Positions 1 through 64,000 of a stretch of 64,000 bases of DNA are shown piece by piece. Within the stretch, counting starts at the first letter, position 1. The number at the start of each line of letters is the position of its first letter. The position numbers and the translations under genes were made by a program. The notes beneath the pieces were generated by a model. That model made no database searches, was not told the DNA's origin, and was given only the letters and a program-made list of their open reading frames with translations. The DNA comes from a virus (lineage: Duplodnaviria > Heunggongvirae > Uroviricota > Caudoviricetes): the IMG/VR virus record IMGVR_UViG_3300014208_000025, positions 180,967-244,966 of that record; one strand, given 5' to 3'.

Positions 1-440
1 TACGATGTATCAACAGTTGCATTCAAACCACTAACCGATACAACATTTGAACGACTTGAATTAAAATAAACCACAACATCTCCCGGTTGTAACGAAGCCG
101 AGTAATATATTTCATTTGTGGATGAAGTAATGGAAGATGTGAAATCTTGCAACCCGCCCGCTTCGGGCCACAAAGTAATTAACGTACCAGATTGAGTGAT
201 GGTTGAATTGCTACTGGTAATTTTGTTAGGTCTTGACCCAGTTCCTGCAACACCAGCAGTAGTTATTCCAGCGTAAGAGTTAGTGGACACCAAATCCATA
301 CCTTGATTTAGAATCAGGTTTTTGTGCCACCCATAATCGGCGACCACTTCTCGTGTCTTTGAATCTACCACCATTACTTTGTAATGTCCACATAGACTGT
401 TGTGAACGCCTCCCACTACTATTGAATTATCTTTGTTCAT
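1..440 (-). CDS. Virion structural protein (5' part, runs off window), paralog of 448..1695
   Basis: ATG at 440, MNKDNSIVVGGVHNSLCGHYKVMVVD...KNLILNQGMD...AGTGSRPN, matching the N-terminus of the adjacent 415-aa protein. Confidence 0.75.
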   Translation of the reverse strand, partial: MNKDNSIVVGGVHNSLCGHYKVMVVDSKTREVVADYGWHKNLILNQGMDLVSTNSYAGITTAGVAGTGSRPNKITSSNSTITQSGTLITLWPEAGGLQDFTSSITSSTNEIYYSASLQPGDVVVYFNSSRSNVVSVSGLNATVDTS

Positions 441-447
441 ATCTATT

Positions 448-1695
448 TTATGCTAAAGTTCTTGCCCACGATGACCTATATGTGAGGGATAAGGTTTGAG
501 CACTATTTTTTGATTGGGTCTGATTAAATAACATAGCAATTACGATATTTGCTGCTTGGGCGGGAGTTGATGTAGAACCATTATAACGTCCCATACCAAT
601 CGTCCGAATATCTGTTCTATTACCTTGCCCAATTGGTAATACACTTGTCTTGTCAACATAATAACTATTAGCGATGTATGATGCTTTAGTTGCTGTTCCA
701 CCTAAACCATAATTCGTTGAACGGTCAGACCCAGTAGCAAAGGTTGACAATGAAGACGAATTCGGAGATACGAAAGCCACCACATATTTTGGCCCGGCGC
801 TACTGACGAACGCCGGGTCTAACATACCGGTTGATGGGTCTGTAACACCACTGGTAGAAACAGTAGTCGTTAAAAAATTTTGTAATGATTCAACTCCATG
901 AGTATTAACCGATGGAATAACCGGCCAACCCCCAATCGATGCGGTAATAGGAACTGATGCAGTTGGTGTGAAAGTACCAACCAAATCGTAAATCAACCTA
1001 AGTTTGAATCCTATATCAACTATAATTGGAGAACCCACCAAAATTCTACTGAATACATTAGTTGCTCCGGATGATGCCCAACCCACCCCCAACTCATTAT
1101 AAGATTGGCCAACAACTTCGGTAGAAAAATCATAAGTTCTTCGCCATGTTCTAACATTCCAGTTAGTAGTGGTTTCACAATTACCTGTTCCTGTGACATA
1201 ATCGTTACTTCTCTTAACTTCGGTATCCATACCTATCTGAGCGGTTTTCCAAACTACAAACGTTTGTCCAGTTGTAAACGTATAGTTTGTAGATAACACA
1301 AGATTGAAACCATCTGTTACCGTAGATACCATAGATTCACTATTGTTAGAATATTTGATAATATCACCAACCTCAACGGCAGCAGGATAACTTCCGTTGG
1401 AGGATGTAAAATCGGTCATTCCGGTTCTAATGTTGAGAAATGCATTAGTTCCAGATTGAGTAATTTCCGATGATTGTCCACTAATACTATTTGGTCTTGT
1501 GCCGGTGCCCGCAATTCCATATAATGTTAAATCAGCTATATTTTGAGAATAAATAGCATCCATACCCTGATTCAAAATCAAGTTCTTACTCCAATCACTT
1601 TCCCACGTCACTTCATTTGTGGAATCGTTGACGACCTTTGCTTTGTAATATCCCTGAAAGGTTTGACCTAGCCCTTTGTAATGTTCGTTGTTCAT
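448..1695 (-). CDS. Putative tail/baseplate-associated structural protein (415 aa)
   Basis: S/T/G-rich beta-type protein; N-terminal Y-K-x-x-V-V...KNLILNQG motif typical of phage tail-collar/baseplate proteins; structural context. Confidence 0.6.
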   Translation of the reverse strand: MNNEHYKGLGQTFQGYYKAKVVNDSTNEVTWESDWSKNLILNQGMDAIYSQNIADLTLYGIAGTGTRPNSISGQSSEITQSGTNAFLNIRTGMTDFTSSNGSYPAAVEVGDIIKYSNNSESMVSTVTDGFNLVLSTNYTFTTGQTFVVWKTAQIGMDTEVKRSNDYVTGTGNCETTTNWNVRTWRRTYDFSTEVVGQSYNELGVGWASSGATNVFSRILVGSPIIVDIGFKLRLIYDLVGTFTPTASVPITASIGGWPVIPSVNTHGVESLQNFLTTTVSTSGVTDPSTGMLDPAFVSSAGPKYVVAFVSPNSSSLSTFATGSDRSTNYGLGGTATKASYIANSYYVDKTSVLPIGQGNRTDIRTIGMGRYNGSTSTPAQAANIVIAMLFNQTQSKNSAQTLSLTYRSSWARTLA

Positions 1696-1723
1696 ATTTT
1701 CGTCTGTTCAATACATATCGTTG

Positions 1724-2809
1724 TTAACTCAAACTTCCTGACAAAAGACCCACATTTATAAATGTTGGTTCAGATTCGGGCGGAGCTATTGTTACTGTAG
1801 TAACAAGAGAACCGGTATAAAAAGCAGAATCAATTGATCCCGAATCTGGAATTGGAGGCGGTGACAAAATTACGGTGACAATTGAACCGGTGTAGAACAA
1901 TGATTCAACCGAACCCGAATCGAACGATGATGTTGTTAAAATCACCGTGATAACCGATCCGGTATAGAACAATGATTCAACCGAACTAGAATCCATACTA
2001 CTTGTTGGAAGTATCATCTGTATCAATTCGCCTGTTAAGAATCCCTGACTAATACCTAGAGGGTCGGTATTTGGTATTTGTGGAGATAAACTTCCAAAAT
2101 GTAACGTTGTGTTAATATTTGAAAATGACTCACTAACCGATGAACTAATTATCAAATCTCCGATGGTTCCCGAATATACATTACTATATTCAGACGAAGT
2201 ACAATCATTATACGCATTTACTCTGTACCAGTATGTACTTCCTGTAACTATATTGGTATCAATCGAAAATGTTACATTTGTTACCACTGAATCGATTTGA
2301 TTCCATGTGGAACCAGAATTTATAGATTTGTAAACTACAAATCCTAATTCATTATTTGAATTATCGACCCATGTTAAAAGTATTGATGAAGTTGTGGTTT
2401 GAGTAAATATTAAATTCGAGGGAGCATTAACCGGGAGACATGTAGGAGAACAACATTCCGGCAAAATACTTCTTTCATATGCAACTCTATCCTGAACACT
2501 TAAATTGGATAATTTATTATGTATTTGTCTGCTTAATTCATCAGGATTTTCTGCAACCGATGCAATATATGGCCGAGTAGGTTCCGATTCTAAAATTCGA
2601 CTACTAAACTGAAAATTTTCAGGAGAAACCGTTGTCGGCATTTTTTCTGGAATATCTAAAATAATTTTACTTCTCTTATCATATTCAATTATTTCCGAAT
2701 TAACCAATGTGGCATCCGTAGGACCGACTTTGTTAGGAGCATATTTACTCATCCCAATATTTTTATTTAATCCGGAATTCTTGTATAATTTTTCGATGAT
2801 ACTTGCCAT
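1724..2809 (-). CDS. Fibronectin type III domain protein with 25-aa tandem repeats (361 aa)
   Basis: APSNL...ILLTWVDNSNNELGFVVYKS...YWYRVNAYN FN3 signature; C-terminal repeats SxDSxSVESLFYTGSxxTVIL. Confidence 0.7.
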   Translation of the reverse strand: MASIIEKLYKNSGLNKNIGMSKYAPNKVGPTDATLVNSEIIEYDKRSKIILDIPEKMPTTVSPENFQFSSRILESEPTRPYIASVAENPDELSRQIHNKLSNLSVQDRVAYERSILPECCSPTCLPVNAPSNLIFTQTTTSSILLTWVDNSNNELGFVVYKSINSGSTWNQIDSVVTNVTFSIDTNIVTGSTYWYRVNAYNDCTSSEYSNVYSGTIGDLIISSSVSESFSNINTTLHFGSLSPQIPNTDPLGISQGFLTGELIQMILPTSSMDSSSVESLFYTGSVITVILTTSSFDSGSVESLFYTGSIVTVILSPPPIPDSGSIDSAFYTGSLVTTVTIAPPESEPTFINVGLLSGSLS

Positions 2810-2810
2810 A

Positions 2811-3458
2811 TCATATTCCTATAAAATACACTCCACAATCATAATTCGACCCTGATGTAAACTCATTGTTAAAATCGCCCAATTCTTGTTGTCGTGAAAA
2901 AAGGTTTGATATTGCAAAAAGATTACCTTTTCCATCATCTACAATCGAATAGTCATTATCCAATGTCTGATTGTAAATAACGACCGATGAAGGCACAATT
3001 TTTTCTCCAAAAACGTTGGTGGGCACATCATACAATTTGAACTTGTCCGACAAAAATCGTTTGGTTTGAGAATTTTCAAAGTCGAGATATTCCAATCCCC
3101 AGATTTTTGTCGGATCACGGAAACTATTGTAAAATATATTGTGAATCTGAGAATACACCATGCGTTTGTAAGTCCCATCAAGGTTCACAATTTCAGTATC
3201 AGGATAGAACAATCCTGTTGCTTTTTGACCTTCACGATAAAGAATTTTATCGTTTCCTTGTTGTTCGGTGGCAATATTACATGAACTATTTAGTGATGCG
3301 GTAGTAGGTAAATATGTTTCGTATTCCAACGCAATAGGAATACCACCACTATGTTCCGTTAAAATCACCCAATCGTTGATAGTATTGGACAGATTCCAGT
3401 CTTTGGTAACAACGAATGGTGATGTTACTGTGTCGGTTTTATTAAGCCTCTTTAGCAT
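2811..3458 (-). CDS. Conserved structural-module protein (215 aa)
   Basis: ORF track; IVDDGKGNLF motif shared in style with the neighbouring 386-aa protein. Confidence 0.6.
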   Translation of the reverse strand: MLKRLNKTDTVTSPFVVTKDWNLSNTINDWVILTEHSGGIPIALEYETYLPTTASLNSSCNIATEQQGNDKILYREGQKATGLFYPDTEIVNLDGTYKRMVYSQIHNIFYNSFRDPTKIWGLEYLDFENSQTKRFLSDKFKLYDVPTNVFGEKIVPSSVVIYNQTLDNDYSIVDDGKGNLFAISNLFSRQQELGDFNNEFTSGSNYDCGVYFIGI

Positions 3459-3459
3459 C

Positions 3460-3687
3460 CTAACTATAAATATGAGAATTCATAGTTCTTCCGACGATAC
3501 TTGGGTCTTTATTTATAACAGATTCCCATAAACGTATAACTTTAATTCCACGTTTCAAAGCCATGTCTTCTTTCAATTTATCATTTAATTGTATTTCGTT
3601 TACCTTTTCATAGTGATTTGATTTTTCTGGATTACCGTGCCAAAAATCACCATAAATTTTTAGTTTTACAAAGAGTTCATTGTCAAA
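3460..3687 (-). pseudogene. C-terminal remnant of a Vsr/DUF559-like homing endonuclease
   Basis: Open frame without a start codon: FDNELFVKLKIYGDFWHGNPEKS...DKLKEDMALKRGIKVIRLWESVI; stop TAG one base before the next ATG. Confidence 0.6.
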
Positions 3688-4843
3688 AATCCAACCTCAC
3701 CTTGACCAGAAGCTCATTATCAAAGGATTTCAATGCTGGGCGACTCAATTTAGCCACCGCTACCAACTCATTGTTATTGTTATACAAACCAACCGTCGTA
3801 ATGTAGGTTCTTGGGTCGGAAATGAATTCCTCGTTACGAATGGTACCTCGAGCATGGATATTGTCTTCCGTTCCATCATAAACATACGTTGGATTGTTGG
3901 AATAGTTGAAATCCCGATTTTTGACACGAATGAAATAATGTCTAGCTGGAACATATTCACTCTTACGGACTTTGATGATGCCGGATGAGTTTTGAATTGC
4001 CCAAAATATGACTTTATGATTTACCGTAGTTTCAACGTTGTTACCGGCCCAGGCGATGGTTGAAATGCTGGAAGTTGTGTAATTGGCTGGACAAATTGTT
4101 CCAGCTGGTCCAATGGTTCCCGAAACATTCGACAATCCAATGCGTTGACTAAGTTTCTGAGCATTGAAAACCACAATACCATCTTGTGGATAGAGCAATC
4201 CCAAACCTTCATACGCTGGAAGTGTAGATGTCTGGTCATTGATTGAACCCGTAACAAGGTTGTACACCGATGAAGCTTGGGTCAGGAATGGTGAGTCGTC
4301 ACGTAAAGTTACAGACCCCAATGAACCAGAAAGTGTGATTTCAAAAATACCTTCATCAACCCTATCCTTCATCTTGTAGGAAGAGAAATTCAATACGAAA
4401 ATGTCATCCGCGTTGGTGCTATCCGAACTTCCTGTCTTGAAACTGAACTTGCCATCAACATCTGCCGTTCCCAACAAAAGGTTCTTGTATTGGGTGTAAA
4501 TTGTCTTGGTTGGAAATACTTTGATGCTACCTGTGTCAGTGTCAAATGAACCACTGCCCAACTGGCCTTCAAAATTTCCGTAAGCAATAGACATGTAAGG
4601 GTCGCTGTTGCCACGGTGGGTTTCATCTGGAAACACATCCAAATAATACATCGTTCTACGAATGTCATAAATAGACGCTCCGTAAGAAGGTGATGGTGTG
4701 GCGGCGGATTGAGTAAGGTCGAAAAAGTTATCCACCAACAAGCTCGCACTCCAAAATGTTTCGGTTTCTGGCCAAAAGCCACTCGCTACACGGCTCGTGC
4801 GTCCAGAAACGATGTCGGTTTGGTCAAATTGGCTGAATATCAT
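3683..4843 (-). CDS. Conserved large-phage baseplate-region protein (386 aa)
   Basis: C-terminal YITTVGLYNNNNELVAVAKLSRPALKSFDNELLVKVRLDF, recalled from large-phage structural modules. Confidence 0.65.
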   Translation of the reverse strand: MIFSQFDQTDIVSGRTSRVASGFWPETETFWSASLLVDNFFDLTQSAATPSPSYGASIYDIRRTMYYLDVFPDETHRGNSDPYMSIAYGNFEGQLGSGSFDTDTGSIKVFPTKTIYTQYKNLLLGTADVDGKFSFKTGSSDSTNADDIFVLNFSSYKMKDRVDEGIFEITLSGSLGSVTLRDDSPFLTQASSVYNLVTGSINDQTSTLPAYEGLGLLYPQDGIVVFNAQKLSQRIGLSNVSGTIGPAGTICPANYTTSSISTIAWAGNNVETTVNHKVIFWAIQNSSGIIKVRKSEYVPARHYFIRVKNRDFNYSNNPTYVYDGTEDNIHARGTIRNEEFISDPRTYITTVGLYNNNNELVAVAKLSRPALKSFDNELLVKVRLDF

Positions 4844-4846
4844 AGA

Positions 4847-5488
4847 TTATTGTGTGGTTGGAACGGTGACAGTTACTTCAATGCTCAAACTGCCGCCGGA
4901 CTCATTACCGATGATGGTTAGAGTTGTGCTGGTGGTCTTACCCAAACTGCTGTTTGGAAGGAAACGGAACTTCTTACCAACAACTACCTGAGCACTCGTT
5001 GTGTTGACATCGCCTGCGAAGGTTGGAATCGTGCTGGAAACGGAATTGATGGAATTTGATTCTTCCACTACCAACGCTCCCACGTTCTTGTTTCCAAGAA
5101 TGGCCGTGTAACCAAGGGAAAGGTTGTAGGTTGGGTTGGTGCTAGGAGAAATGATAATGTCACCGGTGTAATCTCTCGGAACGGAAACCTTGTCTTGAGC
5201 GATACTGATGACGGGAATGGATGACACACCTTGGTTCAAACTGACCAACTTGTATTTCATCACTTGAGTTTCATCCGAAACGGGTTCAAACACAGGGGTA
5301 TTTCTGATAGCAATGTCATAGAACGCACTACCATTCGGGTGATTCGGTTGATACAGAGTGTAATCTATTTCATCATCGGCCAGAGCAAATGATGTGATAT
5401 TCAAGTTACCATTTTGAGCCAGAAGTTCACGCCCCTTCTTAGTCAAAATAGCATCTACGGTGATGGTTTGGTTGTCAATGTATGCCAT
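4847..5488 (-). CDS. Conserved large-phage virion protein (213 aa)
   Basis: MAYIDNQTITVDAILTKKGRELLA...FALADDEIDY, recalled from large uncultured phages; good SD (AGGAG). Confidence 0.65.
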   Translation of the reverse strand: MAYIDNQTITVDAILTKKGRELLAQNGNLNITSFALADDEIDYTLYQPNHPNGSAFYDIAIRNTPVFEPVSDETQVMKYKLVSLNQGVSSIPVISIAQDKVSVPRDYTGDIIISPSTNPTYNLSLGYTAILGNKNVGALVVEESNSINSVSSTIPTFAGDVNTTSAQVVVGKKFRFLPNSSLGKTTSTTLTIIGNESGGSLSIEVTVTVPTTQ

Positions 5489-5545
5489 AAAATTTGTCTT
5501 CTCCTATAAGTATTCCCCTAAAAGGGTTTTTCGTATCTTTTTGTG

Positions 5546-8500
5546 TTAGTTCTTTTGAATTACGTTGTGGACAACGATACCTTCGGCCACATACAAATGG
5601 TTGCCACTAACCACAAAGTTGAAGGTTGGAGTTTCTTCCGACACAATGACGATAGTATCCAATCTTTCGGTCGTTCCATCGTATTTGAGCAGACTATCCC
5701 CAACTTTCAAGTGTTTGGTGTTGACCAACCTGTAATTATCGTTTTCAAAGATTACGACTGGATGTTCATAGGTGATTTTCAATCTATCGTTCAAAACATA
5801 GTGTTCGTGGAAACGGTTCGGTTTCAATTCCATAACGATTACGTTTAATCCATTAGCACTCTTCAAAACATCACCGACGGCGATTCTCTCGACGTTTCTA
5901 GTCGAACCATCTTCCAACATGATTTGAGTCCCAGCCAACAAACATCCTCCACCACCAACGCCTCCAGCACCAGACCCCGGAGATGGTGGGGTTACTATGC
6001 CGGGAACAGTTGGAGTTGGTGAAATTCCAGAGCCGCCGCCCGTAGAAGTGGAAGAAACTGTGCCTGCTCCACCACCCAAGCCAACAGGAATTACTGAGCC
6101 TGCTTTGTTGGATGGAATGTATTGAATGACATTACTTGAGTTTTTGACGTTAACATTACTAACGTTGAACGATTCTACAGGGAACGTGCCATCGCTAATA
6201 CCACCCGTGTTAATTGTAGTATCAATGGTCTGACGGCTCTTTACATAAATGATGTTGTAAAGATGGTTGATATACTGAGCATGTTTGTCCTTGGAAAATT
6301 GTTTGGCTTTATGAGAAAAATGGTTTCTTGGAAATCCTTTAACCAATTCAAAATATTGTGTCGCTGGTTTATTGACAACCACATATAAAGTTGGGAACGT
6401 AATTGGGTCTGCCGTTGTAAATGAAGCTGACGTATTGCTAAACACTTGGTCTGGAGTATTCTTGAAAGTGTTGGCTTGATGTTTGTAATAGGTATTCGCT
6501 CCGACCACTGCCGTTAATTGAGATGGGTCGTTTGGCACAATTGAAGTTGTAATTTCATTGTAGAAATGAACGTATTGGTTCATGAACCGTTCATCCACCA
6601 TAATATACTTGTAGAGATACACCGAAGCGGAACTAAACGGGTCAGCGCCCGGATTGTTTGACCTGATATACTCGCCTGACTTGGCATTGTATTCAAATTT
6701 TTCCCACGTCTTCAACATATAATAGAGAATTTGATGTTTTGAACCTGATGCGATGCCAGTTTCATCAATACCATTTGGAACATGGTGTTCTGATATACTT
6801 GCCAAATCATTCTGTTTCTGACGGCTTACCGACCCCCAAATCCGACTTCTACAATTGACCTCTGGTTCCCAACCCCGGGTCAAACGTTCATAATCTCCAT
6901 ACATTCCATGTTGAATGTCATCCATGTAATCAGTAACGTAACCACAAAACAAATTGGCCGGCCTAATTTTGAGTGGTTCGTTAATGTAAGACAAATCAAT
7001 CGTATCGGTGTAGCTTGGAGGCAAACTACTTGTCATAATGGCTTGGGATTGGGATGTCATACCACGCCAATCATCATTGAAATTGGCCCACAACAGATTT
7101 TCCGAGAAGATATAAATGTTGTTCACGATGCCCGGATTCTGATACGAAACTTCAACACTAGAAGTTATCTGACGGTTCTGATATTTTGGTCGTTCAAGAA
7201 TCGTTGGTTCAATGACCACGCCCGTAAAGCTATTAGCACGAGCCGGTAAAATGTTTTTGATAACTTGGAAAATAGACTTGTCAAAGTAGAACTTAAAGAT
7301 GGTCAACATTTCGTTGAAGTAGGTCTTTTTGTTTCCCGACGCATTGTATTCAACGTTCTTGCTTTTCAGGTCGGAATAGTGGTCGGCGTAAAGATTGGCT
7401 GGGTCGCCAATCAGTTCCATGATGCCCGCTTTACCAACATAGCGTATAATGTCTTTATTCTTTGAATCTTGTGGGTCAATGAAGAAACCGAGTTGATTTG
7501 ATTCTCCTGAAACAGTTTCGTTTTGACTCGTGGAACGGTCATCCGAATCAAATCTAGTTTCAATGGTGTAATCCAGCTTGCGAATTTTCTTGTTCTTGTA
7601 TTTGTTTGGACCATACTTTGACGCGTCAATGTCTTGCTGATACGTCAATTCTTCATAGTGATACGGATAAACAGAAGCGGAAGTCCATTGACAATTTGTA
7701 GCATTGTAGGAGGCTGACCAATTCTGACCAACAATGATTGGGAAGTTTCTAGCAATGATTTCCACCGAGCCAGTTGGATGATACGTCAACCAACGACCAT
7801 CAATAATTTCTACCGACGCACTCCAGAGAGTCGCATCAATTGAGCTGCTCAAATTGAGTGGGTCACTATAGTAATTTGGTATCGCATAGTAAGATGACAT
7901 GTTATCCATCCATACTGCCGACGAACCGCTTAAGTTGTAGTAAAGGGATTTTGGATAATCCAAAGACAATCTAACCCACAAATTTTTGTAAGCGATAGAC
8001 CCACTATAACCATATGAATTCAAGTCGTTTACATGCTCTTCAAAGTCGTTATCACCAATCGGAACATCCCAAATTGAAAGTTTGTCCAAAGTGCCCCGAA
8101 ACATTCCGTCGCTCAAATAGAATGTTCCGTATTGACCGAATACCATGTTGTCCAACGATTGGAGATACACACTTCCCGACGAACGGAATAGTTGTCGCCC
8201 GTTTTCGTTTCTTTGAACTACCAATTCGTATTGAGTTGGGTAGTCATTGACACTTGAAGTCGTTTCAAATTCGCTGTTAACCTCATAACGTCTCAACATG
8301 ACGCTGAAGATGTCTCCGTTGAAAATGGGTAGCTGGTCACTTGTGATAGCTACACCCGTTGACCCTGAACCCATTTGAAAAATGACTTTGCCTAAAGACT
8401 GACCCGGAACTTTATGTATGCCGAGTGACCAAGCAGCATTGTCAACCGAGTTGGTGTATGGATATGGCACCGTCGTAAACAAATTGATGTGTTGATAATT

Positions 8501-10843
8501 GCTCCAAGTGACTTCGGTATCAACCGAGAATTTGAATTCAACGGTCTGAGTTGAGGCTGGATACGGGCCTTCGATGTAATCGTTGACACCGGAGAACGTC
8601 GCCATGTAGGTCTTTTCATCCAGTTTGTAAGTTGGTTGAGAACCGGTGGCATAATCGGTACCACCGTATTCACGAATGCTAATCAATGAGGATGGCAACC
8701 CATAACATGACATCAAGTAACGGACACATTCTTCTGTGCCTTTGGTCTTGTAAATGCCCGGCAACGTGATGAGGATACGATTCCAAATCGTTTGGAGCCG
8801 TTGTTCCCCTGACATGACGTTGTAAGAACTGGCGTTCAAACTATTGAGGTAAACATCATTCAAATCCAAATTGCCTATGATATCATCAACATTCCAACCG
8901 AATGAATACAACATCTCTTTCAGAGTGTTGGTCGGGATGCTAGAACTCAATTCATTCTGAACCTGACGTTCGATTGGCAACGCCGAAATGTAAGTGTAGA
9001 TATTGTCAAAATGATGACCCACCATTGACAAGAAAGTTAGGTATTCTTCGTTATTGGTGTCGTTCAGAATGTATTCTGGTGTATTGGAAACCAAATAATC
9101 CCGGTTGGTTTGGTCATACAACGAAGCAGAAACGTCTTGGGTATCTACATATGTAGAGTTTATGAACGAACCGGAAGTTAACGAGTAAGCATAGTTTCCA
9201 TTTCCGAAGAGATAAGCTTCATAAGAATCAAACGACTGAACCAAATCGGTTATTTGAGTGTTAAGATTGGTGTTCTCCTGAGAATAATACGGATACGTTG
9301 ACGATGCGGAAATAGCTGCAATGTAACGGTCGTTGAGAGTTGACAGTGAAGAACTCAAAGCCGTCCAAGTCTTCATTTTGTTTTTGAAAATGTTCAAACG
9401 AGCCGCCGCCGAAGAGAACACTACAAAGTTTGAGAAATCCGTAAAATCCGTGTTTAAGGTAGATATGGATTTGTTTACAAAAATGTTGTTAGTCGTCTCG
9501 TCACTCAATGTCAAATCGTCGGTTGAATATAACTTATTGACATTTTCCTTGGATACAAAGGCGGTGGTAGAACCAAAATTTGGTGCGGAGATACGCAACG
9601 TTTTGTATTTGACGGGGTTTCTCAGAATCGCCGTCATAATAAATGGTGTCATGCCAAAGTTGGAAACCCAACACAAACCTTTTTGGCTTATGTCCGTTGG
9701 TAAATCGGTAGATAGTTTTACCACCAATGTTAATGGGTCGTTTGGAGACTGTCTTTCATCAATAAAATCATGCGTCAGAATTTGGAAATATCGGTTGTTA
9801 CCAAAATTCAATACATTCTTGAGATAACCAAAATATTTTTGCTGATGAGCACGCTGTAACGGATGTACCGCATTCGCATAAAAATACGTGAAGAAAAAGT
9901 CATACACGAATTTACGGGCACCCTTGTAATCGGCTCCTTGTTGATTGCTGTATTGCCCGAATTGTTGATTCAACCGAAGATTGACGAATTCACTAAACTT
10001 CTGTTCCAAAGCACTAAAATCGGAAATGGAATCGTAGTTTTGAAGTAGGTAGTTGCTGAAGTAGGTACGAATGCCTTGGGTTCTTGAAATTCTGGTTGGT
10101 TCGTTACCAGCGGTAATTTGGTCTTCCGTCAAAAGGGTATATTTGATTAAATCTTCATATAGATTTCTCAAAAAGGTCAACACCGAACCATCGTCTCTCA
10201 AGAAGAAAATGGTTTTCAAAAACTCAACATCTGCTTGATAAGATGGATACATGATACGATAAATTGAATCGTATGGACATTTTTGAGTGATGGACAATAA
10301 CACCGGAGCAACATCGCGGTTAGGAAACTTCTTCAAACAGAAAGATGCGTAAGAAACATCTGAGTTTCTTTGTGGCACAAGTTTGATTTCAGTGCGGGAT
10401 GGTGAAATTTCCTTGATGGAAAGTGGTTGGTTTGGATGTCCAGCCAAGTTTCGGATGAAATTATAGGATGCCTTGAAACTTCCATCGGTAACTCCGATGT
10501 TGTTTAGGTCTGAAATTTGGTCTATGAGAATTTTGTCATTCTTGTATTGAACAAAGCTCCGTATCAGTTCTCGATAAGTGTAATCATGCGGAACATTAAG
10601 ACTGTCCAAATACGTTGAAGTTACCGTCTTGTATTGTTTGTCTTGACCTATTACGCCCCACTTCATCAAGGAATCATCATCAACATTATACGTTGAAACT
10701 TCAATTACGTCGTTGGGAGAAAAACCAAACCAAGCATCCACACTCTGAGACACAAAAAATAAACTATTGTCCTGTTCACTCAGGATTGACCCTGAGTTAA
10801 TGCTTCCGGTAAAATTACCTATTACTGGGTATGGAAGTGGCAT
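5546..10843 (-). CDS. Large baseplate/tail structural protein with C-terminal Hint domain (1765 aa)
   Basis: Baseplate-like segment (ILITLPGIYKTKGTEECVRYLMSCYG); Pro/Gly/Ser linker then Hint domain. Confidence 0.7.
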   Translation of the reverse strand: MPLPYPVIGNFTGSINSGSILSEQDNSLFFVSQSVDAWFGFSPNDVIEVSTYNVDDDSLMKWGVIGQDKQYKTVTSTYLDSLNVPHDYTYRELIRSFVQYKNDKILIDQISDLNNIGVTDGSFKASYNFIRNLAGHPNQPLSIKEISPSRTEIKLVPQRNSDVSYASFCLKKFPNRDVAPVLLSITQKCPYDSIYRIMYPSYQADVEFLKTIFFLRDDGSVLTFLRNLYEDLIKYTLLTEDQITAGNEPTRISRTQGIRTYFSNYLLQNYDSISDFSALEQKFSEFVNLRLNQQFGQYSNQQGADYKGARKFVYDFFFTYFYANAVHPLQRAHQQKYFGYLKNVLNFGNNRYFQILTHDFIDERQSPNDPLTLVVKLSTDLPTDISQKGLCWVSNFGMTPFIMTAILRNPVKYKTLRISAPNFGSTTAFVSKENVNKLYSTDDLTLSDETTNNIFVNKSISTLNTDFTDFSNFVVFSSAAARLNIFKNKMKTWTALSSSLSTLNDRYIAAISASSTYPYYSQENTNLNTQITDLVQSFDSYEAYLFGNGNYAYSLTSGSFINSTYVDTQDVSASLYDQTNRDYLVSNTPEYILNDTNNEEYLTFLSMVGHHFDNIYTYISALPIERQVQNELSSSIPTNTLKEMLYSFGWNVDDIIGNLDLNDVYLNSLNASSYNVMSGEQRLQTIWNRILITLPGIYKTKGTEECVRYLMSCYGLPSSLISIREYGGTDYATGSQPTYKLDEKTYMATFSGVNDYIEGPYPASTQTVEFKFSVDTEVTWSNYQHINLFTTVPYPYTNSVDNAAWSLGIHKVPGQSLGKVIFQMGSGSTGVAITSDQLPIFNGDIFSVMLRRYEVNSEFETTSSVNDYPTQYELVVQRNENGRQLFRSSGSVYLQSLDNMVFGQYGTFYLSDGMFRGTLDKLSIWDVPIGDNDFEEHVNDLNSYGYSGSIAYKNLWVRLSLDYPKSLYYNLSGSSAVWMDNMSSYYAIPNYYSDPLNLSSSIDATLWSASVEIIDGRWLTYHPTGSVEIIARNFPIIVGQNWSASYNATNCQWTSASVYPYHYEELTYQQDIDASKYGPNKYKNKKIRKLDYTIETRFDSDDRSTSQNETVSGESNQLGFFIDPQDSKNKDIIRYVGKAGIMELIGDPANLYADHYSDLKSKNVEYNASGNKKTYFNEMLTIFKFYFDKSIFQVIKNILPARANSFTGVVIEPTILERPKYQNRQITSSVEVSYQNPGIVNNIYIFSENLLWANFNDDWRGMTSQSQAIMTSSLPPSYTDTIDLSYINEPLKIRPANLFCGYVTDYMDDIQHGMYGDYERLTRGWEPEVNCRSRIWGSVSRQKQNDLASISEHHVPNGIDETGIASGSKHQILYYMLKTWEKFEYNAKSGEYIRSNNPGADPFSSASVYLYKYIMVDERFMNQYVHFYNEITTSIVPNDPSQLTAVVGANTYYKHQANTFKNTPDQVFSNTSASFTTADPITFPTLYVVVNKPATQYFELVKGFPRNHFSHKAKQFSKDKHAQYINHLYNIIYVKSRQTIDTTINTGGISDGTFPVESFNVSNVNVKNSSNVIQYIPSNKAGSVIPVGLGGGAGTVSSTSTGGGSGISPTPTVPGIVTPPSPGSGAGGVGGGGCLLAGTQIMLEDGSTRNVERIAVGDVLKSANGLNVIVMELKPNRFHEHYVLNDRLKITYEHPVVIFENDNYRLVNTKHLKVGDSLLKYDGTTERLDTIVIVSEETPTFNFVVSGNHLYVAEGIVVHNVIQKN
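5564..5944 (-). other. Hint (intein-like) domain, 127 aa, at the C-terminus of the 1765-aa protein
   Basis: CLLAGTQIMLEDG (block A), TYEHPV (block B), TFNFVVSGNHLYVAEGIVVHN (blocks F/G); followed only by VIQKN-stop. Confidence 0.85.
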
Positions 10844-10849
10844 AATAGT

Positions 10850-11326
10850 TTACAATAATGTGGTATCACGTTGGTCAATTGGTATTGGTAAATATGGAAA
10901 CTCACTGTAAAAGTCAGTGGTGCTCGTGCCCTGACCCAACTGAATTCTCAGTGTCATGATGATATCCTTGACCAATTGCGAATCGGCTTCAGCGGAAGTC
11001 AATTCACTCTTAGCAATCATTTCATCCAACTGATTGCTCAACACTTGATTCCTTTGTGTTACCTCGTTGATTTGGTCAATGATTTCTTGGGGCAATACCG
11101 ACTGGCTCCCCGTAGCTTGTGTCGGCACGAATTCCGTCAATGTTGGATTGTAAAATGCTTGGATTTTTGCGTTGTCATAATCCATATTCACCGTTGGAAA
11201 TGCGACAAAGTGTTGTTGAAAAACGGACGATGAAGGATTCAGAATCTCGTTACCCGCTTCATCAAACAAGTAATTGTAAACTCCATAATTTTGAAAGTTA
11301 TTGGTTTGTTGATTAAAATTTGTCAT
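10850..11326 (-). CDS. Hypothetical coiled-coil structural-module protein (158 aa)
   Basis: ORF track; tight spacing within the operon. Confidence 0.6.
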   Translation of the reverse strand: MTNFNQQTNNFQNYGVYNYLFDEAGNEILNPSSSVFQQHFVAFPTVNMDYDNAKIQAFYNPTLTEFVPTQATGSQSVLPQEIIDQINEVTQRNQVLSNQLDEMIAKSELTSAEADSQLVKDIIMTLRIQLGQGTSTTDFYSEFPYLPIPIDQRDTTLL

Positions 11327-12048
11327 AATACATCATACAACAAATCACTCTTTTCATCGTATCTTAAAAAGTGTGATGGATTTATTTCTTTTAGTAAATT
11401 GTTTTGCCTAATCAAGTCTTTTTGTTTTTTATTTGTTTTGTTGTGTCGTGGTTCGTCATATTCAAAAATGATGTTTCTTTCTTTGTCATAACCATCTACA
11501 AAATAACCATACAATTCAATTTCTCCATCGTTCTTAGCATGTTGAAGATTCCATCCTCTTTCAATATTTAGTTTGTCAATGAATAAACAGGCGTTTGGAT
11601 TAAAATTATTAGACCCCTCACATCCAAAAACTATTCCTTTTCTTTTCAAATCGTTTATTGTAGCAAGTCTAATCTTATACTTAGTTTCCTCGCTTCGTTT
11701 TTTTCCTTTATTAGATATTGAAAGATTTAGTTTATGTTCATCTGAAAACGGTTTTCCTTTTCTGGAATTACTCATTTTTATTCTTGTTTCTAAAGTAATT
11801 TCTCTTTTTCTACGAGCAATAGATAATTTTTTCTTTGTTTCTTTAGAAACTGGAGGTCTGTTTTTAGATGATAAACTTATTTTTAACTTGGTTGCTGATG
11901 TATGTTTTTTTCCAAGTCTTCCATTGGGCACACCTTTTTTAGAACACGAACCACATACACAATTATTTTTATTCGCCCTATACCAAGAATCATAATTCAA
12001 ATAGGCGAGAATCGTTTTACATTTAGAACAAATTCTATGGTAACTCAT
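11323..12048 (-). CDS. Free-standing homing endonuclease, NUMOD3 repeats plus Vsr/DUF559-like nuclease (241 aa)
   Basis: Repeated HTSATKLKIS/ETKKKLS/ETRIKMS/HKLNLS motifs; C-terminal VDGYD...IFEYDEPRH. Confidence 0.75.
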   Translation of the reverse strand: MSYHRICSKCKTILAYLNYDSWYRANKNNCVCGSCSKKGVPNGRLGKKHTSATKLKISLSSKNRPPVSKETKKKLSIARRKREITLETRIKMSNSRKGKPFSDEHKLNLSISNKGKKRSEETKYKIRLATINDLKRKGIVFGCEGSNNFNPNACLFIDKLNIERGWNLQHAKNDGEIELYGYFVDGYDKERNIIFEYDEPRHNKTNKKQKDLIRQNNLLKEINPSHFLRYDEKSDLLYDVL

Positions 12049-12051
12049 AAA

Positions 12052-14097
12052 TTACCTTACGATTTTGAAAATATCGCCTCGGTCAAAAGTCACCACAGAT
12101 GAACTTTGTTCAGTTTTCAATAGAAGTTTGAAATATCTTTCTTGCGGTAAACCTGTGGTATCCAAAAGAAAATAGTTGCCTGTGGTATCACAACTTAATT
12201 TTGTGTTGTTGTCGAAATCAACAACTATCTGGTCAGTTTCGTTATCTTTTATCGCATAGTAAGAGGCGGTAGGCAGATATTGTGGAGTGAGATACTGCGT
12301 AAACTGAGTTCGGCGTTGGAAGTTTTTGAATGGAAACTCTGGGCGAGCGAAAACATTGACTCTCATAATGTTTCCGGCTCTCACGGTTGAGGGTAAGTTT
12401 TGAATGACAGTGACAAATGGTTGATTGAATTCCACCGGCTCAAGGCTGGAAGAAACAATCGTTACGCTGCTAGTCCACGAATAACTGCTAGAAAGAAATG
12501 TGCCACTAATTTGAGCCGAAATCAATGCACCATTGAACAATCCGTTGGTAAATACGCCATTGAAACTAGCACTACCCAAAGATTGTGAAATGTTGAACGT
12601 TCCAAAGGCTGTTCCATTGACATATGGGCCTGAAACTAGGGCGTAAATGTTGGGATAAAGAGCGAATGGCATGTTGGCCTCCACACGCCCACCAATCATA
12701 CTTTGGGAATTCCATGAACCTGTCAAATAACCCAATCCCAAAGTATAGCCACTCAAACTAGAAGTAAAGGTGCAACCCCCAAAAATTCCGTTTAGAACCG
12801 TTCCAAGTAAAAACGAACTTGTAACCAAACTCGAAGTGTTTACCGAACTGCTTAACGACCCTGAAAAATTTCCAAATATTGATGCGTTAAGAATTGTTCC
12901 TGCCGTTCCATTTACACTGATGACTCCCCATGCCGAATTGGATACGCTAGAAGTGTAATTTGTAATTCCTGAAAAACTACCAGTTACAGTTGCCGTAATG
13001 GTAGCATTGGTGATATCCCCACGGTAGCCAGATTCTATTGTGGAAATGACTACACTACCCGTTGAAACGCTGCCAGTTGTCCAAGCGGTATCATCCCACC
13101 CAACATCCAAACATGGTTGATAGATGGTGTTAGTATCCCGACTAAAGAAATACAATCCCATGTCCGAACCTGTCGCATTGGTTTCCTCACTAGAAATCAA
13201 TATGATGCCTTCATTTGGAATGCTACCACTCAACCAACCATAAACAACATTGGAAACATCCATGTTGATGTCCCCCGATTCATAATTAAACGACTGACTA
13301 GCATAGGCACTCGTGTACCATGTACCGCCGCCCCTTGCCCAAACCAACGGCGTCAATGCTGGAGTATTGATAAAATCAACGGGTGACAATCCATTGGGAT
13401 CGGTTATTGTAGCCCAAGTGCTTCCGGAATAATAATCCCGATAATTCCAACTTGCTCCCTTAGTTGACCCCCCATCCGAACGATAACCGTTACCCATTAC
13501 CCAACTTTGACTAATCGGGAATGCGTAAAGGATGTATGGGATTGGAAGGGTTTCTTCACGAGCCACCTTCAATTTCAAAACAAACTTCGGAGCTGCAATA
13601 TCACCCGAAGAAATTGATTGAGAAACTGAGGTCAAATCAAACTTCACCAATGAACGATTGACATACTTTTTAGTTGCCGTCGTTTGATATGATTGAGATA
13701 CTGTATAGTGGCCCGTTACGACTCCGGTTAGATTTCCAGTGAAACCATTTATCGTTCCAACGAATCCAACAATACTTCCTGAAAAAACATTTCCGTATAG
13801 ATTTGAGGAACCTGAAAATCCAGAGCCACTAACACTACCTGTACCGCCTGTAACGCTTCCTGAAATGTAAGAGGCGTAACCATACAAAGACCCTGTAACT
13901 GTGCCTGAAAACAATTCAATACACAAACCTGAAACGCTAGCGCTGGTGTAAGAAAAAACCCTTGTATCCGAGGTATAACGGGCCGTCAGGTTTTCCGTTC
14001 CTACTCGCAATACTTCATCCAAACCAAAGTTAGCATCGGCATAATTCACCGTGTTGGTTATGAAGGTATCTTGGGATGGATAAATGAAATGATGCAT
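12052..14097 (-). CDS. Virion protein, DNRLRE-like, with S/G/T-rich insertions (~681 aa)
   Basis: Start MHHFIYPSQDTFI...NFGLDEVLRVG; RSLVKFDL, LKLKVA, F.SRDTNTIYQPCLDVGWDD motifs. Confidence 0.55.
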   Translation of the reverse strand: MHHFIYPSQDTFITNTVNYADANFGLDEVLRVGTENLTARYTSDTRVFSYTSASVSGLCIELFSGTVTGSLYGYASYISGSVTGGTGSVSGSGFSGSSNLYGNVFSGSIVGFVGTINGFTGNLTGVVTGHYTVSQSYQTTATKKYVNRSLVKFDLTSVSQSISSGDIAAPKFVLKLKVAREETLPIPYILYAFPISQSWVMGNGYRSDGGSTKGASWNYRDYYSGSTWATITDPNGLSPVDFINTPALTPLVWARGGGTWYTSAYASQSFNYESGDINMDVSNVVYGWLSGSIPNEGIILISSEETNATGSDMGLYFFSRDTNTIYQPCLDVGWDDTAWTTGSVSTGSVVISTIESGYRGDITNATITATVTGSFSGITNYTSSVSNSAWGVISVNGTAGTILNASIFGNFSGSLSSSVNTSSLVTSSFLLGTVLNGIFGGCTFTSSLSGYTLGLGYLTGSWNSQSMIGGRVEANMPFALYPNIYALVSGPYVNGTAFGTFNISQSLGSASFNGVFTNGLFNGALISAQISGTFLSSSYSWTSSVTIVSSSLEPVEFNQPFVTVIQNLPSTVRAGNIMRVNVFARPEFPFKNFQRRTQFTQYLTPQYLPTASYYAIKDNETDQIVVDFDNNTKLSCDTTGNYFLLDTTGLPQERYFKLLLKTEQSSSVVTFDRGDIFKIVR

Positions 14098-14099
14098 AA

Positions 14100-14501
14100 T
14101 TATTTTATGTAAGATGGATGTGTCCAAATTGTTTCGTAGTGTCCGCCATCATCTTCTAATTGAATATGAACGTGAGTTCCTTCTTCTCCTAATTTTATGG
14201 ACAAATCTTCAATTTTTCTTCGTTGATAAGAACTTAAATCGTGAATTCCGTTGTTTCCTCTAATATAAAGAGTATCATCAGGAGAAAACAATAAAATCTT
14301 GTAACCCAATAATTCCAAATCATCATAAACGTCTTCTATTACTTCGGAGAGATGTTCATTGCTATAGTTTCCATATTTTTTTTGTAAAATTCCTTTAGCG
14401 GCCCAATAAACATGGTCACGAACTTGAAATATATCTCCATTTGGAGGTAGAAGATATTTACGTTCTATGTCTTCATTTAATAAACGTTTAAGCCGTATCA
14501 T
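14100..14501 (-). CDS. Hypothetical protein (133 aa) starting MIRLKRLLNE
   Basis: Start reassigned to ATG 14501 to avoid overlap with the wedge gene. Confidence 0.55.
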   Translation of the reverse strand: MIRLKRLLNEDIERKYLLPPNGDIFQVRDHVYWAAKGILQKKYGNYSNEHLSEVIEDVYDDLELLGYKILLFSPDDTLYIRGNNGIHDLSSYQRRKIEDLSIKLGEEGTHVHIQLEDDGGHYETIWTHPSYIK

Positions 14502-14517
14502 ACCATATACATAGTGT

Positions 14518-16527
14518 TTAACAAGTCGTGCCCTTAATGTCTTTGTCGGTATATTTGACTTCAAAAATAGAGGGATCGAGCGATGGATAAACCATATCAT
14601 TTTGAGTCGCCGCAGCAATATCGTATTCCACTACTGAATAGTTATCTCCGTTCGTTGTCAACGGGGTAAGGTTTTTAATCTTCAACGAAACAACACTTTG
14701 AACTCCTTCAATTTTGGCAATTTCCAAACGAAGATTGCTTAGGTTGATGGATTGTGAAAATTCCCATTTATCAATGTCAAAGAATTCCTTGACGGTATCA
14801 ATTGCGTTCTGCAATACTTCCTTTTTGTTGTAGCCACGAAACACGGTGATGACAAATTCCACCCCAATATTGATAACGTAACCATCAATAACGTTGACAC
14901 CATCGGTCAACATACGATACTTTTTCAGGTGGGTCATAAGATTCGTTACCAAAGCATCATTCGGTACCGTTAGGTTTTTGTTTTCATCATACGACAACAC
15001 ATACAAGTTTACGGCAAATGGATTGCTTCGGTCATACGAAATCTTACGAAAATAGTTTTGAGTATTGGCGTTGTTAACGGTCGCTACGTTGTTTTCGTTT
15101 ACTGTGCCTGTAAGAATTTGGTTTTGATTGACATCCAAGCTGTTGTAGGTGATGATTTGAACCTTACCAATAGACCCGTATTTTGGTGGCATAGAATACA
15201 CTCGTGTCAGATAATCCGCTTGAGTAACGACACGTTGTTGGGCTGCAAAAGCCGCAATAGCATTCTGTCGAATATCTTCATTGGATTCTGGACCGGCACC
15301 GCCTACGGTTGGGTCTTCATTGTTTACTCGTAGCGAAGTTTTGACCGTGTTCAACAACGTGGCTTCTTCCGGCGGTAATCCATCGGTCGTATTATCTACG
15401 TCAGATGAATTAATGTTGACCACTGAGTTTGAGGGAGAATTGGAGTCAAAACCGCCGCCAATCGTGTAAGTGACCGTCAAAGTTGTATTGGTTGGAGAAA
15501 GCCCATAGGTGTCATTCTTCAAGAAATTGGATGGGTCAAGTGACAGGTTCAGATTGTTCATGTTTGACAAACCCACTCCAATTTGTTGAGAACTCAAATT
15601 GATGATTTCATCAGCAAAGCCATTGGTGCCTGAACCAAACTCCAAATAGGTTTTGTTATTTTCGTCAACCGTGACGGTAAAACGGCGTGAGGTCTTGAGA
15701 TATTTCAAGATGTAGGGCACCGTATTCTTGTATTGGGAGAGTGTACCTTCGAAAGTTTCGTCGTTGGGAACATCGTAAAGAACGGTTTCTTGAGCTAAGA
15801 ATTCAACTTCATACCAACGATTGTTATCCGAATCCCGCACATCAATGATTTCCAAAACATTGTTTTCATCTAAAAATAGTTTCAGAAATGTTTGAAGTTC
15901 GTTGATGGTAAATGTCTTGGTGACTAACTTTCCCGAACGGATGTTTACGTTTTTTTGAAGTAGGAAAAAAGTAGGAACATCCGTTGAATCTCTTTGATAA
16001 ACGGTTGATGTTCGTGGAGAAAGGTCAGTATCAACTCCAAAATTGATAGGTTCGGAGGTAAGAAAGGATGCCCCCGCATTGTTGGAAACCTGCATATTTT
16101 CCCGAATGCTCAACGTGAATTTTTCATCGGGAACATATTCACCATTCACCGTAGCTGCTGGACAGATTTGGAAAATATCCACTTTGCCAGTCGCACCACG
16201 AGCTGGTTTCGTTCGATACCCCAAATATCTTGACAGAGCAATGATGTTTTTTCGCTCTTGGGTGTTATACAACAACCCTTCTTTGAAGATGTAATCGGTG
16301 TAGTAGGAAAGAACGTCACCGACGTAGGATGCCATTTCAATAAACATCATGCCGGGTGAACTATCCGAAAAGTCTTTATATGTATTCGGGAAATAATATT
16401 TAGCAAAATTGATTAACCCCTCACGAAACTGTGAGAAGTCACGATTGACATAACGGACTTCCTTACTTTTTGGTTGAAATGATTTATTAGTAGTTGTTGC
16501 CACGGCGTTAATTTCCTTCCATAACAT
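14518..16527 (-). CDS. Baseplate wedge subunit (T4 gp6 / baseplate J-like, 669 aa)
   Basis: YVNRDFSQFREGLINF...GMMFIEMASYVGDVLSYY; GGAGPESNEDIRQNA...QQRVVTQADY. Confidence 0.85.
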   Translation of the reverse strand: MLWKEINAVATTTNKSFQPKSKEVRYVNRDFSQFREGLINFAKYYFPNTYKDFSDSSPGMMFIEMASYVGDVLSYYTDYIFKEGLLYNTQERKNIIALSRYLGYRTKPARGATGKVDIFQICPAATVNGEYVPDEKFTLSIRENMQVSNNAGASFLTSEPINFGVDTDLSPRTSTVYQRDSTDVPTFFLLQKNVNIRSGKLVTKTFTINELQTFLKLFLDENNVLEIIDVRDSDNNRWYEVEFLAQETVLYDVPNDETFEGTLSQYKNTVPYILKYLKTSRRFTVTVDENNKTYLEFGSGTNGFADEIINLSSQQIGVGLSNMNNLNLSLDPSNFLKNDTYGLSPTNTTLTVTYTIGGGFDSNSPSNSVVNINSSDVDNTTDGLPPEEATLLNTVKTSLRVNNEDPTVGGAGPESNEDIRQNAIAAFAAQQRVVTQADYLTRVYSMPPKYGSIGKVQIITYNSLDVNQNQILTGTVNENNVATVNNANTQNYFRKISYDRSNPFAVNLYVLSYDENKNLTVPNDALVTNLMTHLKKYRMLTDGVNVIDGYVINIGVEFVITVFRGYNKKEVLQNAIDTVKEFFDIDKWEFSQSINLSNLRLEIAKIEGVQSVVSLKIKNLTPLTTNGDNYSVVEYDIAAATQNDMVYPSLDPSIFEVKYTDKDIKGTTC

Positions 16528-16560
16528 TAGTATAAAGTTTATATTCTTCTTTAGTCATAA

Positions 16561-16986
16561 TTACATCGTTATGTTATCCACAGTAATTGAAATTGTATCC
16601 TTCTGTTTGGTCATATTAAGCATAAAAATAACCGCTACTTGTAATCTATAAATATCACGGTCAGCACTTGTTTGGTCACTTTTGTATAGATTTGCTGTAA
16701 CATCTACCACGGTAACGTTCAGTATCCACATTGAAATGTCTTCTTTGACAACATTTGCCGCAATATCAGGCAAAGTATCCGTGTTTTGTTCAAACAACAG
16801 ATTCCAAAGTCGTGACCCGAAGGTTGGTTGCATTCTACGCTCTCCCGGTCGGGTATTCAACAAATTGATGATATTTGATTTGGTTTGGGTCAAAGTATCA
16901 TATGACTGCTCAAAGTACCCGCTATTACTATCACGGAGAGGTAAAGTAATACCTATGGGAGTTTGTATTGGTTGTGAAGTTGCCAT
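16561..16986 (-). CDS. Baseplate gp25/GPW family protein (141 aa)
   Basis: NIINLLNTRPGERRMQPTFGSRLWNLLFE signature. Confidence 0.9.
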   Translation of the reverse strand: MATSQPIQTPIGITLPLRDSNSGYFEQSYDTLTQTKSNIINLLNTRPGERRMQPTFGSRLWNLLFEQNTDTLPDIAANVVKEDISMWILNVTVVDVTANLYKSDQTSADRDIYRLQVAVIFMLNMTKQKDTISITVDNITM

Positions 16987-16989
16987 AAA

Positions 16990-17520
16990 TTAACCATCCA
17001 TCGAGACATTTGGAGAATAACCGCCACGTTTGGTCTTGCTCAGAGTCAAAATCGCCTTGAAATCCTTCTTGAAAATGTTTTGTAATCCAACAGGCAATTC
17101 TTCGGGAGCCACATCCAACACCGAATCCGCGTGCGGTTGAACCGATTCATTAACCATTTGTTTCAAAAATTCCATTTTGGTCTTTGGTTGACCGACTTCT
17201 AATGCTTCATGCTTGCCAATCTTTTCAAACCCACCTTCCATCAAGGCAACGAGAGAAGTGTTTTCACCCCTTGGCAAAGGTTTGTAGTTACGAGCCGTTT
17301 CTGCAAGAATAGAATTCAACTTCGGATTGTTGGTCTTCAATACAGGAACCTCAGGCGTTTCTTCTTCGGTGATGGTCTGAGTTGTTGGTGTGTTTTTGAT
17401 TTCTTTCACCATTTCAACCAAAATTTTGCTCATCGCCTTGTTAACTTCAGCGGTTACTTCTTCTTTCACCATCTTTCGAATCACTTGTTTTAATAGTTCA
17501 TTTGTGTTCGGTTTCATCAT
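16990..17520 (-). CDS. Hypothetical protein (176 aa)
   Basis: ORF track; LLKQVIRKMVKEEV N-terminal motif. Confidence 0.6.
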   Translation of the reverse strand: MMKPNTNELLKQVIRKMVKEEVTAEVNKAMSKILVEMVKEIKNTPTTQTITEEETPEVPVLKTNNPKLNSILAETARNYKPLPRGENTSLVALMEGGFEKIGKHEALEVGQPKTKMEFLKQMVNESVQPHADSVLDVAPEELPVGLQNIFKKDFKAILTLSKTKRGGYSPNVSMDG

Positions 17521-19595
17521 CGTGTTCTCCCTGTATGTGTTACTATTTTATTTGCTTCGGCACTCGCGGTTGCCGCTGCATTTTCTGCGATTTTTCTATC
17601 GCCAGCGGACGCACTAGCCGCTATCTTGGCTTTGTTTGAAGCATCCACGGTTGCCACTTTTGCCTCAATTCTTACAAAATCATTCGATGCCGTTTCAACT
17701 TCTTTAGAAGACACCAACGATTCACCAGCATATTTCTTTGCCGAGTCGGCATTCGTCTTGGCACTCTTGTATGCCTTCGAGGCCGTTTTTGCGGCTGCCG
17801 TGGAAGTAGATGTCCGAGCCGTTGATGCTGCTCGGGCTGCCGTATTCAACGCTGCTCGGGCTGCCGTGGCATCCGTGTCTGCCTGACTGGCGGCCTTCCC
17901 AGCCTCCACAGCTGCCGTTTGTGATGCTTTCACATCATCTTCTTGTTTTTGTTTTTCAGTTGCACTTGTCTTCTTATTTGCTCCCGTAAATCCTCCGGGG
18001 ACACCTGTTCCTGATGGTAAAGTCACTACTACTGGTGCAGCTCCACCTTTTACAACGCCTGTCAATCCATTTTTACCGGGAGCCAAACCTCCACCGACCG
18101 TAAACACTCGACGGCTCATCAACGTGTTCAATTGGTCCCTTAACTGTGTCAAAGAGGCTGCTTGAACCGTTGTCTGAGTCTTGTCCGGGTTCGCTTTTCC
18201 AGCATCCGGATGGGTATGTTTGTACCAGTGAGTATGAATTAACAACCACTGACACAAATCATACAACCAATTCACAGACGTTTGACCGAGGAGCACTGGC
18301 TCGTTGGTCTGGTCATACTCTCCTAAATAAATAGCCGGGGAATTTAAGACCACTTTGTTATTTGTGGTAAAAATCATCTGATTGTGAGCGTCAATCGTAT
18401 ATTCATCATCGGTTACAACTGCGTATCGTTTTTTGGAATAGTGGAAAGTTTCTGCGGTTTTGGATGACAAAATCAACCGGTCACTATTGATTACGATTTG
18501 GTCCCCCATCAACTTTGGATACTTGAATAACGTGGTGCCATTAAATCCTGACTGTTCTTCTCCCGTACCCCACATCTTTTTCAAACAGGTGGTTTTGAAT
18601 TCACTGGTGGTCAATCCTGATGTTATATGAATAGATGTCCCATCTTTGTTAATGTCTTCGGACACGTAACCACCAACATTCTTTTCTTCCAATGCAGTCG
18701 TGGGTTGACGTTGCCGATTACGAATCAGAATCATTGGATTGCCCGGACCAGGCACATAACTTTTTGTTTTACCATCTCCCGAAGGAATTCCACCGATTCC
18801 AATATCCACATTGGCATCAACTTTGTAGGGATTGTTTACGATGTTGGTATCAGTCGTTCCCTTGTCATTATCACGGTTGTTGTCGTAGGCAGAAAAACGA
18901 ATTGACTGACCAAATCGACTTTCAATAACGTGATCGCCTTCATATCGTTTCAACGAGCGGATTTTTGGGTTGAAGAAAAAATATCGTCCTAATGCCCCTT
19001 GATAACTTGTGCCTCCTAATGCACGAAGTTTGGATGGAGGGCCCTGAAATGGTATAAACGGAGAAATGTCAGTCGCTCTTAACTCACGATTTCCTTCAAC
19101 GGGAGAATTCTGTGTTTGATGAAACCCGCCATTGGTTAACTCCAAATTGAAATCTGCATTGACATTGGGCCAATTGGAAATATTAATTCGTCGAGTGTAG
19201 TAATATTGACCCAAGTAAGAAACCACTCCGACCACTTCATTTAGGACAGGATATTCCTCCGGATTTGAGTCTAACGGAATGGCCCAAATCAAATCATCCT
19301 TCTCGATGTTTCGTTGGGAAAAAAGCAGTCGTATGGAAGCCCGCCCCACCCAAGTATAATCAGGGTCAGTTTTCTTGGCAGGCAAATTATTAATATCGGA
19401 AGGCCATCTATCAGGGTTAATCGTAAATGGATTCTTCTTGAGATAGGGGTGGTTTTTATCCAGAATGATGTCAAGAACTACCGCTGGCTCTATTTCGTAG
19501 AACGCATCTTGCGTTCCACCACCACGGTTCTTAGTAAGTGAAACCGAATCAATTGAAGGCGCTGAAGTGCTTGTTGGTCTATCCCAATACGCCAT
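17517..19595 (-). CDS. Putative baseplate hub/spike (gp5-like) with Ala-rich C-terminal extension (692 aa)
   Basis: OB-fold-like N-terminus (YPVLNEVVGV), EGDHVIESRFGQSIRFS, GDQIVINSDRLILSSK, HxHxH tip motif (HTHWYKHTH); baseplate context. Confidence 0.6.
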   Translation of the reverse strand: MAYWDRPTSTSAPSIDSVSLTKNRGGGTQDAFYEIEPAVVLDIILDKNHPYLKKNPFTINPDRWPSDINNLPAKKTDPDYTWVGRASIRLLFSQRNIEKDDLIWAIPLDSNPEEYPVLNEVVGVVSYLGQYYYTRRINISNWPNVNADFNLELTNGGFHQTQNSPVEGNRELRATDISPFIPFQGPPSKLRALGGTSYQGALGRYFFFNPKIRSLKRYEGDHVIESRFGQSIRFSAYDNNRDNDKGTTDTNIVNNPYKVDANVDIGIGGIPSGDGKTKSYVPGPGNPMILIRNRQRQPTTALEEKNVGGYVSEDINKDGTSIHITSGLTTSEFKTTCLKKMWGTGEEQSGFNGTTLFKYPKLMGDQIVINSDRLILSSKTAETFHYSKKRYAVVTDDEYTIDAHNQMIFTTNNKVVLNSPAIYLGEYDQTNEPVLLGQTSVNWLYDLCQWLLIHTHWYKHTHPDAGKANPDKTQTTVQAASLTQLRDQLNTLMSRRVFTVGGGLAPGKNGLTGVVKGGAAPVVVTLPSGTGVPGGFTGANKKTSATEKQKQEDDVKASQTAAVEAGKAASQADTDATAARAALNTAARAASTARTSTSTAAAKTASKAYKSAKTNADSAKKYAGESLVSSKEVETASNDFVRIEAKVATVDASNKAKIAASASAGDRKIAENAAATASAEANKIVTHTGRTR

Positions 19596-19598
19596 AAA

Positions 19599-20024
19599 TT
19601 ACGTCTTTTCCTTATCCGAATCTTCTTTGGAAAGTTTTTTTATAACCACCGTGTCAGAATTCTTGAGGTTTTCAATTTCAGCCATCAAGTTTTTCTTTTC
19701 TTCTTCGGTCAAACCAAGATTCGACCCCTCTTCTGTCTGAGATTGAGCAGTCATGATTTTTTGGATGATGGCTGCCAAACGAACCAAGTGGTCGTCATTG
19801 GTATTGCCAGTATCAAGATATCCTTTAATCAAAGGAACGACAATCATCGCGTCGTTAACATTCTTGATTAGGGGTCGCAAGTCATCGATGAAAGTTTCAA
19901 TCTGCTCTTTTCGGTTCTCCTGATTAGAGTAGATATCCTTGCATAAATCTTTGAAAGACTTACCTTTGTAAAGTTCGAAATCGGTATCCATACCCATAAA
20001 TATAGGTATGTAACGATTCTTCAA
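19599..20024 (-). CDS. Conserved hypothetical protein (~130-141 aa)
   Basis: ORF track; helical protein. Confidence 0.6.
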   Translation of the reverse strand: MKNRYIPIFMGMDTDFELYKGKSFKDLCKDIYSNQENRKEQIETFIDDLRPLIKNVNDAMIVVPLIKGYLDTGNTNDDHLVRLAAIIQKIMTAQSQTEEGSNLGLTEEEKKNLMAEIENLKNSDTVVIKKLSKEDSDKEKT

Positions 20025-20431
20025 ACTTTTTGCTTACATAAGTAATAATCAAACGTTCTAAATCTTGCTGAGGTGTCATCATGAACTTCCAATCCAAAAG
20101 CATGTTTTTTCATGTACAACATCATCGTTTTTTGAATTTCTAAACGTCTATATTTTGGTTGAGTATAACAACTTAAATCTCCCAAAAAAGACATTGCCCA
20201 CGCAATTATTTTGCCTTTATAAATACAAATCCGAATAAATGATTTAGGTATCGGTTTAGTTTTAGTTTTTTCCCACTGTTTAATATGGTTTGGTCCAACT
20301 TCTTCTAATGTATGAAAACGTTGTCTGGCATTACCACAATCTTCGAATTTGAAGGACAATTTTCTCAATCTATTCCAAGTTTTTGGATTGTGTTTCTTTA
20401 ATAAATCTAAGTTCCGAAAACATATTTTCAT
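20021..20431 (-). CDS. Hypothetical protein, possibly GNAT-fold (136 aa)
   Basis: YTQPKYRRLEI resembles GNAT motif A. Confidence 0.35.
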   Translation of the reverse strand: MKICFRNLDLLKKHNPKTWNRLRKLSFKFEDCGNARQRFHTLEEVGPNHIKQWEKTKTKPIPKSFIRICIYKGKIIAWAMSFLGDLSCYTQPKYRRLEIQKTMMLYMKKHAFGLEVHDDTSARFRTFDYYLCKQKV

Positions 20432-20549
20432 ACATACATCTTACTACAAATCTATAACCGTTCGGTTTTTTCATTGGAACGAATAAACATTGTTGGTTTA
20501 ATACAAGTTGGATATTTTCTACATCAATTACCTTCTTTATTTTTAGAAA

Positions 20550-21440
20550 TCATACCTTTATGTAATTTTCTGTATTAACAGACCCATTAACAATATAGGA
20601 CTTTCTTATATTTGTTTGATACTGTTTCATTTTGTTTACAATTTTTGTAATTTGTTGAGTTTTGCAGTTTGATATTTCTCTAATATACAAATAAAGAGCC
20701 TTCTTGTTAAACGCATCAATTCGGTCAGAACTCCGGAATAATTCTATTACCGCATTGGCAATATCCAAATCACGTTGTTTGTTGAAAATCTTACTAACGT
20801 TATTCTCCCAAAACAGAATCATCAAACGCATGAATTCTTTCATTTCTTCTTGTTTATGATGTTTATCTTCACTTTGAAGTTGAACCGTATGTTCTTCATG
20901 TTCTTCACTAATTTCAACATGTTGATTTCGGCGTTTATGAACTGAATTGTTTAACGCAATGAGATAATGTTTGGAAACTACCGAGAAATATCCAAAGGCT
21001 TTACCTTTATCCGCTTCAAACTTGTGAATATTGGCTACAAGGTGGGATACACATTCCTTCTGAACATCCAGCGGACTCGTTTCAAAATAGGAAAATTTGA
21101 ATGTGTTGAAAATGTTTTCAACCAACTTATTGAAAGCATAAGCAATGTGGGTGTTGTAAATTTCGTTTCGCTTTTGTAAGTCAGTTTCTGCATTATACAT
21201 GATGATGTAACGTTCCGTTTCCGGAGTAAAATACATCTTGTCCGACGGCGTTTTTGGCCGTCTTGTTTTACGTGTTTTTTTGACTATTTCGACAGGGACA
21301 GGAAGTAGGTTGTTTATCTTCTTCAACAATTTTTTTGTTTTCTTTAACGATTTGGTTTTAATCAACTTTTCTGGCTTGCGATTGATTTTTTTATTAGATG
21401 GGGGGACATGACGGGTCTTTAGAGTTTTTCTCTTTTTCAT
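20550..21440 (-). CDS. Phage sigma-70-like (late) sigma factor with basic N-terminal tail (296 aa)
   Basis: Region-2-like DVQKECVSHLVANIHKFEADKGKAFGYFSVVSKHYL; ~70-aa Lys/Arg-rich N-terminus. Confidence 0.7.
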   Translation of the reverse strand: MKKRKTLKTRHVPPSNKKINRKPEKLIKTKSLKKTKKLLKKINNLLPVPVEIVKKTRKTRRPKTPSDKMYFTPETERYIIMYNAETDLQKRNEIYNTHIAYAFNKLVENIFNTFKFSYFETSPLDVQKECVSHLVANIHKFEADKGKAFGYFSVVSKHYLIALNNSVHKRRNQHVEISEEHEEHTVQLQSEDKHHKQEEMKEFMRLMILFWENNVSKIFNKQRDLDIANAVIELFRSSDRIDAFNKKALYLYIREISNCKTQQITKIVNKMKQYQTNIRKSYIVNGSVNTENYIKV

Positions 21441-21449
21441 AGAAACGAA

Positions 21450-21755
21450 TTATTCTCCTTCGGTTTCTTGAGTTCTCTCATTCAACTCGTGAATGAGTTC
21501 CATCATATCGTGAAAGACAACGCCTACTTCGTCATCTTTTTCGAACATTTGTTTATCGTCAAGAAGTTTCATGTGGGCATAAGTCTTTAGCACATCAGCT
21601 CGAAATTCCGAAATCCATTCTTTCAGAAGTTGATTATCTTCTTCGAAAATTTCATTTACGGAGAGTTGACGCACGCCAGCCTTATACAACAGAACGATGA
21701 CGACGGTGGATGCAATTAAGCAGATACTCAGCAATATTGTAACAAATACCAACAT
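21450..21755 (-). CDS. Single-TM membrane protein (101 aa)
   Basis: Hydrophobic N-terminal helix. Confidence 0.6.
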   Translation of the reverse strand: MLVFVTILLSICLIASTVVIVLLYKAGVRQLSVNEIFEEDNQLLKEWISEFRADVLKTYAHMKLLDDKQMFEKDDEVGVVFHDMMELIHELNERTQETEGE

Positions 21756-21758
21756 AAA

Positions 21759-21896
21759 TTATTCTTCTTCAAAGACTGGGCATTCTTGAAATTCTTGAAC
21801 GTATTCTTGAACGTCGGTAATGATTTCCCAGTCTCGGTTTCTTATGGCGTTATTCAGCAATTTTGCTATGTAATCGATGTCATTTTGATTCATCAT
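21759..21896 (-). CDS. Small hypothetical protein (45 aa)
   Basis: MMNQNDIDYIAKLLNNAIRNRDWE..., read manually; fills operon gap. Confidence 0.5.
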   Translation of the reverse strand: MMNQNDIDYIAKLLNNAIRNRDWEIITDVQEYVQEFQECPVFEEE

Positions 21897-22023
21897 ATCG
21901 TTGGTTTACCTTTTTGGTAGTCAGCGACATACATAGACCAAGAATTTCTGAAATGCCAATTTTAAGTGCGGTAAATATTTATTCTACTACCAGTTTAGTA
22001 CTTTCTTTGTACTTTGTCAAGTA

Positions 22024-23019
22024 TTATCTTTTAAAATATTGCTTAAAAAATGTATCCATCCTAGAGTCTATTTTATCAGGCATTACAGACGCTGATGTTT
22101 GAAGATGCGTGGGAGCATCGGTCAAAATCTGTTTTTCTTCAACCTTTAGAGGTTCGGCATCCCGAAGTATCACTTTGGTTTCATTGGGTTGTATTGGAAT
22201 TTCATCATACACTCGTTCATCTTCACGTCTAAAGACAGAAACGTTGTAAGCTAGAATAAGACAAATAGCCAATGGATCAAAAACGAAAATGATAGATATA
22301 ATAAACCACCTTGCCACAATATCAAGAGAAAGACCTAAAGCGTCAGCTACGAATTTAAAGGTTTGAATGTCTTTCTTCTCGGCAGACACAAGTTTCAACT
22401 GATTTACCTGTTCATCAATTTTTTGAACATCTTCAATGCTGGTCTGTATCTTGTCGGTCTGTTCCTTCATATCCTTGTCAGTCTGCATAATCAAATCCAC
22501 GGTTTGTTGTTGAAGTTGTTTCAACTGAATAGGATTTCTTGATAGAAATTCATTGGTCAACACTTCACCCATACGAGCTTCTTGAGATGTTCTGAGTTTA
22601 CCCAAATCAGACGACCGTTTCTTAGCCTCAACAATTTTGTCTTGATAAAATACTTTCTGACTTTCCACGGTTTTAATACGGTCTTGAGAAACCTCAAATT
22701 CAATGGATGATTTTTGATAAGCAGCAGATAAATAACCAAAAATACCAAGAGATGTTATGCCCATTAAAACCAAGACGGATATTACCAAATAGGTTTTAAG
22801 ATACCGTTGACATTTTTCCCAATATCGGTAAAGAAAAGTAGTAGCAACCAATTTGCCAATTTCTAATGATGATGCCATTATCATGACCGAAATGGTAGCT
22901 CCCGCGAACAAGGTGGCGATTCCATAGACGGAAAAACAAGCTGCACACAAAGCTATAAAGAGGGCGGTGCCACCTAAAATCCAAGGAAAACGAGACTGCG
23001 ACAAGAGTTTATCTTTCAT
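22024..23019 (-). CDS. Multi-TM plus coiled-coil membrane protein (331 aa)
   Basis: Three N-terminal TM segments (SLEIGKLV motif), long coiled coil, C-terminal IIFVFDPLAI TM. Confidence 0.65.
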   Translation of the reverse strand: MKDKLLSQSRFPWILGGTALFIALCAACFSVYGIATLFAGATISVMIMASSLEIGKLVATTFLYRYWEKCQRYLKTYLVISVLVLMGITSLGIFGYLSAAYQKSSIEFEVSQDRIKTVESQKVFYQDKIVEAKKRSSDLGKLRTSQEARMGEVLTNEFLSRNPIQLKQLQQQTVDLIMQTDKDMKEQTDKIQTSIEDVQKIDEQVNQLKLVSAEKKDIQTFKFVADALGLSLDIVARWFIISIIFVFDPLAICLILAYNVSVFRREDERVYDEIPIQPNETKVILRDAEPLKVEEKQILTDAPTHLQTSASVMPDKIDSRMDTFFKQYFKR

Positions 23020-23029
23020 GTAATACAGT

Positions 23030-24025
23030 TTATGGATGCAATACCATCAATGACATCCAATTTATTTCCGTTGTTCTACTATCCCAGTTTGTATCGTAGG
23101 CAACCAGTGACAAAGAAAATGCGGATGTCGTTCTAGCCCCCAGAGGAAAACACGTCATCTCCATCCATTCACTTCCTTGTTCTCCACCACACGCGGATAT
23201 AACCGTATAATTCTTTGTTGGCATTGGAGTGGACATGTGAAATATCCACGTATGGTAACTTCCATAAGATGTTTGTGGAAATGGAATTTTTCCCATAGAA
23301 CTTGAAAGCATGCCATTCGTATCTCCGGAGGTCGAACGATTTCCTTGATAAGATGCACTTATGAAATTGTAACTTCCAGAAAATGGCATCAGATTGGCTC
23401 TAATGTATGGCGTAGTAAGAGAACCCGTTGCGTAAAATGTACCAAATGCTTTTACCACCGTTGATGCGGCAGAAGTGTTTATTGCAAATGATGCCGTTCC
23501 ACTATAACTTGACGTAGTAGCAAACGAGGAACTAAGGGAAGCGGACGCCCACGAGGCCGACAACGAAGCGGATGCGAATGGTGGCGTGCTACTCGGTAAA
23601 CTGAAATTGAAATATGAGGCTGTTATCGCCATTGAAGATGACCCTGCATAGGAAGACGAGTTAGCAGTGGTTGCATAGGAAGCAGTTCCCGTTGTAGAAA
23701 CCGAAGTAATAGCTGTGCCCGCTGAATTTGCCCAACTTGCTGATAATCCTGTCATGGCATACGAAGCTGTTGACGTATTTGGATACATCAAATGTGAAGT
23801 TGTAGATGAAGAAATGCTGCTGGATGCCCAAGAGGCCGAACGGGCCGTTAAAGAAGAACTGGCCCAAGAGGCAGATAAAACAGAGCCACTATCAGCAAAC
23901 CAACTATTAAAAGAAGTAAGAGTGACACGATAAGTTGTCAGCGAACTACTTTCAACCAAAGGAATAAAATCATCCGTTTTGATAGTAGAAAAACTGTTTA
24001 ATTGACTTATTCTTATGCTTGACAT
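23030..24025 (-). CDS. Tail fibre/spike-like protein 1 (331 aa)
   Basis: IRISQL...DDFIPLVE attachment motif; SASWA/TASYA repeats; C-terminal beta domain VKAFGTF...MPTKNYTV. Confidence 0.65.
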   Translation of the reverse strand: MSSIRISQLNSFSTIKTDDFIPLVESSSLTTYRVTLTSFNSWFADSGSVLSASWASSSLTARSASWASSSISSSTTSHLMYPNTSTASYAMTGLSASWANSAGTAITSVSTTGTASYATTANSSSYAGSSSMAITASYFNFSLPSSTPPFASASLSASWASASLSSSFATTSSYSGTASFAINTSAASTVVKAFGTFYATGSLTTPYIRANLMPFSGSYNFISASYQGNRSTSGDTNGMLSSSMGKIPFPQTSYGSYHTWIFHMSTPMPTKNYTVISACGGEQGSEWMEMTCFPLGARTTSAFSLSLVAYDTNWDSRTTEINWMSLMVLHP

Positions 24026-24031
24026 AGGTTA

Positions 24032-26023
24032 TTATATTGCGTAATCATATCCGACCGTCCAACCTGCGGCCTGCAATGGAAGGATATAGTTGTTAACTGT
24101 ACTTATCATTATTGGCCCGTTTCCATTGAAATAAATGGTTCCGTTCGAAAGACCGTTCACCACTGACTGAGAACAAATCGTATCTATCGTTCCTTGTAAC
24201 AAACTACAACTGATAGCATTCAAATATAATAAAGCAGGTGAAATGGTTGTGATACTTGATAGTGCTGTATAGCTAATATCTAACCAAGATAATGAGGTTG
24301 GAAACGATGAAAACCAAAACTTTAACGTTGGATTATTAGAAATTGACATGGTAGCCAAAGAATCTGGCAACGTCGAATTCATAGTTACAATTTGATTGTA
24401 ATCCAAATACAACTCAGGCAATCCATAAGGAAACGTTGATGGGATGGATGTTATCAAGTTATTAGATGCGTTTAAATACGACATAGTATTTGGAAGGCCT
24501 GAAAGAGTGGTCAAACTATTATTTGAACAATTCAAAAAAGACAACGATGTTGGAAGAGATGGTAGGGTTGTCAGATTGTTGTTTCCACATTGAAAGTGTG
24601 ACATCGTAGTATTAGACAACGATGATATGTTTGAAATTGAACTACTATCACAAGACAAAGTTACAAGAGTATCTGGCATACCAGTTAATTCCGTTAGGAA
24701 CATACACTGTCCACAATCAAGCCCCGTAAGATTTTTCAACGACCAAACATAACGAATTGAATTGGCCAACGTATTTCTTACACTAACGTCATCAATGGTC
24801 AAAGACCCCGTAGCTAACATTCCATCTCGGTAATCTGTGAATGGGCCTTCGTGACTTCCCGTATAAAAAGTTATCAATACGGCTCCGTCGGGAGATACTT
24901 GAAACAAAGGTGGTTCGGTTAAGGAAACGCTTAAATTGTCACTGAGACTTGCTATATTGAAACGGTTTGTTCGTGTTGACTCTATTTGAATCTTGGAAGA
25001 TGACCCAGTAACAAACATCATATAATTTCCCAATAAACTAGAACTTCCTTCGAGCACATAAGGAATCTTCATTGAACCAGACATCAAACTATCCCACAAA
25101 TTTGTTGTACGGCTAACATCAAAATAAATTGGAGTAGAATCAATTGTTTCCTCTATGCCCGTATCTCTACTCTTTATTTTCAAAGTAAGTGATTCGTTAA
25201 CCACGATTGATGATGTATAAGGAACTATCACTGTTCCAACGACTCTAACATCGGTTGATTTAGCTACACCAAGAGAATGAGAGACGTTTACCAAATCTAA
25301 CTGTGAAGCAGAAATAGATTGAGTAGTAGCCAAGAAAATTCCATAATCAACGTAATGATTATATGAGAAATTTTCTGCTATCATAGCATATGAAGCTGTG
25401 GATGTATTTGGATAACTTAACTCTAACGCCGCATTAGATAGTTGTGAAGTATCAGAATATCCTGATTTGTCAGAATATGAAGCCGTTTCAACCGCTGCAC
25501 CAATTCCACTTATGTAAGACGCGGTTTTAGAAAATGATGCTGTATCAACCAACTGAGCTTTTATGGCATACGACGCCGTTGACGAATTAGGATATATCAA
25601 CGAAGCTGCGGTTGTAGCTGTTAAGGCGGTGCCTGCGATGGTTGTCCATGACGAACTAATTGACGAGGATGCCCACGAGGCCGAAACAGATGTCCCTGCT
25701 GTAGCATTTATAGAAAATGAAGCCGTCGTTGCCCACGATGAAGATATTGAGGAAGATGCCCACGATGCCGACAAAGACGAGTCTGAGAACAAAGAAGTAA
25801 GAGAAGCCGTTACCGTTCCATGAACCCCTGTACCAAGAATGTAAGACGCGGTATCAGACGTAACTACGGTGAAACTACCACTTGCGTTAAGATATGTGCT
25901 CAGTTGGTCTGCCGTCAATTTCTTACCTTCTCTGGAACTGACATCAACCACATAGAACAAGTCACCGCTTGCCACTTCTGCAGCAGTCAATCCAGTCAAT
26001 TGTGATACTCTTTTGTGACTCAT
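24032..26023 (-). CDS. Tail fibre-like protein 2 with C-terminal leucine-rich repeats (663 aa)
   Basis: KRVSQLTGLT...GDLFYVVD..GKKLT N-terminus; TASYA repeats; ~20-aa LRRs LPSLPTSLSFLNCSNNSL. Confidence 0.7.
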   Translation of the reverse strand: MSHKRVSQLTGLTAAEVASGDLFYVVDVSSREGKKLTADQLSTYLNASGSFTVVTSDTASYILGTGVHGTVTASLTSLFSDSSLSASWASSSISSSWATTASFSINATAGTSVSASWASSSISSSWTTIAGTALTATTAASLIYPNSSTASYAIKAQLVDTASFSKTASYISGIGAAVETASYSDKSGYSDTSQLSNAALELSYPNTSTASYAMIAENFSYNHYVDYGIFLATTQSISASQLDLVNVSHSLGVAKSTDVRVVGTVIVPYTSSIVVNESLTLKIKSRDTGIEETIDSTPIYFDVSRTTNLWDSLMSGSMKIPYVLEGSSSLLGNYMMFVTGSSSKIQIESTRTNRFNIASLSDNLSVSLTEPPLFQVSPDGAVLITFYTGSHEGPFTDYRDGMLATGSLTIDDVSVRNTLANSIRYVWSLKNLTGLDCGQCMFLTELTGMPDTLVTLSCDSSSISNISSLSNTTMSHFQCGNNNLTTLPSLPTSLSFLNCSNNSLTTLSGLPNTMSYLNASNNLITSIPSTFPYGLPELYLDYNQIVTMNSTLPDSLATMSISNNPTLKFWFSSFPTSLSWLDISYTALSSITTISPALLYLNAISCSLLQGTIDTICSQSVVNGLSNGTIYFNGNGPIMISTVNNYILPLQAAGWTVGYDYAI

Positions 26024-26024
26024 A

Positions 26025-27035
26025 TTATGTTCCTAAAATTTGGAATGTCAAATAGGTGTTCTCTCCATTTGGAAACGAACCACTACTTCCAGAGAAAAAT
26101 GTAGGCACCGATATACCGTAAGTAGCCGTATCAACGGCTAAAGCAATTATACACGTCGTTGTGGTTCGGTTACTATACACAGGATGAAAAATTACATCTT
26201 GTTTTTCAGGGTTTGCGAATGGTGAGAATGCCTGACCGACCGCAATGTAATTGGTTGATGGTAAATTAGCTGAAAATGTTACCGCATATTCTAACCACGT
26301 AAAATTACCGGCTGCCCACGCTCGACTATAAACAATTGAATTCACATTATAATTCATATACAATTGGGGTTGACTATACAACCCTCCGTAACTCCAAGTT
26401 ACCATAGCCCATGCTTTCACCGGATTATCAAACCCCAAAGCATAACTTGCAGTGTCGCTAATAATTGAATAGTTGGAAAAACTTGATGATATTGTGAATG
26501 AAGAAGTAATCGAAAACGAAGATGATTCAGAAAAAGATGTGGATTGTGCCGTTACCGATAGAATTGAATTGGAAGACGATATAGCGAACGAAGCCGTTCC
26601 ATTTGGAATACCAGTATAAGACAGATTCGCAGCTGTAGTTGCAACCAACGAATTTCCTGCCAACATAGCATATGAGGAAGTTTTAGCTATCAAAGAATAA
26701 GACGCGGTATCAATTGATGCTACCGATGAACTAAAATAACTAGCTGTGGCCGCTAAATCCGTTCTCAAGGCATGACTGGCAGACACTACAAACGAAGAAT
26801 AACTAGAAGAATTTACAGCTCCATCCACGTTTGACCCCAAAATATAAGAAGCGGTATCTGCGTTTCCAGAACTCACCGCAACAAAACTTCCACTAGATTC
26901 AATGAAGGTAAGAAGTTGGTCAGCGGTTATTTTTTTTGACGCGTGAGCACTGATGTCGCCTACAAGAAAAATGTCATCCGTCGCAATTTCAGCGGCGGTC
27001 AATCCCGTCATTTGACTTACTTTTTCGTTGGCCAT
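26025..27035 (-). CDS. Tail fibre-like protein 3 (336 aa)
   Basis: KVSQMTGLT...DDIFLVGD..SKKIT; TASYA repeats; C-terminal VKAWAMV...YAVTFSANLPSTNY domain. Confidence 0.65.
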   Translation of the reverse strand: MANEKVSQMTGLTAAEIATDDIFLVGDISAHASKKITADQLLTFIESSGSFVAVSSGNADTASYILGSNVDGAVNSSSYSSFVVSASHALRTDLAATASYFSSSVASIDTASYSLIAKTSSYAMLAGNSLVATTAANLSYTGIPNGTASFAISSSNSILSVTAQSTSFSESSSFSITSSFTISSSFSNYSIISDTASYALGFDNPVKAWAMVTWSYGGLYSQPQLYMNYNVNSIVYSRAWAAGNFTWLEYAVTFSANLPSTNYIAVGQAFSPFANPEKQDVIFHPVYSNRTTTTCIIALAVDTATYGISVPTFFSGSSGSFPNGENTYLTFQILGT

Positions 27036-27063
27036 AATATGTTACGCCAAATAAATAGATAAC

Positions 27064-27795
27064 TCAAACCGTTTTTTTGACCTTTTTGATGATGAATTGA
27101 ACAAGACCACTTCTAACGATGTCATTCTCCATCAGATGAAACGTCTGAATTCCATTGACTTTGGATTCGTCGTCGTCAAAATGTGAAATCATTTTAATAA
27201 ATCCACTCTTTCCATTGATATCTGATTGTTCAGGGTCGCCCAAAATGAATACCTTACTAAACTCGCCTGTTCTGGTTATGAGAGTAAACAACTCCTTGTA
27301 AGTCATATTTTGAGCTTCATCAGCAATGATTATTTTAGCATTCCAATTTAAACCCCTCAAGAATCCTACTGGCACTGAAGAAATGCGATCTTCCTTTTTC
27401 AGAAGGTCAATATCATTTTTGGGGAGTAATTCCAACAATTTATCCATCAACGGCTGCATGTAGGGTGCCATTTTTTCATTGGTTTCGCCCGGCAAGAAGC
27501 CAAGTTTGGAGTCGGATGATTCAACCGCGGAACGAATGTAAATCAGGTCACTAACACGTCTTTCATTCATCAGTGAAAGGGCGGCATAGATTGCCATGTA
27601 GGTCTTTGCGGTACCTGCGGGCCCCGAAACAAACATGAGTTTGGTCTGTTTGTCTAAGGCCAATTCCAAAAATTGCTTTTGTTTCTCGTTAAGCTCTCTT
27701 TGGTATATTGATAATTGGCTTCGTAGTTTGTTTCGTTGTGGTATGACGGGACTGGTATCCCTCGTTGCGTTGGTTTCAGCTCGTGATTTTTTCAT
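27064..27795 (-). CDS. phoH: PhoH-like ATPase
   Basis: GPAGTAKT Walker A, FLRGLNW, IIADEAQN, LGDPEQSD, DIVRSGLV. Confidence 0.95.
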   Translation of the reverse strand: MKKSRAETNATRDTSPVIPQRNKLRSQLSIYQRELNEKQKQFLELALDKQTKLMFVSGPAGTAKTYMAIYAALSLMNERRVSDLIYIRSAVESSDSKLGFLPGETNEKMAPYMQPLMDKLLELLPKNDIDLLKKEDRISSVPVGFLRGLNWNAKIIIADEAQNMTYKELFTLITRTGEFSKVFILGDPEQSDINGKSGFIKMISHFDDDESKVNGIQTFHLMENDIVRSGLVQFIIKKVKKTV

Positions 27796-28126
27796 TAGGA
27801 GTCGAAGAGACTACTTTCACTTTGAGTGTTTTCTGTAACGTGACCACCCGAGGACATTTCTCATAGGATTCATTTTTTACATAGAACCCGTAGATGTTGT
27901 CAAGGTTGGTCAGAAAATCCTTTTCGGGAATGGTAATGACGAAATCGGAATCCTTAAACTCAAATACTTCAACAAATGGAAGATGATATTTGAGAGCATA
28001 TTCAATAACCGATACAACTTGTTCCATCATGTCTATCTTGAACTTTCTAGTGAAGGTTTCAAGTTCTCCATTATCGGATGGCAAGACATAATGTGGTTGT
28101 TCGTCTTTGGTGTACTTCTTTGCCAT
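27776..28126 (-). CDS. Hypothetical protein (116 aa)
   Basis: Start reassigned to MAKKYTK, preceded by ATATTTAT motif. Confidence 0.55.
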   Translation of the reverse strand: MAKKYTKDEQPHYVLPSDNGELETFTRKFKIDMMEQVVSVIEYALKYHLPFVEVFEFKDSDFVITIPEKDFLTNLDNIYGFYVKNESYEKCPRVVTLQKTLKVKVVSSTPNEKITS

Positions 28127-28219
28127 ACGGAAATAAATATCTAACCGTATTGGTAAAGGACAAAAAGAACGCAACGGATTTGCATCCGTTGCGTATAAAA
28201 ACTTACGAATGGGTTTACG

Positions 28220-28519
28220 TTACCAGATTCGATGTTTTCGTTTGTCAAACTTGACAATATTTGTCGAAGTTCCATCAGGATGAAACTTAATGACACGAGC
28301 CCAAAAGTCTCGTTCAATAACTGCCATCGGGTCGTTTTCTGTTTTGTATTCTCGGTCAGACACCCGATGGTCTGTTCCATAAGCTTGTCTCACTACTACA
28401 TATGTTGGTGAGGGGTCGCCGGGTCGCCAATCTTCTTGTTCCCCTAATACGGTTGAAACAGGTGTCGGAGTAGGAACTGCGTCCGTCCTTGTCTTTTTTT
28501 GGTTTCTTTCGGTTGTCAT
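28220..28519 (-). CDS. Hypothetical protein (99 aa)
   Basis: ORF track; operon-like overlap. Confidence 0.55.
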   Translation of the reverse strand: MTTERNQKKTRTDAVPTPTPVSTVLGEQEDWRPGDPSPTYVVVRQAYGTDHRVSDREYKTENDPMAVIERDFWARVIKFHPDGTSTNIVKFDKRKHRIW

Positions 28520-28875
28520 GGATTGTTTAATTCAAACACTGTTTTGTGACAGTGTTTACATTGTCCGCCATCAGATTCAAAATCGTGGTTACATTCGGGT
28601 TTATGTGGTTCTTCTTCCACAAGTTTTCCCGAAACTTCATACAACTTTCCATTGATTCGTGTGTAGTATTGTTCGCCTTGTTCCTTCGGCCACATTCCTT
28701 CGACTTTAGCATTCAACGCACCCAAATCGGTAGAGTCGGCTTCGGCATGTATCCACAATTCGTTTATCAATACGTTAAACTCGGCCAAGAGTTCGGGAGT
28801 CAACTTGTCTTCAAAGGAATGAACTTTTGGCATGAAACTGCTACAATGCCAGCATTCACATTTTTTAACATTCAT
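28516..28875 (-). CDS. Hypothetical protein with Cys motifs (119 aa)
   Basis: CECWHC and CNH...CKHC motifs. Confidence 0.55.
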   Translation of the reverse strand: MNVKKCECWHCSSFMPKVHSFEDKLTPELLAEFNVLINELWIHAEADSTDLGALNAKVEGMWPKEQGEQYYTRINGKLYEVSGKLVEEEPHKPECNHDFESDGGQCKHCHKTVFELNNP

Positions 28876-28878
28876 AAA

Positions 28879-29271
28879 TCACGGGATTCTTCGTTTAGTT
28901 GGGTCAAACTTTAACACGATAGGTTTAGAATTAGTAGCTCCATCATCTATTGGAACTTGTTTTGGTTTATTGTATATCATCTTGTTTTGATTTGCAATTA
29001 ATTTTTCAGTGAGGAACTGAATGATAACTTCCGCATCTTCTCGATCAATGATAACATCTCCACCATCAAGATTTCTACCCATTACCAAAGTGTAAATCAT
29101 TTGGATGCGTTGCCAGAATGAAAAGGGTGCCGGTGTCTGATTCCAGACGGAGATATCAAAATCAGGAACCCCCCTATCTTCCATGTCATAGTCATCACAA
29201 GAAATTTCCAAAACGTGTCCGTGACATTTACAACGAATTAACAATGTGTTTTTATCACTGATTAGTGGCAT
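28879..29271 (-). CDS. Hypothetical protein (130 aa)
   Basis: ORF track; downstream of a TTGACT...TATAGT promoter. Confidence 0.55.
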   Translation of the reverse strand: MPLISDKNTLLIRCKCHGHVLEISCDDYDMEDRGVPDFDISVWNQTPAPFSFWQRIQMIYTLVMGRNLDGGDVIIDREDAEVIIQFLTEKLIANQNKMIYNKPKQVPIDDGATNSKPIVLKFDPTKRRIP

Positions 29272-29388
29272 ATTTCAATACTATACGATCAAGGAATGAA
29301 AGTCAATCCCAAAATTAAGTTTGTCAACGGACTATAGATATTGTAATTTCTAACGAAAGTTGAGAATATTTATAAATGTATTGTCATT

Positions 29389-30753
29389 ATGAACTTGTTA
29401 CCAATAGTTAAAAGAATTTTGTTGGAGAATGATATCCAGTTGGATGATTTATCCAAAGAAACGGAAATTCCAGAGCGAGGTTTGGAATTTTTGCGTGAGA
29501 AAATTGCCAAGTTGAATGCGAAAGCCGACCGTTGGGGAGTCCCACATATGGAGTTGGTCGTCGTTTCCGAACGGGACATTCCCATCAAAAATCAAAACAT
29601 GTGGGGCAGTGAAGAAAACCTCGGCGTCAAAAAACTCTACACCGTAAGAATTGATGGTAACGCTCCCCATGTTGAAGGTTACACATTCATCGGCAAAGTT
29701 CAACACACCACTGGCGGCGAGAACATTCTGAACATCGCTCCTAGTTCCCCCATCAAGAATCTTTCCGCCGTTTACCGAACCGCCAAGGCCGAGTGTGATG
29801 TTTGTAAAGAAAAACGTGAACGGTTCAACACTTTCATTTTACAATTAACCAAAGATGACACTGAACGTTTCCCTGATAAAAAGGTGGGTGATTTGATTCA
29901 AGTTGGAAGTGCGTGTTTGAGTCGTTTCTTGCCCGGCATATCGGTTGACGCCCTAATGAACTATGCTCGCTTGATTGAAGAACTGCGGGGCTTTCGTGAT
30001 GGTAGTGGTGGAGAAGAATGGGATGATGAAGGTGGGGATGGTGAAGCAAGCCAACCATATGCGTTCCGCCGGCATGTTGACACCGAAACCCTTCTAAAAT
30101 ACATTACATTGACTTACCGAGCCAGAGGCGAGTTTGTTTCCAAGAGCAAGGCCGGATTTGGAAAAGATCCAACCGCTGAAGAAGCCGTTCAAGTTATGTT
30201 TGACCGCAAACACCAAACGTGGGTTCACCAACAAGCCAAAACCAATCCATCAATTCACAATGATGCGGACGCTCTGGCCGCCAAAGTTAGTCATTGGATG
30301 AAAAGCATGGATTTCAATGAACTTGGAAAGAACTCTCCCGATTGGGCCAACTACTTTGGCAATCTAAACATCATTGCCCACGCTCCTACGATGGATATCA
30401 AGAATGCCAATTATCTTGGTGGAGTCTTCCAAACCTATCTGAGAATGGAACAGGAGAAAGAAAAAGAAGCTACTTCACAGGGTAAGGGGTATGTGGGAAC
30501 GGTCGGTCAGAGAGTGGCGTTTAACGGCACTTTGAAAGTGAAAAAGCCGCTGTCTTCTCAGTGGGGAGTCTCATTCTTGTATGTGTTCACGAACATGGAC
30601 CAGAATAACATCAAGTGGATTACCAACAAGGATATGGGATTTGAAGTCGGTCAAACATATAGCATGTCAGGCAAGGTAAAGTCACATGAGGTTGATAAGT
30701 GGTCAAAACAACCAACCACGGTGATAACTCATGGAAAACTTGAAACGATGTGA
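29389..30753 (+). CDS. Hypothetical protein with Zn-finger and C-terminal OB-like fold (454 aa)
   Basis: CDVC...QVGSACL Cys motifs; C-terminal YVGTVGQRV...SQWGVSFLYVF...IKW. Confidence 0.6.
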   Translation: MNLLPIVKRILLENDIQLDDLSKETEIPERGLEFLREKIAKLNAKADRWGVPHMELVVVSERDIPIKNQNMWGSEENLGVKKLYTVRIDGNAPHVEGYTFIGKVQHTTGGENILNIAPSSPIKNLSAVYRTAKAECDVCKEKRERFNTFILQLTKDDTERFPDKKVGDLIQVGSACLSRFLPGISVDALMNYARLIEELRGFRDGSGGEEWDDEGGDGEASQPYAFRRHVDTETLLKYITLTYRARGEFVSKSKAGFGKDPTAEEAVQVMFDRKHQTWVHQQAKTNPSIHNDADALAAKVSHWMKSMDFNELGKNSPDWANYFGNLNIIAHAPTMDIKNANYLGGVFQTYLRMEQEKEKEATSQGKGYVGTVGQRVAFNGTLKVKKPLSSQWGVSFLYVFTNMDQNNIKWITNKDMGFEVGQTYSMSGKVKSHEVDKWSKQPTTVITHGKLETM

Positions 30754-30884
30754 ATATAATCGTTACGACCATGTTAGACTCCACGTTGGATGCCTGAAAA
30801 AAACAGGCGGAGATTTCTTCCTACGCAAAAAAATAACCTGCCGCCGTTTCCAGCAGAAGGTGTGGTTTTATTTGAAAGGGATTC

Positions 30885-31562
30885 TTAGAGCCGTTCTACG
30901 GCTTTAGAGTTTACCATAACGTTTCTCTCCGTGAAACATGACAGATAATCCGCCAAGTGAATGATACGAGGCAGGTCAGTCTTCAAAAACAAATCAGGAT
31001 TGTATTGAATCAAGTATTTCTTGGAAGCTTCATTGTAGATACCATCCGCTAACTTGATACCCAAGTATTCCTTCCACGTCATCGGAATACCATACTTTTG
31101 AAGAAGGAATACTGCACGGTCAGTAACTTCCATGTATGGCAGATTAGGATTAAGTTTGTAAAGTTCGCCCTTCTTTTCTTTCCAAGATTCATTTTGAGCG
31201 ACGTAGTAATCACCGAATTCAGGGTCGCCCAACTTACCCAAGTCATGATGGAGAGCAGCGAAGACCATTTCTTCATCCGTCCAATCAACTGTGCCCCCGT
31301 TGATTTCATAGACCTTCTTTTGAGCGAAGGAATTTCGGACAACGTTCATTACGTGTTGAATGTAACCTCCTGGATGACACAGATGGAAATGTTCGGTGGT
31401 TGAAGCAGGTGACATGGCAAGACTTAATCCCAAATGTTCTTCAGAATACATTTTGAGCAGACGTTCTTTGCGTTCACCTTTGAATTCGTTACCAACGAAG
31501 GCAATGAATTCTTGATAGTTTTGTTGGATTTCAGCTTCGCTGAGGTTTGGTTTTGTAATCAT
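30885..31562 (-). CDS. HD-domain phosphohydrolase (225 aa)
   Basis: FHLCHPGGYIQH...LHHDLGKLG...LADG...IIHLADYLS. Confidence 0.85.
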   Translation of the reverse strand: MITKPNLSEAEIQQNYQEFIAFVGNEFKGERKERLLKMYSEEHLGLSLAMSPASTTEHFHLCHPGGYIQHVMNVVRNSFAQKKVYEINGGTVDWTDEEMVFAALHHDLGKLGDPEFGDYYVAQNESWKEKKGELYKLNPNLPYMEVTDRAVFLLQKYGIPMTWKEYLGIKLADGIYNEASKKYLIQYNPDLFLKTDLPRIIHLADYLSCFTERNVMVNSKAVERL

Positions 31563-31933
31563 AACGTGATATGGATTTTGGTTTTCGGTAGTTTGGTTTT
31601 GGTGGGATTTTTCAAAAATTGTTGGGTCAACACTTTTTGGATTTGGTCATGAATAGAATCATCGTGATTTTTACGATATTCACGAGCAACAATTTGGGAT
31701 TCTCGGTTACGAAATTTGGCAAGACTAGTTTTTTCAGGTGAAAATTCTCCAGCAAATTCTTTCATACGTGGAGACTTGAACTGAAATATCCATTCATTAT
31801 TAAAGTTGTGTCCATTGTCCCAATTATCAATCTCAAATTGCCAACCATCATCATATAACTTCTTGACAATTTTTACCAAATGTGGATATTGTTCGTAAAG
31901 AGATTCAAGTGTCATGGAAACATCATAACACAT
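31559..31933 (-). CDS. Hypothetical protein (124 aa)
   Basis: ORF track; overlaps the HD start by 4 nt. Confidence 0.55.
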   Translation of the reverse strand: MCYDVSMTLESLYEQYPHLVKIVKKLYDDGWQFEIDNWDNGHNFNNEWIFQFKSPRMKEFAGEFSPEKTSLAKFRNRESQIVAREYRKNHDDSIHDQIQKVLTQQFLKNPTKTKLPKTKIHITL

Positions 31934-31965
31934 TGGGGAAAAGAATCAACTTATTATATTGAAGA

Positions 31966-32056
31966 TGTCGGATAGTGAGCGAATCGAACGCTTCACCGGT
32001 TTTACCCGGAGCACTTTTCGAGAGTGCCGTAACAAACCAATATTTACCTACTATCC
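31966..32056 (-). tRNA. tRNA-Ser(CGA)
   Basis: GCACT-CTCGAAA-AGTGC arm, long variable arm, G73; ends ACA rather than CCA. Confidence 0.85.
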
Positions 32057-32058
32057 TT

Positions 32059-32226
32059 TTATGGTTTTAACCTACGACGCCCATTGCGTCGTTTACAAAC
32101 ACTACAACGTTCCCAATCACCGACCAGATTTCTATCACAAATACACCAATTGATTCCTTGTTTTGGAGAGTGAGCTTTATCCCGATTGGTCTGAGGATAT
32201 TCCTCATCGTAATACTTGAAATTCAT
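32059..32226 (-). CDS. Small hypothetical protein (55 aa)
   Basis: MNFKYYDEEYPQ...CICDR...CSVC; start moved downstream of the Ser tRNA. Confidence 0.5.
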   Translation of the reverse strand: MNFKYYDEEYPQTNRDKAHSPKQGINWCICDRNLVGDWERCSVCKRRNGRRRLKP

Positions 32227-32232
32227 AAAAAT

Positions 32233-32324
32233 TGGCGGAAGCGGGAGGATTCGAACCTCCGGGCCGGCTTTCGCCGACCTTCTGATTTCCAATCAGATGC
32301 CATAGTCCACTCTGCCACGCTTCC
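32233..32324 (-). tRNA. tRNA-Ser(GGA)
   Basis: TCTGA-TTGGAAA-TCAGA; class II arm; GCCA end. Confidence 0.95.
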
Positions 32325-32326
32325 AA

Positions 32327-32488
32327 TGTGACGGGATTCGAATGTTAGAATCATGTCTAACTCATACCCCTCTTTAGGCTCGGGGATAACCTACCACGGT
32401 CTTCGGGTGAACTTAACACCCTACTTATTGCCCGTGTTTCTGGCGTTAGTATCAAATACGGCGCCGAACAAACAATCCCACCCGTCAC
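32327..32488 (-). ncRNA. Unassigned multi-stem RNA (~160 nt)
   Basis: Terminal stem GTGACGGG/CCCGTCAC enclosing four hairpins; no ORF. Confidence 0.5.
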
Positions 32489-32492
32489 AAAT

Positions 32493-32566
32493 TGGCTGGG
32501 GATGGAGGAATCGAACCTTCACTTTGACTTTCAGAGTGTCCTTTGCTGCCACTACAACAATCCCCA
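32493..32566 (-). tRNA. tRNA-Gln(CUG)
   Basis: U1-A72, loop CTCTGAA, weak anticodon stem. Confidence 0.8.
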
Positions 32567-32650
32567 ATAAATTTGGCCGGTCTATTTTATCCACTATCAC
32601 AGTCGGAAATCGCTGTATAGACACCGTGGATTGACTCGGAATTCCGAAAT

Positions 32651-32724
32651 TGGTGGAGCCACGGAGAATCGCACTCCGATTTCAACGTTGCCGACGTTAT
32701 GTCCTACTATTGAACGATGACCCC
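32651..32724 (-). tRNA. tRNA-Ala(GGC)
   Basis: G3:U70, loop TCGGCAA (C33), variant T-loop TGCGATT. Confidence 0.85.
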
Positions 32725-32983
32725 AAATTTCACAAGATGCGTGATTTACAGTTTTCTCCGTTGTCCTTTTTACAACTCACAACTGTTGAACGTTTTTTCG
32801 TAGGCATCGCTACGACCTACCTCCGGCAGGATTTATCCCTTGTGGGTTTGGTTTCTTTAATAATTTGATTTGCTGTTACCGCACCTTTGATTAGCAACTT
32901 CACTCACCCGGTCCTCGTAAGGCTAGACCCCCGCTTCTCTCATACACATCTACCATGTTTGAGCCGGTACCTCATTACTAAAT

Positions 32984-33086
32984 TGGTTGCTGAAGCACAG
33001 GAGTCGAACCTGCTATCTACACCTTATGAGGGTGTAATGATTCATCAAGGAATTTCTTCCAAGACTTTCCGTTTCACTCGCCAGCG
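32984..33086 (-). tRNA. Atypical CAU tRNA (Met/Ile2) with D-arm insertion
   Basis: TACACC-CTCATAA-GGTGTA; ~20 extra nt in the D region; irregular T-stem/acceptor junction. Confidence 0.6.
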
Positions 33087-33148
33087 AAATTCAAAGAACT
33101 GCCTATAAGTATCTACGATAGACACAAAATGTCAAGTCAAAAATGATT

Positions 33149-33222
33149 TGGTGGAGCCGAAGGGAATTGAACCCTTATCTGTTCAGTGCGAGTGAACTGT
33201 CCTACCGTTGAACGACGACCCC
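33149..33222 (-). tRNA. tRNA-Ala(CGC)
   Basis: GTTCA-CTCGCAC-TGAAC; G3:U70; ACCA. Confidence 0.9.
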
Positions 33223-33816
33223 ATATCCTTTGTATTCTTTTTGTTTTCCACAAATGACTCGTAACAGCATCGATGGTGATATTCCTTTTTCACGACAAAA
33301 TTTTCTCAATCCAACGATTTCTATTGGATTTCCATTTGAGTCATTCACCACGTATTTCTTTTTTACTCCTGAATTGGGCTTGGGAATACCTGTTACGGCT
33401 TTTTTCATTTTCGTAATCCAGTCATCACTCATTTTCTTTCCCCAGTTGGGATGATTCTTTCCACTCAGAGAAGCAGACATTTTGGCAACAGTTTCCGGCG
33501 TGGCTTTACATCCCAATCTACTGGCTCTTGGAGTTCTGCACATGTTATATCCATGTTCGTCTTTGAATGAATGTAGTTTCCGAATCCAATGTTCTTCTTG
33601 GTCCACCAATAACGTCTTAGAACAACGTTCAACAATTTCATAAACAAAACAATTCCCCCCATATTTGTTCCACGCATTTTGAAGGTATGGGTTAAAATGG
33701 TCGCCACGATTAAGAGAAAGTTTATGTTGGCTCCACCGTTTGTTTAACTTTCCAGTAGAACCAAGATATCGTTTTCCATTAACAACATTCCGAATAGCAT
33801 AAACACCTATGTTCAT
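33202..33816 (-). CDS. GIY-YIG homing endonuclease with NUMOD3 motifs (204 aa)
   Basis: GVYAIRNVVNGKRYLGST, RWSQH, GYNM; ETVAKMSASLSGKNHPNWGKK; stop lies inside tRNA-Ala(CGC). Confidence 0.9.
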   Translation of the reverse strand: MNIGVYAIRNVVNGKRYLGSTGKLNKRWSQHKLSLNRGDHFNPYLQNAWNKYGGNCFVYEIVERCSKTLLVDQEEHWIRKLHSFKDEHGYNMCRTPRASRLGCKATPETVAKMSASLSGKNHPNWGKKMSDDWITKMKKAVTGIPKPNSGVKKKYVVNDSNGNPIEIVGLRKFCREKGISPSMLLRVICGKQKEYKGYGVVVQR

Positions 33817-33827
33817 GACTATAAGTA

Positions 33828-34102
33828 TTGAAAGAGTTAGCCAAGATTCTGTTTTAATCTAACATTTATCTCAAAACTTTCGTTTTGGTGACGTGCTAAT
33901 AGTCACTGCTCCAACCATTCCTTAATAATGAATAACTCACATTCTCAGGACTTTAGGATTGCTGCGGATTTGTGGTTTTATCGGACTTGTCTAAACTACC
34001 CAATTTCTGAGTTTAAGCAAGTCCTCCCAAACAACGAGTTAAGCAGTCTTGAACTTCCTCTAAATGAAGGCTTTACTCCATTCAGCGTTAGAATTCTTCC
34101 AA
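33828..34102 (-). ncRNA. rnpB: RNase P RNA, compact, reduced S-domain
   Basis: P1 TTGGAAGA/TCTTTCAA; P2 TCTAACG/TGTTAGA; CR-I GAGGAAGTTCAAGA pairs with CR-V ACAGAATCTTGGCT (P4 with bulged U); CR-IV AGATAAATG; P5 CTGC/GCAG-CAA; P6 TAACTC/GAGTTA; L15 GGT; GAAA-capped P18. Confidence 0.85.
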
Positions 34103-34151
34103 ATTCAAAGAACTATGGCAAAGATACCACAAATCCAATTGGTGTCAACGT

Positions 34152-34376
34152 TTATTTTGGTTCATTTTCACCCATTCTTTGAGCAGCTTTTGCAACTGCT
34201 AAACCCAACGTCAGTGTCACGTAGGAAGAATCAATCGGTTTCAATTCCTTGAAATGAATCGTGTTGTATGTAATGTTGAAACACAAGACCAACATCCAAA
34301 GGAAAAACACCAAACGCATCATGGAGTAACCCTCGGCGTTATCCTCGAAAAATGATTTCAGTTGGGTCAAATCCAT
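34152..34376 (-). CDS. Small two-TM protein, holin-like (74 aa)
   Basis: YSMMRLVFFLWMLV and YVTLTLGLAVAKAAQ hydrophobic segments, charged C-terminus. Confidence 0.45.
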   Translation of the reverse strand: MDLTQLKSFFEDNAEGYSMMRLVFFLWMLVLCFNITYNTIHFKELKPIDSSYVTLTLGLAVAKAAQRMGENEPK

Positions 34377-34379
34377 AAA

Positions 34380-34718
34380 TTACCTCGGCACCGTATAATT
34401 AAATTCCAATGGAGCCGATGGAGCATTCGTCGGATAACTCAACTCAGATGACGGTTTCGAAGTGCCTACTCCATTCTTGGCCACAAGGCGGAATTTGTAT
34501 GTGCCAGCGGTCAACCCCTTTATTACTCCGACATTGGTTGTTCCGGATATGGTAACAACCGCAACAAAATTGGTGTTGGGAGATTTGCTTTGTTCAATGA
34601 CATAACTTGTCACGAACTCATTGGTCGGATTGTGTTTCCACGTAAACCAAAAATCGCCGGCAAACACACAGGATGATAAAATCATCAAGGTTATACTAAT
34701 GAATAGGAATTTCTTCAT
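34380..34718 (-). CDS. Secreted FN3-domain protein (112 aa)
   Basis: Signal peptide MKKFLFISITLMIL; LTAGTYKFRLVAKNGVGTSKPS. Confidence 0.75.
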   Translation of the reverse strand: MKKFLFISITLMILSSCVFAGDFWFTWKHNPTNEFVTSYVIEQSKSPNTNFVAVVTISGTTNVGVIKGLTAGTYKFRLVAKNGVGTSKPSSELSYPTNAPSAPLEFNYTVPR

Positions 34719-34731
34719 GTCAATAAATAGG

Positions 34732-35088
34732 TTACTTCACGTTGAAAAGTTTGAAATCTGTTGGAGCCGTCGGAATAGAATTTGTTAACGGCGGTGTGGA
34801 GTTGGTGGAAGTGTAATTGACTTCGTTGGATGGGAGACTTTCAACTCCATTAATTGTATAAGCCGTGGCCACGAAGAAATAAGTGACTCCGTTGGTCGGT
34901 AGTTGAATGGTAACGTTGGTTTGATTTCCAACGTCAACTCTAATTTTATAACTTCCACTATTGGTGCCATAAAGAATAGCATACCCAGTAACATTTGAAT
35001 CAGGACTCGGATCCCAAGCTAATCCGACCGCAAACAAAGACATTACAGTTAGTAACATCAATATAACAAATACAAAGAATTTTTTCAC
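34732..35088 (-). CDS. Secreted FN3-domain protein (118 aa)
   Basis: GTG start MKKFFVFVILM; LAWDPSPDSNVTGYAILYGTNSGSY...TYFFVATAY...ESLPSNEV. Confidence 0.75.
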   Translation of the reverse strand: MKKFFVFVILMLLTVMSLFAVGLAWDPSPDSNVTGYAILYGTNSGSYKIRVDVGNQTNVTIQLPTNGVTYFFVATAYTINGVESLPSNEVNYTSTNSTPPLTNSIPTAPTDFKLFNVK

Positions 35089-35094
35089 AAAAAA

Positions 35095-35178
35095 TGGTGT
35101 TACTGGAGAGATTCGAACTCTCATGGAATTACCCGATAGGTCCTTAGCCTATTGTGTCTGCCGTTCCACCACAGTAAC
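35095..35178 (-). tRNA. tRNA-Leu(AAG)
   Basis: ATAGG-CTAAGGA-CCTAT; Leu-type D-loop GGAACGGCAGAC, class II arm, A73. Confidence 0.85.
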
Positions 35179-35185
35179 AAAATGT

Positions 35186-35464
35186 TTACACCAAAACCAA
35201 TTCAAGCAATCCTCCACGGTCCAAAATTTCATATTCCATTGCTCTGGTCTTTTGTTCATCGGTCGGGTCATGACTGAAATTACACCGTCCCAAAATCAAA
35301 GTCAAGAGATTATATTTTTGATTCCATGTTTTGGCACCCACAGAATCATACAAATCGGTCAAATATTGATCGGCTTCTTTGTTGAATCTATACTCTTGAC
35401 GTTCACGAAACAGACTCGCCGTTTTAAGTCCAGATTCATCTATTGTAACGGTTGTTGTTTTCAT
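35186..35464 (-). CDS. Hypothetical protein (92 aa)
   Basis: ORF track; fits between two tRNAs. Confidence 0.55.
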   Translation of the reverse strand: MKTTTVTIDESGLKTASLFRERQEYRFNKEADQYLTDLYDSVGAKTWNQKYNLLTLILGRCNFSHDPTDEQKTRAMEYEILDRGGLLELVLV

Positions 35465-35468
35465 AAAA

Positions 35469-35542
35469 TGGTAGGAGATATTGGAATCGAACCAATGCCT
35501 GAATCGTGTAAAGATTCCCGTCTGCCATTAGCATAATCTCCC
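35469..35542 (-). tRNA. tRNA-Val(UAC)
   Basis: GAATC-TTTACAC-GATTC; ACCA. Confidence 0.9.
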
Positions 35543-35551
35543 ATTCAAAAA

Positions 35552-35690
35552 TAACGACGGTTGGGTTACGGGAAAGGGTCAAATCTTTTATCTGTTCTTG
35601 TACTTTGAACAAACCCACTCACTCTCCATCATTCTAAACGGGAGCTTATCCCCGTCAGTGTATCAACATCGTGAGCTTGCTGACCGTCAT
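35552..35690 (-). ncRNA. Unassigned structured RNA (~138 nt) abutting an HNH stop codon
   Basis: Terminal stem ATGACGGT/ACCGTCGT; hairpins GTCAG/CTGAC, ACGGG/CCCGT, TTTGTTC/GAACAGA. Confidence 0.45.
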
Positions 35691-36073
35691 TAAAGTTTAA
35701 TTATTCCTTCCTCGATTTCACCATGACAATTGGCACATACCAATACACATTTTTTTGCTTCTTTTATAGAAGCATATTTTCCATGCGTATAAACCATTTC
35801 ACTGACACCGCCAATTTTTTCAGATGGTATTTTGTGATGAAAGTGTAATGATGTAAAACACCTATCATATTCGCAAATGAAACATTTACCCCCCGATTCT
35901 ACTTTCAAATCTTTAATAGTTTTTTTTCTATTTTTATTTCTATAGTCACGATATGATTGTTTTACTTTTTCTGAACAATGATATGAAACCGTTGCTTTAG
36001 AACATCCTAAAATTTGAACTATTTCTTTATTGGGTTTTCCTTCACCTTTTAACCGTAAAATTTTTTCTTTCAT
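35690..36073 (-). CDS. HNH endonuclease with N-terminal HTH (127 aa)
   Basis: CFICEY...LHFHHKIP...CVLVCANCHGEIE; start moved to MKEKILRL. Confidence 0.85.
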   Translation of the reverse strand: MKEKILRLKGEGKPNKEIVQILGCSKATVSYHCSEKVKQSYRDYRNKNRKKTIKDLKVESGGKCFICEYDRCFTSLHFHHKIPSEKIGGVSEMVYTHGKYASIKEAKKCVLVCANCHGEIEEGIIKL

Positions 36074-36122
36074 ATTTATAAGTAGTTCAAATCTATATGA
36101 AAGACCAATTTTATTTGAAATA

Positions 36123-36200
36123 TGGTCGGAAAGCCGGGATTTGAACCCGGAATCTTCTGAACCCAAATCAGACGCGATAGCCAAATTACGCTACTTTCCG
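36123..36200 (-). tRNA. tRNA-Pro(UGG)
   Basis: TCTGA-TTTGGGT-TCAGA; C1-G72, A73. Confidence 0.95.
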
Positions 36201-36392
36201 ATAACGAGATACTGATTTACTGTTGACTCAGGATGATATATTTGTGTCGTCATCACTCGACTCATGATGCTCTTTCGAGCAGTTTTGGGTTGCTGTATGT
36301 ATCTCAAACTTGTGGTTCTGCTTTGGCACATTTTCTTGCCTGCCGATTAAACGACCCGGCTCATGCTCGGTTAGAACCCTTAACCTTAGATT

Positions 36393-36466
36393 TGGTGGGC
36401 GATAAAGGAATCGAACCTTTGCCTAGACTGTGTGAGAGTCCCATTCTCCCATTATACTAATCGCCC
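36393..36466 (-). tRNA. tRNA-Val(CAC)
   Basis: GGACT-CTCACAC-AGTCT. Confidence 0.9.
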
Positions 36467-36627
36467 AAATTCTTTCTTGCCCACGCAATATATTTTTCCG
36501 TTATTGGTGCGTCAGACAAGTATGTGACACCGTAAGGTACTTCCTCGCCACGTTTCCAAGCATCTTCAACCATTGCTAGAAACTTAGGTCTTACTTGGTC
36601 AATATCTTTTCGGTCTAACGCTTTCAT
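36457..36627 (-). CDS. Small hypothetical protein (56 aa)
   Basis: MKALDRKDIDQVRPKF...ARKNLGD; stop inside tRNA-Val(CAC). Confidence 0.5.
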   Translation of the reverse strand: MKALDRKDIDQVRPKFLAMVEDAWKRGEEVPYGVTYLSDAPITEKYIAWARKNLGD

Positions 36628-36634
36628 ATTAAAT

Positions 36635-36724
36635 TGGCGGAGGTAGAGGGATTCGAACCCTCACCGGTTTTACCCGGACAAGTTTAGCAAACTTGCGCAA
36701 CCAACCGTATCTGCCTTACGCTCC
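36635..36724 (-). tRNA. tRNA-Ser(GCU)
   Basis: CAAGT-TTGCTAA-ACTTG; class II arm. Confidence 0.9.
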
Positions 36725-36729
36725 AAAAT

Positions 36730-36815
36730 TGGCGGAAGCAGAGGGAATCGAACCCCCAACCCTGTTACGGGTAGCCGCTTTCAAGGCGGTGTCCTCGTCC
36801 ATTCGGACTACTTCC
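36730..36815 (-). tRNA. tRNA-Ser(UGA)
   Basis: CCGC-CTTGAAA-GCGG; class II arm; G73. Confidence 0.95.
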
Positions 36816-36830
36816 ACTATAACAATCATA

Positions 36831-36859
36831 ACTATATCACAGGTTAACAAAACTGTCAA
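36831..36859 (-). promoter_or_regulatory. Sigma70-type promoter
   Basis: TTGACA-N17-TATAGT with TG upstream of -10. Confidence 0.75.
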
Positions 36860-36867
36860 CCGAAATT

Positions 36868-36942
36868 TGGAGTTCCGTGTTGGAATTGAACCAACGTCTC
36901 AAGGGTTGCAGCCAAGCGCATGGGCCACTCTACGAACGGAAC
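36868..36942 (-). tRNA. tRNA-Cys(GCA)
   Basis: Loop CTGCAAC, U73; poorly paired anticodon stem. Confidence 0.75.
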
Positions 36943-36948
36943 TTAAAT

Positions 36949-37022
36949 TGGAGCCTCATCAGGGAATCGAACCCTAATCTCTTCATTACGAGTGAAGAAT
37001 AATTCCACTATACGAATGAGGC
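36949..37022 (-). tRNA. tRNA-Thr(CGU)
   Basis: CTTCA-CTCGTAA-TGAAG. Confidence 0.95.
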
Positions 37023-37027
37023 GAATA

Positions 37028-37094
37028 TGGTGATTGAGTGTTCTGATTAGAACTCTCGGGTCTATGCTGCAGACTAAGACTCCCGACTCAATCA
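37028..37094 (-). ncRNA. CCA-ended tRNA-like RNA lacking a D-arm (67 nt)
   Basis: 8-bp acceptor GATTGAGT/ACTCAATC + ACCA, adjacent GTTCT-AATC-AGAAC hairpin, GTCT-GCAGCAT-AGAC hairpin. Confidence 0.55.
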
Positions 37095-37099
37095 AAAAC

Positions 37100-37183
37100 T
37101 GGTACCCCTGAGAGGAATTGAACCTCCAAAACTTCGGCTTTTAAGACCGTATGATGTGCCATTCTCAACTAAGTCACAGGGGC
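37100..37183 (-). tRNA. tRNA-Leu(UAA), short variable arm, enlarged D-loop
   Basis: CGGT-CTTAAAA-GCCG; ~6-nt variable region. Confidence 0.7.
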
Positions 37184-37189
37184 AAAAAT

Positions 37190-37273
37190 TGGTGTCAGTA
37201 GAGGGAGTCGAACCTTCACGTCTTACGACGGCAGTTTTTGAAACTGCTGCGGCTACCGTTACGCCATACTGAC
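37190..37273 (-). tRNA. tRNA-Leu(CAA), class II
   Basis: GCAGT-TTCAAAA-ACTGC; variable hairpin CGTC-GTAA-GACG. Confidence 0.95.
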
Positions 37274-37280
37274 ATTAAAA

Positions 37281-37356
37281 TGGAGCGGTATGCCAGAATC
37301 GAACTGGTCGCTTTAACATTGGGAGTGTTACGTGCCATCCACCACACTCATACCGC
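37281..37356 (-). tRNA. tRNA-Gly(CCC)
   Basis: TAACA-CTCCCAA-TGTTA; U73. Confidence 0.9.
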
Positions 37357-37360
37357 AAAT

Positions 37361-37435
37361 TGGAGCCCGAGGTCGGAATCGAACCGACGCTCCTTCGTTA
37401 CAAGGGAAGGGTGCTACCATTATCACTACACGGGC
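37361..37435 (-). tRNA. tRNA-Thr(UGU)
   Basis: CTTC-C-CTTGTAA-C-GAAG. Confidence 0.9.
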
Positions 37436-37447
37436 AAATACAGAAAA

Positions 37448-37609
37448 TTAATCACAAACGATACCAAAATATTTCCACAGAAATTTTTTACGACACCATC
37501 CCAACCGTATTTCACGGCATCGTTGACATTGATAATTCCACTGGTATTTTTTTCCAATGGATTTCCACTTATGGAAGCCGAACAAACATATCCAAGAGAA
37601 TTTTTTCAT
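37448..37609 (-). CDS. Small Cys/His protein (53 aa), CLFGFHKW type
   Basis: MKKFSWICLFGFHKW...CQRCR, read manually. Confidence 0.5.
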   Translation of the reverse strand: MKKFSWICLFGFHKWKSIGKKYQWNYQCQRCREIRLGWCRKKFLWKYFGIVCD

Positions 37610-37904
37610 ATTACTTCCACCAACTCCTGTTTGGATTATTGACGTTCTGATTTTTTGGAAGAACGAACACCATCAATAACGGCCAATCTTTTATGGGTAG
37701 ATGGACGACGCTTCCATTTAGAATCTGTTTGGTTATTTTTTTTCATAAATTGGTTAGTCTGGTAGAATCCATTTTCGGTTGTGTTGTTTCTCCCACAATT
37801 TTTTTTGTTCGTCTCGATGTTTTCTAACCATTGGAGCCAAAACAAATATTTTTTCGTAACATTGTTCTTTCCATGCTAAACTGTATTGTTTTTCAATCAT
37901 AAAT

Positions 37905-37979
37905 TGGTTCCCCGTGACTGAATCGAACAGTCTTTCTTCGCTTCAAAGGCGACAGTAATAGCCGTTATACGAACGGGGA
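37905..37979 (-). tRNA. tRNA-Gln(UUG)
   Basis: TCGC-CTTTGAA-GCGA; U1-A72. Confidence 0.9.
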
Positions 37980-37986
37980 ATAAAAA

Positions 37987-38065
37987 TGGCGGGAGTAGCC
38001 GGATTCGAACCGAGCGGTCTTCGCAGTGACAGTGCGACATGTTAGACCATCTACACCATACTCCC
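37987..38065 (-). tRNA. tRNA-Asp(GUC)
   Basis: TCGCA-CTGTCAC-TGCGA; G73. Confidence 0.95.
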
Positions 38066-38629
38066 ACATTTGAATTGTTTAACATATAAATCGACTATGG
38101 GTTCATACGTTTTTCTGTATTTATTAGAATGTAACAAAATGTGATGATTCGCACACATTGGAACAAGATTTTCAGGTTTATCGTTGTCATGGTCTTCATC
38201 ATAATGATGAACCGTAATCGGTGTGGCTACTTTACAAACGACACATACTCTCGGATGATATCTAAAACAAATTATTCTGTGTTTGTTTTGTCCAAACAAA
38301 TCCTCAAGTTGCTTTGGTAATGCCCTACCACGAACTTTCTGGTTGGCACATTTCAAAGAACAAAATTTTCTATCTCGGTCAACAAACTTAACCAAAAACT
38401 GTTTTTCACATTTAGGATTTTGGCATGACAAACAAACTTGTTTCGTTGGTTTGTTAGAATAAAAATGGTCAACATTACATTGAAATTTTAATATCCATTT
38501 TTCGAATAATTTGGAATAATATCCGTTAATTGGCTTATTAAACCATTTACACAAACTTCTAATAGAGCAACAATTTAGAATCGCGTTTTTGAATTCGGAT
38601 TCATCAAAGATTAATTTATTGGATTTCAT
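38051..38629 (-). CDS. HNH homing endonuclease (192 aa)
   Basis: CVVC...TVHHYDEDHDNDKPENLVPMCANHH; stop inside tRNA-Asp. Confidence 0.85.
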   Translation of the reverse strand: MKSNKLIFDESEFKNAILNCCSIRSLCKWFNKPINGYYSKLFEKWILKFQCNVDHFYSNKPTKQVCLSCQNPKCEKQFLVKFVDRDRKFCSLKCANQKVRGRALPKQLEDLFGQNKHRIICFRYHPRVCVVCKVATPITVHHYDEDHDNDKPENLVPMCANHHILLHSNKYRKTYEPIVDLYVKQFKCGSMV

Positions 38630-38704
38630 GACAATACATATATTGTCAACCTGTCAAACATCAATAACTCTTATTTTATTATGACAGGCACCCCAAAATT
38701 TTTA

Positions 38705-39292
38705 TTAGGAACAATGTTCATCTCTACAATTAAGAGAAAATACAAGCATGATTGCTTTAATTCCGTTATCATTGATTTCTCTTGTTCCGATACCCGCAAA
38801 ATTCTCGGTCAACTTGGGAATATAGTCAATCACTTCAAACTTGTCAAGTTCGTAATTGAACTTCTTCCAACAGTTGTTTACTTGATCGAACACGAGCACA
38901 GGTTTTTTGTTGTCAATCGCCATTTGAATGGCCCATCCAGTTCCACCTTCAACGGTTGTCGGAGTCATGGTTTTCGCGATGGCAAAAACTGCTTCAGCAT
39001 TCTTAACTTGAAACCAGTTACGAGACAAAAGATTCTGCACATACGGATATTGACAATTAGGATTTCGTTTCAATCCCTTGGCAGCAATTTTGACGTGATC
39101 GAAACCTTCTTTCAGTTCGTCAACCGTCAATATTTTTTGATTCTTTCTTTTTTGAACGTGATTGTGAAACGAGTAAGCAATGGTTTTGACACCGTATTTT
39201 TCGCCTACAATTTCCCACGTCATATCAGATCCCGGACAACCTCCGCTATGGCATGTATAATTCATAATATGTTTCCTATCGTTAAGTGCCAC
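38705..39292 (-). CDS. SLOG/YpsA-like nucleotide-binding protein (195 aa)
   Basis: CHSGGCPGSD...GGTGWAIQMA..KKPV..FDQ...FAGIGTR motifs. Confidence 0.6.
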   Translation of the reverse strand: MALNDRKHIMNYTCHSGGCPGSDMTWEIVGEKYGVKTIAYSFHNHVQKRKNQKILTVDELKEGFDHVKIAAKGLKRNPNCQYPYVQNLLSRNWFQVKNAEAVFAIAKTMTPTTVEGGTGWAIQMAIDNKKPVLVFDQVNNCWKKFNYELDKFEVIDYIPKLTENFAGIGTREINDNGIKAIMLVFSLNCRDEHCS

Positions 39293-39639
39293 GGAATCGG
39301 AATCTTGGGATTCAATCCCAACTCTTGTCGAATCTCTTCAATCCTCGGACACTCGACCGTCAACCAAAAATACCGGTCATCGCTAAGAATCTCTCTATGG
39401 TATGAAAATTCCACAATGTTGCCTTCAAACTTACCCCACAGATGTTCGTGTGAAGCATCTGGCTTCTCATACTTTCCAGCAATGACCGTAATGTGTGCTC
39501 CATCCCGCGGCGGATTCAATTTCAAGGAAGGAGATTGAATGTTAACTAGTTTGCGATAGTATTCACAAATCTCGTCATCCACTTTCATAATCAACCACCA
39601 ACTACGGTGATAGAAAAGTTGTCCGTTTCCGTTGAACAT
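39262..39639 (-). CDS. 2H phosphoesterase (LigT/Acb1-like, 125 aa)
   Basis: Two HxT motifs: GAHITVI and PWHLTIG; start moved to MFNGNG. Confidence 0.7.
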   Translation of the reverse strand: MFNGNGQLFYHRSWWLIMKVDDEICEYYRKLVNIQSPSLKLNPPRDGAHITVIAGKYEKPDASHEHLWGKFEGNIVEFSYHREILSDDRYFWLTVECPRIEEIRQELGLNPKIPIPWHLTIGNIL

Positions 39640-40028
39640 AAATTGTTTTTCGTAAGAGGCAAATAGGAAGTCAACTTCCATCCCGGTTTCCAATAAACCG
39701 TTCCATCTGGCTTTCCATAAATACCATCATAAATTTTATCGCCTTGAATTACCACCCAATGACCTTTTTGTTTTTTTGGATAAGTCAACTTGCCCAACCC
39801 AAGTTCAGGTCGTGGCTTTCTACATAGTCGGTCGGTACACTGAAATCCCACTTTACGAAGTGCTTTAGCAATCCGTTTGGTTGTTGTGCAACCTTTTTTG
39901 CCAACGAGTTTGATTGCGTCATCAAGTGGAATGTTTGCCAAAACCGTCACCGCAATCTGACCACATAGATTACTTCCTTCCGGTTGTTTCATCCATTTCA
40001 ATTCCATGTTGTTATTATACCTCGCCAC
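39591..40028 (-). CDS. Peptidase C39-like papain-fold protein (~140 aa)
   Basis: Q...NLCGQIAV and GHWVV...IYD triad motifs. Confidence 0.65.
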   Translation of the reverse strand: MARYNNNMELKWMKQPEGSNLCGQIAVTVLANIPLDDAIKLVGKKGCTTTKRIAKALRKVGFQCTDRLCRKPRPELGLGKLTYPKKQKGHWVVIQGDKIYDGIYGKPDGTVYWKPGWKLTSYLPLTKNNLCSTETDNFSITVVGG

Positions 40029-40221
40029 AACGAAATGTCAAGGTGAAAAGTTGGAGTAAGGGAAGGATTTCACGATGTTCCATTATGCGTGAACATTGCC
40101 ATTATGCTTACCTGACCGTCAAATGTGGGCAGGCTGGGAATCGAACCCAGATACTTGCACTTCTGTCTATCTTCTGAAAGGATTTCACGAGTTGCAGGCG
40201 TCCCCGCTTGTTCCATTCGTA

Positions 40222-40292
40222 TTCGTCTAGTGAGCCTCGAACTCACGCTTCCAGCTTATTGTGCCGGCGTGCTTCCACTACACCATAGGCGA
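40222..40292 (-). tRNA. Atypical or pseudo tRNA-Ile(AAU)
   Basis: CCGGC-ACAATAA-GCTGG; A32/C33; no encoded CCA; one acceptor mismatch. Confidence 0.45.
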
Positions 40293-40428
40293 CGTTTGAG
40301 CGTCTATCTTTCATTGACCATTACTACAAATTACGATGATGTTTTTTGGGTTGTAAAACCCTATCCGTTATACAGATACATCCTAACATACAAGCAAAAA
40401 CGATGATATTTCCGTTGATGTTGAAAAA

Positions 40429-40510
40429 TGGTGCAGGTGGGGGGATTCGAACCCACATTTTCATCCAATTACGATTCATACTGCTTAGAAGGCAGCGTCG
40501 GTACACCTGC
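40429..40510 (-). tRNA. Rearranged tRNA-Arg(UCU): no D-arm at the normal position, D-like hairpin after the anticodon arm
   Basis: GCAGGTG-taccgac-GCTGC cttctaa GCAGT-atgaa-TCGT aattgg ATGA-aaat-T arm-CACCTGC-ACCA. Confidence 0.7.
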
Positions 40511-40572
40511 ATTTTTGAAATTGCTTTGGAGTCGGATATAGTTTTTGAGAATTCTAACTATACTTATTGAAT

Positions 40573-41322
40573 ATGAACATGTTAATTTCAAAATCTGAAT
40601 TAGATTCCAAATCAAGTCGAGAACTTATCCCATTGGAATGTTTAGAATGTCACAATACTCATCATCGAACTAAAAATACCATACTTAGAATTCTGAATGG
40701 TTCATTAAAAGGAACACAAAAAGGGTGTTTTTGTTCTCATAAATGCGCCGAATTATTCAAATACAAAGCATCTGTTTTTTCCACTACATGTGGAGAGTGT
40801 AATAAAGATATTACCAAATACAAAACAGACGAAAAAATCAAAAATTTTTGTTCATATTCGTGTCGAGCAAAATATTGGAACAAAAACAGAGAATGGTCAA
40901 ACAAACATAACAGGTCAAAATTAGAAGTATGGATTGAAGAACAATTAACCGAATTGTATCCAACACTTGAAATTCATTACAACAAAACAAATGCCATTGA
41001 TATTGAGTTGGACATTTACATTCCATCCTTGAAGTTGGCCTTTGAACTTAACGGAATTTTTCACTATAAACCAATTTACGGAAAAGAAAGGCTTAAAGTA
41101 AAACAAACCAATGATGCCCGAAAAATTCAGTCGTGTTTAGAAAAAAATGTTGATTTATGTATTATTGATACAACATCTCAAATTTCTTTTAGAGAAAAAA
41201 CAAGTCAAAAATTTTTCGACATTATATCAACAACCATCAATCAAAATCGGTGCCGGATGCGGGCTTTGGCACCCGTCAATTCATGCGACGGTCAGGAAAT
41301 CGAAGAGCAAAAACTCCCCTAA
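40573..41322 (+). CDS. Zn-finger plus Vsr/DUF559-like homing endonuclease (249 aa)
   Basis: CLEC, FCSHKC, CGEC, FCSYSC; ELDIYIPSLKLAFELNGIFHY. Confidence 0.75.
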   Translation: MNMLISKSELDSKSSRELIPLECLECHNTHHRTKNTILRILNGSLKGTQKGCFCSHKCAELFKYKASVFSTTCGECNKDITKYKTDEKIKNFCSYSCRAKYWNKNREWSNKHNRSKLEVWIEEQLTELYPTLEIHYNKTNAIDIELDIYIPSLKLAFELNGIFHYKPIYGKERLKVKQTNDARKIQSCLEKNVDLCIIDTTSQISFREKTSQKFFDIISTTINQNRCRMRALAPVNSCDGQEIEEQKLP

Positions 41323-41397
41323 TATGGCCGCTTTCAAGACATGGGTTTTTTCTGGTCGCCTTTACTAAGGGCGTGGTTAAACTAATCCGGCAGAAAT

Positions 41398-41474
41398 TGG
41401 TGCAGTCGGAGGGAATCGAACCCTCTCCATATCCGGTTAAAGGCCGGGTGCCGGTCCATCATGGCTTCAACTGC
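41398..41474 (-). tRNA. tRNA-Lys(UUU) with C33
   Basis: CCGG-CCTTTAA-CCGG; ACCA. Confidence 0.8.
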
Positions 41475-41710
41475 AAAAACAAGATACGATTTTTTAGGTC
41501 TGCTTATTAAGAGGATTTTTTTGAGTTGCTGTTCGTATCTTAAATTCCTATTGATGTTGCTACTAACACATTATTCGAATAATGTGTGTTTTGCCTTATT
41601 TAACCTCTCCTAGAGGCACACCAATGTTTGTACAAATTGGTCAATTTGTCACGCCGAAATTCATTATAAAGAAGAAATCATACCCATTTACAAAAGAAAA
41701 ACGATTTTAT

Positions 41711-41927
41711 AGAGCTAACGTTGTCCTCATAACCCAACATGCGTCACGACGTTAATCGTGAAACCACCGTTTTACAACGATGTTATTTTTCGGTGTTGAT
41801 TTATTCTCGAAGTGAGGTTTCCACCCACATTTCCGAACGTAATGCCGGCACATTTATTCTCAGTGGACTGGCGGGATTGTGGCCACCAAGAGCCCGTTAC
41901 TCCATCCAATACTCTTATGTTACTCGA
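41711..41927 (-). ncRNA. Unassigned multi-stem RNA (~215 nt)
   Basis: Terminal GAGTAAC/GTTAGCTC pairing, several hairpins, GAGAATAAAT twice. Confidence 0.4.
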
Positions 41928-41932
41928 AATTT

Positions 41933-42023
41933 TGGCTGGGGCCAGAGGACTCGAACCTCCATACGGATTTCTCCGAATACACGACATTAACAGTGTCGTC
42001 TCTTACCGTTAGAGTAAACCCCA
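41933..42023 (-). tRNA. tRNA-Asn(GUU) with long variable arm
   Basis: CGACA-CTGTTAA-TGTCG; variable hairpin CGGA-GAAA-TCCG; G73. Confidence 0.85.
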
Positions 42024-42031
42024 ATTGAAAC

Positions 42032-42120
42032 TGGTCAGAGTGGTGGGGGTCGAACCCACAGAGTCATGATGACACCCGGTTCCAGGCCGGGGTGGCTGCC
42101 AATTACCTTCTTACACTCTG
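42032..42120 (-). tRNA. tRNA-Pro(UGG) with long variable arm and C33
   Basis: CCCGG-CCTGGAA-CCGGG; variable hairpin GTCA-TCA-TGAC; C1-G72, A73. Confidence 0.75.
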
Positions 42121-42126
42121 ATGAAA

Positions 42127-42354
42127 TTATTTTACTTCAACTGCTATTTTCTTTTCGATTAATTTTCGAGCCAATCTGAATTCAAAATAGAATTCGACTC
42201 CCGCTTTCACCAACCGTCTGCCACTTTCCCCCAAAAGACCTGTCAGAAAAATAGCTTCTGGGTCAATTATTTTTACCCGAATAGCATTTGGAACATATGC
42301 CATTTTTGAAAGTTGTTCTGGAACAACCATGAATTGTAACTTGATTCGTTTCAT
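42127..42354 (-). CDS. Hypothetical protein (75 aa)
   Basis: ORF track. Confidence 0.55.
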   Translation of the reverse strand: MKRIKLQFMVVPEQLSKMAYVPNAIRVKIIDPEAIFLTGLLGESGRRLVKAGVEFYFEFRLARKLIEKKIAVEVK

Positions 42355-42360
42355 AAATTA

Positions 42361-42507
42361 TTATTTTCTGGATAATTCTTGAGTTAACTCTGACACTCTG
42401 GCCGACATTTGGTTGCGTTGTTCCGCCGTCAACTCTTTATCCGAAATTCGTCGGTTAAGGCGACTGATACGATTACGTTTCTTACCTACAATGTGTGCTG
42501 CATTCAT
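42361..42507 (-). CDS. Small basic protein (48 aa)
   Basis: MNAAHIVGKKRNRISRL..., SD AAGGAAA. Confidence 0.5.
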   Translation of the reverse strand: MNAAHIVGKKRNRISRLNRRISDKELTAEQRNQMSARVSELTQELSRK

Positions 42508-42533
42508 ATACTGTTTCCTTTTGGTTGTTGAAA

Positions 42534-42607
42534 TGGTCGTCATATCTGGAATCGAACCAGAGCCTCCCACTTATCGAGTGGGCACAATACCATTATGTTA
42601 TACGACG
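42534..42607 (-). tRNA. tRNA-Ile(GAU) with C33
   Basis: CCCAC-TCGATAA-GTGGG. Confidence 0.85.
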
Positions 42608-42615
42608 TTAAATTT

Positions 42616-42717
42616 TGTCCCGTAACCAAATTGTCATTCAAAGAAATGCGGTTGGAAGCAGAATGACCTATGGAAAGAGCGAAGTGCTCAGTCCGGCATT
42701 GCACCGCTTACGGGACA
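42616..42717 (-). ncRNA. Unassigned RNA with 10-bp terminal stem and T-loop-like hairpin
   Basis: TGTCCCGTAA/TTACGGGACA; CGG-TGCAATG-CCG; GAGC/GCTC; GTCATTC/GAATGAC. Confidence 0.5.
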
Positions 42718-42849
42718 GAAATTAAAAAACTCGTTCGCCTTGTTTATCCCAGCATGTAACTTGTCCATAACGTTACATGTTCCTTTCGACAAAACTAAGT
42801 TTTGGAACTGAATACGAGTCACGATTCAGTACTTTTTACTTTCGTAAAT

Positions 42850-42926
42850 TGGGGTGGCAGACGGGTAATGCTCCCGTTCCAATTCCTTCACAGGGAATGA
42901 TGCTAAACTTTCACACTCCTACCACC
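42850..42926 (-). tRNA. tRNA-His(GUG)
   Basis: TTCC-CTGTGAA-GGAA; G-1:C73; variant T-loop AGCATTA. Confidence 0.9.
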
Positions 42927-42936
42927 ATACAAAAAA

Positions 42937-43035
42937 CTTCCGGAAACTTGAGGGATTCGAACCGGTTCCGTTGCAACGGAATTCTCTCGCCCGATTTATA
43001 GGACTTTGCCATGCCTTGTACTTCAGCAGTTTCCG
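42937..43035 (-). pseudogene. Degenerate class II tRNA-like sequence
   Basis: CGGAAACT/AGTTTCCG stem, GGTTCGAATCC, long variable hairpin; anticodon arm malformed, no CCA. Confidence 0.45.
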
Positions 43036-43039
43036 AAAT

Positions 43040-43113
43040 TGGTGTCCCAACCGAGAATCGAACTCGGGTATTTTGATTGAGAATCAAACATTCTACCACT
43101 AAACTATAGGGAC
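43040..43113 (-). tRNA. tRNA-Glu(CUC)
   Basis: TTGA-TTCTCAA-TCAA. Confidence 0.9.
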
Positions 43114-43118
43114 AAATT

Positions 43119-43278
43119 TGGTCGAGCCTGATGGTTTCCAACCATCGTTGTCATCGGATTGAACTAACATGTATATCAATCCGTCACATCACACACTTCT
43201 TACCATCCCTTACGGGGTAGGAGTTTCACGTCTAGCGACGTTGTGAAACCATGCTGCCTTGGACTAGGCTAAGACTCG
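43119..43278 (-). ncRNA. 160-nt CCA-ended RNA with tRNA top half and five internal hairpins
   Basis: Acceptor CGAGTCT/AGGCTCG+ACCA stacked on GATGG-TTGGAAA-CCATC. Confidence 0.6.
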
Positions 43279-43443
43279 AATAAATGATAAGTTGAAAATT
43301 TCATTCAACACGTTGGTATTAAAAACCCCAATCACATTACTTTCGTAATCACATTGACCAGTATCCAACACACTTGAGGTTGCGTCTAGCACGTTTTCTA
43401 ACAGTTATGCTGTAAGTATTTCTTACTTCCGCCATTATCAAAG

Positions 43444-43519
43444 TGGCAGTCCCACGGGGAATCGAACCCACGATCTGGAGAGTGAAAATCTCCCGAATTA
43501 ACCGTTATTCGATAGGACC
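43444..43519 (-). tRNA. tRNA-Glu(UUC)
   Basis: GGAGA-TTTTCAC-TCTCC. Confidence 0.9.
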
Positions 43520-43726
43520 ATTAAATCAGTGTGGGTGTTTGACAGATGCCTATCACAGTAGGACTCATCAATTGATGAAAACCATGCCCTTAACCCACGA
43601 ATATGTTTTTGAAAATCAGACAGCATAAACAACGAATCAAACACAACAGCACAAAGGCCGGCCGATATTTCGGATTTCTCCTAATCTGTCGCTAGTTCTT
43701 GTGGTCAACTGTTTACACTATCAAAG

Positions 43727-43802
43727 TGGTCCCAACTCCCGGTTACGCTCCGGGCTTTACAGATTTTCAGTCTGTCACTTTCACTAGATTAGTTTAGTTG
43801 GG
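43727..43802 (-). tRNA. tRNA-Phe(GAA)
   Basis: ACAGA-CTGAAAA-TCTGT; variant T-loop AGCGTAA. Confidence 0.85.
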
Positions 43803-43807
43803 GTAAA

Positions 43808-43881
43808 TGGCTCCCTCTGATGGTTACGCTCCACCGCTCTACGCTTCAAAGGCGTCGTTGCTACTATTACAACAAGAGGGA
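43808..43881 (-). tRNA. tRNA-Gln(UUG)
   Basis: ACGC-CTTTGAA-GCGT; T-loop AGCGTAA; U1-A72, G73. Confidence 0.85.
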
Positions 43882-43890
43882 ATACTAAAT

Positions 43891-43965
43891 TGGCGGACAT
43901 GATGGGAATCGAACCCACCTGAATTCGCAGACAACGAATCCGATGACCCAGCCTCTTCCATGTCC
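43891..43965 (-). tRNA. tRNA-Asp(GUC), unusual U37
   Basis: ATTCG-TTGTCTG-CGAAT; G73. Confidence 0.75.
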
Positions 43966-43971
43966 GAAAAT

Positions 43972-44048
43972 TGGCCGCCTTTGCCAGACTTTACCTTGGC
44001 ATTTTTAGCTCTAATAGCTAACGTCCTAGATTTTAGACGAGCAGGCGA
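43972..44048 (-). ncRNA. CCA-ended cloverleaf-shaped RNA without tRNA consensus (77 nt)
   Basis: TCGCCT/AGGCGG+CCA enclosing CGTC/GACG, TTAGCT/AGCTAA, TGCCA/TGGCA hairpins. Confidence 0.5.
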
Positions 44049-44156
44049 TAAAAATCGATACTGTAAAGAGCCGCCCTTCCATTTTCAGTGGAGGTCTGAG
44101 CAGAGTTTGTCTCTTACTGTCCCCTTCCGGAGCTTAGTTCTTTACTAGCGTCAAAA

Positions 44157-44230
44157 TGGAGCAGGTGAACGGAATCGAACCGTCACTTTAACATTGGCAA
44201 TGTCATGGGCTACCACTACACTACACCTGC
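44157..44230 (-). tRNA. tRNA-Gly(GCC)
   Basis: GACA-TTGCCAA-TGTT; U73. Confidence 0.95.
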
Positions 44231-44235
44231 ATTTG

Positions 44236-44376
44236 TTATTGTTTGTTTCTCAACTTCCGAATTCGTTCCTTGCGTTCACGTTCAATTTCTTGAAGTTCAC
44301 GTCGTTGTGCCTCAACGAATTTCTGAAACGAACCAGCGGGTTGACCACAGAATTCATCTATTGTTTTTGTTTTCAT
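44236..44376 (-). CDS. Small basic protein (46 aa)
   Basis: MKTKTIDEFCGQPAG...; start moved downstream of tRNA-Gly. Confidence 0.5.
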   Translation of the reverse strand: MKTKTIDEFCGQPAGSFQKFVEAQRRELQEIERERKERIRKLRNKQ

Positions 44377-44380
44377 AAAT

Positions 44381-44455
44381 TGGAGCACATGGAGAATTTT
44401 GAAATCTCGACGTTCACGTTGGAAGCGTGACACTCTGCCTCTGAGTTACATGTGC
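44381..44455 (-). tRNA. tRNA-Gly(UCC)
   Basis: TCACG-CTTCCAA-CGTGA; U73. Confidence 0.9.
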
Positions 44456-44462
44456 GTAAAAT

Positions 44463-44550
44463 TGGTGCAAGTTGATGGAGTTGAACCACCCGAGCCTGTT
44501 AAGGCAACACGTTTACAGCGTGTACCGCTACCTCTACGGGATAAACTTGC
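44463..44550 (-). tRNA. tRNA-Tyr(GUA)
   Basis: ACACG-CTGTAAA-CGTGT; class II arm. Confidence 0.9.
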
Positions 44551-44695
44551 ATTTTTGAAAAACAGACGGAAAACTCTACTTAAACGAATAATTATTTTCG
44601 TTGTCCTGTAGCACTTGCTTTACAATACGGTGTAATACAGCAAGTGTTCCTACTGACCGGCTTCCTAATTCTCCAACACGGAGTTTCTGTTAAAT

Positions 44696-44774
44696 TGGTG
44701 CGCCGAGTGGGTAATGCTCCCACACGAATCGTTCGGGTAAGAACCGAGTGCCCGTCTATTGTGGCTTTCGACGC
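44696..44774 (-). tRNA. tRNA-Lys(CUU)
   Basis: TCGG-TTCTTAC-CCGA; T-loop AGCATTA. Confidence 0.8.
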
Positions 44775-44976
44775 ATTTGATAATTTTTATTTTCTACCTC
44801 CGATGTGTTACTACTACACTACAAGAATTATCAGAAACTTGGTAGGCTTCGTTCCTACGACTCGGGATGTAATCTTTGGTGAGGAAGGAATCGCTTATTC
44901 TAACTCTCATCTTTGACAACTCCAATTAGCTAGATTTCAATCACCATGTTGATTCATGGATTTCCTCATACAAAAA

Positions 44977-45050
44977 TGGTGGTAATACAAGGAATCGAAC
45001 CTTGGTCACGCAATTATCAGTTGCGGGCTTTTCCATTAAGCTATATTACC
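44977..45050 (-). tRNA. tRNA-Ile(GAU)
   Basis: CGCAA-CTGATAA-TTGCG. Confidence 0.95.
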
Positions 45051-45052
45051 AT

Positions 45053-45131
45053 TGGACCCCACTGACAGGATTTAAGCCTGTGTTTCTGCTCTATAACGGA
45101 ACAGCGTCCTAACCATTGAACGACCGTGGGA
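45053..45131 (-). pseudogene. Degenerate tRNA (anticodon ambiguous, possibly UUA)
   Basis: D-arm GTTCAATGGTTAGGAC, T-loop CTTAAAT, 6-bp stem closing CGTTATA; irregular acceptor. Confidence 0.45.
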
Positions 45132-45429
45132 AATTCAGAGGAAGGCTGCTAAGCCAAATCCTCTTGTTCTCAATACCCGACCCAAATCAGATAATTTGCA
45201 GTCTGATTTTCATGAGTTGTCCTGCAAGGACAGGTTGGTATGTATTGAAATTTAATTAAATCCAATTGAAGAGTTTGTAAACACACCAAACTCCATGCGG
45301 ATAATGGTTTTCAGGATGATAATCGTTTCTTAAAACCGAAACGTTCCAATCCCTTGACATCTGAAAATGCCATTTCAGTATTCGTATATTGATTATTAGG
45401 TTGCTCATATTAAGTTGTTTGTTGATTAT

Positions 45430-45515
45430 TGGTGCTGCCGGTGGGATTCGAACCCACGATGTTTGTTTACCTGATTAAAAGTCAGGTGCCTTCGGCCAAC
45501 TCGGCGCACGACAAC
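45430..45515 (-). tRNA. tRNA-Lys(UUU), enlarged (12-nt) variable region
   Basis: CCTGA-CTTTTAA-TCAGG. Confidence 0.85.
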
Positions 45516-45528
45516 ATACTATAAAAAC

Positions 45529-45604
45529 TGGCTGGAGCAGCAGGATTTGAACCTGCATATCATTGTTTAACAAACAATTTCATTACCAATTATGATACAC
45601 TCCA
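45529..45604 (-). tRNA. tRNA-Asn(GUU)
   Basis: ATTGT-TTGTTAA-ACAAT; G73. Confidence 0.9.
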
Positions 45605-45669
45605 ATTAAACGGTTACGCTCAACCGAAAAGTCTCACAATTTCTATGCGGGTTAGTGATACCCTTAAAT

Positions 45670-45745
45670 TGGCAGACGGGATAGGAATTGAACCTACAAC
45701 ACGGAGTTTTGGAGACTCTATCGCCACCTTGGAACATGCCCGTCT
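45670..45745 (-). tRNA. tRNA-Trp(CCA)
   Basis: GAGT-CTCCAAA-ACTC; G73. Confidence 0.9.
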
Positions 45746-45787
45746 ATGTTAAAAATTGTTGCGTGTCTCTCCCCACGCCTGTCAAGC

Positions 45788-46291
45788 CTACATGGGCTTT
45801 TTTAAATTTCTTTGTTTCAATTTTAATCCTTCTAAATATAATTCTTCTTGTTTAAATAACTCATCATCAAGTGGATTATAACCTTTCTTTTTCCAGCGGC
45901 AACGTCTAACATTTCTCAATCTCGATTTTGCTTGTTGAAATGTAATTGGAATTTCTTCTTTTATTTTATTGTGTTCTCCGACGTGGCATTTTCTACAGAG
46001 AGTTTTCAAATCTGAAACGGTTACGTCATACAAATTCTTATACGAAATATGATGAACATCTAAATGTTTATCCGTTCCACATACTTCACACATTAGATTC
46101 ATTAAAAGCTTTTTGGACCTTAATTCTTTCCAATGGTCAGATTTCAAATACACATTCCAGTAATAATCTGAATCTGTTAAATAAAAACTTGTTTTTTGTT
46201 TGCCTACTGAAATTCTGGTTTTTACAAATTTGATTTGTTTAGGTTTATAATATTTGATTGCTTTGGAAATTATATTAGATGATGAATACAT
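45788..46291 (-). CDS. HNH endonuclease (167 aa)
   Basis: CEVCG...LDVHHISY...DLKTLCRKCH. Confidence 0.85.
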   Translation of the reverse strand: MYSSSNIISKAIKYYKPKQIKFVKTRISVGKQKTSFYLTDSDYYWNVYLKSDHWKELRSKKLLMNLMCEVCGTDKHLDVHHISYKNLYDVTVSDLKTLCRKCHVGEHNKIKEEIPITFQQAKSRLRNVRRCRWKKKGYNPLDDELFKQEELYLEGLKLKQRNLKKPM

Positions 46292-46502
46292 GGTTAAAGT
46301 ATATCACACCGTCTAATCAAAGTCAATACATTTTATATTAACAACGAACGCCATGTTATCTCTGAGCTAATATCAGAGTCCGGGTTCTGGTTTTACCCAT
46401 AACACCCCATGACCGATAAGTGATTTTTTATACCATAGCACCAGTTTTACTGGAGGCTCACTGTAAGAGTTCTAAGCCTATACTAACAAAATTCACACTA
46501 AT

Positions 46503-46544
46503 AAAAAACAAAAACCGCCAACTTCTTTCGGAGTCGGCGGTTTT
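46503..46544 (-). terminator. Intrinsic terminator (candidate attenuator terminator)
   Basis: AAAACCGCCGACT-CCGAAAGA-AGTTGGCGGTTTT followed by a U-rich tract. Confidence 0.75.
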
Positions 46545-46568
46545 CAAAGTCTTCTATTCGTCTGAGCG

Positions 46569-46703
46569 TTATCCGCCGCTCCTTCCTGCTTTATCAAATT
46601 GATTATATGACTTATGCCACATCGGCGTTTCGACAGAACAGGCGTCCTCACCCTCAATCGAGGGGATACTTGGCAACCGTTCTAATATCGTTCTTGTTTT
46701 CAT
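46569..46703 (-). CDS. Putative leader peptide (44 aa)
   Basis: ATG 14 nt after the -10 hexamer; MKTRTILERL...GRSGG-stop; ends 25 nt before the terminator. Confidence 0.4.
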   Translation of the reverse strand: MKTRTILERLPSIPSIEGEDACSVETPMWHKSYNQFDKAGRSGG

Positions 46704-46716
46704 CGTTACACCAATA

Positions 46717-46744
46717 ACTATATCACGAGTTTGAAAAGTGTCAA
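46717..46744 (-). promoter_or_regulatory. Sigma70-type promoter
   Basis: TTGACA-N16-TATAGT. Confidence 0.7.
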
Positions 46745-46934
46745 GCTTTTTAAGAATCTTTTTCTGACCCGAAGATTCTTTCTAAAAGTCGTTCTTCGGG
46801 ACTCTTTGAGAGATACTTTTCATACTTCGCTTCGATAGCCGTTTGGTCATCTACTGTATTAACATCATAACCCAAAGGTGGTTGATTGTCAATATCTTTT
46901 TTCATCTTTGTGTAAATAGTTGATTTTCAGTTAT

Positions 46935-48443
46935 TTATGTTACGTCTCGTTTACCACATCTCGTACATTGATAAACGCTAACATTTCGTTGAGATTTTCC
47001 AATGTGGCTATGTCGTTTTGGCATGATTTCCCAATTATGACCATCTTTTTCACAATCTCCCTCTTCATATTCAAAATCGTTTTCCGGCGGCATCTTAGCG
47101 TCATATGCTTGTCGGGATTTATCAAAATTTATATCCTTCCAAAAACTTTCTTCGACACCTACTGGTTCAGTTGGTTTGGCTTGTTTGGATTTCTCTTCCC
47201 AAATCTTATCCAGTTCACCAATAATGAAATCAGCCGTTTTCTTGATAACTGTTAGGTTTTGACGAATGGAATCTTTATTGGCACCCTTCAATGCCAAATA
47301 GTTCGCTTGATGTTCCACCGGCAATCCATAGTATTTAATAACAATGAAGGAAACCGACTCGGCCTGTAACTCAACGGTTGCATGTGACAAGTTTTCTTCG
47401 CCCACATAAAATGGTGAAGTCTTCTTGAAATGAAGCAGTTCATGAGCAATCTCGTGAATGACGGTGGCCGCTTTGTTAACTCCGGCAACATCACTTGAAA
47501 TATTAATGTGATCGCCTGCGGCGTAACCTTGTTCCCCACGTTTGGATGCTTCTTGACCCATTTTTATACCCATGTTATCCGCGAGTTCTTTCGTGCATTC
47601 AAAAAGTTCTTCGGCCTTGATATTCGGTTCATTGCTACCGTGCCATTCAGGCTCAGTGATTTCTCCGCGAGCATCAATTGATTCCGTGTCCGAAATATCA
47701 AACACGGATACTGCCATGAAACGCATGTAACGTTGTGGCTTCTTTTCTGCCGAACCATCATCAGGACCCGTTCCCGCCAATGGAGATTGTGGAATTGGAG
47801 ATACCGTAGCCTTTTGGGTATCGTCTTCCTTTTTCTTGACGGTGATAGGAGCCAGAATGGAAATGGATTTAGCACCCTTCTTGACACGACGATGAAACTT
47901 TTCTTCCCATTGTTTGTAACCAGCCACGCGAGTAGCCTTTGGATTCTGCAAATAAATCAACAAGGTGTTGTGGAAACTATAACCACGAAATTTGGCATTG
48001 AAGGTCAAAAAGTTTTTGACTACGGCGGAGATACTGGCCGCATCAACTGCGGTGCTCAGTTCATCAATGAAGCCATCAATCTTCTGACCCAATTCATCCT
48101 TCTTGGAAAGGTTGTCGGTGTTCTGGAGAAACTCAGGAATTTCTTCAACCTTTTCAATGAACTTTTCCAATGGGGATTTACTGATTCCGGATAACACTTC
48201 TTGAGCCTTGCGTAATTGAGATTGGTCAATTGTCCACGAATTGATAATACCATCCCAACGGAAACCAGCCTCTTTCAACTTGTTCTTGTTACGGAATGTT
48301 TCGGCAGATTGACTCTTACGGTCGTCGGCATCGGATACCACGACAAGTTTGCCTTCGTGACGTTTAAGAATCAGGTTTTCAAGGATAATATGATCTTCTT
48401 CAAAGCATTCACGAATAAGGTTTTTGATGTCGAGTATTTCCAT
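46935..48443 (-). CDS. ArdC-like ssDNA-binding plus zincin protein with N- and C-terminal extensions (~502 aa)
   Basis: YSFHNTLLIYLQNPKATRVAGYKQW...VKKGAKSI.I; HEIAHELLH..ELQAES; C-terminal CEKDGH...CTRC. Confidence 0.8.
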   Translation of the reverse strand: MEILDIKNLIRECFEEDHIILENLILKRHEGKLVVVSDADDRKSQSAETFRNKNKLKEAGFRWDGIINSWTIDQSQLRKAQEVLSGISKSPLEKFIEKVEEIPEFLQNTDNLSKKDELGQKIDGFIDELSTAVDAASISAVVKNFLTFNAKFRGYSFHNTLLIYLQNPKATRVAGYKQWEEKFHRRVKKGAKSISILAPITVKKKEDDTQKATVSPIPQSPLAGTGPDDGSAEKKPQRYMRFMAVSVFDISDTESIDARGEITEPEWHGSNEPNIKAEELFECTKELADNMGIKMGQEASKRGEQGYAAGDHINISSDVAGVNKAATVIHEIAHELLHFKKTSPFYVGEENLSHATVELQAESVSFIVIKYYGLPVEHQANYLALKGANKDSIRQNLTVIKKTADFIIGELDKIWEEKSKQAKPTEPVGVEESFWKDINFDKSRQAYDAKMPPENDFEYEEGDCEKDGHNWEIMPKRHSHIGKSQRNVSVYQCTRCGKRDVT

Positions 48444-48485
48444 ATGGACATAAATATGGGAAGAAAGGGTAGGATACAAAGAAAC

Positions 48486-48653
48486 TTAGTTGCCATCCAT
48501 GATGACTTGCTGTGGAAAGTAAATTTCGACATCATTCGACTTATCCATTTCCGCCAATTCTTCGGCTGTATAATAGTTTCCATCAGCTTTCCAAGCCTGT
48601 TTTCCTTCTGCATAAGCACACCAAGGGGAGTTTTCGAAGTCTTCTTTTGTCAT
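48486..48653 (-). CDS. Small hypothetical protein (55 aa)
   Basis: MTKEDFENSPWCAYAEG..., read manually. Confidence 0.5.
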   Translation of the reverse strand: MTKEDFENSPWCAYAEGKQAWKADGNYYTAEELAEMDKSNDVEIYFPQQVIMDGN

Positions 48654-48659
48654 AAAAAT

Positions 48660-48735
48660 TGGAGCCCAAGGACGGTACTGCCCCGTCGCCTCAACTTTAC
48701 CAAAGTCGTGTACTAACTTTTATACTACATGGGCC
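48660..48735 (-). tRNA. tRNA-Thr(GGU)
   Basis: CGACT-TTGGTAA-AGTTG; variant T-loop GGCAGTA. Confidence 0.85.
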
Positions 48736-49152
48736 TTGAAAATAAGAAACATCGTGACTTTCCGTTTATCCTAGTAGTCTTGCGTTCGGGACAGGCACAA
48801 GGTTGTTCATCACAATCCTAGTCACACGATTGGCCACTTTTGCCGTTTTATGTTTCTCTAAATGACATGGGTGGCGGTGATTCCAAACCAACCTATTCCT
48901 GTTCGGGTGAGGTTTCCCTCTTGAAACAAGTAATCAAAGCGTTATTCGTTTTCACGAACCCTTCGAGCTTCGGTGCGTACCCTTAGCACGCCTTTGTCAA
49001 AAATTCTTGTACGGATTCAATCTTAGTCTTGTTACCTTGACCATATTCAATCAAGGATTGTATGGTTTCTTCCGAAGCATCAAACTTCGTTACTCGTTCA
49101 CCGAGTATTTCATTCCACAACTGACTGAATCGTTCGTATTTCATATTCAAAT

Positions 49153-49234
49153 TGGTAGGCATGGCAGGACTTGAACCTGCATTTTCATTCCAATTATACG
49201 ACTACCGGTTCGAAGCCGGTGCTAATACATGCCC
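49153..49234 (-). tRNA. Rearranged tRNA-Arg(UCG), same architecture as 40429..40510
   Basis: GGGCATG-tattagc-ACCGG cttcgaa CCGGT-ag-TCGT ataattgga ATGA-aaat-GCAGG ttcaagt CCTGC-CATGCCT-ACCA. Confidence 0.7.
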
Positions 49235-49235
49235 G

Positions 49236-49439
49236 TTACTTAACACTCCAAAATCCAAAAAGATAACCAACGACACCACCAACAACACTTCCAACTCCAC
49301 CGAAAACCGTTCCAATGGCCGCTCCACCAGAAGCACATGCGATTCCTGTCGTCATTTTATCCGAAAAGGTTTCCCATTTCATACCGTCAAAAATCATCGG
49401 CCTGTCGAGAATGTTCTTCTCGGTTTGCCTGTCTTTCAT
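49236..49439 (-). CDS. Small glycine-zipper membrane protein (67 aa)
   Basis: GGAAIGTVFGGVGSVVGGVVG. Confidence 0.55.
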   Translation of the reverse strand: MKDRQTEKNILDRPMIFDGMKWETFSDKMTTGIACASGGAAIGTVFGGVGSVVGGVVGYLFGFWSVK

Positions 49440-49581
49440 ACTCTAACCGAGCTTCTTCTTCCAACATTTTTAGAGCATATACGTCACGACCGTAATATGG
49501 GTCGCCGTAACACATTGAACAACTTAGTCCCTGACCATCCGGAATGGGCGAACCACAACTTGTGCAATAGGTTTGACTCAT
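49387..49581 (-). CDS. Small Zn-ribbon protein (64 aa)
   Basis: CTSCG...CSMC. Confidence 0.5.
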   Translation of the reverse strand: MSQTYCTSCGSPIPDGQGLSCSMCYGDPYYGRDVYALKMLEEEARLEYERQANREEHSRQADDF

Positions 49582-49613
49582 AAATAGAAAGGTATCACAT
49601 AATGCTACGGTTG

Positions 49614-49949
49614 TCAACCATAAAAATTCACCGTTCCTTGGAAACACTTTGGTTTCTCACAAGGCATCCATTTTCGGTTATCCCAATCATGTCGATACCA
49701 CCATTCGTTGTCGCCCAAACCGGGGTAACAACCTTCCCATAGTCCTTCAATCACAATGTAGTTGTAATACCCACACTCGTCAAGCCAGTTTTCTTCGACA
49801 CACAACTTCGCTCTTTCAAGAGTTCTATAAAACCCCACCAACCGAGAGCGTTGTTCCAACTCTCTCCACGACGTTGTTTTCAAATCAGCGTCGGGTTTCG
49901 CTGTGTAGAGACTCGTAATTGTGTAAACAAATATTTCTGATTCAATCAT
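49614..49949 (-). CDS. Hypothetical protein (111 aa)
   Basis: ORF track. Confidence 0.55.
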   Translation of the reverse strand: MIESEIFVYTITSLYTAKPDADLKTTSWRELEQRSRLVGFYRTLERAKLCVEENWLDECGYYNYIVIEGLWEGCYPGLGDNEWWYRHDWDNRKWMPCEKPKCFQGTVNFYG

Positions 49950-49962
49950 AACTCGCTAAATT

Positions 49963-50038
49963 TGGTGGGTCATCCGGGACTCGAACCCGGAATAAAAGCT
50001 TCGTAGGCTTCTGTGATATCCAATTTCACCAACAACCC
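49963..50038 (-). tRNA. tRNA-Arg(ACG)
   Basis: GAAGC-CTACGAA-GCTTT; canonical D-arm GGTG-AAATTGGATA-TCAC. Confidence 0.95.
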
Positions 50039-50041
50039 ATT

Positions 50042-50113
50042 TGGTAGCAAAGATGAGTGCCGACCTCATTTGTTCGTGCTTATGAGACACAAACCCTTGC
50101 CGAAGGCTCTGCT
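50042..50113 (-). tRNA. Atypical CAU tRNA with 4-nt D-loop and non-consensus T-loop
   Basis: AGCAGAG/CTTTGCT+ACCA; CCTT-CGGC-AAGG; TGTGT-CTCATAA-GCACG; ATGAG-GTCGGCA-CTCAT. Confidence 0.6.
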
Positions 50114-50221
50114 ATTCATCAATAAGTATATCCCAAATAATGAAGATGTCAAGCATGTTTCAACAAAATCTTTATATGTATGTGATGTAGTCTAAATGTT
50201 ATAATAGATAAAACTAATAAT

Positions 50222-50791
50222 ATGAAAACATGTCTAAAATGTTCCAAAAACTTTCCACTAACAATAATAATAGATAACAAACGAAGAAATTTGTCAAAGA
50301 GAAAATATTGTTTAACGTGTTCTCCGTTTGGATTACACAATACCAAAAATCTTTTATCTGACAATTTCGTGTTCGTTAAAGATGGTATTTCATACAAAAA
50401 ATGTCCGTCATGTCAAAAAATATTAGAACTTACATCCGAAAACTATTACATAAGAAAACGTGGAATGTTTCATTATTATTGCAAAATATGCAACGATTCC
50501 AAATCAATTGCCAGAAAAAGAAAAAGTAGAGAACTGGCGGTTCAATATAAAGGTGGAAAGTGTGTATTTTGTGGGTATAATAGATACATCGGTTCAATGC
50601 ACTTTCATCACACTGACCCATCTAAAAAAGAATTCAACATATCCGATTTCAAAACACATGATTTTGAAAAACTAAAAGTTGAACTGAATAAGTGTATTTT
50701 AGTATGTTCAAACTGTCATGGTGAAATTCATGGAAAGGTTATCACACCAACAATCCAACATGGGAACTTGTCAATGTTCCATTTACGTTAG
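50222..50791 (+). CDS. HNH homing endonuclease (189 aa)
   Basis: CVFCGY...MHFHHTDPSKKEF...CILVCSNCHGEIH. Confidence 0.85.
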   Translation: MKTCLKCSKNFPLTIIIDNKRRNLSKRKYCLTCSPFGLHNTKNLLSDNFVFVKDGISYKKCPSCQKILELTSENYYIRKRGMFHYYCKICNDSKSIARKRKSRELAVQYKGGKCVFCGYNRYIGSMHFHHTDPSKKEFNISDFKTHDFEKLKVELNKCILVCSNCHGEIHGKVITPTIQHGNLSMFHLR

Positions 50792-51137
50792 TAACCGCCA
50801 CATAGTAACTTCCGGTGTTTGCGGCAATGATATTGTAAACCGTCAAAGTCATTGTTTGACTGCCTGTAAAATGAGCACCGTCACTGATATTGGTTGACCC
50901 TGAAACCCATTGGTATGCCAAGTTGTCAAATGGACCTGCTGGGCCCGCCGACACTGAAAACGATATGGTTGCACCAATCGAACCGCTTACATCCACCGGT
51001 TGTCGGTCAATGAACGGAGTTATGAAATAGATTGGAAGACTTCCTGACCCAACTTGTTCAATATCTCCCAATCCTTGCCAACTTGGAACGTTAACAATAT
51101 ATTTTTTTCCGTTCTTGAAGATGATTCTTTTTTGCAT
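50742..51137 (-). CDS. Immunoglobulin-like domain protein (131 aa)
   Basis: FSVSA...AYQW...TLTVYNIIAANTGSYYVAVTN. Confidence 0.7.
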   Translation of the reverse strand: MQKRIIFKNGKKYIVNVPSWQGLGDIEQVGSGSLPIYFITPFIDRQPVDVSGSIGATISFSVSAGPAGPFDNLAYQWVSGSTNISDGAHFTGSQTMTLTVYNIIAANTGSYYVAVTNVNGTLTSSHVGLLV

Positions 51138-51171
51138 ACCTTACCCAATAAATAGGTAGAGATATGACAAA

Positions 51172-51384
51172 TCACCAACCATTCCACGAGTCATATTTGA
51201 AAACTTCATAAATGGCGTCCTTCAAGGATTTGTTAGACTTGTTTACATCAACACGACAAATACCCCAATCTTCCACTTTATCAATGTCGATGTGAAACTT
51301 AGTTTTCAATAATTCCGTAATTTGTTTGATAGCTAACTCAGCGTTTTCTCGGTTGGAATCTGGTCCCATTACAGGCATAATCAT
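51172..51384 (-). CDS. Hypothetical protein (70 aa)
   Basis: ORF track. Confidence 0.5.
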   Translation of the reverse strand: MIMPVMGPDSNRENAELAIKQITELLKTKFHIDIDKVEDWGICRVDVNKSNKSLKDAIYEVFKYDSWNGW

Positions 51385-51680
51385 TTCCCTTTCTTCTGTC
51401 GTTTGGATAGACAGTCACCACAAACGAAGGTCGTTTCATCCTTGACACACAAAAATGGTTGATTTTTCTTACAATCCTCACATGTCAAAACACGCAAGTC
51501 GTATTCAAAATGTCGATCCGGTGGGAACGGCCGGAGCATTGCCTTCAATTCTGGAGAGTATTCTACCAACAAGCAAGCATGGTCAGTTCCAACATACGCT
51601 ATTTCACCAAGTTTCTTGTTGAAGGCGTTCTGAAACTTACGCAAGTCTTTGAATTCATTTTCGGTAAATATAACTTTCAT
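51381..51680 (-). CDS. Hypothetical Zn-finger protein (99 aa)
   Basis: CEDC...CGDC. Confidence 0.5.
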   Translation of the reverse strand: MKVIFTENEFKDLRKFQNAFNKKLGEIAYVGTDHACLLVEYSPELKAMLRPFPPDRHFEYDLRVLTCEDCKKNQPFLCVKDETTFVCGDCLSKRQKKGK

Positions 51681-51710
51681 GAAATTAACCTATCACATGG
51701 ATATAAAAAG

Positions 51711-51980
51711 TCAAGCAGTAAATTCAGGATGCTTTTTCTGGATTAAGAGAATCTTATCTTGTCGTTTAAGACATTTAATTTGGTATTCACGTTGAGCGGA
51801 TTTGGCTCGTGTGTCGAATTCTTCAAAGTAAACCAATTTAGCAGGCAACCGTTTCGAGACATACTTTGACCCCTTACCTTCGTTGTGAACCTTTACACGG
51901 TCTTCGACATTCAATGTCCATCCACAGTAAAAACTGCCATCTGAGCATTGCACAATGTATGTATATGATTTTTCCATCAA
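51711..51980 (-). CDS. Small GIY-YIG nuclease (UPF0213/YhbQ-like)
   Basis: YTYIVQCSDGSFYCGWT..RVKVHNEGKGSKY...AQREYQIK. Confidence 0.85.
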   Translation of the reverse strand: MMEKSYTYIVQCSDGSFYCGWTLNVEDRVKVHNEGKGSKYVSKRLPAKLVYFEEFDTRAKSAQREYQIKCLKRQDKILLIQKKHPEFTA

Positions 51981-52178
51981 TAGAATGCTCCTTTAACAAT
52001 ATCAGTTTGCCACCACGCATCCTGACTCCGTTCTTTCAATTCTTCGATCCGAAAGTTAGCACTATCTTCTGTGCCACATGTTCGTTCATAGAATACACAA
52101 TCGTCTTTTTTGTAGTAAACGTAGTAGTGAATCATAGGTTGATTTCAGAGTCAGGATTCATTACAACGTTCTATCGGT

Positions 52179-52379
52179 TCAACCGTTTGTTTGATATCCC
52201 CACAAACACATTGCATCCGCTGACCAGCCACACTTTGGACACCGATGTACATCGCCCGATGAATCTCGTTCACAGGAGCCGGAGGTATCAATATCACATT
52301 CAGTATAACAGACAGGACAACGTCCTTTGCTGTCAAAATAAAACTGAATTTCTTGTTCTCGTTCGGTCATGTTTTTCAT
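52179..52379 (-). CDS. Small Zn-ribbon protein (66 aa)
   Basis: CPVC...CPKC. Confidence 0.45.
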   Translation of the reverse strand: MKNMTEREQEIQFYFDSKGRCPVCYTECDIDTSGSCERDSSGDVHRCPKCGWSADAMCLWGYQTNG

Positions 52380-52380
52380 A

Positions 52381-52677
52381 TCAATGATACTTGTTTTTGT
52401 CTCGGAACCTGCCGGGTTGTGATTTGAATAACACCGTCGTCGGTTGTTTCAGTCTCCACTTGAGGAATTTCTGAAACTTCTCGGTTTGAAGGATTGACTC
52501 GACCGTATTGTAAACGTCACGCAGTTCATTGTGTGTCCAAGTCTTGTGAATGAATGACTCGCACGTTTCACAGGTTGGCACAATTTCCGTTCCACCTTTG
52601 GATTTGGGCGTCACATGATGACCCCTTGTAAGAGTGGTCAATCCACAGAACACACATTTATTTACTTCCGTTGCCAT
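52381..52677 (-). CDS. Small HNH protein (98 aa)
   Basis: CVFCG...TRGHHVTPKSKGG...CETCESFIH. Confidence 0.75.
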   Translation of the reverse strand: MATEVNKCVFCGLTTLTRGHHVTPKSKGGTEIVPTCETCESFIHKTWTHNELRDVYNTVESILQTEKFQKFLKWRLKQPTTVLFKSQPGRFRDKNKYH

Positions 52678-52830
52678 TTATTTCCTCTACGGTTTCGATA
52701 TCCTCAGAAGAACAATCAAGATACTTTTTACAGACAGGACAATAGAATCCCCAATCGAAAGTGGTACACATTGGTGCATTATCCCAATATTCAATGTCGG
52801 GAGATTTACATGTTTTGCAGACCCAAAATG

Positions 52831-53061
52831 TCATTCATTTCCTCTTATTTCATTAGCCACTTCTTCGTCGGTTAACCATTCAATTTCCAAAGCAATCACC
52901 CCATCTGACCTCCGAACCTTTACCGTTCTCTCAAACATCTGCCCATGAAAATCGTCGTTCTCTTTGACCCATGCACCATCTCCCCGGGCAACAACAGAAT
53001 CCCACGTTCCGCTTGGTTTGTAATCTTGATACGAATCAATGATGGTGTCAATTTTCATCAT
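52831..53061 (-). CDS. Hypothetical protein (76 aa)
   Basis: ORF track. Confidence 0.5.
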   Translation of the reverse strand: MMKIDTIIDSYQDYKPSGTWDSVVARGDGAWVKENDDFHGQMFERTVKVRRSDGVIALEIEWLTDEEVANEIRGNE

Positions 53062-53207
53062 TTACAAATATTTACTTAAAAGTATTTTTGATTCATGTAT
53101 CATTTGTAAAACGTTTTTCGATTCTTCCATATTAACATCATATGTCAACAAGTATTTTTCCATGAAACGAATATGTTCTTTAAGACGTTTAATTATATGG
53201 GATTTTT

Positions 53208-53393
53208 TCATTCACCTTTAATAAAGGTCTTTTTGACCACTTTAATTTTTTTGGCTATTTCTTCCACCGTATCGTTTGGATGCCAGAGTTCTTTAGAATC
53301 CAACATGGCTTGAACATACTTCTCCAAGTCTTGAATAGCCTTGTAAGTTTCCTTGGGTTTGATTCTTTCAAATTCGTCAATGTTTGTTATCAT
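53208..53393 (-). CDS. Hypothetical protein (61 aa)
   Basis: Start moved to MITNIDEF, coupled to the nadE stop. Confidence 0.5.
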   Translation of the reverse strand: MITNIDEFERIKPKETYKAIQDLEKYVQAMLDSKELWHPNDTVEEIAKKIKVVKKTFIKGE

Positions 53394-54186
53394 ATAGTTT
53401 GAAAACCGGAATTGGATTGAGTTTATGTTGACCGGCATTATGCCATTTTTGGTAACTTTTAATGACTTCCCTTTGTCTAAGGGATAATTCATCGGGGTTG
53501 TATCCAACCATACCAACTCCATCAAGAAACCACATAACCCACTCCAATTCCTCGTAACTAGCACCCAATTGTTGTTCATCTGTACGAGTGTCTTCCCACA
53601 AACCATCTGTAGGGATGGCGTTAGTTAATTCAGGCAATACACCCAACTCACGACACATGGCCCGAACTTCGGTCTTGGTCAAATCGCCAATTGGGGAAAG
53701 ATCAACACCGCCGTCTCCATATTTGGTGAAGAAACCTACTCCGTAATCTTCCACCTTGTTACCGGTTCCAATGACAAGACCTTCGTTGACGGTCGCCACT
53801 TGATACAGAGCAATCATACGTAAACGACTTTTGGTGTTCGCATAAGCAAGAGGCATATCAAAATCCTTGCTCAAATAATTGATCGTTGTTTTGAAAACCT
53901 CAAACGTAGCGGTCAAATCAATACGAACAGATTGAACGTTTTTATACAAACATTCCAATTGAAGCCAGTTTATATGAAGCATACCACGGTCGGTTTGGTC
54001 TTCCTTGGAATGACACGGCATGGTGACACAGATGGTTGGAAGGCCGGTCTTGGCACAGAGGGTGGAAACAAGAGCCGAATCAACGCCACCGGACACTCCG
54101 ATGACGAGCGCCTTACGTTTGTTGGTTTCGGCATAGTTCTTCAACCACGCCACAATCTGATCGGATATCTGTTTTATGTCTTTCAT
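53377..54186 (-). CDS. nadE: NH3-dependent NAD+ synthetase
   Basis: SGGVDSA PP-loop, NTKSRLRM, GTGNKVE..VGFFTKYGDGGVD..PIGDLTKTEV, PTDGLW...DE.QLG.SY. Confidence 0.95.
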   Translation of the reverse strand: MKDIKQISDQIVAWLKNYAETNKRKALVIGVSGGVDSALVSTLCAKTGLPTICVTMPCHSKEDQTDRGMLHINWLQLECLYKNVQSVRIDLTATFEVFKTTINYLSKDFDMPLAYANTKSRLRMIALYQVATVNEGLVIGTGNKVEDYGVGFFTKYGDGGVDLSPIGDLTKTEVRAMCRELGVLPELTNAIPTDGLWEDTRTDEQQLGASYEELEWVMWFLDGVGMVGYNPDELSLRQREVIKSYQKWHNAGQHKLNPIPVFKLYDNKH

Positions 54187-54220
54187 AATGAGGATATGAT
54201 AGACCCGATTGTAGAAAAAG

Positions 54221-54559
54221 TCAAGAAGGTTTTTCTTGTTTCTGCTTGGTCGGTGATAGAGGCGGATTTTTCATCCAATCAACTAACGGTTTGTTTTTTG
54301 GATCGGATAAATCCCGAGTGGTGTTTTTAGACACGAAGGTTTTTATTTTTTCTGGAGAAATGTTAGCTTTTTTTAAGAATTGTTCTGAATGACGACCACA
54401 AACACCGTGAGATACTGACCAACCTTTATCTAAATAGGATTGTTTGTCAATTCCCACTTCTTGCTCGCATTCGGCACAAATCCCAACTAACATGTCAGGC
54501 TTTGTTTTGGAAAAGTTATTATTGAAATCTTCGGCCATGTTCAATAAATAGTAATTCAA
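54221..54559 (-). CDS. Hypothetical protein (112 aa)
   Basis: CAEC...HGVC metal-binding motif. Confidence 0.5.
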   Translation of the reverse strand: MNYYLLNMAEDFNNNFSKTKPDMLVGICAECEQEVGIDKQSYLDKGWSVSHGVCGRHSEQFLKKANISPEKIKTFVSKNTTRDLSDPKNKPLVDWMKNPPLSPTKQKQEKPS

Positions 54560-54645
54560 ATCACATTAACATTCTCAAGACCAATTTGGCTTTTTTCAAC
54601 TTCTCTTTGGTCTTGTCAAATTCTTCTTGTGATTTCATAACAAAT

Positions 54646-54720
54646 TGGCGGGCAGGTTAACTCGTCATTATTCATGCCCGTTCTCCGCTAAGAAAACAGT
54701 CGATTGTCAGACGCCGCCCA
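54646..54720 (-). pseudogene. Degenerate CCA-ended tRNA-like sequence
   Basis: GGGCGG/CTGCCC+GCCA stem; malformed D and T arms. Confidence 0.35.
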
Positions 54721-54725
54721 TAAAT

Positions 54726-54802
54726 TGGTAGCCACTTTGGGATTCGAACCCAAACATTTTCCCTTTTGAGGGGAACGACTCCTCCCGTTGGTCTAAGTGG
54801 CC
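54726..54802 (-). tRNA. tRNA-Leu(CAA) with short variable loop
   Basis: TTCCC-CTCAAAA-GGGAA; 5-nt variable loop; GGCCACT/AGTGGCT-ACCA. Confidence 0.8.
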
Positions 54803-54961
54803 ATACGGCTTATTTATGTCCGCCGTTCGACAAGGGGCGAAGTCCAATAAATTGAACCGCCCTCCACCAGCAGAGTATCTAAATTCGACTCATAAGCCAT
54901 TATCGAACATGCGTCTCAGGTAACTTACGCCCGAGGGTATCATGGATACTCTACGGCAATA

Positions 54962-54989
54962 ACTATACACCGAATGAGGGAAATGTCAA
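54962..54989 (-). promoter_or_regulatory. Sigma70-type promoter
   Basis: TTGACA-N16-TATAGT. Confidence 0.7.
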
Positions 54990-55729
54990 GTGGTAAGTGA
55001 CAATTTGGAACACAATTCGGAAAACTCTTTCCAAGTTGGGGGAAGAGCAACAAGCTCAGCGGCACCGAAGAAGCCTGTTTTGGTAGTGTTTTCCGCAATC
55101 ATTATCAAGTTATCATCGACACAAGTTTCCAATACCTTTGGTGACGCAATCCCTAACAACCACACCGATTCGTTATCAGTAATACCAATCACGTTCGCAC
55201 ATCGATATTTTTTTCCAATATGTTTGCCTGTATCACAAACATAGGAACGAGTCGTTTTGAATACCAACGGAACATTGTTAATAGAAGAGCCTTTAATATC
55301 ACAAATAATACCAAGAGGCAACAAGTCAGGATAGTTCTTACGTGATGACTTCGCTACAATGGAATCATCAAACTTGGCTTGCTTACCATAGAACTTCAAC
55401 AATCCGTATTCTATTGAAGCTCCCGTCATTTCTCGTTTGGAACGATATTGATTGTCAATTCCCTTCCATTCAGTTTCCTTTGCCTTTGCTTTAGCGATGG
55501 AAAACGATTCAATCAATTCCCTATCCCTTTTAGTGAGCGTCAACTTTTGACCATTATCTTCACACACCTTCATACGTGGTAAGAAAAGATTGTCAAATAT
55601 GAAGTGATTGAATTTTATTCGAAAATGCTTCGTTAAAGGACTACCATCCTCAACGCCTAACGATTTGTAAAAAGTTGATGTCAACATACTATACATACTA
55701 ACGATACTGTGTAATAAGTATGGTGTCAA
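54986..55729 (-). CDS. Hypothetical protein, possible PD-(D/E)xK fold (<=247 aa)
   Basis: GASIE...YPDL...ICDIKGS spacing. Confidence 0.45.
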   Translation of the reverse strand: MTPYLLHSIVSMYSMLTSTFYKSLGVEDGSPLTKHFRIKFNHFIFDNLFLPRMKVCEDNGQKLTLTKRDRELIESFSIAKAKAKETEWKGIDNQYRSKREMTGASIEYGLLKFYGKQAKFDDSIVAKSSRKNYPDLLPLGIICDIKGSSINNVPLVFKTTRSYVCDTGKHIGKKYRCANVIGITDNESVWLLGIASPKVLETCVDDNLIMIAENTTKTGFFGAAELVALPPTWKEFSELCSKLSLTT

Positions 55730-55741
55730 CTTCTTATACCA

Positions 55742-56158
55742 TCAACACAATTCGATGATACCAAAATTGTATTTTCCGAATTCCAAAACTATCGCATCAA
55801 GATTGGGTAACGCATCCGTCTTTGTGAGAATACGATTGATGTCAGTTACAACTTTTCGATTAACTCGCACTCCATTATTGCGAATGGCTTTACGAGCGTC
55901 ACCCTTACTACTACATAATCCAATCCATTCCAATGCGTCAATCAACGAGATGGTTTTCTCTCTGTCCATTGCGACTTGTCGATAGCCAAAAATAGAACAC
56001 ATGGTTTTTCCATCTGGCCACAATAATTCTTCCGACCATTGCGAGGGGTCGAGTTCGGAGGCCATGATACATTTGTCCACAACGGTCATTTTAGCCGAAC
56101 GCAATTCTTCCATAGCCTTAAAGAATTGGGAGAGACATGGTTTTACTTCGTCGGTCAT
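55742..56158 (-). CDS. Stand-alone TyrRS C-terminal S4-like RNA-binding domain (138 aa)
   Basis: LIDALEWIGLCSSKGDARKAIRNNGVRVNRK...LEFGKYNFGII. Confidence 0.75.
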   Translation of the reverse strand: MTDEVKPCLSQFFKAMEELRSAKMTVVDKCIMASELDPSQWSEELLWPDGKTMCSIFGYRQVAMDREKTISLIDALEWIGLCSSKGDARKAIRNNGVRVNRKVVTDINRILTKTDALPNLDAIVLEFGKYNFGIIELC

Positions 56159-56412
56159 GATTGGTCTTTACAGAGAATGAAAGTGTGTTGCACGGTCACT
56201 ACTTTGAACGGGTAGGTTGGCGGAAACGCATGGTCAAACTCCACCATCCAATTATCAAGGATATGTTCGGATGCTTTGCCCACAATCTTGCCCGTTTCAA
56301 TTCCCGAAGGAAAACCGAAACATGACATGTCAACCTGCACGAATTCGCCGTCTGAGAATTTGGGTTTGTTTTCTAGGGTATATCGTTTCATAGACCACCA
56401 GAATATCACCAA
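56155..56412 (-). CDS. Hypothetical protein (85 aa)
   Basis: ORF track; KFSDGEFV small beta-barrel-like. Confidence 0.45.
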   Translation of the reverse strand: MVIFWWSMKRYTLENKPKFSDGEFVQVDMSCFGFPSGIETGKIVGKASEHILDNWMVEFDHAFPPTYPFKVVTVQHTFILCKDQS

Positions 56413-56436
56413 AGAGGGAAAAAGTCAATCAAGAAG

Positions 56437-56511
56437 TGGTGGAGCCACGGGGAGTCGAACCCCGATTTTCAGATTGCAAATCTGACGTATTACCGTTATA
56501 CAGATGACCCC
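56437..56511 (-). tRNA. tRNA-Ala(UGC)
   Basis: TCAGA-TTTGCAA-TCTGA; G3:U70. Confidence 0.95.
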
Positions 56512-56516
56512 AAAAG

Positions 56517-56594
56517 TGGTAGCGCTGACAGGATTCGAACCTGCACTGAACTCGCCCTAAACGAGTTGCCATCTTCCAGTTGGGCTACAGCGCC
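56517..56594 (-). tRNA. tRNA-Leu(UAG) with short variable loop
   Basis: ACTCG-TTTAGGG-CGAGT; 5-nt variable loop. Confidence 0.8.
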
Positions 56595-56606
56595 ATTACA
56601 ATCATA

Positions 56607-56634
56607 ACTATACACAAAGACATGAAAATGTCAA
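56607..56634 (-). promoter_or_regulatory. Sigma70-type promoter
   Basis: TTGACA-N16-TATAGT. Confidence 0.7.
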
Positions 56635-57119
56635 CCTTTATTTTTGGCTCCCCAAGTTTCTGTTTGTTGATGACAATTAGGACAAAGAAATCTTAAATTG
56701 TCAAGTCGGTTATCGGTGTGATTTCCGTTTTTATGGTCAACATGAAATCTTATAGGTCTATCCAACCATTCGGTTAGTTTACATGTCGAACATTCTGACA
56801 TCCATCCTAATTCAATCAACCGACCAAAGAGTTTACTTGACCCATATCCAGAATTTTGACAAAATACCTGTTCGTGGGGGGTTCTTACTTTCAATGATTG
56901 GATTCTTAAAATTTGATTGGAATGTTTTGTTTTTCCTTTGTTCCAAATACAGCCAGTAAAATGAGATGTGTCAATCCCATATTCCTTGATTCTCATGGTT
57001 ATCAGCCGATGAACTCCGCCCGTGACCTTCAACCCCAAATTATTTAACAAATTAGTATAGTTTGTTGATTGTTTAACAAATGGAGTTAAAAACTCTTTGG
57101 TATATTTTCGTTTTCTCAT
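56631..57119 (-). CDS. HNH homing endonuclease (162 aa)
   Basis: HVDHKNGNHTDNRLDNLRFLCPNCHQQT. Confidence 0.9.
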   Translation of the reverse strand: MRKRKYTKEFLTPFVKQSTNYTNLLNNLGLKVTGGVHRLITMRIKEYGIDTSHFTGCIWNKGKTKHSNQILRIQSLKVRTPHEQVFCQNSGYGSSKLFGRLIELGWMSECSTCKLTEWLDRPIRFHVDHKNGNHTDNRLDNLRFLCPNCHQQTETWGAKNKG

Positions 57120-57165
57120 GCAGATACATATGAGAGAATGTGGAAAACGCATCAGAAAAGTAAAT

Positions 57166-58115
57166 TGGAGGGAATTCTACATTGAGAAGGTTCACCAAAG
57201 AAGTCAAGGATTTCACGGAAGTTCCCCGAAGGTCTATTCCTAACAGTTTTGAGAGTTGCTTCGGTTGAGACTACACCGTTGCGTATCGGCCCTCAGAGAT
57301 TATCGTAGCCTTGCGAGCTACCTTCCTCTTCATCCACATTGACCCGCCACGGGGACGGTATCATGTAGCCGATAAGTCTGCCTTTGAATGGTGGCATGTC
57401 CATTAAAACGATAACATATTCCGCGTTTATTCAAACGTCTGCCTTGCGAGCAGTAAGTACCGCGAAGTACTCCGTTCACTTCCACACGAACAACTTTCAC
57501 CTTGCGAGTTACGGTTGACTGAGTTACCTTACGGCCTCAGCATTAAGACTTTTTCAGTCATCGCTAGCACCGACTTTGCTTTTTAATGATAGTGGCTTTG
57601 ACACCACAACACATAGTTCCAATAACTATTGCTCTACTTTGAGCTATATCGAACCTAACCTGCTGGTGCGGTGCTTGCTGTTTCATAAACCTTGCGGAAT
57701 ACAAAATCCAGCACCAGCACTAATCTTTCCTTGCGGTACTCAATCCATCCTTCAAGATTCCGTCCTCAGTGTAAGCCTTGGCCGGTTTCTATCAGATTGT
57801 CACGAAGCTTTTGACTGCTAATCTCAAACCTCATTACTTAGCTTAAATCTCAACTCTCACTGTTGCGCTCGGCAGATGGTAGTGCTCGTCGGCATCGTTA
57901 GTAGTATGTTGCCGGAGTTACCCACAACATACATTTTCCATCCCAGCTTTAAGTGTAACACCCACCTTACGGCGATGTTTACAGATTTTGCTCGTTGTAT
58001 AGGCGTCCAAACCTTTCGGCTTGGTGGGCACCCGTTAGGGAGTGTCCCTTTGGCCCCATTACTGGGGTTTATCTTTATCCACCCTTGCGGGTGAAACGGA
58101 GGCCATACCCCCCGT
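57166..58115 (-). ncRNA. Giant structured ncRNA (~950 nt), GOLLD-like
   Basis: No credible ORF; dense hairpins with recurring GCAA, GAAA, GTAA and TTCG tetraloops; ends CCTCCA; inside a phage tRNA array. Family call from size and context only. Confidence 0.6.
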
Positions 58116-58277
58116 AAATTCAACTAACAAAGAACAATCTACAAATAGAATAGCAATCGGTCTGGCCCCACGGGTAGGACGACTACTACACATGACAAAC
58201 ATCCTATCCTACCGTGTGCCTTTGCTTGGATATCCGTCTCTCAAACTTTTGGAATTGCGTTCCGTTACTGTGAAGAC

Positions 58278-58306
58278 ATTATTACACATCTTCAACTATT
58301 TGTCAA
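58278..58306 (-). promoter_or_regulatory. Sigma70-type promoter upstream of the giant ncRNA
   Basis: TTGACA-N17-AATAAT (or N16-TAATAA). Confidence 0.6.
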
Positions 58307-58368
58307 CCACTTTTTAACGCTTCGGGCGTTTTATTTACAAGTCGTTGACTACCAACACTATCAAAAAT

Positions 58369-58444
58369 TGGTCGGAATGCCGGGACTCGAACCCGGAAAT
58401 CTCGTGTACCCGAAACACGCGGAATACCATTATCCTACATTCCG
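58369..58444 (-). tRNA. tRNA-Pro(CGG)
   Basis: CGTGT-TTCGGGT-ACACG; C1-G72. Confidence 0.95.
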
Positions 58445-58445
58445 A

Positions 58446-58519
58446 TGGTAGGCAATCTGAGAATTGAACTCAGGACTGAATCGTGTCGGAATTCTGTGTT
58501 TCCACTATACCAATTGCCT
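58446..58519 (-). tRNA. tRNA-Val(GAC) with C33
   Basis: GAATT-CCGACAC-GATTC. Confidence 0.8.
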
Positions 58520-58568
58520 AATCGTAGATACATAGTATCACATTTTGAAAACCTGTCAAGTTTTTTCT

Positions 58569-58949
58569 TCAAAGAAGTTTACAGAACTGGGTAATGTGTT
58601 GAATTTGTTCACGCGTAGCGGGGCCAATTCCCAAGGCCGTCACCGTAGGTTGACCGTTAAAGAAGTTGGCACAGCCTGAATCCACCACGACATACGTTGA
58701 CAATCCGGCTGCACGAGCTTCGTTTTCGATGCGATACAATTGAGCGATGTCAGGCACTTGAAGACATATTTTTGTGCCGGGAGATTTGGGGAAATCTTGG
58801 TGATAAGATTGAAGAGCAATCTGGTCTTTACAGTTCACGAAGGCACCCAAAAAAGCGTGGCCAGCCTGTGAAGCGATTTTACCTTTATCCATGCCCAAGT
58901 CGGTTCTGACCAAGGCGTAAAGGCGGTATGTGTTATCCTATTGTTTCAT
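58569..58949 (-). CDS. pth2: Peptidyl-tRNA hydrolase type 2 with in-frame amber at codon 4
   Basis: SD AAAGGAAA, ATG AAA CAA TAG GAT AAC ACA TAC CGC CTT TAC GCC TTG GTC AGA; VRTDLGMDKGKIASQAGHA...KICL...VVDSG...TALGIGP. Confidence 0.85.
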
Positions 58950-58983
58950 ATGTTTCCTTTTTGTTTTGTTGTTGACCGTAAAT

Positions 58984-59079
58984 TGGTGGTTGGTGAATCA
59001 AGCAAGTTCATGACCTTGTGCTCTCGACTCGGTTCGTGATTGATACTCGTCTAGCCTTTCTCTTTCACTACTCCAACCA
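58984..59079 (-). ncRNA. CCA-ended hairpin RNA (96 nt)
   Basis: GGTTGG/CCAACC+ACCA terminal stem with nested stems. Confidence 0.35.
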
Positions 59080-59084
59080 TAAAT

Positions 59085-59235
59085 TGGTGTCAGTAGATGG
59101 ATTCGAACCACCATGTCAAATTTCATGTTTACATCCCACAATGGTAAACCATTGTTTTGACTTTCCACCAGCATAACGTTCGTCTGGCGTTTATCATTAC
59201 TCTCGTCTCCGTCTATCTCATTCCGGCATACTGAC
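59085..59235 (-). ncRNA. Expanded tRNA-Leu-like RNA (151 nt) with multibranch insert replacing the anticodon arm
   Basis: GTCAGTA/TACTGAC+ACCA (same acceptor as Leu-CAA 37190), T-arm GGTGG-TTCGAAT-CCATC; internal GCCAG/CTGGT, GTCAAA/TTTGAC, ACAATGG/CCATTGT. Confidence 0.65.
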
Positions 59236-59240
59236 GTAAT

Positions 59241-59426
59241 TGGTGCCTCTGGCAGGACTCGAACCTGCGACCTACCGTTTTTTAAGGATGGGTGCTCTGC
59301 CGTTTTACCGACTGACGAATAGAATGAGCATACCCTTTCCTCTCCACACTCACTTTCCTGCAGGCTATGAATGTCTTGAGAATACTCTGTCTCACTCTTC
59401 CTCGTCACCAACTGAGCTACCGAGGC
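59241..59426 (-). tRNA. tRNA (UAA loop, class I body) with ~100-nt structured D-loop insertion
   Basis: GCTC-AGTTGG-[TGACGA...TCGTCA]-GTCGGTAAAACGGCA-GAGC; loop CTTAAAA on an imperfect stem; intact T-arm; ACCA. Confidence 0.6.
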
Positions 59427-59431
59427 GAAAT

Positions 59432-59486
59432 TGGTGGTCGCATCTGGACTTGAACCAAAGGAAACAACTGAATTGTTATTGCGACC
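59432..59486 (-). ncRNA. 55-nt mini-tRNA copy 1
   Basis: GGTCGCA-AT-AACAA ttcag TTGTT-TCC-TTTGG ttcaagt CCAGA-TGCGACC-ACCA. Confidence 0.75.
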
Positions 59487-59488
59487 GT

Positions 59489-59543
59489 TGGTGGTTGGCG
59501 CAGGACTTGAACCTGCGGAACATGCTAAACGTGTATGCCAACC
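59489..59543 (-). ncRNA. 55-nt mini-tRNA copy 2
   Basis: GGTTGGC-AT-ACACG tttag CATGT-TCC-GCAGG ttcaagt CCTGC-GCCAACC-ACCA. Confidence 0.75.
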
Positions 59544-59572
59544 AAATTGTGGAAATACTAACTTGAAGAAAA

Positions 59573-59647
59573 TGGCGCCCCATGCGGGATTCGAACCCGC
59601 ACAAAATTCTTTTAGAGAGAACTGCACTGGCCGTTGTGCTAATGAGG
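59573..59647 (-). tRNA. Candidate amber suppressor tRNA (CUA)
   Basis: Loop CT-CTA-AA at canonical positions 32-38; stem pairs well only when shifted by one nt (8-nt loop); intact D/T arms, G73, CCA. Confidence 0.55.
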
Positions 59648-59730
59648 CATTGGAAGAAAGAATGATTGCGTCAGTGATTTTGTCACCGTTGCCTGAAACC
59701 TATGTAAAGTTGTTCTTCATTACGCCAATA

Positions 59731-59758
59731 ACTATATCAGACCATTTGAAAATGTCAA
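59731..59758 (-). promoter_or_regulatory. Sigma70-type promoter heading the atypical-tRNA/pth2 operon
   Basis: TTGACA-N16-TATAGT. Confidence 0.7.
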
Positions 59759-59947
59759 GAACTATCGTAAGAAAAAACTTACAACAAAATGAACAACAAA
59801 GTCCCAATTACGGGTCCGATGCAAGATAACAAATACATTTTTTTCTTCTGTTCATATGTTTTATTTTTCGTAAATGGAAACATAAAAATAGGTGTTGCGA
59901 ACAATAGTATAGCTAGAATTTTTATCATATGTCCTTATAAATATAGT

Positions 59948-60463
59948 TTACATTTTCCAATCTGTACACAATTTTATTTCTTCATCTGTTAATGTTATAA
60001 ATTGTTGAGCTTGTGGTTCATAAAACAATAATTTGTTGTGTCCATCATCATTAACAATAAAAAAAATAATAGAATGTCTGACAAGTTGAGTGAAATAAGA
60101 AAATTGTCCTATTGCTAAAGATGTTGACCCCGGTTCATCTTTGAACAAAATATGACCACATGTTATGGCATATTGGGAGTATTTGTTACAGTTATTCTTA
60201 CCATCTTTGTAAGTATTCAAACTGTATTTGAATAGAAAATTCTTGTAAAAATCAGTAAATTTATTTTCCACCCATCCTTTAGACGGAATCCCATACGAAA
60301 AATCAGAAATATCCGAATAAAGAATAGCTTTTATATGATTGGTATTTACAATAAAATTCTTTACTTGAGTATCATCCATTTCAGCAAAGGTATAGTTTTG
60401 TTTTGGAGAACATCCTGATACTAAAATCAGAACTAACAATATGGATGAGAAAAATAATTTCAT
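59948..60463 (-). CDS. Lipoprotein with papain/transglutaminase-like motifs (171 aa)
   Basis: Lipobox LVSG-C; NNCNKYS...HSIIF...YEPQ. Confidence 0.55.
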   Translation of the reverse strand: MKLFFSSILLVLILVSGCSPKQNYTFAEMDDTQVKNFIVNTNHIKAILYSDISDFSYGIPSKGWVENKFTDFYKNFLFKYSLNTYKDGKNNCNKYSQYAITCGHILFKDEPGSTSLAIGQFSYFTQLVRHSIIFFIVNDDGHNKLLFYEPQAQQFITLTDEEIKLCTDWKM

Positions 60464-60505
60464 ATGAAATACATATCAATTTTTGACTTCTAACAACATA
60501 AAATA

Positions 60506-60532
60506 AACCCCTCACGATTTCTCGGAGGGGTT
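60506..60532 (-). terminator. Intrinsic terminator after the beta-barrel gene
   Basis: AACCCCTC...GAGGGGTT then TATTTT. Confidence 0.7.
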
Positions 60533-60561
60533 AATTTGTAACCTGTTGGGTTTCCCAATTT

Positions 60562-61095
60562 TTAGAAGGTAAATTTCAATCCACCCGCTACTCGTTGTTC
60601 ACCCTTAGACCAATTGAAATCGGAGTTACGAAACTGATATTCCGTAAAAATACCCCAATTCTTATTAAGCCGAACTTCAACGCCCGCCTTGGCGACGTAA
60701 GCCCAATCTTGAACAGTGTTCCAGTTGTACACTCCACCCAACCCGATATAAGGGGCGAAGTTTCTGAACAATGGAACGTTACTCGATAGAGGCAAACGGG
60801 CCAATAGCCCGGCTTGAACTTCCGTAACAGAAGCACCCTTGGTAGAGTAGAACGGAACATTCACTTCCACGCCGATGTTACGGGTGAGGTAGTGATAGAG
60901 GCCGGCAGTCAGATTGAATGAATATTCACTCTGGAATGCAGCCGAAGGGTCAACTGTATAACCGGTGCTCAGGGTTAACCCCGTTTCACCTGCATTAAAC
61001 AATGACGCCTGTTCATTCGTTGCTGCGAATGCCGTTGTAGATAAGATAGTCAAAGCGCAAAATACGCCAGCAATCCATTTTGAGTAGTTTCTCAT
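60562..61095 (-). CDS. Outer-membrane beta-barrel protein (OmpA-TM/Ail-like, 177 aa)
   Basis: Signal peptide; amphipathic beta strands; PYIGLGG; terminal GGLKFTF BAM signal. Confidence 0.8.
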   Translation of the reverse strand: MRNYSKWIAGVFCALTILSTTAFAATNEQASLFNAGETGLTLSTGYTVDPSAAFQSEYSFNLTAGLYHYLTRNIGVEVNVPFYSTKGASVTEVQAGLLARLPLSSNVPLFRNFAPYIGLGGVYNWNTVQDWAYVAKAGVEVRLNKNWGIFTEYQFRNSDFNWSKGEQRVAGGLKFTF

Positions 61096-61402
61096 GTGTT
61101 TTCCTTTGTTTGTTGTTTGTTACCTAACTTTTCCCTATAACCTTTTGACCTAAATAAGTATCTTGAGGATGCTATTTCAGCCAGAAAAGTTTTTAGGTTT
61201 TCCAATGAACCTACACTATAACAGATTAGATTAGTGTAGTCAACTTATTATATTCCTTCATCTTTTAACAATTGGGAATATTTTATGAACAACTCCATAA
61301 TTTCAACAGGAATCTCTCCAATATTTGTTTCCATTACATGTTTTAAGATACGTTGCCTCATTATTCTGTGTGTCGTTATTTCTTCTATTTCTTCAATTGT
61401 TT

Positions 61403-62233
61403 TCATATTTGAAATCCTTTATAGGCATCCAAATCATTTCCAATCACACCGTAAAACTCATTTATTAACTCCACCATTTCCGGAGTAATCCTCTCTTTCA
61501 TCCCAACAATCATGGTTGGAGGAATTGACTTGACACCGTAGAAGGCTTCAGCAATCGACCCAGCAATTGCGGCAATTGTATCAGTATCGCCCTTGGTATA
61601 GACCGCATTACGGATGGCCGATTCATAATCCGTTGACTCCATGAAACAAGTCAATGCCTGTGGAGCCGAAAGGTTACAACGAATGTTTGGCTTTGGATGT
61701 TGACGCCATTGTTCAACGGTTAAATCCAACATGTGACCATATTGTTCTTCCACGTAGGCTTGAATTTGAAGTTTGGTGTTTCCATTGAGGGCCATATGAA
61801 TAGCCGACGTAATTGATAACACTCCACGTCTTGATTCAGGAGAACAATGTGTCATCTTAATACTGTCGTTGGCCATCAATTCAACCATTCTTATATTTGG
61901 ATAAAATAACGCAATCGGACTACAACGCATCATAGCCCCATTGGCATAACTGTTATTAACAGTAATATCCGAACAATTGACCCATTCTTGAAATCCGCTG
62001 CCATAACCACGTCCCGGATACTTCAAGGCCCATTCCTTGTAACGAATATCAAATCGACATTCTCGGTTAACGGGGTGTAACAACGCATCTGCGGTCGCAC
62101 AAGTTAAAACGGTGTCATCGGTAAAACGTGACCACTGTTTTGCGAAGAGTGGAAAATTTCGGTCATCCACCCAATTCAAACGACTGCCTTCATAAGGCGA
62201 GCCAACTATATCACCGATAATAGCACCGACCAT
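61403..62233 (-). CDS. ADP-ribosylglycohydrolase (ARH/DraG family)
   Basis: GAIIGDIVGSPYE, FTDDT, NGAMMR, ITH, GDTDTIAAIAGSIAEA. Confidence 0.92.
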   Translation of the reverse strand: MVGAIIGDIVGSPYEGSRLNWVDDRNFPLFAKQWSRFTDDTVLTCATADALLHPVNRECRFDIRYKEWALKYPGRGYGSGFQEWVNCSDITVNNSYANGAMMRCSPIALFYPNIRMVELMANDSIKMTHCSPESRRGVLSITSAIHMALNGNTKLQIQAYVEEQYGHMLDLTVEQWRQHPKPNIRCNLSAPQALTCFMESTDYESAIRNAVYTKGDTDTIAAIAGSIAEAFYGVKSIPPTMIVGMKERITPEMVELINEFYGVIGNDLDAYKGFQI

Positions 62234-62414
62234 ATAATAAATCTTTCTGTTAAATTTTCTAACGTTTTTCTAACCACAACACTATTTATTGTCATGGGAA
62301 GACATAAAAAGTATAACACAGAAGAAGAACGTCGTCAAGCCAATAGAGACAAATTCATGCGTCACTATTGGAAGAACGTCAAGAAAATTCGTAAACGAAA
62401 TCTTAAACGGTATT

Positions 62415-62981
62415 ATGAAAACAAAAGAACCAATAAAGGTTAACTGTACACATTGTAAAAAGGAATTCGAGCAACCTTCCACATACTATTTCCATAACAA
62501 AAAACATCGTGACAATAGAAATTTTTGTAGTAAAAGTTGTAAATTTAATTTTTTCAGACCAATAACCATGATAAAAGTAAAATGTACCGGGTGTGGCAAG
62601 GAATTTGAAATTAAAAAAGGAAGATACACATCAAGACACAGAGAAATAATGGTGTTCATTATTGTAAAAAATCTTGTTTTCACACACATACTTCCAAACT
62701 TCCATTCGGATATTTTATGGATAAAAGTAAATCTAGTAATAAATGGAAATATGATATAGATATCAATTTTTTAACTGAATTATGGAATAAACAAAAAGGA
62801 ATGTGTCCTTATACTAACATAAAGATGATTCTTCCAAAAAGTAAAAAGGGATTTAGAAAATGTCGGTCAATAGAAAAAGCAAGTTGAGTTTGTTTGCCAA
62901 GGAATAAACTTTGCCAAACACGATTATTCCAAAGAAGAAGTTTTACAATTTGTAAGCAAAATAAGAACCCCCATTTCATAG
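62415..62981 (+). pseudogene. Decayed Zn-finger/HNH homing endonuclease
   Basis: Frameshift near 62640, then LWNKQKGMCPYT..., then EFVCQGINFAKH in a different frame; the expected LDRID...GNV segment is missing. Confidence 0.65.
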
Positions 62982-63215
62982 TGCTTTCTTTTTCAGTCAT
63001 ACTTTCCTTTTACATCCTTCGGCTCGAAGGATTTTCATTCGGTTTTTATTTGCATCCCATTCTTCCACCCACGTAGAAGAAAATTCTGGTCCCGCTTTCA
63101 AGATTGCAGATTGACGGGCATTCAATATCTGAAACTCAACGTCACGTTCGATTTCTTCAAGGGTTTTCATATCAATTCAAATCTATTATACCACACAGTT
63201 AAAAAAAGTCAAATT

Positions 63216-63500
63216 CTATCTACGATAACCTCCACATAACCGACATTCAAATTTGGTGCCAACCGGTATCCAAATATCTTCCGTCATATTTTCCAACTTA
63301 AATCGTTCTTTCCAAGGTTTTCCATAATCGAGATGTGTAGGGTCATGTAAAAATCTTGGATATTTAACCCACTCATGCTGGCATTTTGGAATTCTTCTGT
63401 ATGTCATATCAAAATAAGAACCCCATTTAGGTGTGATACGTTGGAAACTGATCCATTCTGGCATCCATCTTTTTGATAAGACCCAACAAATAAATGTCAT
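63216..63500 (-). CDS. Hypothetical protein (<=94 aa)
   Basis: CQHEW...CRLCG. Confidence 0.45.
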   Translation of the reverse strand: MTFICWVLSKRWMPEWISFQRITPKWGSYFDMTYRRIPKCQHEWVKYPRFLHDPTHLDYGKPWKERFKLENMTEDIWIPVGTKFECRLCGGYRR

Positions 63501-63885
63501 GTTCTGTATCGGTTAATGGACCTTTTTGAATACCATCTTTGATTCTCTCTTCTTGGGTTCGTAACGACGATTGGCGTTTATTACGAACCAACGAACGCAA
63601 ATATTCATACTCGGCCGGCGTGAGGGTCAGTTCATCATTATCAATGGATTCGATGATGATGTCGGTGTATTCAGGAAACAAGATTTCCGCAACTTTCAAA
63701 GCATTCTCTTTAGTGACGGGTGCTCCTTTGATGAATGCGTTCTTGATTCGGTAATATTTATGATTAAAGTTGTGGGAAAACGTCACGCAAAAATTTTGAA
63801 TGATGTGTTCCGTTTGGTTAAAACTAATTGTTTTCATATCTCGTAATCCCATGCTGAGTCTTCCCAAAATTTTTCTTCCAAACAT
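63427..63885 (-). CDS. Hypothetical protein (<=152 aa)
   Basis: ORF track; true start probably MKTISF. Confidence 0.45.
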   Translation of the reverse strand: MFGRKILGRLSMGLRDMKTISFNQTEHIIQNFCVTFSHNFNHKYYRIKNAFIKGAPVTKENALKVAEILFPEYTDIIIESIDNDELTLTPAEYEYLRSLVRNKRQSSLRTQEERIKDGIQKGPLTDTEHDIYLLGLIKKMDARMDQFPTYHT

Positions 63886-64000
63886 CGTTGACGGTAGCCT
63901 TCATGAATCAATGAAAACAAAACCTCTATGTCAACTTCTTTCGGCGTCTTTCCCCACATTACCGAACTTTTAAGTAGTTGATGTATGGCCTCACTGTTTA

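Follow-up and report, generated by a model that had tools for sequence, protein, structure and literature searches.

The window, a stretch of 64,000 nt, comes from an uncultivated groundwater jumbo phage whose IMG/VR record is 279 kb long and ~79% complete; the phage is T4-like, with a whole genome of roughly 350 kb. Between 31.9 and 59.7 kb the minus strand carries a tRNA super-array (Table 1). ARAGORN finds 37 tRNAs in the array at its default setting and 48 with -ps90, all on the minus strand and within the outer gene limits, while -ps80 is the first threshold with spurious calls outside the array. Rfam adds three more (40432-40510, 45057-45130 and 48663-48734) to give a total of ~51, in agreement with the original prediction of about 50 tRNA genes with every one of the 20 amino acids represented. 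The repertoire reaches 20/20 amino acids when low-scoring genes for His, Met, Phe and Trp are counted in, and it includes an amber suppressor. NCCA is encoded by 43 of the 44 array genes checked, and 35 of the 44 have U at position -1. The genetic code is the standard one, and TAA and TGA are the chief stop codons. Five homing-endonuclease genes, two GIY-YIG and three HNH, lie within the island.

Table 1. Features of the tRNA island, with positions counted from the first nucleotide of the window
Feature	Position	Strand	Remarks
tRNA super-array	31969-59648	minus	ARAGORN and Rfam; ~51 genes, 20 amino acids plus tRNA(CUA)
GIY-YIG homing endonuclease	33202-33816
RNase P-like RNA, ~275 nt	33828-34102	minus	comparative analysis; Rfam RNase P models negative
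sigma70-like promoter	34121-34148	minus	TTGACA, 16-nt spacer, TG-TATCTT; ~19 nt upstream of RNase P-like RNA
66-nt CCA-ended RNA	37028-37093	minus	GATTGAG/CTCAATC acceptor stem, two hairpins
2H-SAK phosphoesterase	39262-39693	minus	two HxT motifs, HITV and HLTI
Arg(UCU)-type tRNA	40429-40510	minus	5' side without D-arm; 23-nt extra arm with D-loop-like AAUUGGA
Pro(UGG)-like tRNA	42032-42120	minus	long variable arm, aberrant D region
tRNA-His	42850-42925	minus	AGCRTWA T-loop
tRNA-like RNA without encoded CCA	42940-43036	minus	hairpin inserted in T-stem
160-nt CCA-ended RNA	43119-43278	minus	acceptor stem, D-arm and T-arm (UUGGAAA loop) around several hairpins
tRNA-Phe	43727-43802	minus	AGCRTWA T-loop
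tRNA-Gln(UUG)	43808-43881	minus	AGCRTWA T-loop
tRNA-Lys(CUU)	44696-44774	minus	AGCRTWA T-loop
odd CCA-ended RNA	45053-45130		also Rfam tRNA match 45057-45130
HNH homing endonuclease	45788-46291
tRNA-Thr(GGU)	48660-48734	minus	GGCAGUA T-loop, kept in G001; stem with compensatory changes
Arg(UCG)-type tRNA	49153-49234	minus	paralogue of the tRNA at 40429, layout equally unusual
odd CCA-ended RNA	50042-50113
GIY-YIG homing endonuclease	51711-51980
HNH homing endonuclease	52381-52677
TyrRS C-terminal S4-like protein, 138 aa	55742-56158	minus	domain at C-terminus; no catalytic domain
HNH homing endonuclease	56631-57152
GOLLD RNA	57262-57719	minus	Rfam RF02032, 161.5 bits; gathering score 150
pth2 (peptidyl-tRNA hydrolase 2)	58569-58949	minus	PF01981, 83.7 bits
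95-nt CCA-ended RNA	58984-59078	minus	6/7 acceptor stem, non-canonical T-like arm
151-nt CCA-ended RNA	59085-59235	minus	tRNA-Leu(CAA) acceptor stem, canonical T-arm; ~115-nt body replaces D, anticodon and variable regions
186-nt CCA-ended tRNA-like RNA	59241-59426	minus	~110-nt insertion in D-loop
second 55-nt mini tRNA without D-arm	59432-59486	minus	UUCAG loop
55-nt mini tRNA without D-arm	59489-59543	minus	7-bp acceptor, AU linker, hairpin with UUUAG loop, T-arm, ACCA
amber-suppressor tRNA(CUA)	59573-59648	minus	canonical, 62.5 bits; first gene of suppressor/odd RNA/pth2 block

The accessory proteins named in the original prediction, Pth2, a stand-alone TyrRS S4 domain and a 2H phosphoesterase, are all encoded here. 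The pth2 frame opens with ATG AAA CAA TAG before the Pth2 fold, so that full-length Pth2 needs amber read-through; such an early in-frame TAG occurs in the pth2 genes of four phages. The island also holds a GOLLD RNA, which the original prediction did not include. It is a bona fide member of its family and separate from the RNase P-like RNA described below. GOLLD is said, from the 2009 work of Weinberg and colleagues, to be known in phages beside tRNAs.

An RNase P RNA stripped of most of its S-domain had also been predicted, and the architecture of its catalytic domain is supported by heavy covariation of P1-P5, the P6 pseudoknot, P15/16 and P18. The Rfam RNase P models match neither the window RNA nor its homologues in the loci of the 10 relatives scanned, even with cutoffs relaxed to E<=1 to 10. 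Comparative analysis strongly supports the assignment. The catalytic domain is type A-like, comprising P1-P5, a P6 pseudoknot, P15/16, an extra hairpin, a GAAA-capped P18 and CR-I/IV/V. Pairings of cognate and non-cognate strands were compared among 22 non-identical members. P4 (3 bp, a bulged U, 5 bp) occurs in 11 variants and forms 7.91 of 8 pairs in cognate combinations versus 6.12 in non-cognate ones; the corresponding values are 7.0 versus 5.0 for P2 (16 variants), 3.91 of 4 versus 2.77 for P5 (seven variants) and a mean of 8.3 versus 5.5 for the P1 run. The P6 pseudoknot pairs 5/5 in 100% of cognate combinations versus 11% of non-cognate ones. RNAalifold independently recovers P2, P3, P5, P15, P16, a hairpin and P18, with double compensatory changes in 24 of its 34 pairs.

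CR-I, CR-IV, CR-V and L15-GGU of the family fit the bacterial type A consensus. The motifs match those of RF00010: AGAGGAAGUUC against GAGGAAAGUCC, GCAGCAAUCCUAAA against GgaGCAAggccAAAUA, AGGUUGGAGCAG against GGGUaggccGCU, GAGAUAAAUG against uAGAugAAUG and ACAGAA....GGCUA against ACAGAACCCGGCUUA. J3/4 to P4 reads GGAAGUUC where the bacterial form is GGAAAGUC, with one A fewer or shifted; this and the extra hairpin, between P15 and P18, count against the reading as an RNase P RNA. The S-domain region is 77 nt long in the window copy and 40-174 nt (median 77) across the family, and often consists of a short P7-like helix and one hairpin. TTGACA/TATAAT-like boxes stand at the same position upstream of the RNA in several relatives.

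Two anchors from the RNase P-like RNA lead to 31 viral contigs. At the same exact-anchor stringency a prokaryote collection gave chance matches only, and the family was found on viral contigs only. tRNA genes lie near the RNA, within a few kb, in 10/10 relatives scanned with Rfam; it usually sits inside an array, often with a tRNA immediately beside it in the relatives checked. In each of the 15 records for which tRNA matches were counted, that of the window among them, they number 6-48. Matches in the one metatranscriptome are confined to contigs of a ~90% identical relative, and these may stem from DNA. A search of the 279-kb record for an RnpA homologue found none. The sequences, their conservation, their covariation and their genomic association are direct observations.

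The original prediction of more than 10 CCA-ended RNAs that break the cloverleaf holds: the minus-strand island has at least 12 additional or aberrant RNAs that depart from it and whose CCA end is encoded, some with bodies of 95-190 nt. All of these odd RNAs retain a minimal RNase P substrate, namely NCCA together with an acceptor stem of 7 bp that in most cases stacks on a T-arm, and U at -1 is common among them. The conserved tRNA-like RNAs keep only the acceptor stem, the T-arm (degenerate in two) and the encoded NCCA. The odd RNAs recur, several having orthologues or paralogues with compensatory changes. The Pro(UGG)-like tRNA is 80% identical to its orthologue in the nearest relative, G001, and the terminal stem and inserted hairpin of the CCA-less RNA covary with G001. 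The minis show compensatory changes in 13/18 pairs over five copies in two phages, this phage and G001 being the only ones to carry them among the relatives checked.

Other tRNAs are rewired at the elbow or the variable arm. The two Arg tRNAs at 40429-40510 and 49153-49234 carry a D-loop-like arm at the variable position, and long variable arms occur in Asn, Lys, Met and Pro tRNAs. The four tRNAs with AGCRTWA T-loops all lie within 42850-44774; in G001 these T-loops are canonical. Rewired elbows with AGC or GGC T-loops and loss of the D-loop GG recur in other phages' arrays carrying the RNase P-like RNA: among 280 unique genes of such arrays, 18 have AGC-type and nine GGC-type T-loops, and the D-loop GG is present in 196/203 TTC tRNAs versus 4/18 AGC tRNAs. 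In many phages the AGC T-loop covaries with A18 of the D-loop.

A close known counterpart of the RNase P-like RNA is bacterial type A RNase P RNA (RF00010; E. coli M1 RNA). The order and topology of P1, P2, P3, P4, P5, the P6 pseudoknot and P15/16 are alike, as is P18, GNRA-capped in the window copy, and J5/15 CAA is shared along with the conserved regions and L15 GGU. The phage RNA differs in its shrunken S-domain (P7-P14, with the CR-II and CR-III T-loop modules), in the extra hairpin and J3/4-P4 sequence, and in failing to reach any of the Rfam RNase P thresholds. Pyrobaculum type T RNase P RNA and the engineered C-domain-only ‘mini-M1’ RNAs also lack most of the S-domain and still cleave pre-tRNA. 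They are comparable in size (~200-280 nt), but are archaeal or engineered, whereas this family is bacterial type A-like and phage-borne; the type T model (RF02357) does not match it. The stable RNAs of phage T4, species 1 and 2 (rnaC/rnaD), and phi80 M3 RNA are comparable small non-tRNA RNAs in or near phage tRNA clusters, with tRNA-like ends and cut by RNase P. In our literature search no report of a phage RNase P turned up, and the only virus-encoded RNase P-like RNA found in print is that of camelpox and other orthopoxviruses, inactive in vitro (PMC3001073). Its structural resemblance to RNase P is weak, whereas the phage family has full covariation support and sits in tRNA arrays. The armless mitochondrial tRNAs of nematodes and mites are 50-60 nt long, lack the D-arm and keep the acceptor and T-arm (PMC12221289, PMC2797822), like the minis. 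They have, however, been proven to decode, and EF-Tu and CCA enzymes are adapted to them, whereas the minis have a 5-nt loop and an encoded CCA. Theta (HDV-like) ribozymes are likewise phage-encoded and linked to tRNA maturation and suppressor tRNAs (PMC10879173), but are small self-cleaving 3'-processing motifs unlike a trans-acting RNase P.

The island probably combines a near-complete decoding set and conserved tRNA-like RNAs with a divergent type A-like RNase P RNA, its specificity domain mostly deleted, that is proposed to process their 5' ends. The catalysis, protein partner and substrates of this RNA we infer from the observations above. It would be transcribed from its own sigma70-type promoter and fold to a catalytic core with the bulged U of P4 and the P6 pseudoknot. 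L15 GGU would pair with the encoded CCA of the substrate, the J5/15 A would face U(-1), and the RNA, probably with host RnpA, would cut the 5' leaders of the densely packed phage pre-tRNAs. As the missing S-domain would leave the D/T elbow unread, the RNA should also accept tRNAs with rewired elbows, D-arm-less tRNAs and insertion-bearing RNAs. Pth2, which would be made only when the amber codon is read through and whose gene lies downstream of that for the suppressor, would serve with the S4 protein and the 2H phosphoesterase as an accessory of tRNA recycling and repair. As functions, elbow-independent processing, decoys and counter-defence are plausible. Family members, some with even shorter S-domains, sit in arrays of mostly canonical high-scoring tRNAs; loss of the S-domain is therefore a trait of the whole family, not one adapted specially to the odd RNAs of this phage, and need not relate to them. 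The canonical T-loops of G001 also count against a specific link of the RNase P-like RNA to odd substrates.

It is possible, if doubtful, that the odd RNAs serve as decoys or sponges against host defences that target tRNAs (anticodon nucleases, or acceptor/CCA toxins such as CapRel, MenT and HepT-type), with the canonical tRNAs replacing cleaved host tRNAs; this is the counter-defence reading of the original prediction. There is established precedent for phage tRNAs countering PARIS or PtuAB, the odd RNAs keep the acceptor stem and NCCA but have lost or exchanged their decoding part, and 2H-SAK and Pth2 are encoded in the same island. However, the minis have the narrow distribution given above, and the absent or altered anticodon-like loops would make the odd RNAs poor decoys for anticodon nucleases.

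The RNase P-like RNA could instead be a non-catalytic mimic: by binding host RnpA, or through competition with the host's own RNase P RNA, it would divert or slow the processing of tRNA and RNA in the infected host. P3, J18/2 and J2/4, the RnpA contact regions of bacterial holoenzymes, are retained, and the lack of an RnpA gene in the record, the inactive camelpox RNA and the failure of the Rfam models fit this reading. It is nevertheless unlikely, as a protein sponge would not need an invariant L15 GGU, a bulged U in a precisely covarying P4, the P6 pseudoknot or ACAGAA, and the RNA lies close to tRNA genes in all relatives checked.

That the minis are functional D-arm-less tRNAs, in the manner of nematode mitochondrial tRNAs, reading stop codons (the loop as U33-UUA/UCA-G37), and form with tRNA(CUA) a read-through/termination module tied to the amber-gated pth2, is quite improbable. 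The loop is UUYAG in four of five copies (UUUAU in the fifth), the gene order tRNA(CUA)-minis-pth2 is seen in two phages, the early TAG in four, and the conserved G1-C72, G2-C71, U3-A70 and A73 could be identity elements. Yet the loop is no longer than 5 nt, its closing pair is G-C or C-G in four of five copies, and RNAalifold goes as far as to pair U15 to G19, so that a 7-nt anticodon loop is unlikely; general suppression of TAA and TGA, the main stops, would be harmful. It is also quite unlikely that the odd RNAs are functionless, either duplicates in decay or pseudogenes of tRNAs that carry junk insertions such as homing-endonuclease scars, for although there are five such endonuclease genes, two odd RNAs have acceptor stems of normal tRNAs and the insertion-bearing bodies cannot be aligned between the window and G001, compensatory changes preserve stems in the minis, the Pro-like tRNA, Thr(GGU) and the CCA-less RNA, both Arg paralogues share their odd layout, NCCA and AU-rich spacers are kept, and AGC T-loops covary with A18.

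The processing reading remains the probable one. What appears to be new to the literature is the phage-borne, stripped-down RNase P-like RNA, found together with ~50 tRNAs and a dozen odd tRNA-like RNAs.

Judged from its sequence, the minus-strand RNase P-like RNA is truly homologous to the catalytic domain of RNase P RNA, though divergent. It carries GAGGAAGUUCAAGAC and ACAGAAUCUUGGCUAAC, able to form a P4 helix in which a bulged U separates 3 bp from 5 bp. P1, P2, P3 and P5 can also be picked out by eye, as can GAGAUAAAUG and a hairpin capped by GAAA. Compared with the consensus of RF00010 that is printed for rnpB of E. coli, the RNA has recognizable CR-I, J5/15-P15, L15 with GGU, CR-IV and CR-V, and their order is kept. 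The P4 with its bulged U lies between CR-I (GAGGAAAGUCC) and CR-V (ACAGAA..GGCUUA), its strands being AGAGGA/AGU-U-C..../ with /....GGCU/A. The succession of P1, P2, P3 and P5 is canonical, P2 crosses P4, and the strand 3' of P5 makes the P6 pseudoknot with the P16/17 loop. P15 with its L15 GGU, the CAA of J5/15, CR-IV (AGAUGAAUG) and a GNRA-capped P18 are present as well; P18 covaries in the family and its loop is GAAA in the copy of the window. The GGU of L15 would bind the RCCA of the substrate.

The specificity domain, P7-P14 with CR-II and CR-III, is largely missing, UGGGAG and ACCAC(A) alone being conserved as remnants. The P5 strands are 77 nt apart in the window and 40-174 nt apart (median 77) in the phage family, compared with ~160 nt in the E. 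coli RNA as counted from the printed consensus. The catalytic-domain motifs, the covariation described below and this 77-nt spacing bear out the original prediction of an RNase P RNA without most of its S-domain. The RNA also falls short of the Rfam gathering threshold for RF00010. No overlap with it was found in the window, the genome or a 401-nt region at E<=10 with the RNase P models (RF00010, RF00011 and RF02357 were tried, as was every model of the library with E limits of 1 to 10), and the sole match to an RNase P model in the genome, RF00011 with 7.7 bits and E=1.6, is at another place. The homologues at 10 loci of relatives gave zero RNase P matches in Rfam at E<=1. As it fails on both the S-domain and the Rfam score, the RNA is better placed in a variant class than among the ordinary members of RF00010. 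A search with the bacterial CR-I/CR-V consensus, allowing up to three mismatches, gave matches at chance level and did not recover 33828-34102.

A 15-mer search yielded one syntenic homologue, the locus L051 of a relative, in which nearly all helices are altered in a compensatory manner; the other 15-mer matches to CR-I in viral contigs were mostly unrelated coding repeats, leaving L051 as the sole true homologue from that search. The anchors common to the window and L051, GGTTGGAGCAG and GAGATAAATG separated by 20-50 nt, gave a two-anchor pattern that matched 31 viral contigs, and GGTTGGAGCAG, YAATCC and GAGATAAATG are invariant in the family. Pairing in cognate and non-cognate strand combinations was compared for 22 non-identical members, the pseudoknot counts being made in Python. 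P4 exists in 11 variants and forms 7.91 of 8 pairs in cognate combinations versus 6.12 in non-cognate ones; the corresponding values are 7.0 versus 5.0 for P2 (16 variants) and 3.91 of 4 versus 2.77 for P5 (seven variants), and the pair runs of P1 are 8.3 versus 5.5. The P6 pseudoknot, with seven variants, has 5/5 pairs in all cognate combinations versus 11% of the non-cognate ones. RNAalifold, applied to 16 members, independently gives P2, P3, P5, P15, P16, an extra hairpin and P18, with double changes at 24 of its 34 pairs, P2 and P3 being among the helices affected.

Besides its anatomy and conservation, the association of this RNA with tRNA arrays is directly observed: tRNA genes lie close to it at all 10 loci scanned with Rfam, and 6-48 tRNA matches were found in each of the 15 records counted, the record of the window included. 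One such array, that of the relative L125, also includes a full tmRNA (5523-5903, 123.6 bits). The RNase P-like RNA of the window has, 19 nt upstream, a promoter of sigma70 type whose -10 box is extended, and similar boxes precede several homologues. The GIY-YIG gene directly downstream is missing at that position in L051. Outside the viral contigs, the anchor pattern had nine matches in 185,579 prokaryote species genomes, about the estimated chance number and all without the flanking motifs, and two family members had no BLAST match among GenBank phages. One metatranscriptome run contained only contigs of a ~90% identical relative, one of which covers 33219-33988, from the GIY-YIG gene into the RNase P-like RNA; these are uninformative on transcription, ends or processing.

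The window occupies bases 180967-244966 of an IMG/VR virus record of 279,228 bp, with an estimated completeness of 79%, and groundwater metagenomes contain DNA nearly identical to the window. Most of the genome is >90% covered by long table 11 frames, and no stop is used less often than TAG (16/236), which together indicate that the standard code is in use; an alternative genetic code was rejected on these grounds. An 11-kb part of the island had no megablast match among GenBank phages, Pth2 as the sole query for related loci retrieved zero relatives, and the record yielded no match to RnpA (PF00825).

The island was said to hold about 50 tRNA genes for all 20 amino acids, and this is correct. 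ARAGORN reports 37 genes by default, all on the minus strand at 31969-59648, and 48 at the 90% threshold, every one of them on the minus strand within the island; false calls outside the island first appear at the 80% threshold. The Rfam tRNA model supplies three more. All 20 amino acids are represented once the lower-scoring genes for His, Met, Phe and Trp are included, and the tRNA(CUA) is high-scoring. Among 44 tRNA genes checked, NCCA is encoded in 43, usually with AUUU next, and U is found at -1 in 35. The calls of the ARAGORN intron mode were set aside as implausible composites.

Features of the tRNA island in the window
Feature	Position	Strand	Remarks
RNase P-like RNA	33828-34102	minus	
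Homing-endonuclease genes (two GIY-YIG, three HNH)	33202-33816, 45788-46291, 51711-51980, 52381-52677, 56631-57152	minus	
Further tRNA genes	40432-40510, 45057-45130, 48663-48734		Rfam tRNA model
Two minis (RNAs without D-arm)	59489-59543, 59432-59486	minus	55 nt each; 7-bp acceptor, AU, 5-bp hairpin with UUYAG loop, 3-4 nt, T-arm, ACCA
186-nt tRNA	59241-59426	minus	~110-nt insertion in D-loop
151-nt RNA	59085-59235	minus	tRNA-Leu(CAA) acceptor stem and normal T-arm; ~115-nt body between
95-nt RNA	58984-59078	minus	Non-canonical T-arm
160-nt RNA	43119-43278	minus	Acceptor-stem/NCCA scan and folding
66-nt RNA	37028-37093	minus	Acceptor-stem/NCCA scan and folding; non-canonical T-arm
Odd RNA	50042-50113	minus	Acceptor-stem/NCCA scan and folding
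Arg(UCU) tRNA	40429-40510	minus	5' D-arm absent; 23-nt extra arm with D-loop-like AAUUGGA
Arg(UCG) tRNA	49153-49234	minus	5' D-arm absent; same 23-nt extra arm, AAUUGGA
tRNAs with long variable arms			Asn 91 nt, Lys 86 nt, Met 84 nt, Pro(UGG)-like 89 nt; ARAGORN drawings
His, Phe, Gln(UUG), Lys(CUU) tRNAs	within 42850-44774	minus	T-loops AGCGUAA or AGCAUUA; ARAGORN drawings
Thr(GGU) tRNA	48660-48734	minus	T-loop GGCAGUA
tRNA-like RNA without CCA	42940-43036		Hairpin inserted in T-stem
168-nt structured RNA	32325-32492	minus	MFE -55 kcal/mol; 8-bp closing stem; end ...UUCGAAUCCCGUCAC; no CCA
GOLLD RNA (RF02032)	57262-57719	minus	161.5 bits (gathering 150); full model 1-416
Gaps of 418-738 nt	40511-41248, 46292-46934, 48735-49152	minus	No convincing ORF, no recognised RNA

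Alongside these genes lie CCA-ended RNAs that break the cloverleaf. Reading the minus strand of 58900-59960 revealed five consecutive CCA-ended genes behind tRNA(CUA), namely the two minis and the 186-, 151- and 95-nt RNAs. Others came from screening for NCCA together with an acceptor stem of 7 bp, with and without a required T-arm and supplemented by folding, and from the ARAGORN drawings; the tally exceeds ten, as had been claimed. Measured against the cloverleaf of RF00005 (four arms, a 7-nt anticodon loop and the G18G19/T54-Psi55-C56 elbow), these RNAs do not conform; the D-arm or the anticodon arm is missing from the minis, from the 66-nt RNA and from the RNAs that bear insertions. What they do have is a 7-bp acceptor stem on a T-arm, a discriminator and CCA, the T-arm being non-canonical in the 95- and 66-nt RNAs. 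The minis and the 186-, 151-, 95- and 66-nt RNAs go unreported by both Rfam and ARAGORN; the 160-nt RNA is called solely in the intron mode of ARAGORN, and 50042-50118 solely at -ps80.

The acceptor stem of the 151-nt RNA, GTCAGTA/TACTGAC, is exactly that of the Leu(CAA) tRNA at 37190-37273, and the stem of the Arg(UCU) tRNA, GCAGGTG/CACCTGC, is exactly that of the Gly(GCC) tRNA at 44157-44230. Such common stems hint at descent by duplication, and the odd RNAs perhaps share a synthetase identity with the normal tRNAs whose stems they match. The centre of the 168-nt structured RNA is ~78% identical to a stretch of the nearest relative phage, G001 (250 kb).

Covarying homologues were found for several of the odd RNAs. 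G001 has a block in the same order as in the window: a promoter and tRNA(CUA) come first, then CCA-ended RNAs, three of them minis of 53-55 nt, and finally pth2. The five minis of the two phages align readily and show double compensatory changes in 13 of 18 pairs; conserved positions are G1-C72, G2-C71, U3-A70 and A73 (G in one copy), along with the linker and loop. Compensatory changes in the G001 orthologues likewise keep the stems of the Pro-like tRNA, the Thr(GGU) tRNA and the CCA-less tRNA-like RNA.

For a survey of the elbow, unique tRNA-like genes with a CCA end were pooled from three sources, the window, G001 and the loci surrounding the RNase P-like genes, 280 in all. TTC T-loops are found in 203 genes, 196 of which have GG in the D-loop. 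AGC T-loops are found in 18 genes with GG in merely four, the typical D-loop being AAUAGUA, and a further nine genes have GGC T-loops. In the AGC class the elbow seems to have been rewired in a coordinated way, G18 becoming A together with Psi55 becoming G and T54-A58 becoming A54-U58, and not to have decayed. The G001 orthologues of the window's four AGC tRNAs have the canonical TTCGAWT (UGCAAGU for His), so the AGC loops of the window are derived. The class combining an AGCRTWA T-loop with an AAUAGUA D-loop, GG being lost, and the GGCAG.A class recur in many related arrays. Default ARAGORN mostly misses the AGC and GGC types and is blind to the minis, which escape the Rfam tRNA model too. 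Since standard tools miss such genes, phage tRNA inventories may be systematically incomplete.

The three proteins proposed for the island are all confirmed by domain matches. Pth2 scores 83.7 bits with PF01981 (cut-off 23) and 82 bits with NF003314, under the equivalog cut-off of 126. The stand-alone TyrRS C-terminal S4-like protein has 35.2 bits with PF22421 (cut-off 27) and 31.2 bits with S4 (PF01479); it aligns to residues 334-404 of tyrS alone, the catalytic Rossmann domain being absent. The 2H-SAK phosphoesterase, with the motifs HITV and HLTI, has 36.6 bits with PF22547 versus a cut-off of 27. An ArdC-N protein and an NAD synthase are likewise encoded. The flanks of the GOLLD RNA, 57153-57261 and 57720-57856, hold no sizeable minus-strand ORF, and the RNA may therefore exceed the 458 nt of the Rfam match.

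The start of pth2 at 58938-58949 on the minus strand reads ATG AAA CAA TAG, with the conserved first strand next. In-frame TAGs, one or two per gene, also fall among the first ten codons of pth2 in G001 and in a further relative, G018, which has two, and of the Pth2-like gene in another, G015. A tRNA(CUA) gene lies near each amber-bearing pth2 in the window and these three phages (loci L154, L158 and L159). This arrangement suggests that a phage suppressor tRNA gates the synthesis of Pth2, a possible circuit in four phages that would couple suppressor function to the recycling of peptidyl-tRNA.

We infer that the RNase P-like RNA acts as an active RNase P, probably with the host RnpA, to mature the tRNA load of the phage. 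With the S-domain gone, such an enzyme would have no means of reading the elbow. Its putative substrates, normal or odd, would offer what the C-domain needs: an acceptor stem, mostly on a T-arm, mostly U at -1, and an encoded RCCA for L15. The idea that an elbow-independent RNase P suits the odd RNAs is in keeping with this, but the fit is not specific to them, as family members with even shorter S-domains sit among canonical tRNAs. Roles of the odd RNAs as decoys, in counter-defence or in decoding stops may be hypothesized; a 5-nt loop closed by G-C counts against decoding by the minis.

A broader proposal, possible but rather doubtful, is a partly orthogonal phage tRNA system in which the S-domain-less RNase P has co-evolved with rewired-elbow tRNAs, odd CCA-ended RNAs and a suppressor-gated Pth2. 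The elbows would be of the types A18 with G55, A54 with U58, or GGCAG T-loops, and the odd RNAs would lack the D-arm or carry insertions. Maturation, use and recycling of such a pool would not depend on host factors recognizing the canonical elbow, and host defences that recognize this elbow would not see the pool either.

RNase P is regarded as a universal cellular enzyme. Full-text literature searches found no report of a phage-encoded RNase P RNA, the sole viral case being an inactive RNase P-like RNA of camelpox, and a literature search found no paper combining armless tRNAs with phages. Naturally occurring RNase P RNAs of ~200-400 nt whose specificity domain is truncated would provide a minimal ribozyme ready for use in studying the recognition of substrates without the elbow check. 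If the proposed role in RNase P cleavage is true, large phages bring with them a maturation enzyme besides their tRNAs.

Follow-up and report, generated by a model that had tools for sequence, protein, structure and literature searches.

Few ribozymes are common to all cellular life; RNase P RNA is among them, and it has been treated as a cellular housekeeping gene. Natural loss of its specificity domain (S-domain) is already known (PMC7191817): in the archaeal type T RNA of Pyrobaculum and its relatives, the S-domain is nearly gone and the RNA is active (Lai et al. 2010, cited in PMC7191817). Engineered minimal RNAs (Min 1 RNA; C-domain plus RnpA) cleave pre-tRNA with protein. Bacterial catalytic domains alone reportedly cleave pre-tRNA with RnpA (Green et al. 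1996; Loria and Pan 2001). A virus-borne look-alike, the camelpox RNase P-like RNA, was described earlier and showed no pre-tRNA cleavage in vitro (PMC3001073), and the phage RNA described here is therefore not the first RNase P-like RNA known from a virus. The literature searched contained no account of a phage RNase P RNA, although most subscription journals were outside the scope of that search.

The present RNA lies in a 64,000-nucleotide (nt) stretch of DNA, here called the window, taken from a 279-kb IMG/VR virus record with an estimated completeness of 79%. The sequencing runs containing this record are groundwater metagenomes. The comparison of sequences described below supports a phage-encoded RNA with a bacterial type-A catalytic core, whose specificity domain is cut to P7 and one hairpin. 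That it is a homologue of RNase P RNA with a reduced S-domain is very likely, and it is probably a genuine rnpB-type gene of a giant phage, derived from the bacterial type-A lineage. Position 1 of the RNA corresponds to window position 34102 and position 275 to 33828, on the minus strand. The elements placed in it are as follows.

33828..34102, minus strand: whole RNase P-like RNA, from the P1 5′ end (34102) to the P1 3′ end (33828); 275 nt, based on P1 pairing and all helices
34095..34102, minus strand: P1 5′ strand UUGGAAGA; 8 bp with UCUUUCAA at 33828-33835
34087..34092, minus strand: P2 5′ strand UCUAAC; 6 bp with GUUAGA at 33858-33863
34060..34085, minus strand: P3 hairpin; 10 bp, 6-nt loop
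34047..34060, minus strand: CR-I (J3-4) and P4 5′ strand GAGGAAGUUCAAGA, bulged U at 34052; invariant in 19/19 relatives
34043..34046, minus strand: P5 5′ strand CUGC; pairs with GCAG at 33962-33965, J5/15 CAA at 33959-33961
34036..34040, minus strand: P6 pseudoknot 5′ strand AACUC; pairs with GAGUU at 33934-33938 in the P17 loop
33971..34031, minus strand: remnant specificity domain; P7 (34027-34031 with 33971-33975), GA, hairpin (33983-34024), GAUAAAA
33910..33958, minus strand: P15-P16-P17 arm; P15 is UCC/GGA, L15 GGU at 33914-33916
33888..33906, minus strand: extra hairpin between P15 and P18, GUGAC-UAUUAGCAC-GUCAC; stem covaries in relatives
33872..33887, minus strand: P18, CAAAAC-GAAA-GUUUUG; 6 bp, GAAA tetraloop
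33863..33871, minus strand: CR-IV (J18-2) AGAUAAAUG; RF00010 consensus uAGAugAAUG
33839..33852, minus strand: CR-V, ACAGAA (J2/4) and P4 3′ strand UCUUGGCU; matches the RF00010 consensus ACAGAACCCGGCUUA

The RNA, on the minus strand, is intergenic: a 74-aa ORF ends at 34152 on one side of it, a GIY-YIG gene starts at 33816 on the other, and 34102..33828 itself is crossed by no minus-strand ORF reaching 40 aa. Near-identical copies carry 1-2-nt indels and other differences, almost all inside the variable S-domain hairpin, and the overlapping plus-strand ORFs are therefore ruled out as coding sequence.

All the elements of the type-A catalytic domain are present, namely P1-P5, the P4 and P6 pseudoknots, P15-P17, the L15 GGU, P18, CR-I, CR-IV and CR-V. 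The first-pass annotation, made from sequence alone, had named most of these, and every helix that it listed forms at the coordinates it gave. Its 8-bp P1, the bulged U of P4, P5 followed by CAA, the L15 GGT, the GNRA-capped P18 and CR-IV all held, as did its claim that the RNA is phage-encoded, given the virus record in which it lies. Two helices were adjusted. The P2 described as 7 bp held only in part, with 6 bp found and the seventh pair lying beyond a U.U mismatch, and the P6 pseudoknot, given as TAACTC/GAGTTA, is present and is counted here as 5 bp (AACUC/GAGUU). The extra hairpin GUGAC/GUCAC had not been mentioned. Its loop, UAUUARCAC, is conserved in close relatives, and the hairpin is missing from the shortest family members.

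In a type-A RNA, CR-I leads into the P4 5′ strand with its bulged U, and this test is met. CR-I of the RNA reads GAGGAAGUUC, and the consensus is GAGGAAAGUCC; relative to the RF00010 consensus there is one A fewer, and the base after GU is U, not C. P4 is formed by AGU-[U]-CAAGA with UCUUG-GCU, giving 3 bp, the bulged U and 5 bp, and is a true pseudoknot. The E. coli P4 has the same geometry of 3 bp, bulged U and 5 bp. In the relatives with GAGGAAGCUC, the U.G of P4 becomes C-G, and the register of 3 bp, bulged U and 5 bp is therefore fixed. At the 3′ side, the type-A test for CR-IV (J18/2, AGAUGAAUG) and CR-V (ACAGAA, with the P4 3′ strand GGCUUA) is met, CR-V of the RNA reading ACAGAAUCUUGGCUA. 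The L15 region reads AUGGUUGGA, with the GG invariant in relatives, so that the type-A GGU in the P15/16 loop for the tRNA 3′ RCCA is present; the pairing itself is inferred.

The minimum-free-energy fold of the 275-nt RNA alone is unremarkable (z = -1.58); support for the RNA rests on the comparison with relatives. We projected the structure of the window RNA onto a 19-sequence MAFFT alignment, which was sequence-based and not structure-fitted. In this alignment 75% of the structure cells pair, compared with 59% in shuffles and 34-42% when the partners were slid. The covariation score was 0.386 against 0.152 in shuffles (none of 500 as high) and 0.07-0.12 with partners slid. Misalignment by MAFFT under-counts P1, P3, P6, P7 and P16, and motif-anchored tables were used for the helix checks.

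Individual helices behaved in the same way. P4 was paired in 100% of cells in the 19 sequences, with compensatory change at 4/8 pairs, and the remaining four pairs are nearly constant (no change at A-U, G-C and C-G, and a single sequence with U-A for U.G); in the motif-anchored table P4b has 12 distinct strand pairs, fully paired in 25/26 relatives. For P2, 89-97% of cells were paired in the alignment with compensatory changes at 5/6 pairs, and 21 distinct strand pairs, nearly all fully paired, were found in the motif-anchored table. P5 was 98.7% paired with compensatory changes at 3/4 pairs (12 distinct strand pairs, 25/26 relatives fully paired), and P15 was 93% paired with compensatory changes at 3/3 pairs (12 distinct strand pairs, nearly all fully paired). 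P6, a type-A hallmark formed by J5/7 with the P17 loop, has at least 5 bp in 26/26 relatives at a fixed loop position and in about ten sequence versions. According to the motif-anchored tables, P1, P3, P7, the extra hairpin and P18 are maintained with differing sequences in relatives; a complementary P1 of other sequence occurs at the equivalent place in nearly all of them, and the P3 hairpins differ in sequence, with the P3 base 97% paired in the alignment. The proposal that type-A features are kept thus held, the core helices covarying across relatives. These results support selection on the RNA structure, most strongly at P2, P4, P5, P6 and P15. J3/4, the bulged U, the AA of J5/15, the GG of L15, J18/2 and the ACAGAA of J2/4 are invariant family-wide, and the catalytic-domain positions universal in bacteria are all invariant in the reduced family.

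The specificity domain shows the opposite result in the type-A comparison, since the test for a domain with P8-P14 and CR-II/CR-III is not met. The first-pass annotation had put about 75 nt between the P5 strands, with a weak P7, one long hairpin and no recognisable CR-II/III; this held, the distance being 77 nt. These comprise the P6 5′ strand, a 5-bp P7, GA, a 42-nt hairpin and GAUAAAA. P7 is UUUGG/CCACA with one U.C mismatch, and it covaries in relatives (UGUGG/CCACA, CGUGG/CCACG, UUUGG/CCAAA, GUAG/CUAC), which keep P7 and the flanking GAG...GUUAUA. The sole S-domain hairpin beyond P7 (GGACUUG...CAAGUCC) is hypervariable, ranging in relatives from a 3-bp stem with a GAAA loop (about 10 nt) to inserts of more than 100 nt. 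CR-II/CR-III and P8-P14 were not found between the P5 strands, and nothing resembling CR-II/III was found across the family. The text CAGAAAUUGGGU (CAGAAA..GGGU) in the hairpin loop was considered as CR-II/III and rejected, as relatives do not share it.

A referee may object that the standard models do not recognize this RNA. Searches with the Rfam RNase P families at gathering thresholds gave no match in the window or the whole record, the RNA did not reach the RF00010 gathering threshold (100 bits), and the Rfam RNase P models gave no match at E<=10 on either 1001 nt or 301 nt. Profiles of RF00010-positive canonical RNAs used with nhmmer gave nothing significant in the window, the best hit (E=0.47) being at the CR-IV/V site. 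The absence of an Rfam RNase P match had been set beforehand as a refuting check and formally counts against the identification, but it is outweighed by the HMM links. An HMM built from eight other minimal members, with the window RNA and its close kin excluded, matched the RNA at E=4.6e-10, aligned over 34090-33836, and this was its sole significant match in the window. The family HMM, which contains no RF00010-positive seed, matched three RF00010-passing loci, L074 (E=2e-8), L080 (E=1e-5) and L079 (E=1.3e-5). These matches coincide with the Rfam coordinates; in L074 and L080 most of the HMM length is aligned, in L079 only its 3′ half. The window RNA, itself a seed, scores 135 bits against this HMM. 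The Rfam models require 100-plus S-domain positions that are absent here. As the RNA is linked statistically to RNAs that pass RF00010 and these positions are missing from it, we do not accept the silence of Rfam as refutation.

The motifs themselves were compared with expectation. The window contains the CR-IV/CR-V pattern a single time, with 0.00 occurrences expected, and GAGGAAGTTC likewise a single time, with 0.08 expected, which excludes a chance origin of the CR-IV/CR-V motifs in the RNA.

Relatives were collected by scanning IMG/VR with the CR-IV/CR-V pattern, which gave 119 loci, and a P3/CR-I pattern added further loci. About 45 of the loci have GAGGAAG(U/C)UC 117-330 nt upstream of CR-IV and a complementary P1 around the whole; the lengths of these RNAs are 186-414 nt. 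Almost all lie among tRNA genes of uncultured large phages, some beside tmRNA. The window RNA meets the definition of this group of reduced phage-array RNAs, that is, the profile match, the GAGGAAGYUC core, a variable insert after P7 and a viral tRNA array. No published name for such RNAs was found in the literature searched. Groundwater, sediment, wastewater and soil data contain copies with 95-99% identity that differ only in the variable hairpin.

Ten loci of the IMG/VR scan pass RF00010, with scores from 316 bits down to 131.8 (L080, 263 nt) and 111.8 (L074), and L080 has 25 nt in place of 101 S-domain model positions. From these falling scores and the S-domain loss in L080, we conclude that phage tRNA arrays hold a graded series of RNase P RNAs from full-length to minimal.

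Full-length RF00010 RNAs (209-280 bits) were observed at L001 9376-9703, L014 2968-3382, L084 800-1149 and L096 4462-4786, between tRNA genes in G+C-rich viral contigs; phage arrays therefore carry unreduced rnpB genes too. tmRNA genes near reduced RNAs lie at L013 2039-2422, L054 5523-5903, L018 7926-8314 and L109 7151-7485, about 1 kb and up to about 1.5 kb from the reduced RNA, and one of them is permuted.

Several candidates were set aside. L121 and similar loci have P3 and a CR-I-like start with no downstream core, and were dropped as chance or remnant. A contig scan with CGCTG..AGAGGAAGTTC gave at least 120 matches, all of them chance and none matching the family HMM, and is uninformative on presence in bacteria. 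In blastn searches against deposited phage genomes, neither the window RNA nor its relative L013 gave a match, and the matches of L096 were to bacterial rnpB only, in mislabelled records.

The window contains 37 tRNA genes at 31969-59648, all on the minus strand, the same as the RNA, which lies inside the array. CCA is encoded at the 3′ end of 34 of the 37 predicted genes, and of a 35th after a one-base boundary shift. Genome-encoded CCA would fit the retained L15 GGU; this is an inference, with no pairing data. Immediately upstream of the RNA is the following element.

34105..34148, minus strand: promoter-like TTGACA-16 nt-TATCTT (34148..34121) and leader AGTTCTTTGAATTT; 10/12 promoter positions match, with TG

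The 14-nt leader AGTTCTTTGAATTT ends 1 nt ahead of P1. An equivalent promoter (TTGACA-N16-17-xATxxT) with the identical leader is found at 33135..33087 on the minus strand, about 1 kb downstream of the RNA, where it precedes a long CCA-ended tRNA-like gene (~33086-32983), and AGTTCTTTGA is found upstream of the RNA in several relatives too. A role of the promoter and leader in expression of the RNA is inferred.

In the RNA libraries of four studies (sediment, wastewater, soil) there are contigs that cover 33823-34131 with 90-99% identity. Their ends fall at 33823/33826 and 34104/34106, two of them stopping no more than 5 nt from the predicted 3′ end, and the similarity of several to the window ends at the RNA boundaries. 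These contigs may hint at a stable transcript, but contigs do not prove transcription, and the parts of the 801-nt stretch that they leave uncovered are no evidence either way. One RNA-library contig, from run X17, is a 315-nt cyclic contig of a 90-95% identical relative, placed on window 33823-34104. The same 29 nt stand at its start and at its end, and the 3′ end of the RNA is followed, after a linker of 13 nt, by the 5′ end. Such a contig could result from tandem gene copies, from a circular RNA or from the assembly itself, so a tandem or circular form of the RNA is a possibility.

Other features of the array were noted. A free-standing homing-endonuclease gene with GIY-YIG and NUMOD3 (33202-33816, minus strand) starts 12 nt past the 3′ end of the RNA, and its stop codon overlaps a tRNA-Ala; in a relative, an RNA-library contig continues past the RNA into this gene. 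Within the array, immediately upstream of the RNA, 34380-35124 (minus strand) encodes two small proteins of 112 and 130 aa that look secreted and each contain a fibronectin type III domain. A GOLLD RNA (RF02032, 161.5 bits, full model) lies in the same array at 57262-57719 on the minus strand. Two adjacent 55-nt tRNA-like genes at 59432-59543 on the minus strand have a 7-bp acceptor stem, a 5-bp hairpin replacing the D and anticodon arms, a normal T-arm and ACCA, and are possible elbow-less substrates for an S-domain-less RNase P. A tRNA with the anticodon CUA (59573-59648, minus strand; amber suppressor, Pyl according to ARAGORN) may hint at TAG read-through or recoding in the phage.

We consider it likely that the RNA is a working tRNA-processing ribozyme that uses the host RnpA, although catalytic activity and use of the host protein are inferred and untested. 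The first-pass annotation had noted that no RnpA gene is in the window. This held and extends further, as no RnpA (PF00825) homologue was found in the 279-kb record as a whole, nor in any of five large relatives, of which three are 100% complete. The enzyme would therefore need a host protein, an unknown phage protein or none; the suggestion that it borrows the host protein or acts alone remains inference, as does activity itself. The host RnpA is proposed as the partner because the phage encodes none. In the proposed mechanism, the RNA would be transcribed from its own promoter within the tRNA array, the P4 and P6 pseudoknots would fold it into the usual active site, the host RnpA protein would be bound, and the 5′ leaders of the many tRNA precursors of the phage would then be cut off. 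Without the module that reads the T-loop, substrates would be held by the acceptor stem, pairing of the 3′ CCA with the L15 GGU and the protein-bound leader.

Two alternatives remain, both of which we regard as unlikely. The first is that the RNA is a decoy or regulator derived from RNase P RNA and not a ribozyme, keeping the protein- and tRNA-binding surfaces so as to sequester host RnpA or pre-tRNAs and thereby redirect or shut down host tRNA maturation. The loss of the specificity domain, the altered CR-I and the absence of an encoded RnpA would suit a decoy, and the camelpox RNase P-like RNA, inactive in vitro (PMC3001073), provides a precedent. However, the universally conserved catalytic blocks are invariant family-wide and both pseudoknots are kept by compensatory change, which a decoy would not need, and the phage's own tRNAs require 5′ processing.

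The second alternative is an active ribozyme whose partner is an unrecognised phage protein, or that has none, in place of host RnpA; such a partner would dock on the variable hairpin or on the extra hairpin between P15 and P18. In its favour are the lack of a PF00825 homologue in six phage records, the conserved UAUUARCAC loop of the extra hairpin and the unknown function of most genes of these phages. Against it, there is no constant protein-gene neighbour, relatives lying directly between tRNA genes; the extra hairpin and P18 are missing in the shortest members; and conservation is highest in the regions that contact RnpA (P2-P3, J18/2, J2/4).

The lack of an Rfam match and the fold-energy z of only -1.58 could suggest that a bacterial rnpB was captured and is now decaying as a pseudogene, or that the resemblance is due to chance. 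This is very unlikely and is contradicted by about 45 relatives in which every core helix shows compensatory changes, by the independent HMM that finds the site at E=4.6e-10, by motifs against 0.00 expected, and by 95-99% identical copies in several environments with changes limited to the variable hairpin.

The reading that we prefer thus remains a type-A ribozyme that probably works with host RnpA. A bolder form of it is possible, though less likely, in which an elbow-blind RNase P would be a dedicated enzyme for the unorthodox substrates of the phage and not a spare copy. Such substrates could be CCA-ended tRNA-like RNAs without a normal D-arm and elbow, for example the 55-nt mini-tRNAs at 59432-59543. 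These mini-tRNAs could be matured by a ribozyme that relies on the acceptor stem, CCA and leader alone, whereas the host enzyme might fail on them. If this is true, the translation set of the phage would be independent of the specificity of host RNase P.

A conserved viral lineage in which RNase P RNA has repeatedly been pared down provides a natural series of what the ribozyme can lose while still being retained by selection. Its smallest forms do not reach 200 nt, and in place of the S-domain there is a hairpin that can have almost any size. The finding adds 5′ maturation of tRNA to the translation functions brought by large phages, exposes a blind spot in Rfam-based annotation, and offers compact ribozymes for structural and engineering work.

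In comparison with E. coli M1 RNA (rnpB, RF00010), the phage RNA is alike in P1-P5, P4 with the bulged U, the type-A P6 with L17, P15-P17 with the CCA-binding GGU, the GNRA-capped P18, CR-I, CR-IV and CR-V. It differs in having the extra P15-P18 hairpin and in being carried by a phage without rnpA. At 275 nt it is shorter than bacterial type-A RNAs (about 350-400 nt), from which it differs further in lacking P8-P14 and CR-II/III and in its CR-I, GAGGAAGUUC.

The first-pass annotation had drawn a parallel with archaeal type T, and S-domain loss is the only feature in common. Type T RNA is archaeal, chromosomal and works with archaeal proteins, whereas the phage RNA has P6, the L15 GGU and P18. 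The archaeal type T model (Rfam RNaseP-T) gave no match to the RNA, and membership of type T is not met. The loss in the two is convergent and does not reflect shared ancestry. The camelpox RNA is virus-borne and RNase P RNA-like, as is the phage RNA, but its virus infects eukaryotes and it lies outside any tRNA array. Also comparable are the RF00010-passing phage-array RNAs (L080, 131.8 bits, 263 nt; L074, 111.8 bits; L085; L079), which share the viral tRNA-array setting; the GAGGAAGUUC core is common to the window RNA, L080, L074 and L079. These RNAs keep P8/P9, some with CR-II/III-like stretches, whereas the window RNA retains even less. In having a catalytic domain without the module that reads the T-loop, it is like the engineered minimal RNAs; those are laboratory deletions, whereas the phage RNA is a natural, conserved and evolving lineage.

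What the first reader, a model, noticed from the sequence alone, without database searches (positions are those of the whole stretch)
40429..49234. Two Arg tRNAs with the D-arm apparently moved to the variable-arm position
Genes at 40429-40510 (UCU) and 49153-49234 (UCG) share one layout: 7-bp acceptor, only 7 nt where the D-arm should be, a normal anticodon arm, then a conserved TCGT/ATGA hairpin with loop (AT)AATTGG(A), AAAT, T-arm and ACCA. Acceptor and anticodon stems differ in sequence but keep pairing. The moved loop matches the D-loop of the canonical Arg(ACG) at 49963 (AAATTGGATA), including the GG that docks on the T-loop. The arm order acceptor-anticodon-D-T is a topologically permuted cloverleaf that could still build an elbow. 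I do not recall this architecture being described, but could not search. UCG and UCU read rare Arg codons (CGA, AGA).
Basis: partly seen in the sequence, partly recalled or inferred. Interest (0 to 1): 0.85.

Follow-up and report, generated by a model that had tools for sequence, protein, structure and literature searches.

The report
Phage arginine tRNAs with rewired D-arm
The two odd genes are real arginine tRNAs of a giant phage whose D-arm is built from two distant segments that pair around the anticodon arm; this design is widespread in phages, standard gene finders mostly miss it, and I could not find it described.

Summary
The window is part of a 279-kb IMG/VR jumbo-phage record with about 43 tRNA genes. 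Across 73 aligned relatives, three bases of the 7-nt "linker" pair instead with the three bases just 5' of a D-loop-like UAAUUGGA. Two of those pairs are 100% paired with four Watson-Crick types each, and RNAalifold finds the helix unaided.

The D-stem therefore encloses the anticodon arm. Canonical segment 10-21 sits 3' of the anticodon arm, and the linker supplies U8, A9, 22-25 and 26. The tertiary-core bases are kept: U8, A14, G18G19, and a 15:48 Levitt pair that covaries (A-U 141, G-C 22). The arginine determinant A20 is present in 137/138 Arg members.

I parsed 173 distinct members, mostly Arg, some Ile, rarely Tyr, Trp or CAU. They include unannotated copies in Felix O1 and 263 cultured-phage records. 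ARAGORN finds 11 of 167. Ten literature searches or readings found no description. Earlier reports of this scan reached the same reading on other phage DNA. Charging, expression and 3D fold are inferred, not shown.

The parts
40429..40510 (-). tRNA-Arg(UCU) gene with rewired D-arm, 82 nt including the encoded CCA (40429-40431) and A73 (40432)
   Evidence: Sequence. Rfam tRNA 34.1 bits with the D-arm deleted. Family model R1 78.3 bits.
40504..40510 (-). Gene 1 acceptor stem, 5' strand. It pairs with 40433-40439 (7 of 7 Watson-Crick).
   Evidence: The acceptor pairs covary in the family.
40497..40503 (-). Gene 1 7-nt 5' connector UACCGAC, read as U8, A9, C('22'), CGA('23-25', 40498-40500) and C('26')
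   Evidence: CGA pairs with UCG at 40472-40474. Family covariation in A2 columns 11-13 with 40-42.
40480..40496 (-). Gene 1 anticodon arm, anticodon UCU at 40487-40489
40475..40479 (-). Gene 1 spacer AUGAA between the anticodon stem and the returning D-stem strand. Its length varies in the family (mostly 3-8 nt).
40472..40474 (-). Gene 1 UCG, the returning D-stem strand (canonical 10-12 equivalent)
   Evidence: Three Watson-Crick pairs with 40498-40500.
40464..40471 (-). Gene 1 U13 plus D-loop-like AAUUGGA (A14, A15, U16, U17, G18, G19, A20)
   Evidence: Invariant or nearly invariant columns in A2. A20 is present in 137/138 Arg members.
40457..40463 (-). Gene 1 connector UGAAAAU ending in U48, the partner of A15
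   Evidence: The 15:48 pair covaries: A-U 141, G-C 22.
40440..40456 (-). Gene 1 T-arm (GUGGG UUCGAAU CCCCC, with one U.C mismatch at 50:64)
   Evidence: The same stem occurs in Maribacter phage Panino.
49153..49234 (-). tRNA-Arg(UCG) gene with rewired D-arm, 82 nt including CCA (49153-49155) and A73 (49156)
   Evidence: Sequence. Rfam tRNA 37.5 bits. R1 76.0 bits.
49221..49227 (-). Gene 2 7-nt 5' connector UAUUAGC, read as U8, A9, U('22'), UAG('23-25', 49222-49224) and C('26')
   Evidence: U-A and A-U pair with 49197-49198. The third position is G.G, or G-C if that G bulges, as in a related subtype.
49204..49220 (-). Gene 2 anticodon arm, anticodon UCG at 49211-49213
49197..49199 (-). Gene 2 GUA, the returning D-stem strand (10-12 equivalent). 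The spacer AGUC lies at 49200-49203.
49189..49196 (-). Gene 2 U13 plus AAUUGGA (D-loop equivalent)
49164..49188 (-). Gene 2 connector AUGAAAAU (49181-49188, ending in U48) and T-arm (49164-49180)
49963..50038 (-). Canonical tRNA-Arg(ACG) of the same phage, used as comparator. It has an ordinary D-arm with loop AAAUUGGAUA.
   Evidence: Rfam 56 bits. R1 matches only its T-arm.

Best explanation
Both genes encode elongator arginine tRNAs, reading AGA(/AGG) and CGA(/CGG). They belong to a widespread phage family whose D-domain is circularly permuted. After U8-A9 the chain runs straight down the strand that corresponds to canonical 22-25, through N26, into the anticodon arm. After the anticodon arm and a short spacer it runs back up as the strand that corresponds to 10-12(13). 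It then forms the D-loop (A14 R15 Y Y G18 G19 A20) and passes through a short connector ending in Y48 into the T-arm. The D-stem is therefore a long-range helix stacked on, and enclosing, the anticodon arm. The three new junctions (9 to 22, 44 to 10, 21 to 48) join residues that are neighbours in the canonical L-shape, so the usual tertiary core and elbow can form. Host ArgRS would charge the RNA through A20, C35, U/G36 and A73, and the tRNAs supply codons for which the phage has no canonical tRNA. Shown here: the helix, the conserved core bases, the 15:48 covariation, and identity elements that track the anticodon. Inferred: the L-shaped fold, expression, processing, charging and decoding.
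For: 1) The family exists. A loose pattern search found more than 119 viral loci with the same layout. I parsed 173 distinct sequences from 140 loci.

2) The long-range D-stem is supported on a MAFFT alignment of 73 members that was not fitted to any structure. Columns 11:42 are paired in 73/73 (CG 50, UA 14, GC 7, AU 2). Columns 12:41 are paired in 73/73 (GC 31, CG 15, UA 14, AU 13). Columns 13:40 are paired in 50/73. RNAalifold predicts this helix without being told. In an anchor-based test independent of pairing, 283 of 315 cells pair against a shuffled mean of 162 (sd 7.5), and 96-118 at shifted registers.

3) The tertiary core is kept. UA at positions 8-9 is invariant, as are U-A14 and G18G19. 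The 15:48 pair is A-U in 141 and G-C in 22, with 2 purine mismatches.

4) Identity elements track the anticodon. The base after G19 is A in 137/138 Arg members but in 5/35 non-Arg members. N73 is A in 28/28 Ile members. The bacterial Arg identity set is A20, C35, U/G36 and A/G73 (PMC9976931).

5) Model R1 scores the two window genes at 78.3 and 76.0 bits and all other tRNAs of the phage at 30 bits or less.

6) There is demand for these tRNAs. In 209 long ORFs AGA is 25% and CGA 17% of Arg codons, and the phage has no canonical UCU or UCG tRNA.

7) The design is maintained in cultured phages of Proteobacteria, Actinobacteria and Bacteroidota hosts. One subtype occurs in 263 phage records.
Against: The long-range helix is only 3 bp. 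In gene 2 only 2 of 3 positions pair in the family register. Single-sequence folding of either window gene does not recover the helix. No RNA 3D prediction tool was available, so the L-shape rests on conserved core bases and geometric argument. Gene 1 has a U.C mismatch in its T-stem. Some arrays also carry a canonical Arg(UCU) gene (L150, L205), so these genes are not always the only decoder.
Confidence: 0.78

Rival explanations
1. One reading: the whole D-arm moved as a self-contained hairpin (TCGT/ATGA closing the AAUUGG loop) into the variable-arm position, and the 7 nt after the acceptor stem are an unpaired spacer.
For: Both window genes can draw a 4-bp hairpin that includes a G.U pair. 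The minimum-free-energy fold of gene 2 contains it. About 13% of family members can form 4 of 4 such pairs.
Against: The two hairpins occupy different alignment columns. Across the family this pairing equals shuffled controls (2.88 against 2.90). Its informative pairs are 12-48% paired. Its 5' strand is the same set of bases that covary with the 5' connector.
Confidence: 0.04
2. These are D-armless tRNAs of the mitochondrial kind. The anticodon stem is merely extended, the connectors are flexible, and no canonical tertiary core or rigid elbow forms.
For: In two dimensions the fold is a three-way junction with an extended anticodon helix, as proposed for mt-tRNA-Ser(AGY) (PMC4013460, listed; PMC7609411).
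Against: Mitochondrial D-armless tRNAs lack the D-loop. Here U8, A14, G18G19 and a canonical T-loop are invariant, and 15:48 covaries as a Levitt pair. A20 is kept specifically in Arg members.
Confidence: 0.08
3. These are tRNA-like RNAs that do not decode: decoys for host tRNA-cleaving defences, regulatory RNAs, homing-endonuclease relics or pseudogenes.
For: They sit among HNH and GIY-YIG endonuclease genes. The Felix O1 paper lists two tRNAscan-SE calls as 'pseudo', though at other coordinates than this gene. One cultured-phage record labels its copy 'tRNA-OTHER'. Some arrays also hold a canonical isoacceptor.
Against: All four helices covary. The anticodon loops are canonical (U33, A37/A38). 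aaRS identity elements track the anticodon. CCA is encoded in this phage. AGA and CGA are heavily used and have no other phage tRNA. Conservation spans phages of three host phyla.
Confidence: 0.07
4. ARAGORN's model for the UCG gene: a 98-nt class-II-like tRNA (49153-49250) with an upstream acceptor strand, a normal D-arm and a long variable arm.
For: ARAGORN reports it.
Against: Its acceptor stem has two mismatches, against 7 of 7 for the 82-nt model. No such alternative exists for the UCU gene. Rfam and R1 both place the 5' end at 49234. Relatives share the 82-nt layout.
Confidence: 0.02

Closest known systems
Canonical bacterial and phage tRNA-Arg (class I cloverleaf, Rfam RF00005), for example the Arg(ACG) gene at 49963-50038 of this phage
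   Same: It shares the 7-bp acceptor stem, the 5-bp anticodon arm, the T-arm, N73 and CCA. It shares the D-loop sequence A14 A15 U U G18 G19 A20, plus U8, U48 and the Arg identity bases.
   Different: The D-stem strands are not joined by the D-loop. Segment 10-21 lies 3' of the anticodon arm, so the D-stem encloses the anticodon arm. The Rfam model must delete the D-arm to match.
Metazoan mitochondrial D-armless tRNAs, for example mt-tRNA-Ser(AGY) (PMC4013460, PMC7609411)
   Same: There is no local D hairpin. A short connector joins the acceptor and anticodon stems, and the anticodon-side helix is extended.
   Different: The mitochondrial forms have lost the D-loop and the G18G19/T-loop elbow contacts and are flexible. 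Here the D-loop, the Levitt pair and the T-loop are all kept. Those forms work with co-evolved organellar factors, whereas these must work with ordinary bacterial machinery.
Non-canonical bacterial and phage tRNAs with 8/4 or 9/3 acceptor branches (allo-tRNAs, PMC5389517)
   Same: They are natural departures from the standard cloverleaf found in bacteria and phages by metagenome mining.
   Different: Those change helix lengths in the acceptor/T branch and keep the normal order of arms. Here the order of strands in the D-domain is permuted.
Circularly permuted and split tRNA genes (Cyanidioschyzon merolae, Nanoarchaeum; from my own knowledge, not checked here)
   Same: Segments are permuted relative to the textbook order.
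   Different: In those cases the gene is permuted and processing restores a standard mature tRNA. Here the mature RNA itself would carry the permuted connectivity, with the acceptor ends in the normal place.
Viral tRNA-like structures (for example TYMV TLS; mentioned in PMC9976931)
   Same: An L-shape mimic is built from non-standard strand connectivity.
   Different: TLSs are 3' ends of plant-virus genomic RNAs and do not decode. These are stand-alone genes in tRNA arrays with canonical anticodon loops.

Membership tests
tRNA (Rfam RF00005, clan CL00001) | Score at or above the curated gathering threshold (29 bits) over the full model | tested here: met
   34.1 bits (40432-40510) and 37.5 bits (49156-49234), model positions 1-71.
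tRNA (Rfam RF00005, clan CL00001) | 7-bp acceptor stem, discriminator base and 3' CCA | tested here: met
   7 of 7 pairs in both genes, A73, CCA encoded. The pairs covary in relatives.
tRNA (Rfam RF00005, clan CL00001) | Anticodon arm with a 5-bp stem and a 7-nt loop carrying U33 and a purine at 37 | tested here: met
   CUUCUAA and CUUCGAA. The loop pattern is CU.AA in 90 of 105 members.
tRNA (Rfam RF00005, clan CL00001) | T-arm with the GTTCRANYC loop | tested here: met
tRNA (Rfam RF00005, clan CL00001) | Local D-arm hairpin (10-13 paired with 22-25 and closed by the D-loop) between the acceptor and anticodon stems | tested here: not met
   Only 7 nt lie there. The covariance model deletes 15 D-arm positions.
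tRNA (Rfam RF00005, clan CL00001) | Tertiary-core bases U8, A14, R15:Y48 and G18G19 | tested here: met
   All are present by sequence in both genes. They are invariant or covarying in the family. The contacts themselves cannot be tested here.
   Gene 1: CGA with UCG, 3 of 3. Gene 2: UAG with GUA, 2 of 3, with G.G or a bulged-G alternative. Family covariation.
   UAAUUGGA followed by a connector ending in AAAAU in both genes. R1 scores 78.3 and 76.0 bits, against 30 bits or less for canonical tRNAs.
Bacterial tRNA-Arg identity set (A20, C35, U/G36, A/G73; PMC9976931) | The identity nucleotides are present | tested here: met
   Both genes have A after G19, C35, U36 or G36, and A73. A20 is present in 137/138 Arg members.
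Bacterial tRNA-Arg identity set (A20, C35, U/G36, A/G73; PMC9976931) | Arginylation by ArgRS | not testable with these tools
   This needs an in vitro charging assay or an acid-gel northern blot.
Mitochondrial-type D-armless tRNA | Loss of the D-loop and of the G18G19/T-loop elbow contacts | tested here: not met
   The D-loop sequence and a canonical T-loop are retained.

The most novel reading that the evidence does not exclude
This is an undescribed structural class of elongator tRNA with a topologically permuted D-domain. It is fully functional with ordinary bacterial synthetases, EF-Tu and ribosomes. Phages of several bacterial phyla keep it for Arg and Ile (and rarely other) isoacceptors because the rewired core lets it escape something that reads the normal D-arm, such as host tRNA-cleaving defence nucleases or a phage's own host-tRNA shut-off. 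It would be a 'stealth' tRNA.
Probability: 0.15. Interest if true: 0.92.

Novelty: new variant of a known kind. Interest (0 to 1): 0.8.

Why it matters
[quoted passage not shown] If these RNAs are charged and decode, they are a natural counter-example used by hundreds of phages, including the classical Salmonella typing phage Felix O1. They would show that the L-shape tolerates a different strand topology in the D-domain.

This bears on how synthetases, RNase P, modification enzymes, EF-Tu and the ribosome read the tRNA core. It also offers a natural scaffold for orthogonal tRNA design.

There is a practical side too. Phage tRNA inventories and codon-usage arguments are systematically incomplete, because ARAGORN finds 11 of 167 members and 31 of 40 sampled GenBank records have no annotation at this gene. 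For example, the Felix O1 genome paper remarked that a tRNA for the favoured AGA codon was expected but missing (PMC3185647), and such a gene lies at 25951-26029 of NC_005282.

Tried and rejected
- Megablast of 14 kb around the genes against cultured phages gave no match.
- blastn of the UCG gene alone gave no match.
The exact hairpin is therefore not what is conserved.
- I looked for related phages through the ArdC-like protein at 46935-48479 and found no relatives.
- Single-sequence minimum-free-energy folds were uninformative. z-scores were -1.0 and -2.1, and gene 2 gave a non-tRNA fold.
- The plus-strand Rfam 'Plastid-ycf2' hits (19-23 bits against a threshold of 65.7) are the antisense of a tRNA-like sequence, not a finding.
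- ARAGORN's 98-nt model for the UCG gene was rejected (see rivals).
- In cellular genome contigs the pattern TAATTGGA..GGTTCRANTCC hit mostly coding sequence, Ser tRNAs and tmRNAs. Only 9 of the first 100 loci are family members, and eight of those nine lie in dense phage-type tRNA arrays on MAG contigs; ARAGORN found no tRNA genes in the ninth locus, L171. I therefore do not claim a cellular origin.
- No RNA 3D predictor was available.
- Literature: eight full-text searches and readings of two reviews and of the allo-tRNA paper found no description of this architecture. The library lacks most subscription journals, so absence is not proof.

Full report
**What the window is.** The window is bases 180967-244966 of a 279,228-bp IMG/VR virus record, estimated 79% complete. 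Baseplate, tail-fibre and other tail genes mark it as a tailed jumbo phage. Bases 31,900-59,700 hold a minus-strand tRNA array. ARAGORN genes there, and Rfam adds about six more plus a GOLLD RNA. HNH and GIY-YIG endonuclease genes, an ArdC-like gene and a NAD synthase gene are interspersed.

**The observation.**
- Each has a 7-bp acceptor stem, 7 nt, a standard anticodon arm (UCU or UCG), a 23-nt region containing AAUUGG, a T-arm, A73 and CCA.
- The Rfam tRNA model matches both over its full length, at 34.1 and 37.5 bits against a threshold of 29. It does so only by deleting the D-arm and inserting 20 nt in the variable region.
- ARAGORN misses the UCU gene. It forces the UCG gene into a 98-nt model with a mismatched upstream acceptor strand.

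**Relatives.** A looser pattern used the Arg anticodon loop, TTGG and the T-loop with long spacing.
- The 'linker' visibly varied together with the three bases just 5' of UAAUUGG, for example CCC/GGG, CGG/CCG, CUC/GAG, CAC/GUG and, in window gene 1, CGA/UCG.
- I parsed members using anchors that do not depend on this pairing, namely the start of the anticodon stem and the start of the loop motif. On that set 283 of 315 cells pair, against 162 ± 7.5 after shuffling and 96-118 at shifted registers.

**Structure tests on an unfitted alignment.** On a plain MAFFT alignment of 73 members (A2) the tool count gave three results:
- columns 11:42 paired in 73/73 (CG 50, UA 14, GC 7, AU 2);
- columns 12:41 paired in 73/73 (GC 31, CG 15, UA 14, AU 13);
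- columns 13:40 paired in 50/73.

RNAalifold predicted the same helix unaided. In the two window genes it does not even occupy the same columns.

**What the architecture is.** The 7-nt connector reads as U8, A9, four bases in the place of canonical 22-25, then N26. After the anticodon arm comes a spacer, mostly 3-8 nt. Then come three bases in the place of 10-12, a U in the place of 13, and A14 A15 U U G18 G19 A20. A connector of 5-13 nt follows, ending in A-U48, and then the T-arm. Canonical segment 10-21 has in effect been moved to the 3' side of the anticodon arm, and the D-stem now encloses that arm. In the known L-shape, residue 9 contacts 23, residue 45 contacts the 10-25 pair, and residue 21 lies by 8-14 and 46-48. 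This is textbook tRNA-Phe geometry from my own knowledge. All three new junctions therefore join neighbours. That the L-shape forms is an inference, but two sequence signals support it:
- U8, A14, G18G19 and the T-loop are invariant.
- The 15:48 Levitt pair covaries. It is A-U in 141 and G-C in 22 of 173 distinct members, with only two purine mismatches. The remaining eight include cases where my motif anchor slipped.

**Evidence that they are working tRNAs.** All four helices covary. Identity elements follow the anticodon. The base after G19 is A in 137/138 Arg members but in only 5/35 others, and all 28 Ile members have A73. These match the bacterial Arg set (A20, C35, U/G36, A/G73) and the Ile discriminator (PMC9976931). 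In this 39.9% G+C phage, AGA is 25% and CGA 17% of Arg codons in 209 long ORFs. The only canonical Arg tRNA is ACG.

**The family.** A covariance model (R1) separates the family cleanly.
- The two window genes score 78.3 and 76.0 bits. Every other tRNA of the phage scores 30 bits or less.
- In 100 viral loci, 95 hits score 50-91 bits. One Tyr member, supported by my own parse, scores 35 bits, within the canonical range of 35 bits or less.
- An anticodon-neutral pattern showed that the design also serves Arg ACG, CCU and GCG, Ile UAU and GAU, and one Trp. Single Tyr and CAU members came from the flanks of earlier loci.
- A variant with a 5-6-bp long-range stem (CCCGAC with GUUGGG) also exists.
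- Each phage carries only 2-4 such genes among many canonical ones.

**Cultured phages.** Members lie unannotated in the tRNA arrays of Limnohabitans phage DC31, Pseudomonas phage Bitten, Microbacterium phage Pumpernickel and Maribacter phage Panino. One lies in Felix O1 at 25951-26029, partly under the annotated start of an HNH gene. The Felix O1 subtype alone occurs in 263 phage records: Escherichia 138, Salmonella 54, Klebsiella 40, and also Streptomyces and Campylobacter phages. Of 40 sampled rows, 31 have no feature at the match, two records carry no annotation at all, six rows show only a protein-coding feature over the match, and one row has 'tRNA-OTHER'. ARAGORN detects 11 of 167 members.

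**Cellular genomes.** In contigs assigned to cellular genomes, the nine members found are on MAG contigs, and eight of them lie in dense phage-type tRNA arrays.

**The two window genes.** Gene 1 (UCU) has three Watson-Crick pairs in the long-range stem. Its closest cultured relatives are in Microbacterium and Maribacter phages. Gene 2 (UCG) belongs to a subtype with connector UA(N)UAGC. In the family register it has U-A, A-U and G.G. In the related subtype with connector UA(N)UGGC, the base 5' of that G is always a pyrimidine and the next base pairs with N26 in 12 of 14. A bulged-G register giving 5-6 pairs is therefore possible. The two genes are not recent copies, since their acceptor and anticodon stems differ throughout.

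**Known or new.** I found no description in eight full-text searches, two reviews of non-canonical tRNAs and tRNA identity, or the allo-tRNA paper. A 2024 paper states that all known bacterial tRNAs are canonical (PMC11551756 abstract). The Felix O1 genome paper expected an AGA tRNA and did not find one.

**Earlier reports of this scan.** Earlier AI reports reached the same 'rearranged D-arm' reading on Felix O1-like and other phages. I saw them after my own covariation tests. I used them only as the lead to Felix O1 and its paper, which I then checked myself.

**Why phages keep this design.** This is open. It could be neutral drift allowed by a robust core, spread with mobile tRNA arrays, or escape from factors that read the normal D-arm. 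None of these was tested here.

Noticed in passing
window 57262-57719 (-): A full-length GOLLD RNA (Rfam RF02032, 161.5 bits against a threshold of 150) lies inside the tRNA array.
   Followed up: no
window 59573-59648 (-): A tRNA with anticodon CUA (amber suppressor; ARAGORN labels it 'Pyl') scores 62.5 bits on Rfam. TAG ends only 13 of 209 long ORFs (TAA 116, TGA 80). Partial or late TAG recoding is possible.
   Followed up: partly
window 41933-42023 (-) and 45430-45515 (-): The tRNA-Asn(GUU) gene is 91 nt and the tRNA-Lys(UUU) gene 86 nt. These class-I identities carry insertions of about 21 and 14 nt in the variable region. The Asn insertion can form a CGGA/UCCG hairpin.
   Followed up: partly
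window 48663-48734, 45057-45130, 43894-43965, 37103-37183, 59088-59161 (all -): These are further tRNA-like genes with acceptor stems and CCA. Rfam or model R1 detect them, but ARAGORN does not, and the structures look atypical. Their identities were not worked out.
   Followed up: partly
window 45788-46291 (-), 33202-33816 (-): HNH and GIY-YIG/NUMOD3 homing-endonuclease genes are interspersed in the tRNA array. In Felix O1 the rewired Arg gene abuts, and partly underlies, an annotated HNH gene.
   Followed up: no
loci L040, L041, L042, L072, L088, L101, L117, L125, L133 (IMG/VR): This is a second rewired Arg(UCU) design. It has a 9-10-nt connector containing CCCGAC that pairs over 5-6 bp with GUUGGG after the anticodon arm, followed by UGGACGGCA. 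The helix shows compensatory changes (for example C-G to U-A in L088). It scores only about 31 bits with R1.
   Followed up: partly
loci L057, L105, L122, L131, L064, L329 and others (IMG/VR): The same rewired design carries non-Arg anticodons: Ile UAU and GAU (about 28 distinct sequences), CAU, Tyr GUA (with an extra helix in the spacer) and Trp CCA. In most Ile members the base after G19 is U rather than A.
   Followed up: partly
L268 (Pseudomonas phage Bitten, PV037721.1, 69066-69142): The rewired Arg gene lies exactly where the deposited tRNA numbering skips from tRNA0006 to tRNA0008. This suggests that the annotation pipeline called it and that it was then dropped.
   Followed up: no
loci L150 and L205 (MAG contigs): A canonical tRNA-Arg(UCU) and rewired Arg genes coexist in one array. 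The rewired form is therefore not always the only decoder of its codon family.
   Followed up: no
window 46935-48479 (-), 53377-54186 (-), 61403-62233 (-): An ArdC-like anti-restriction gene, a NAD synthase gene and an ADP-ribosylglycohydrolase gene lie within or beside the tRNA array.
   Followed up: no
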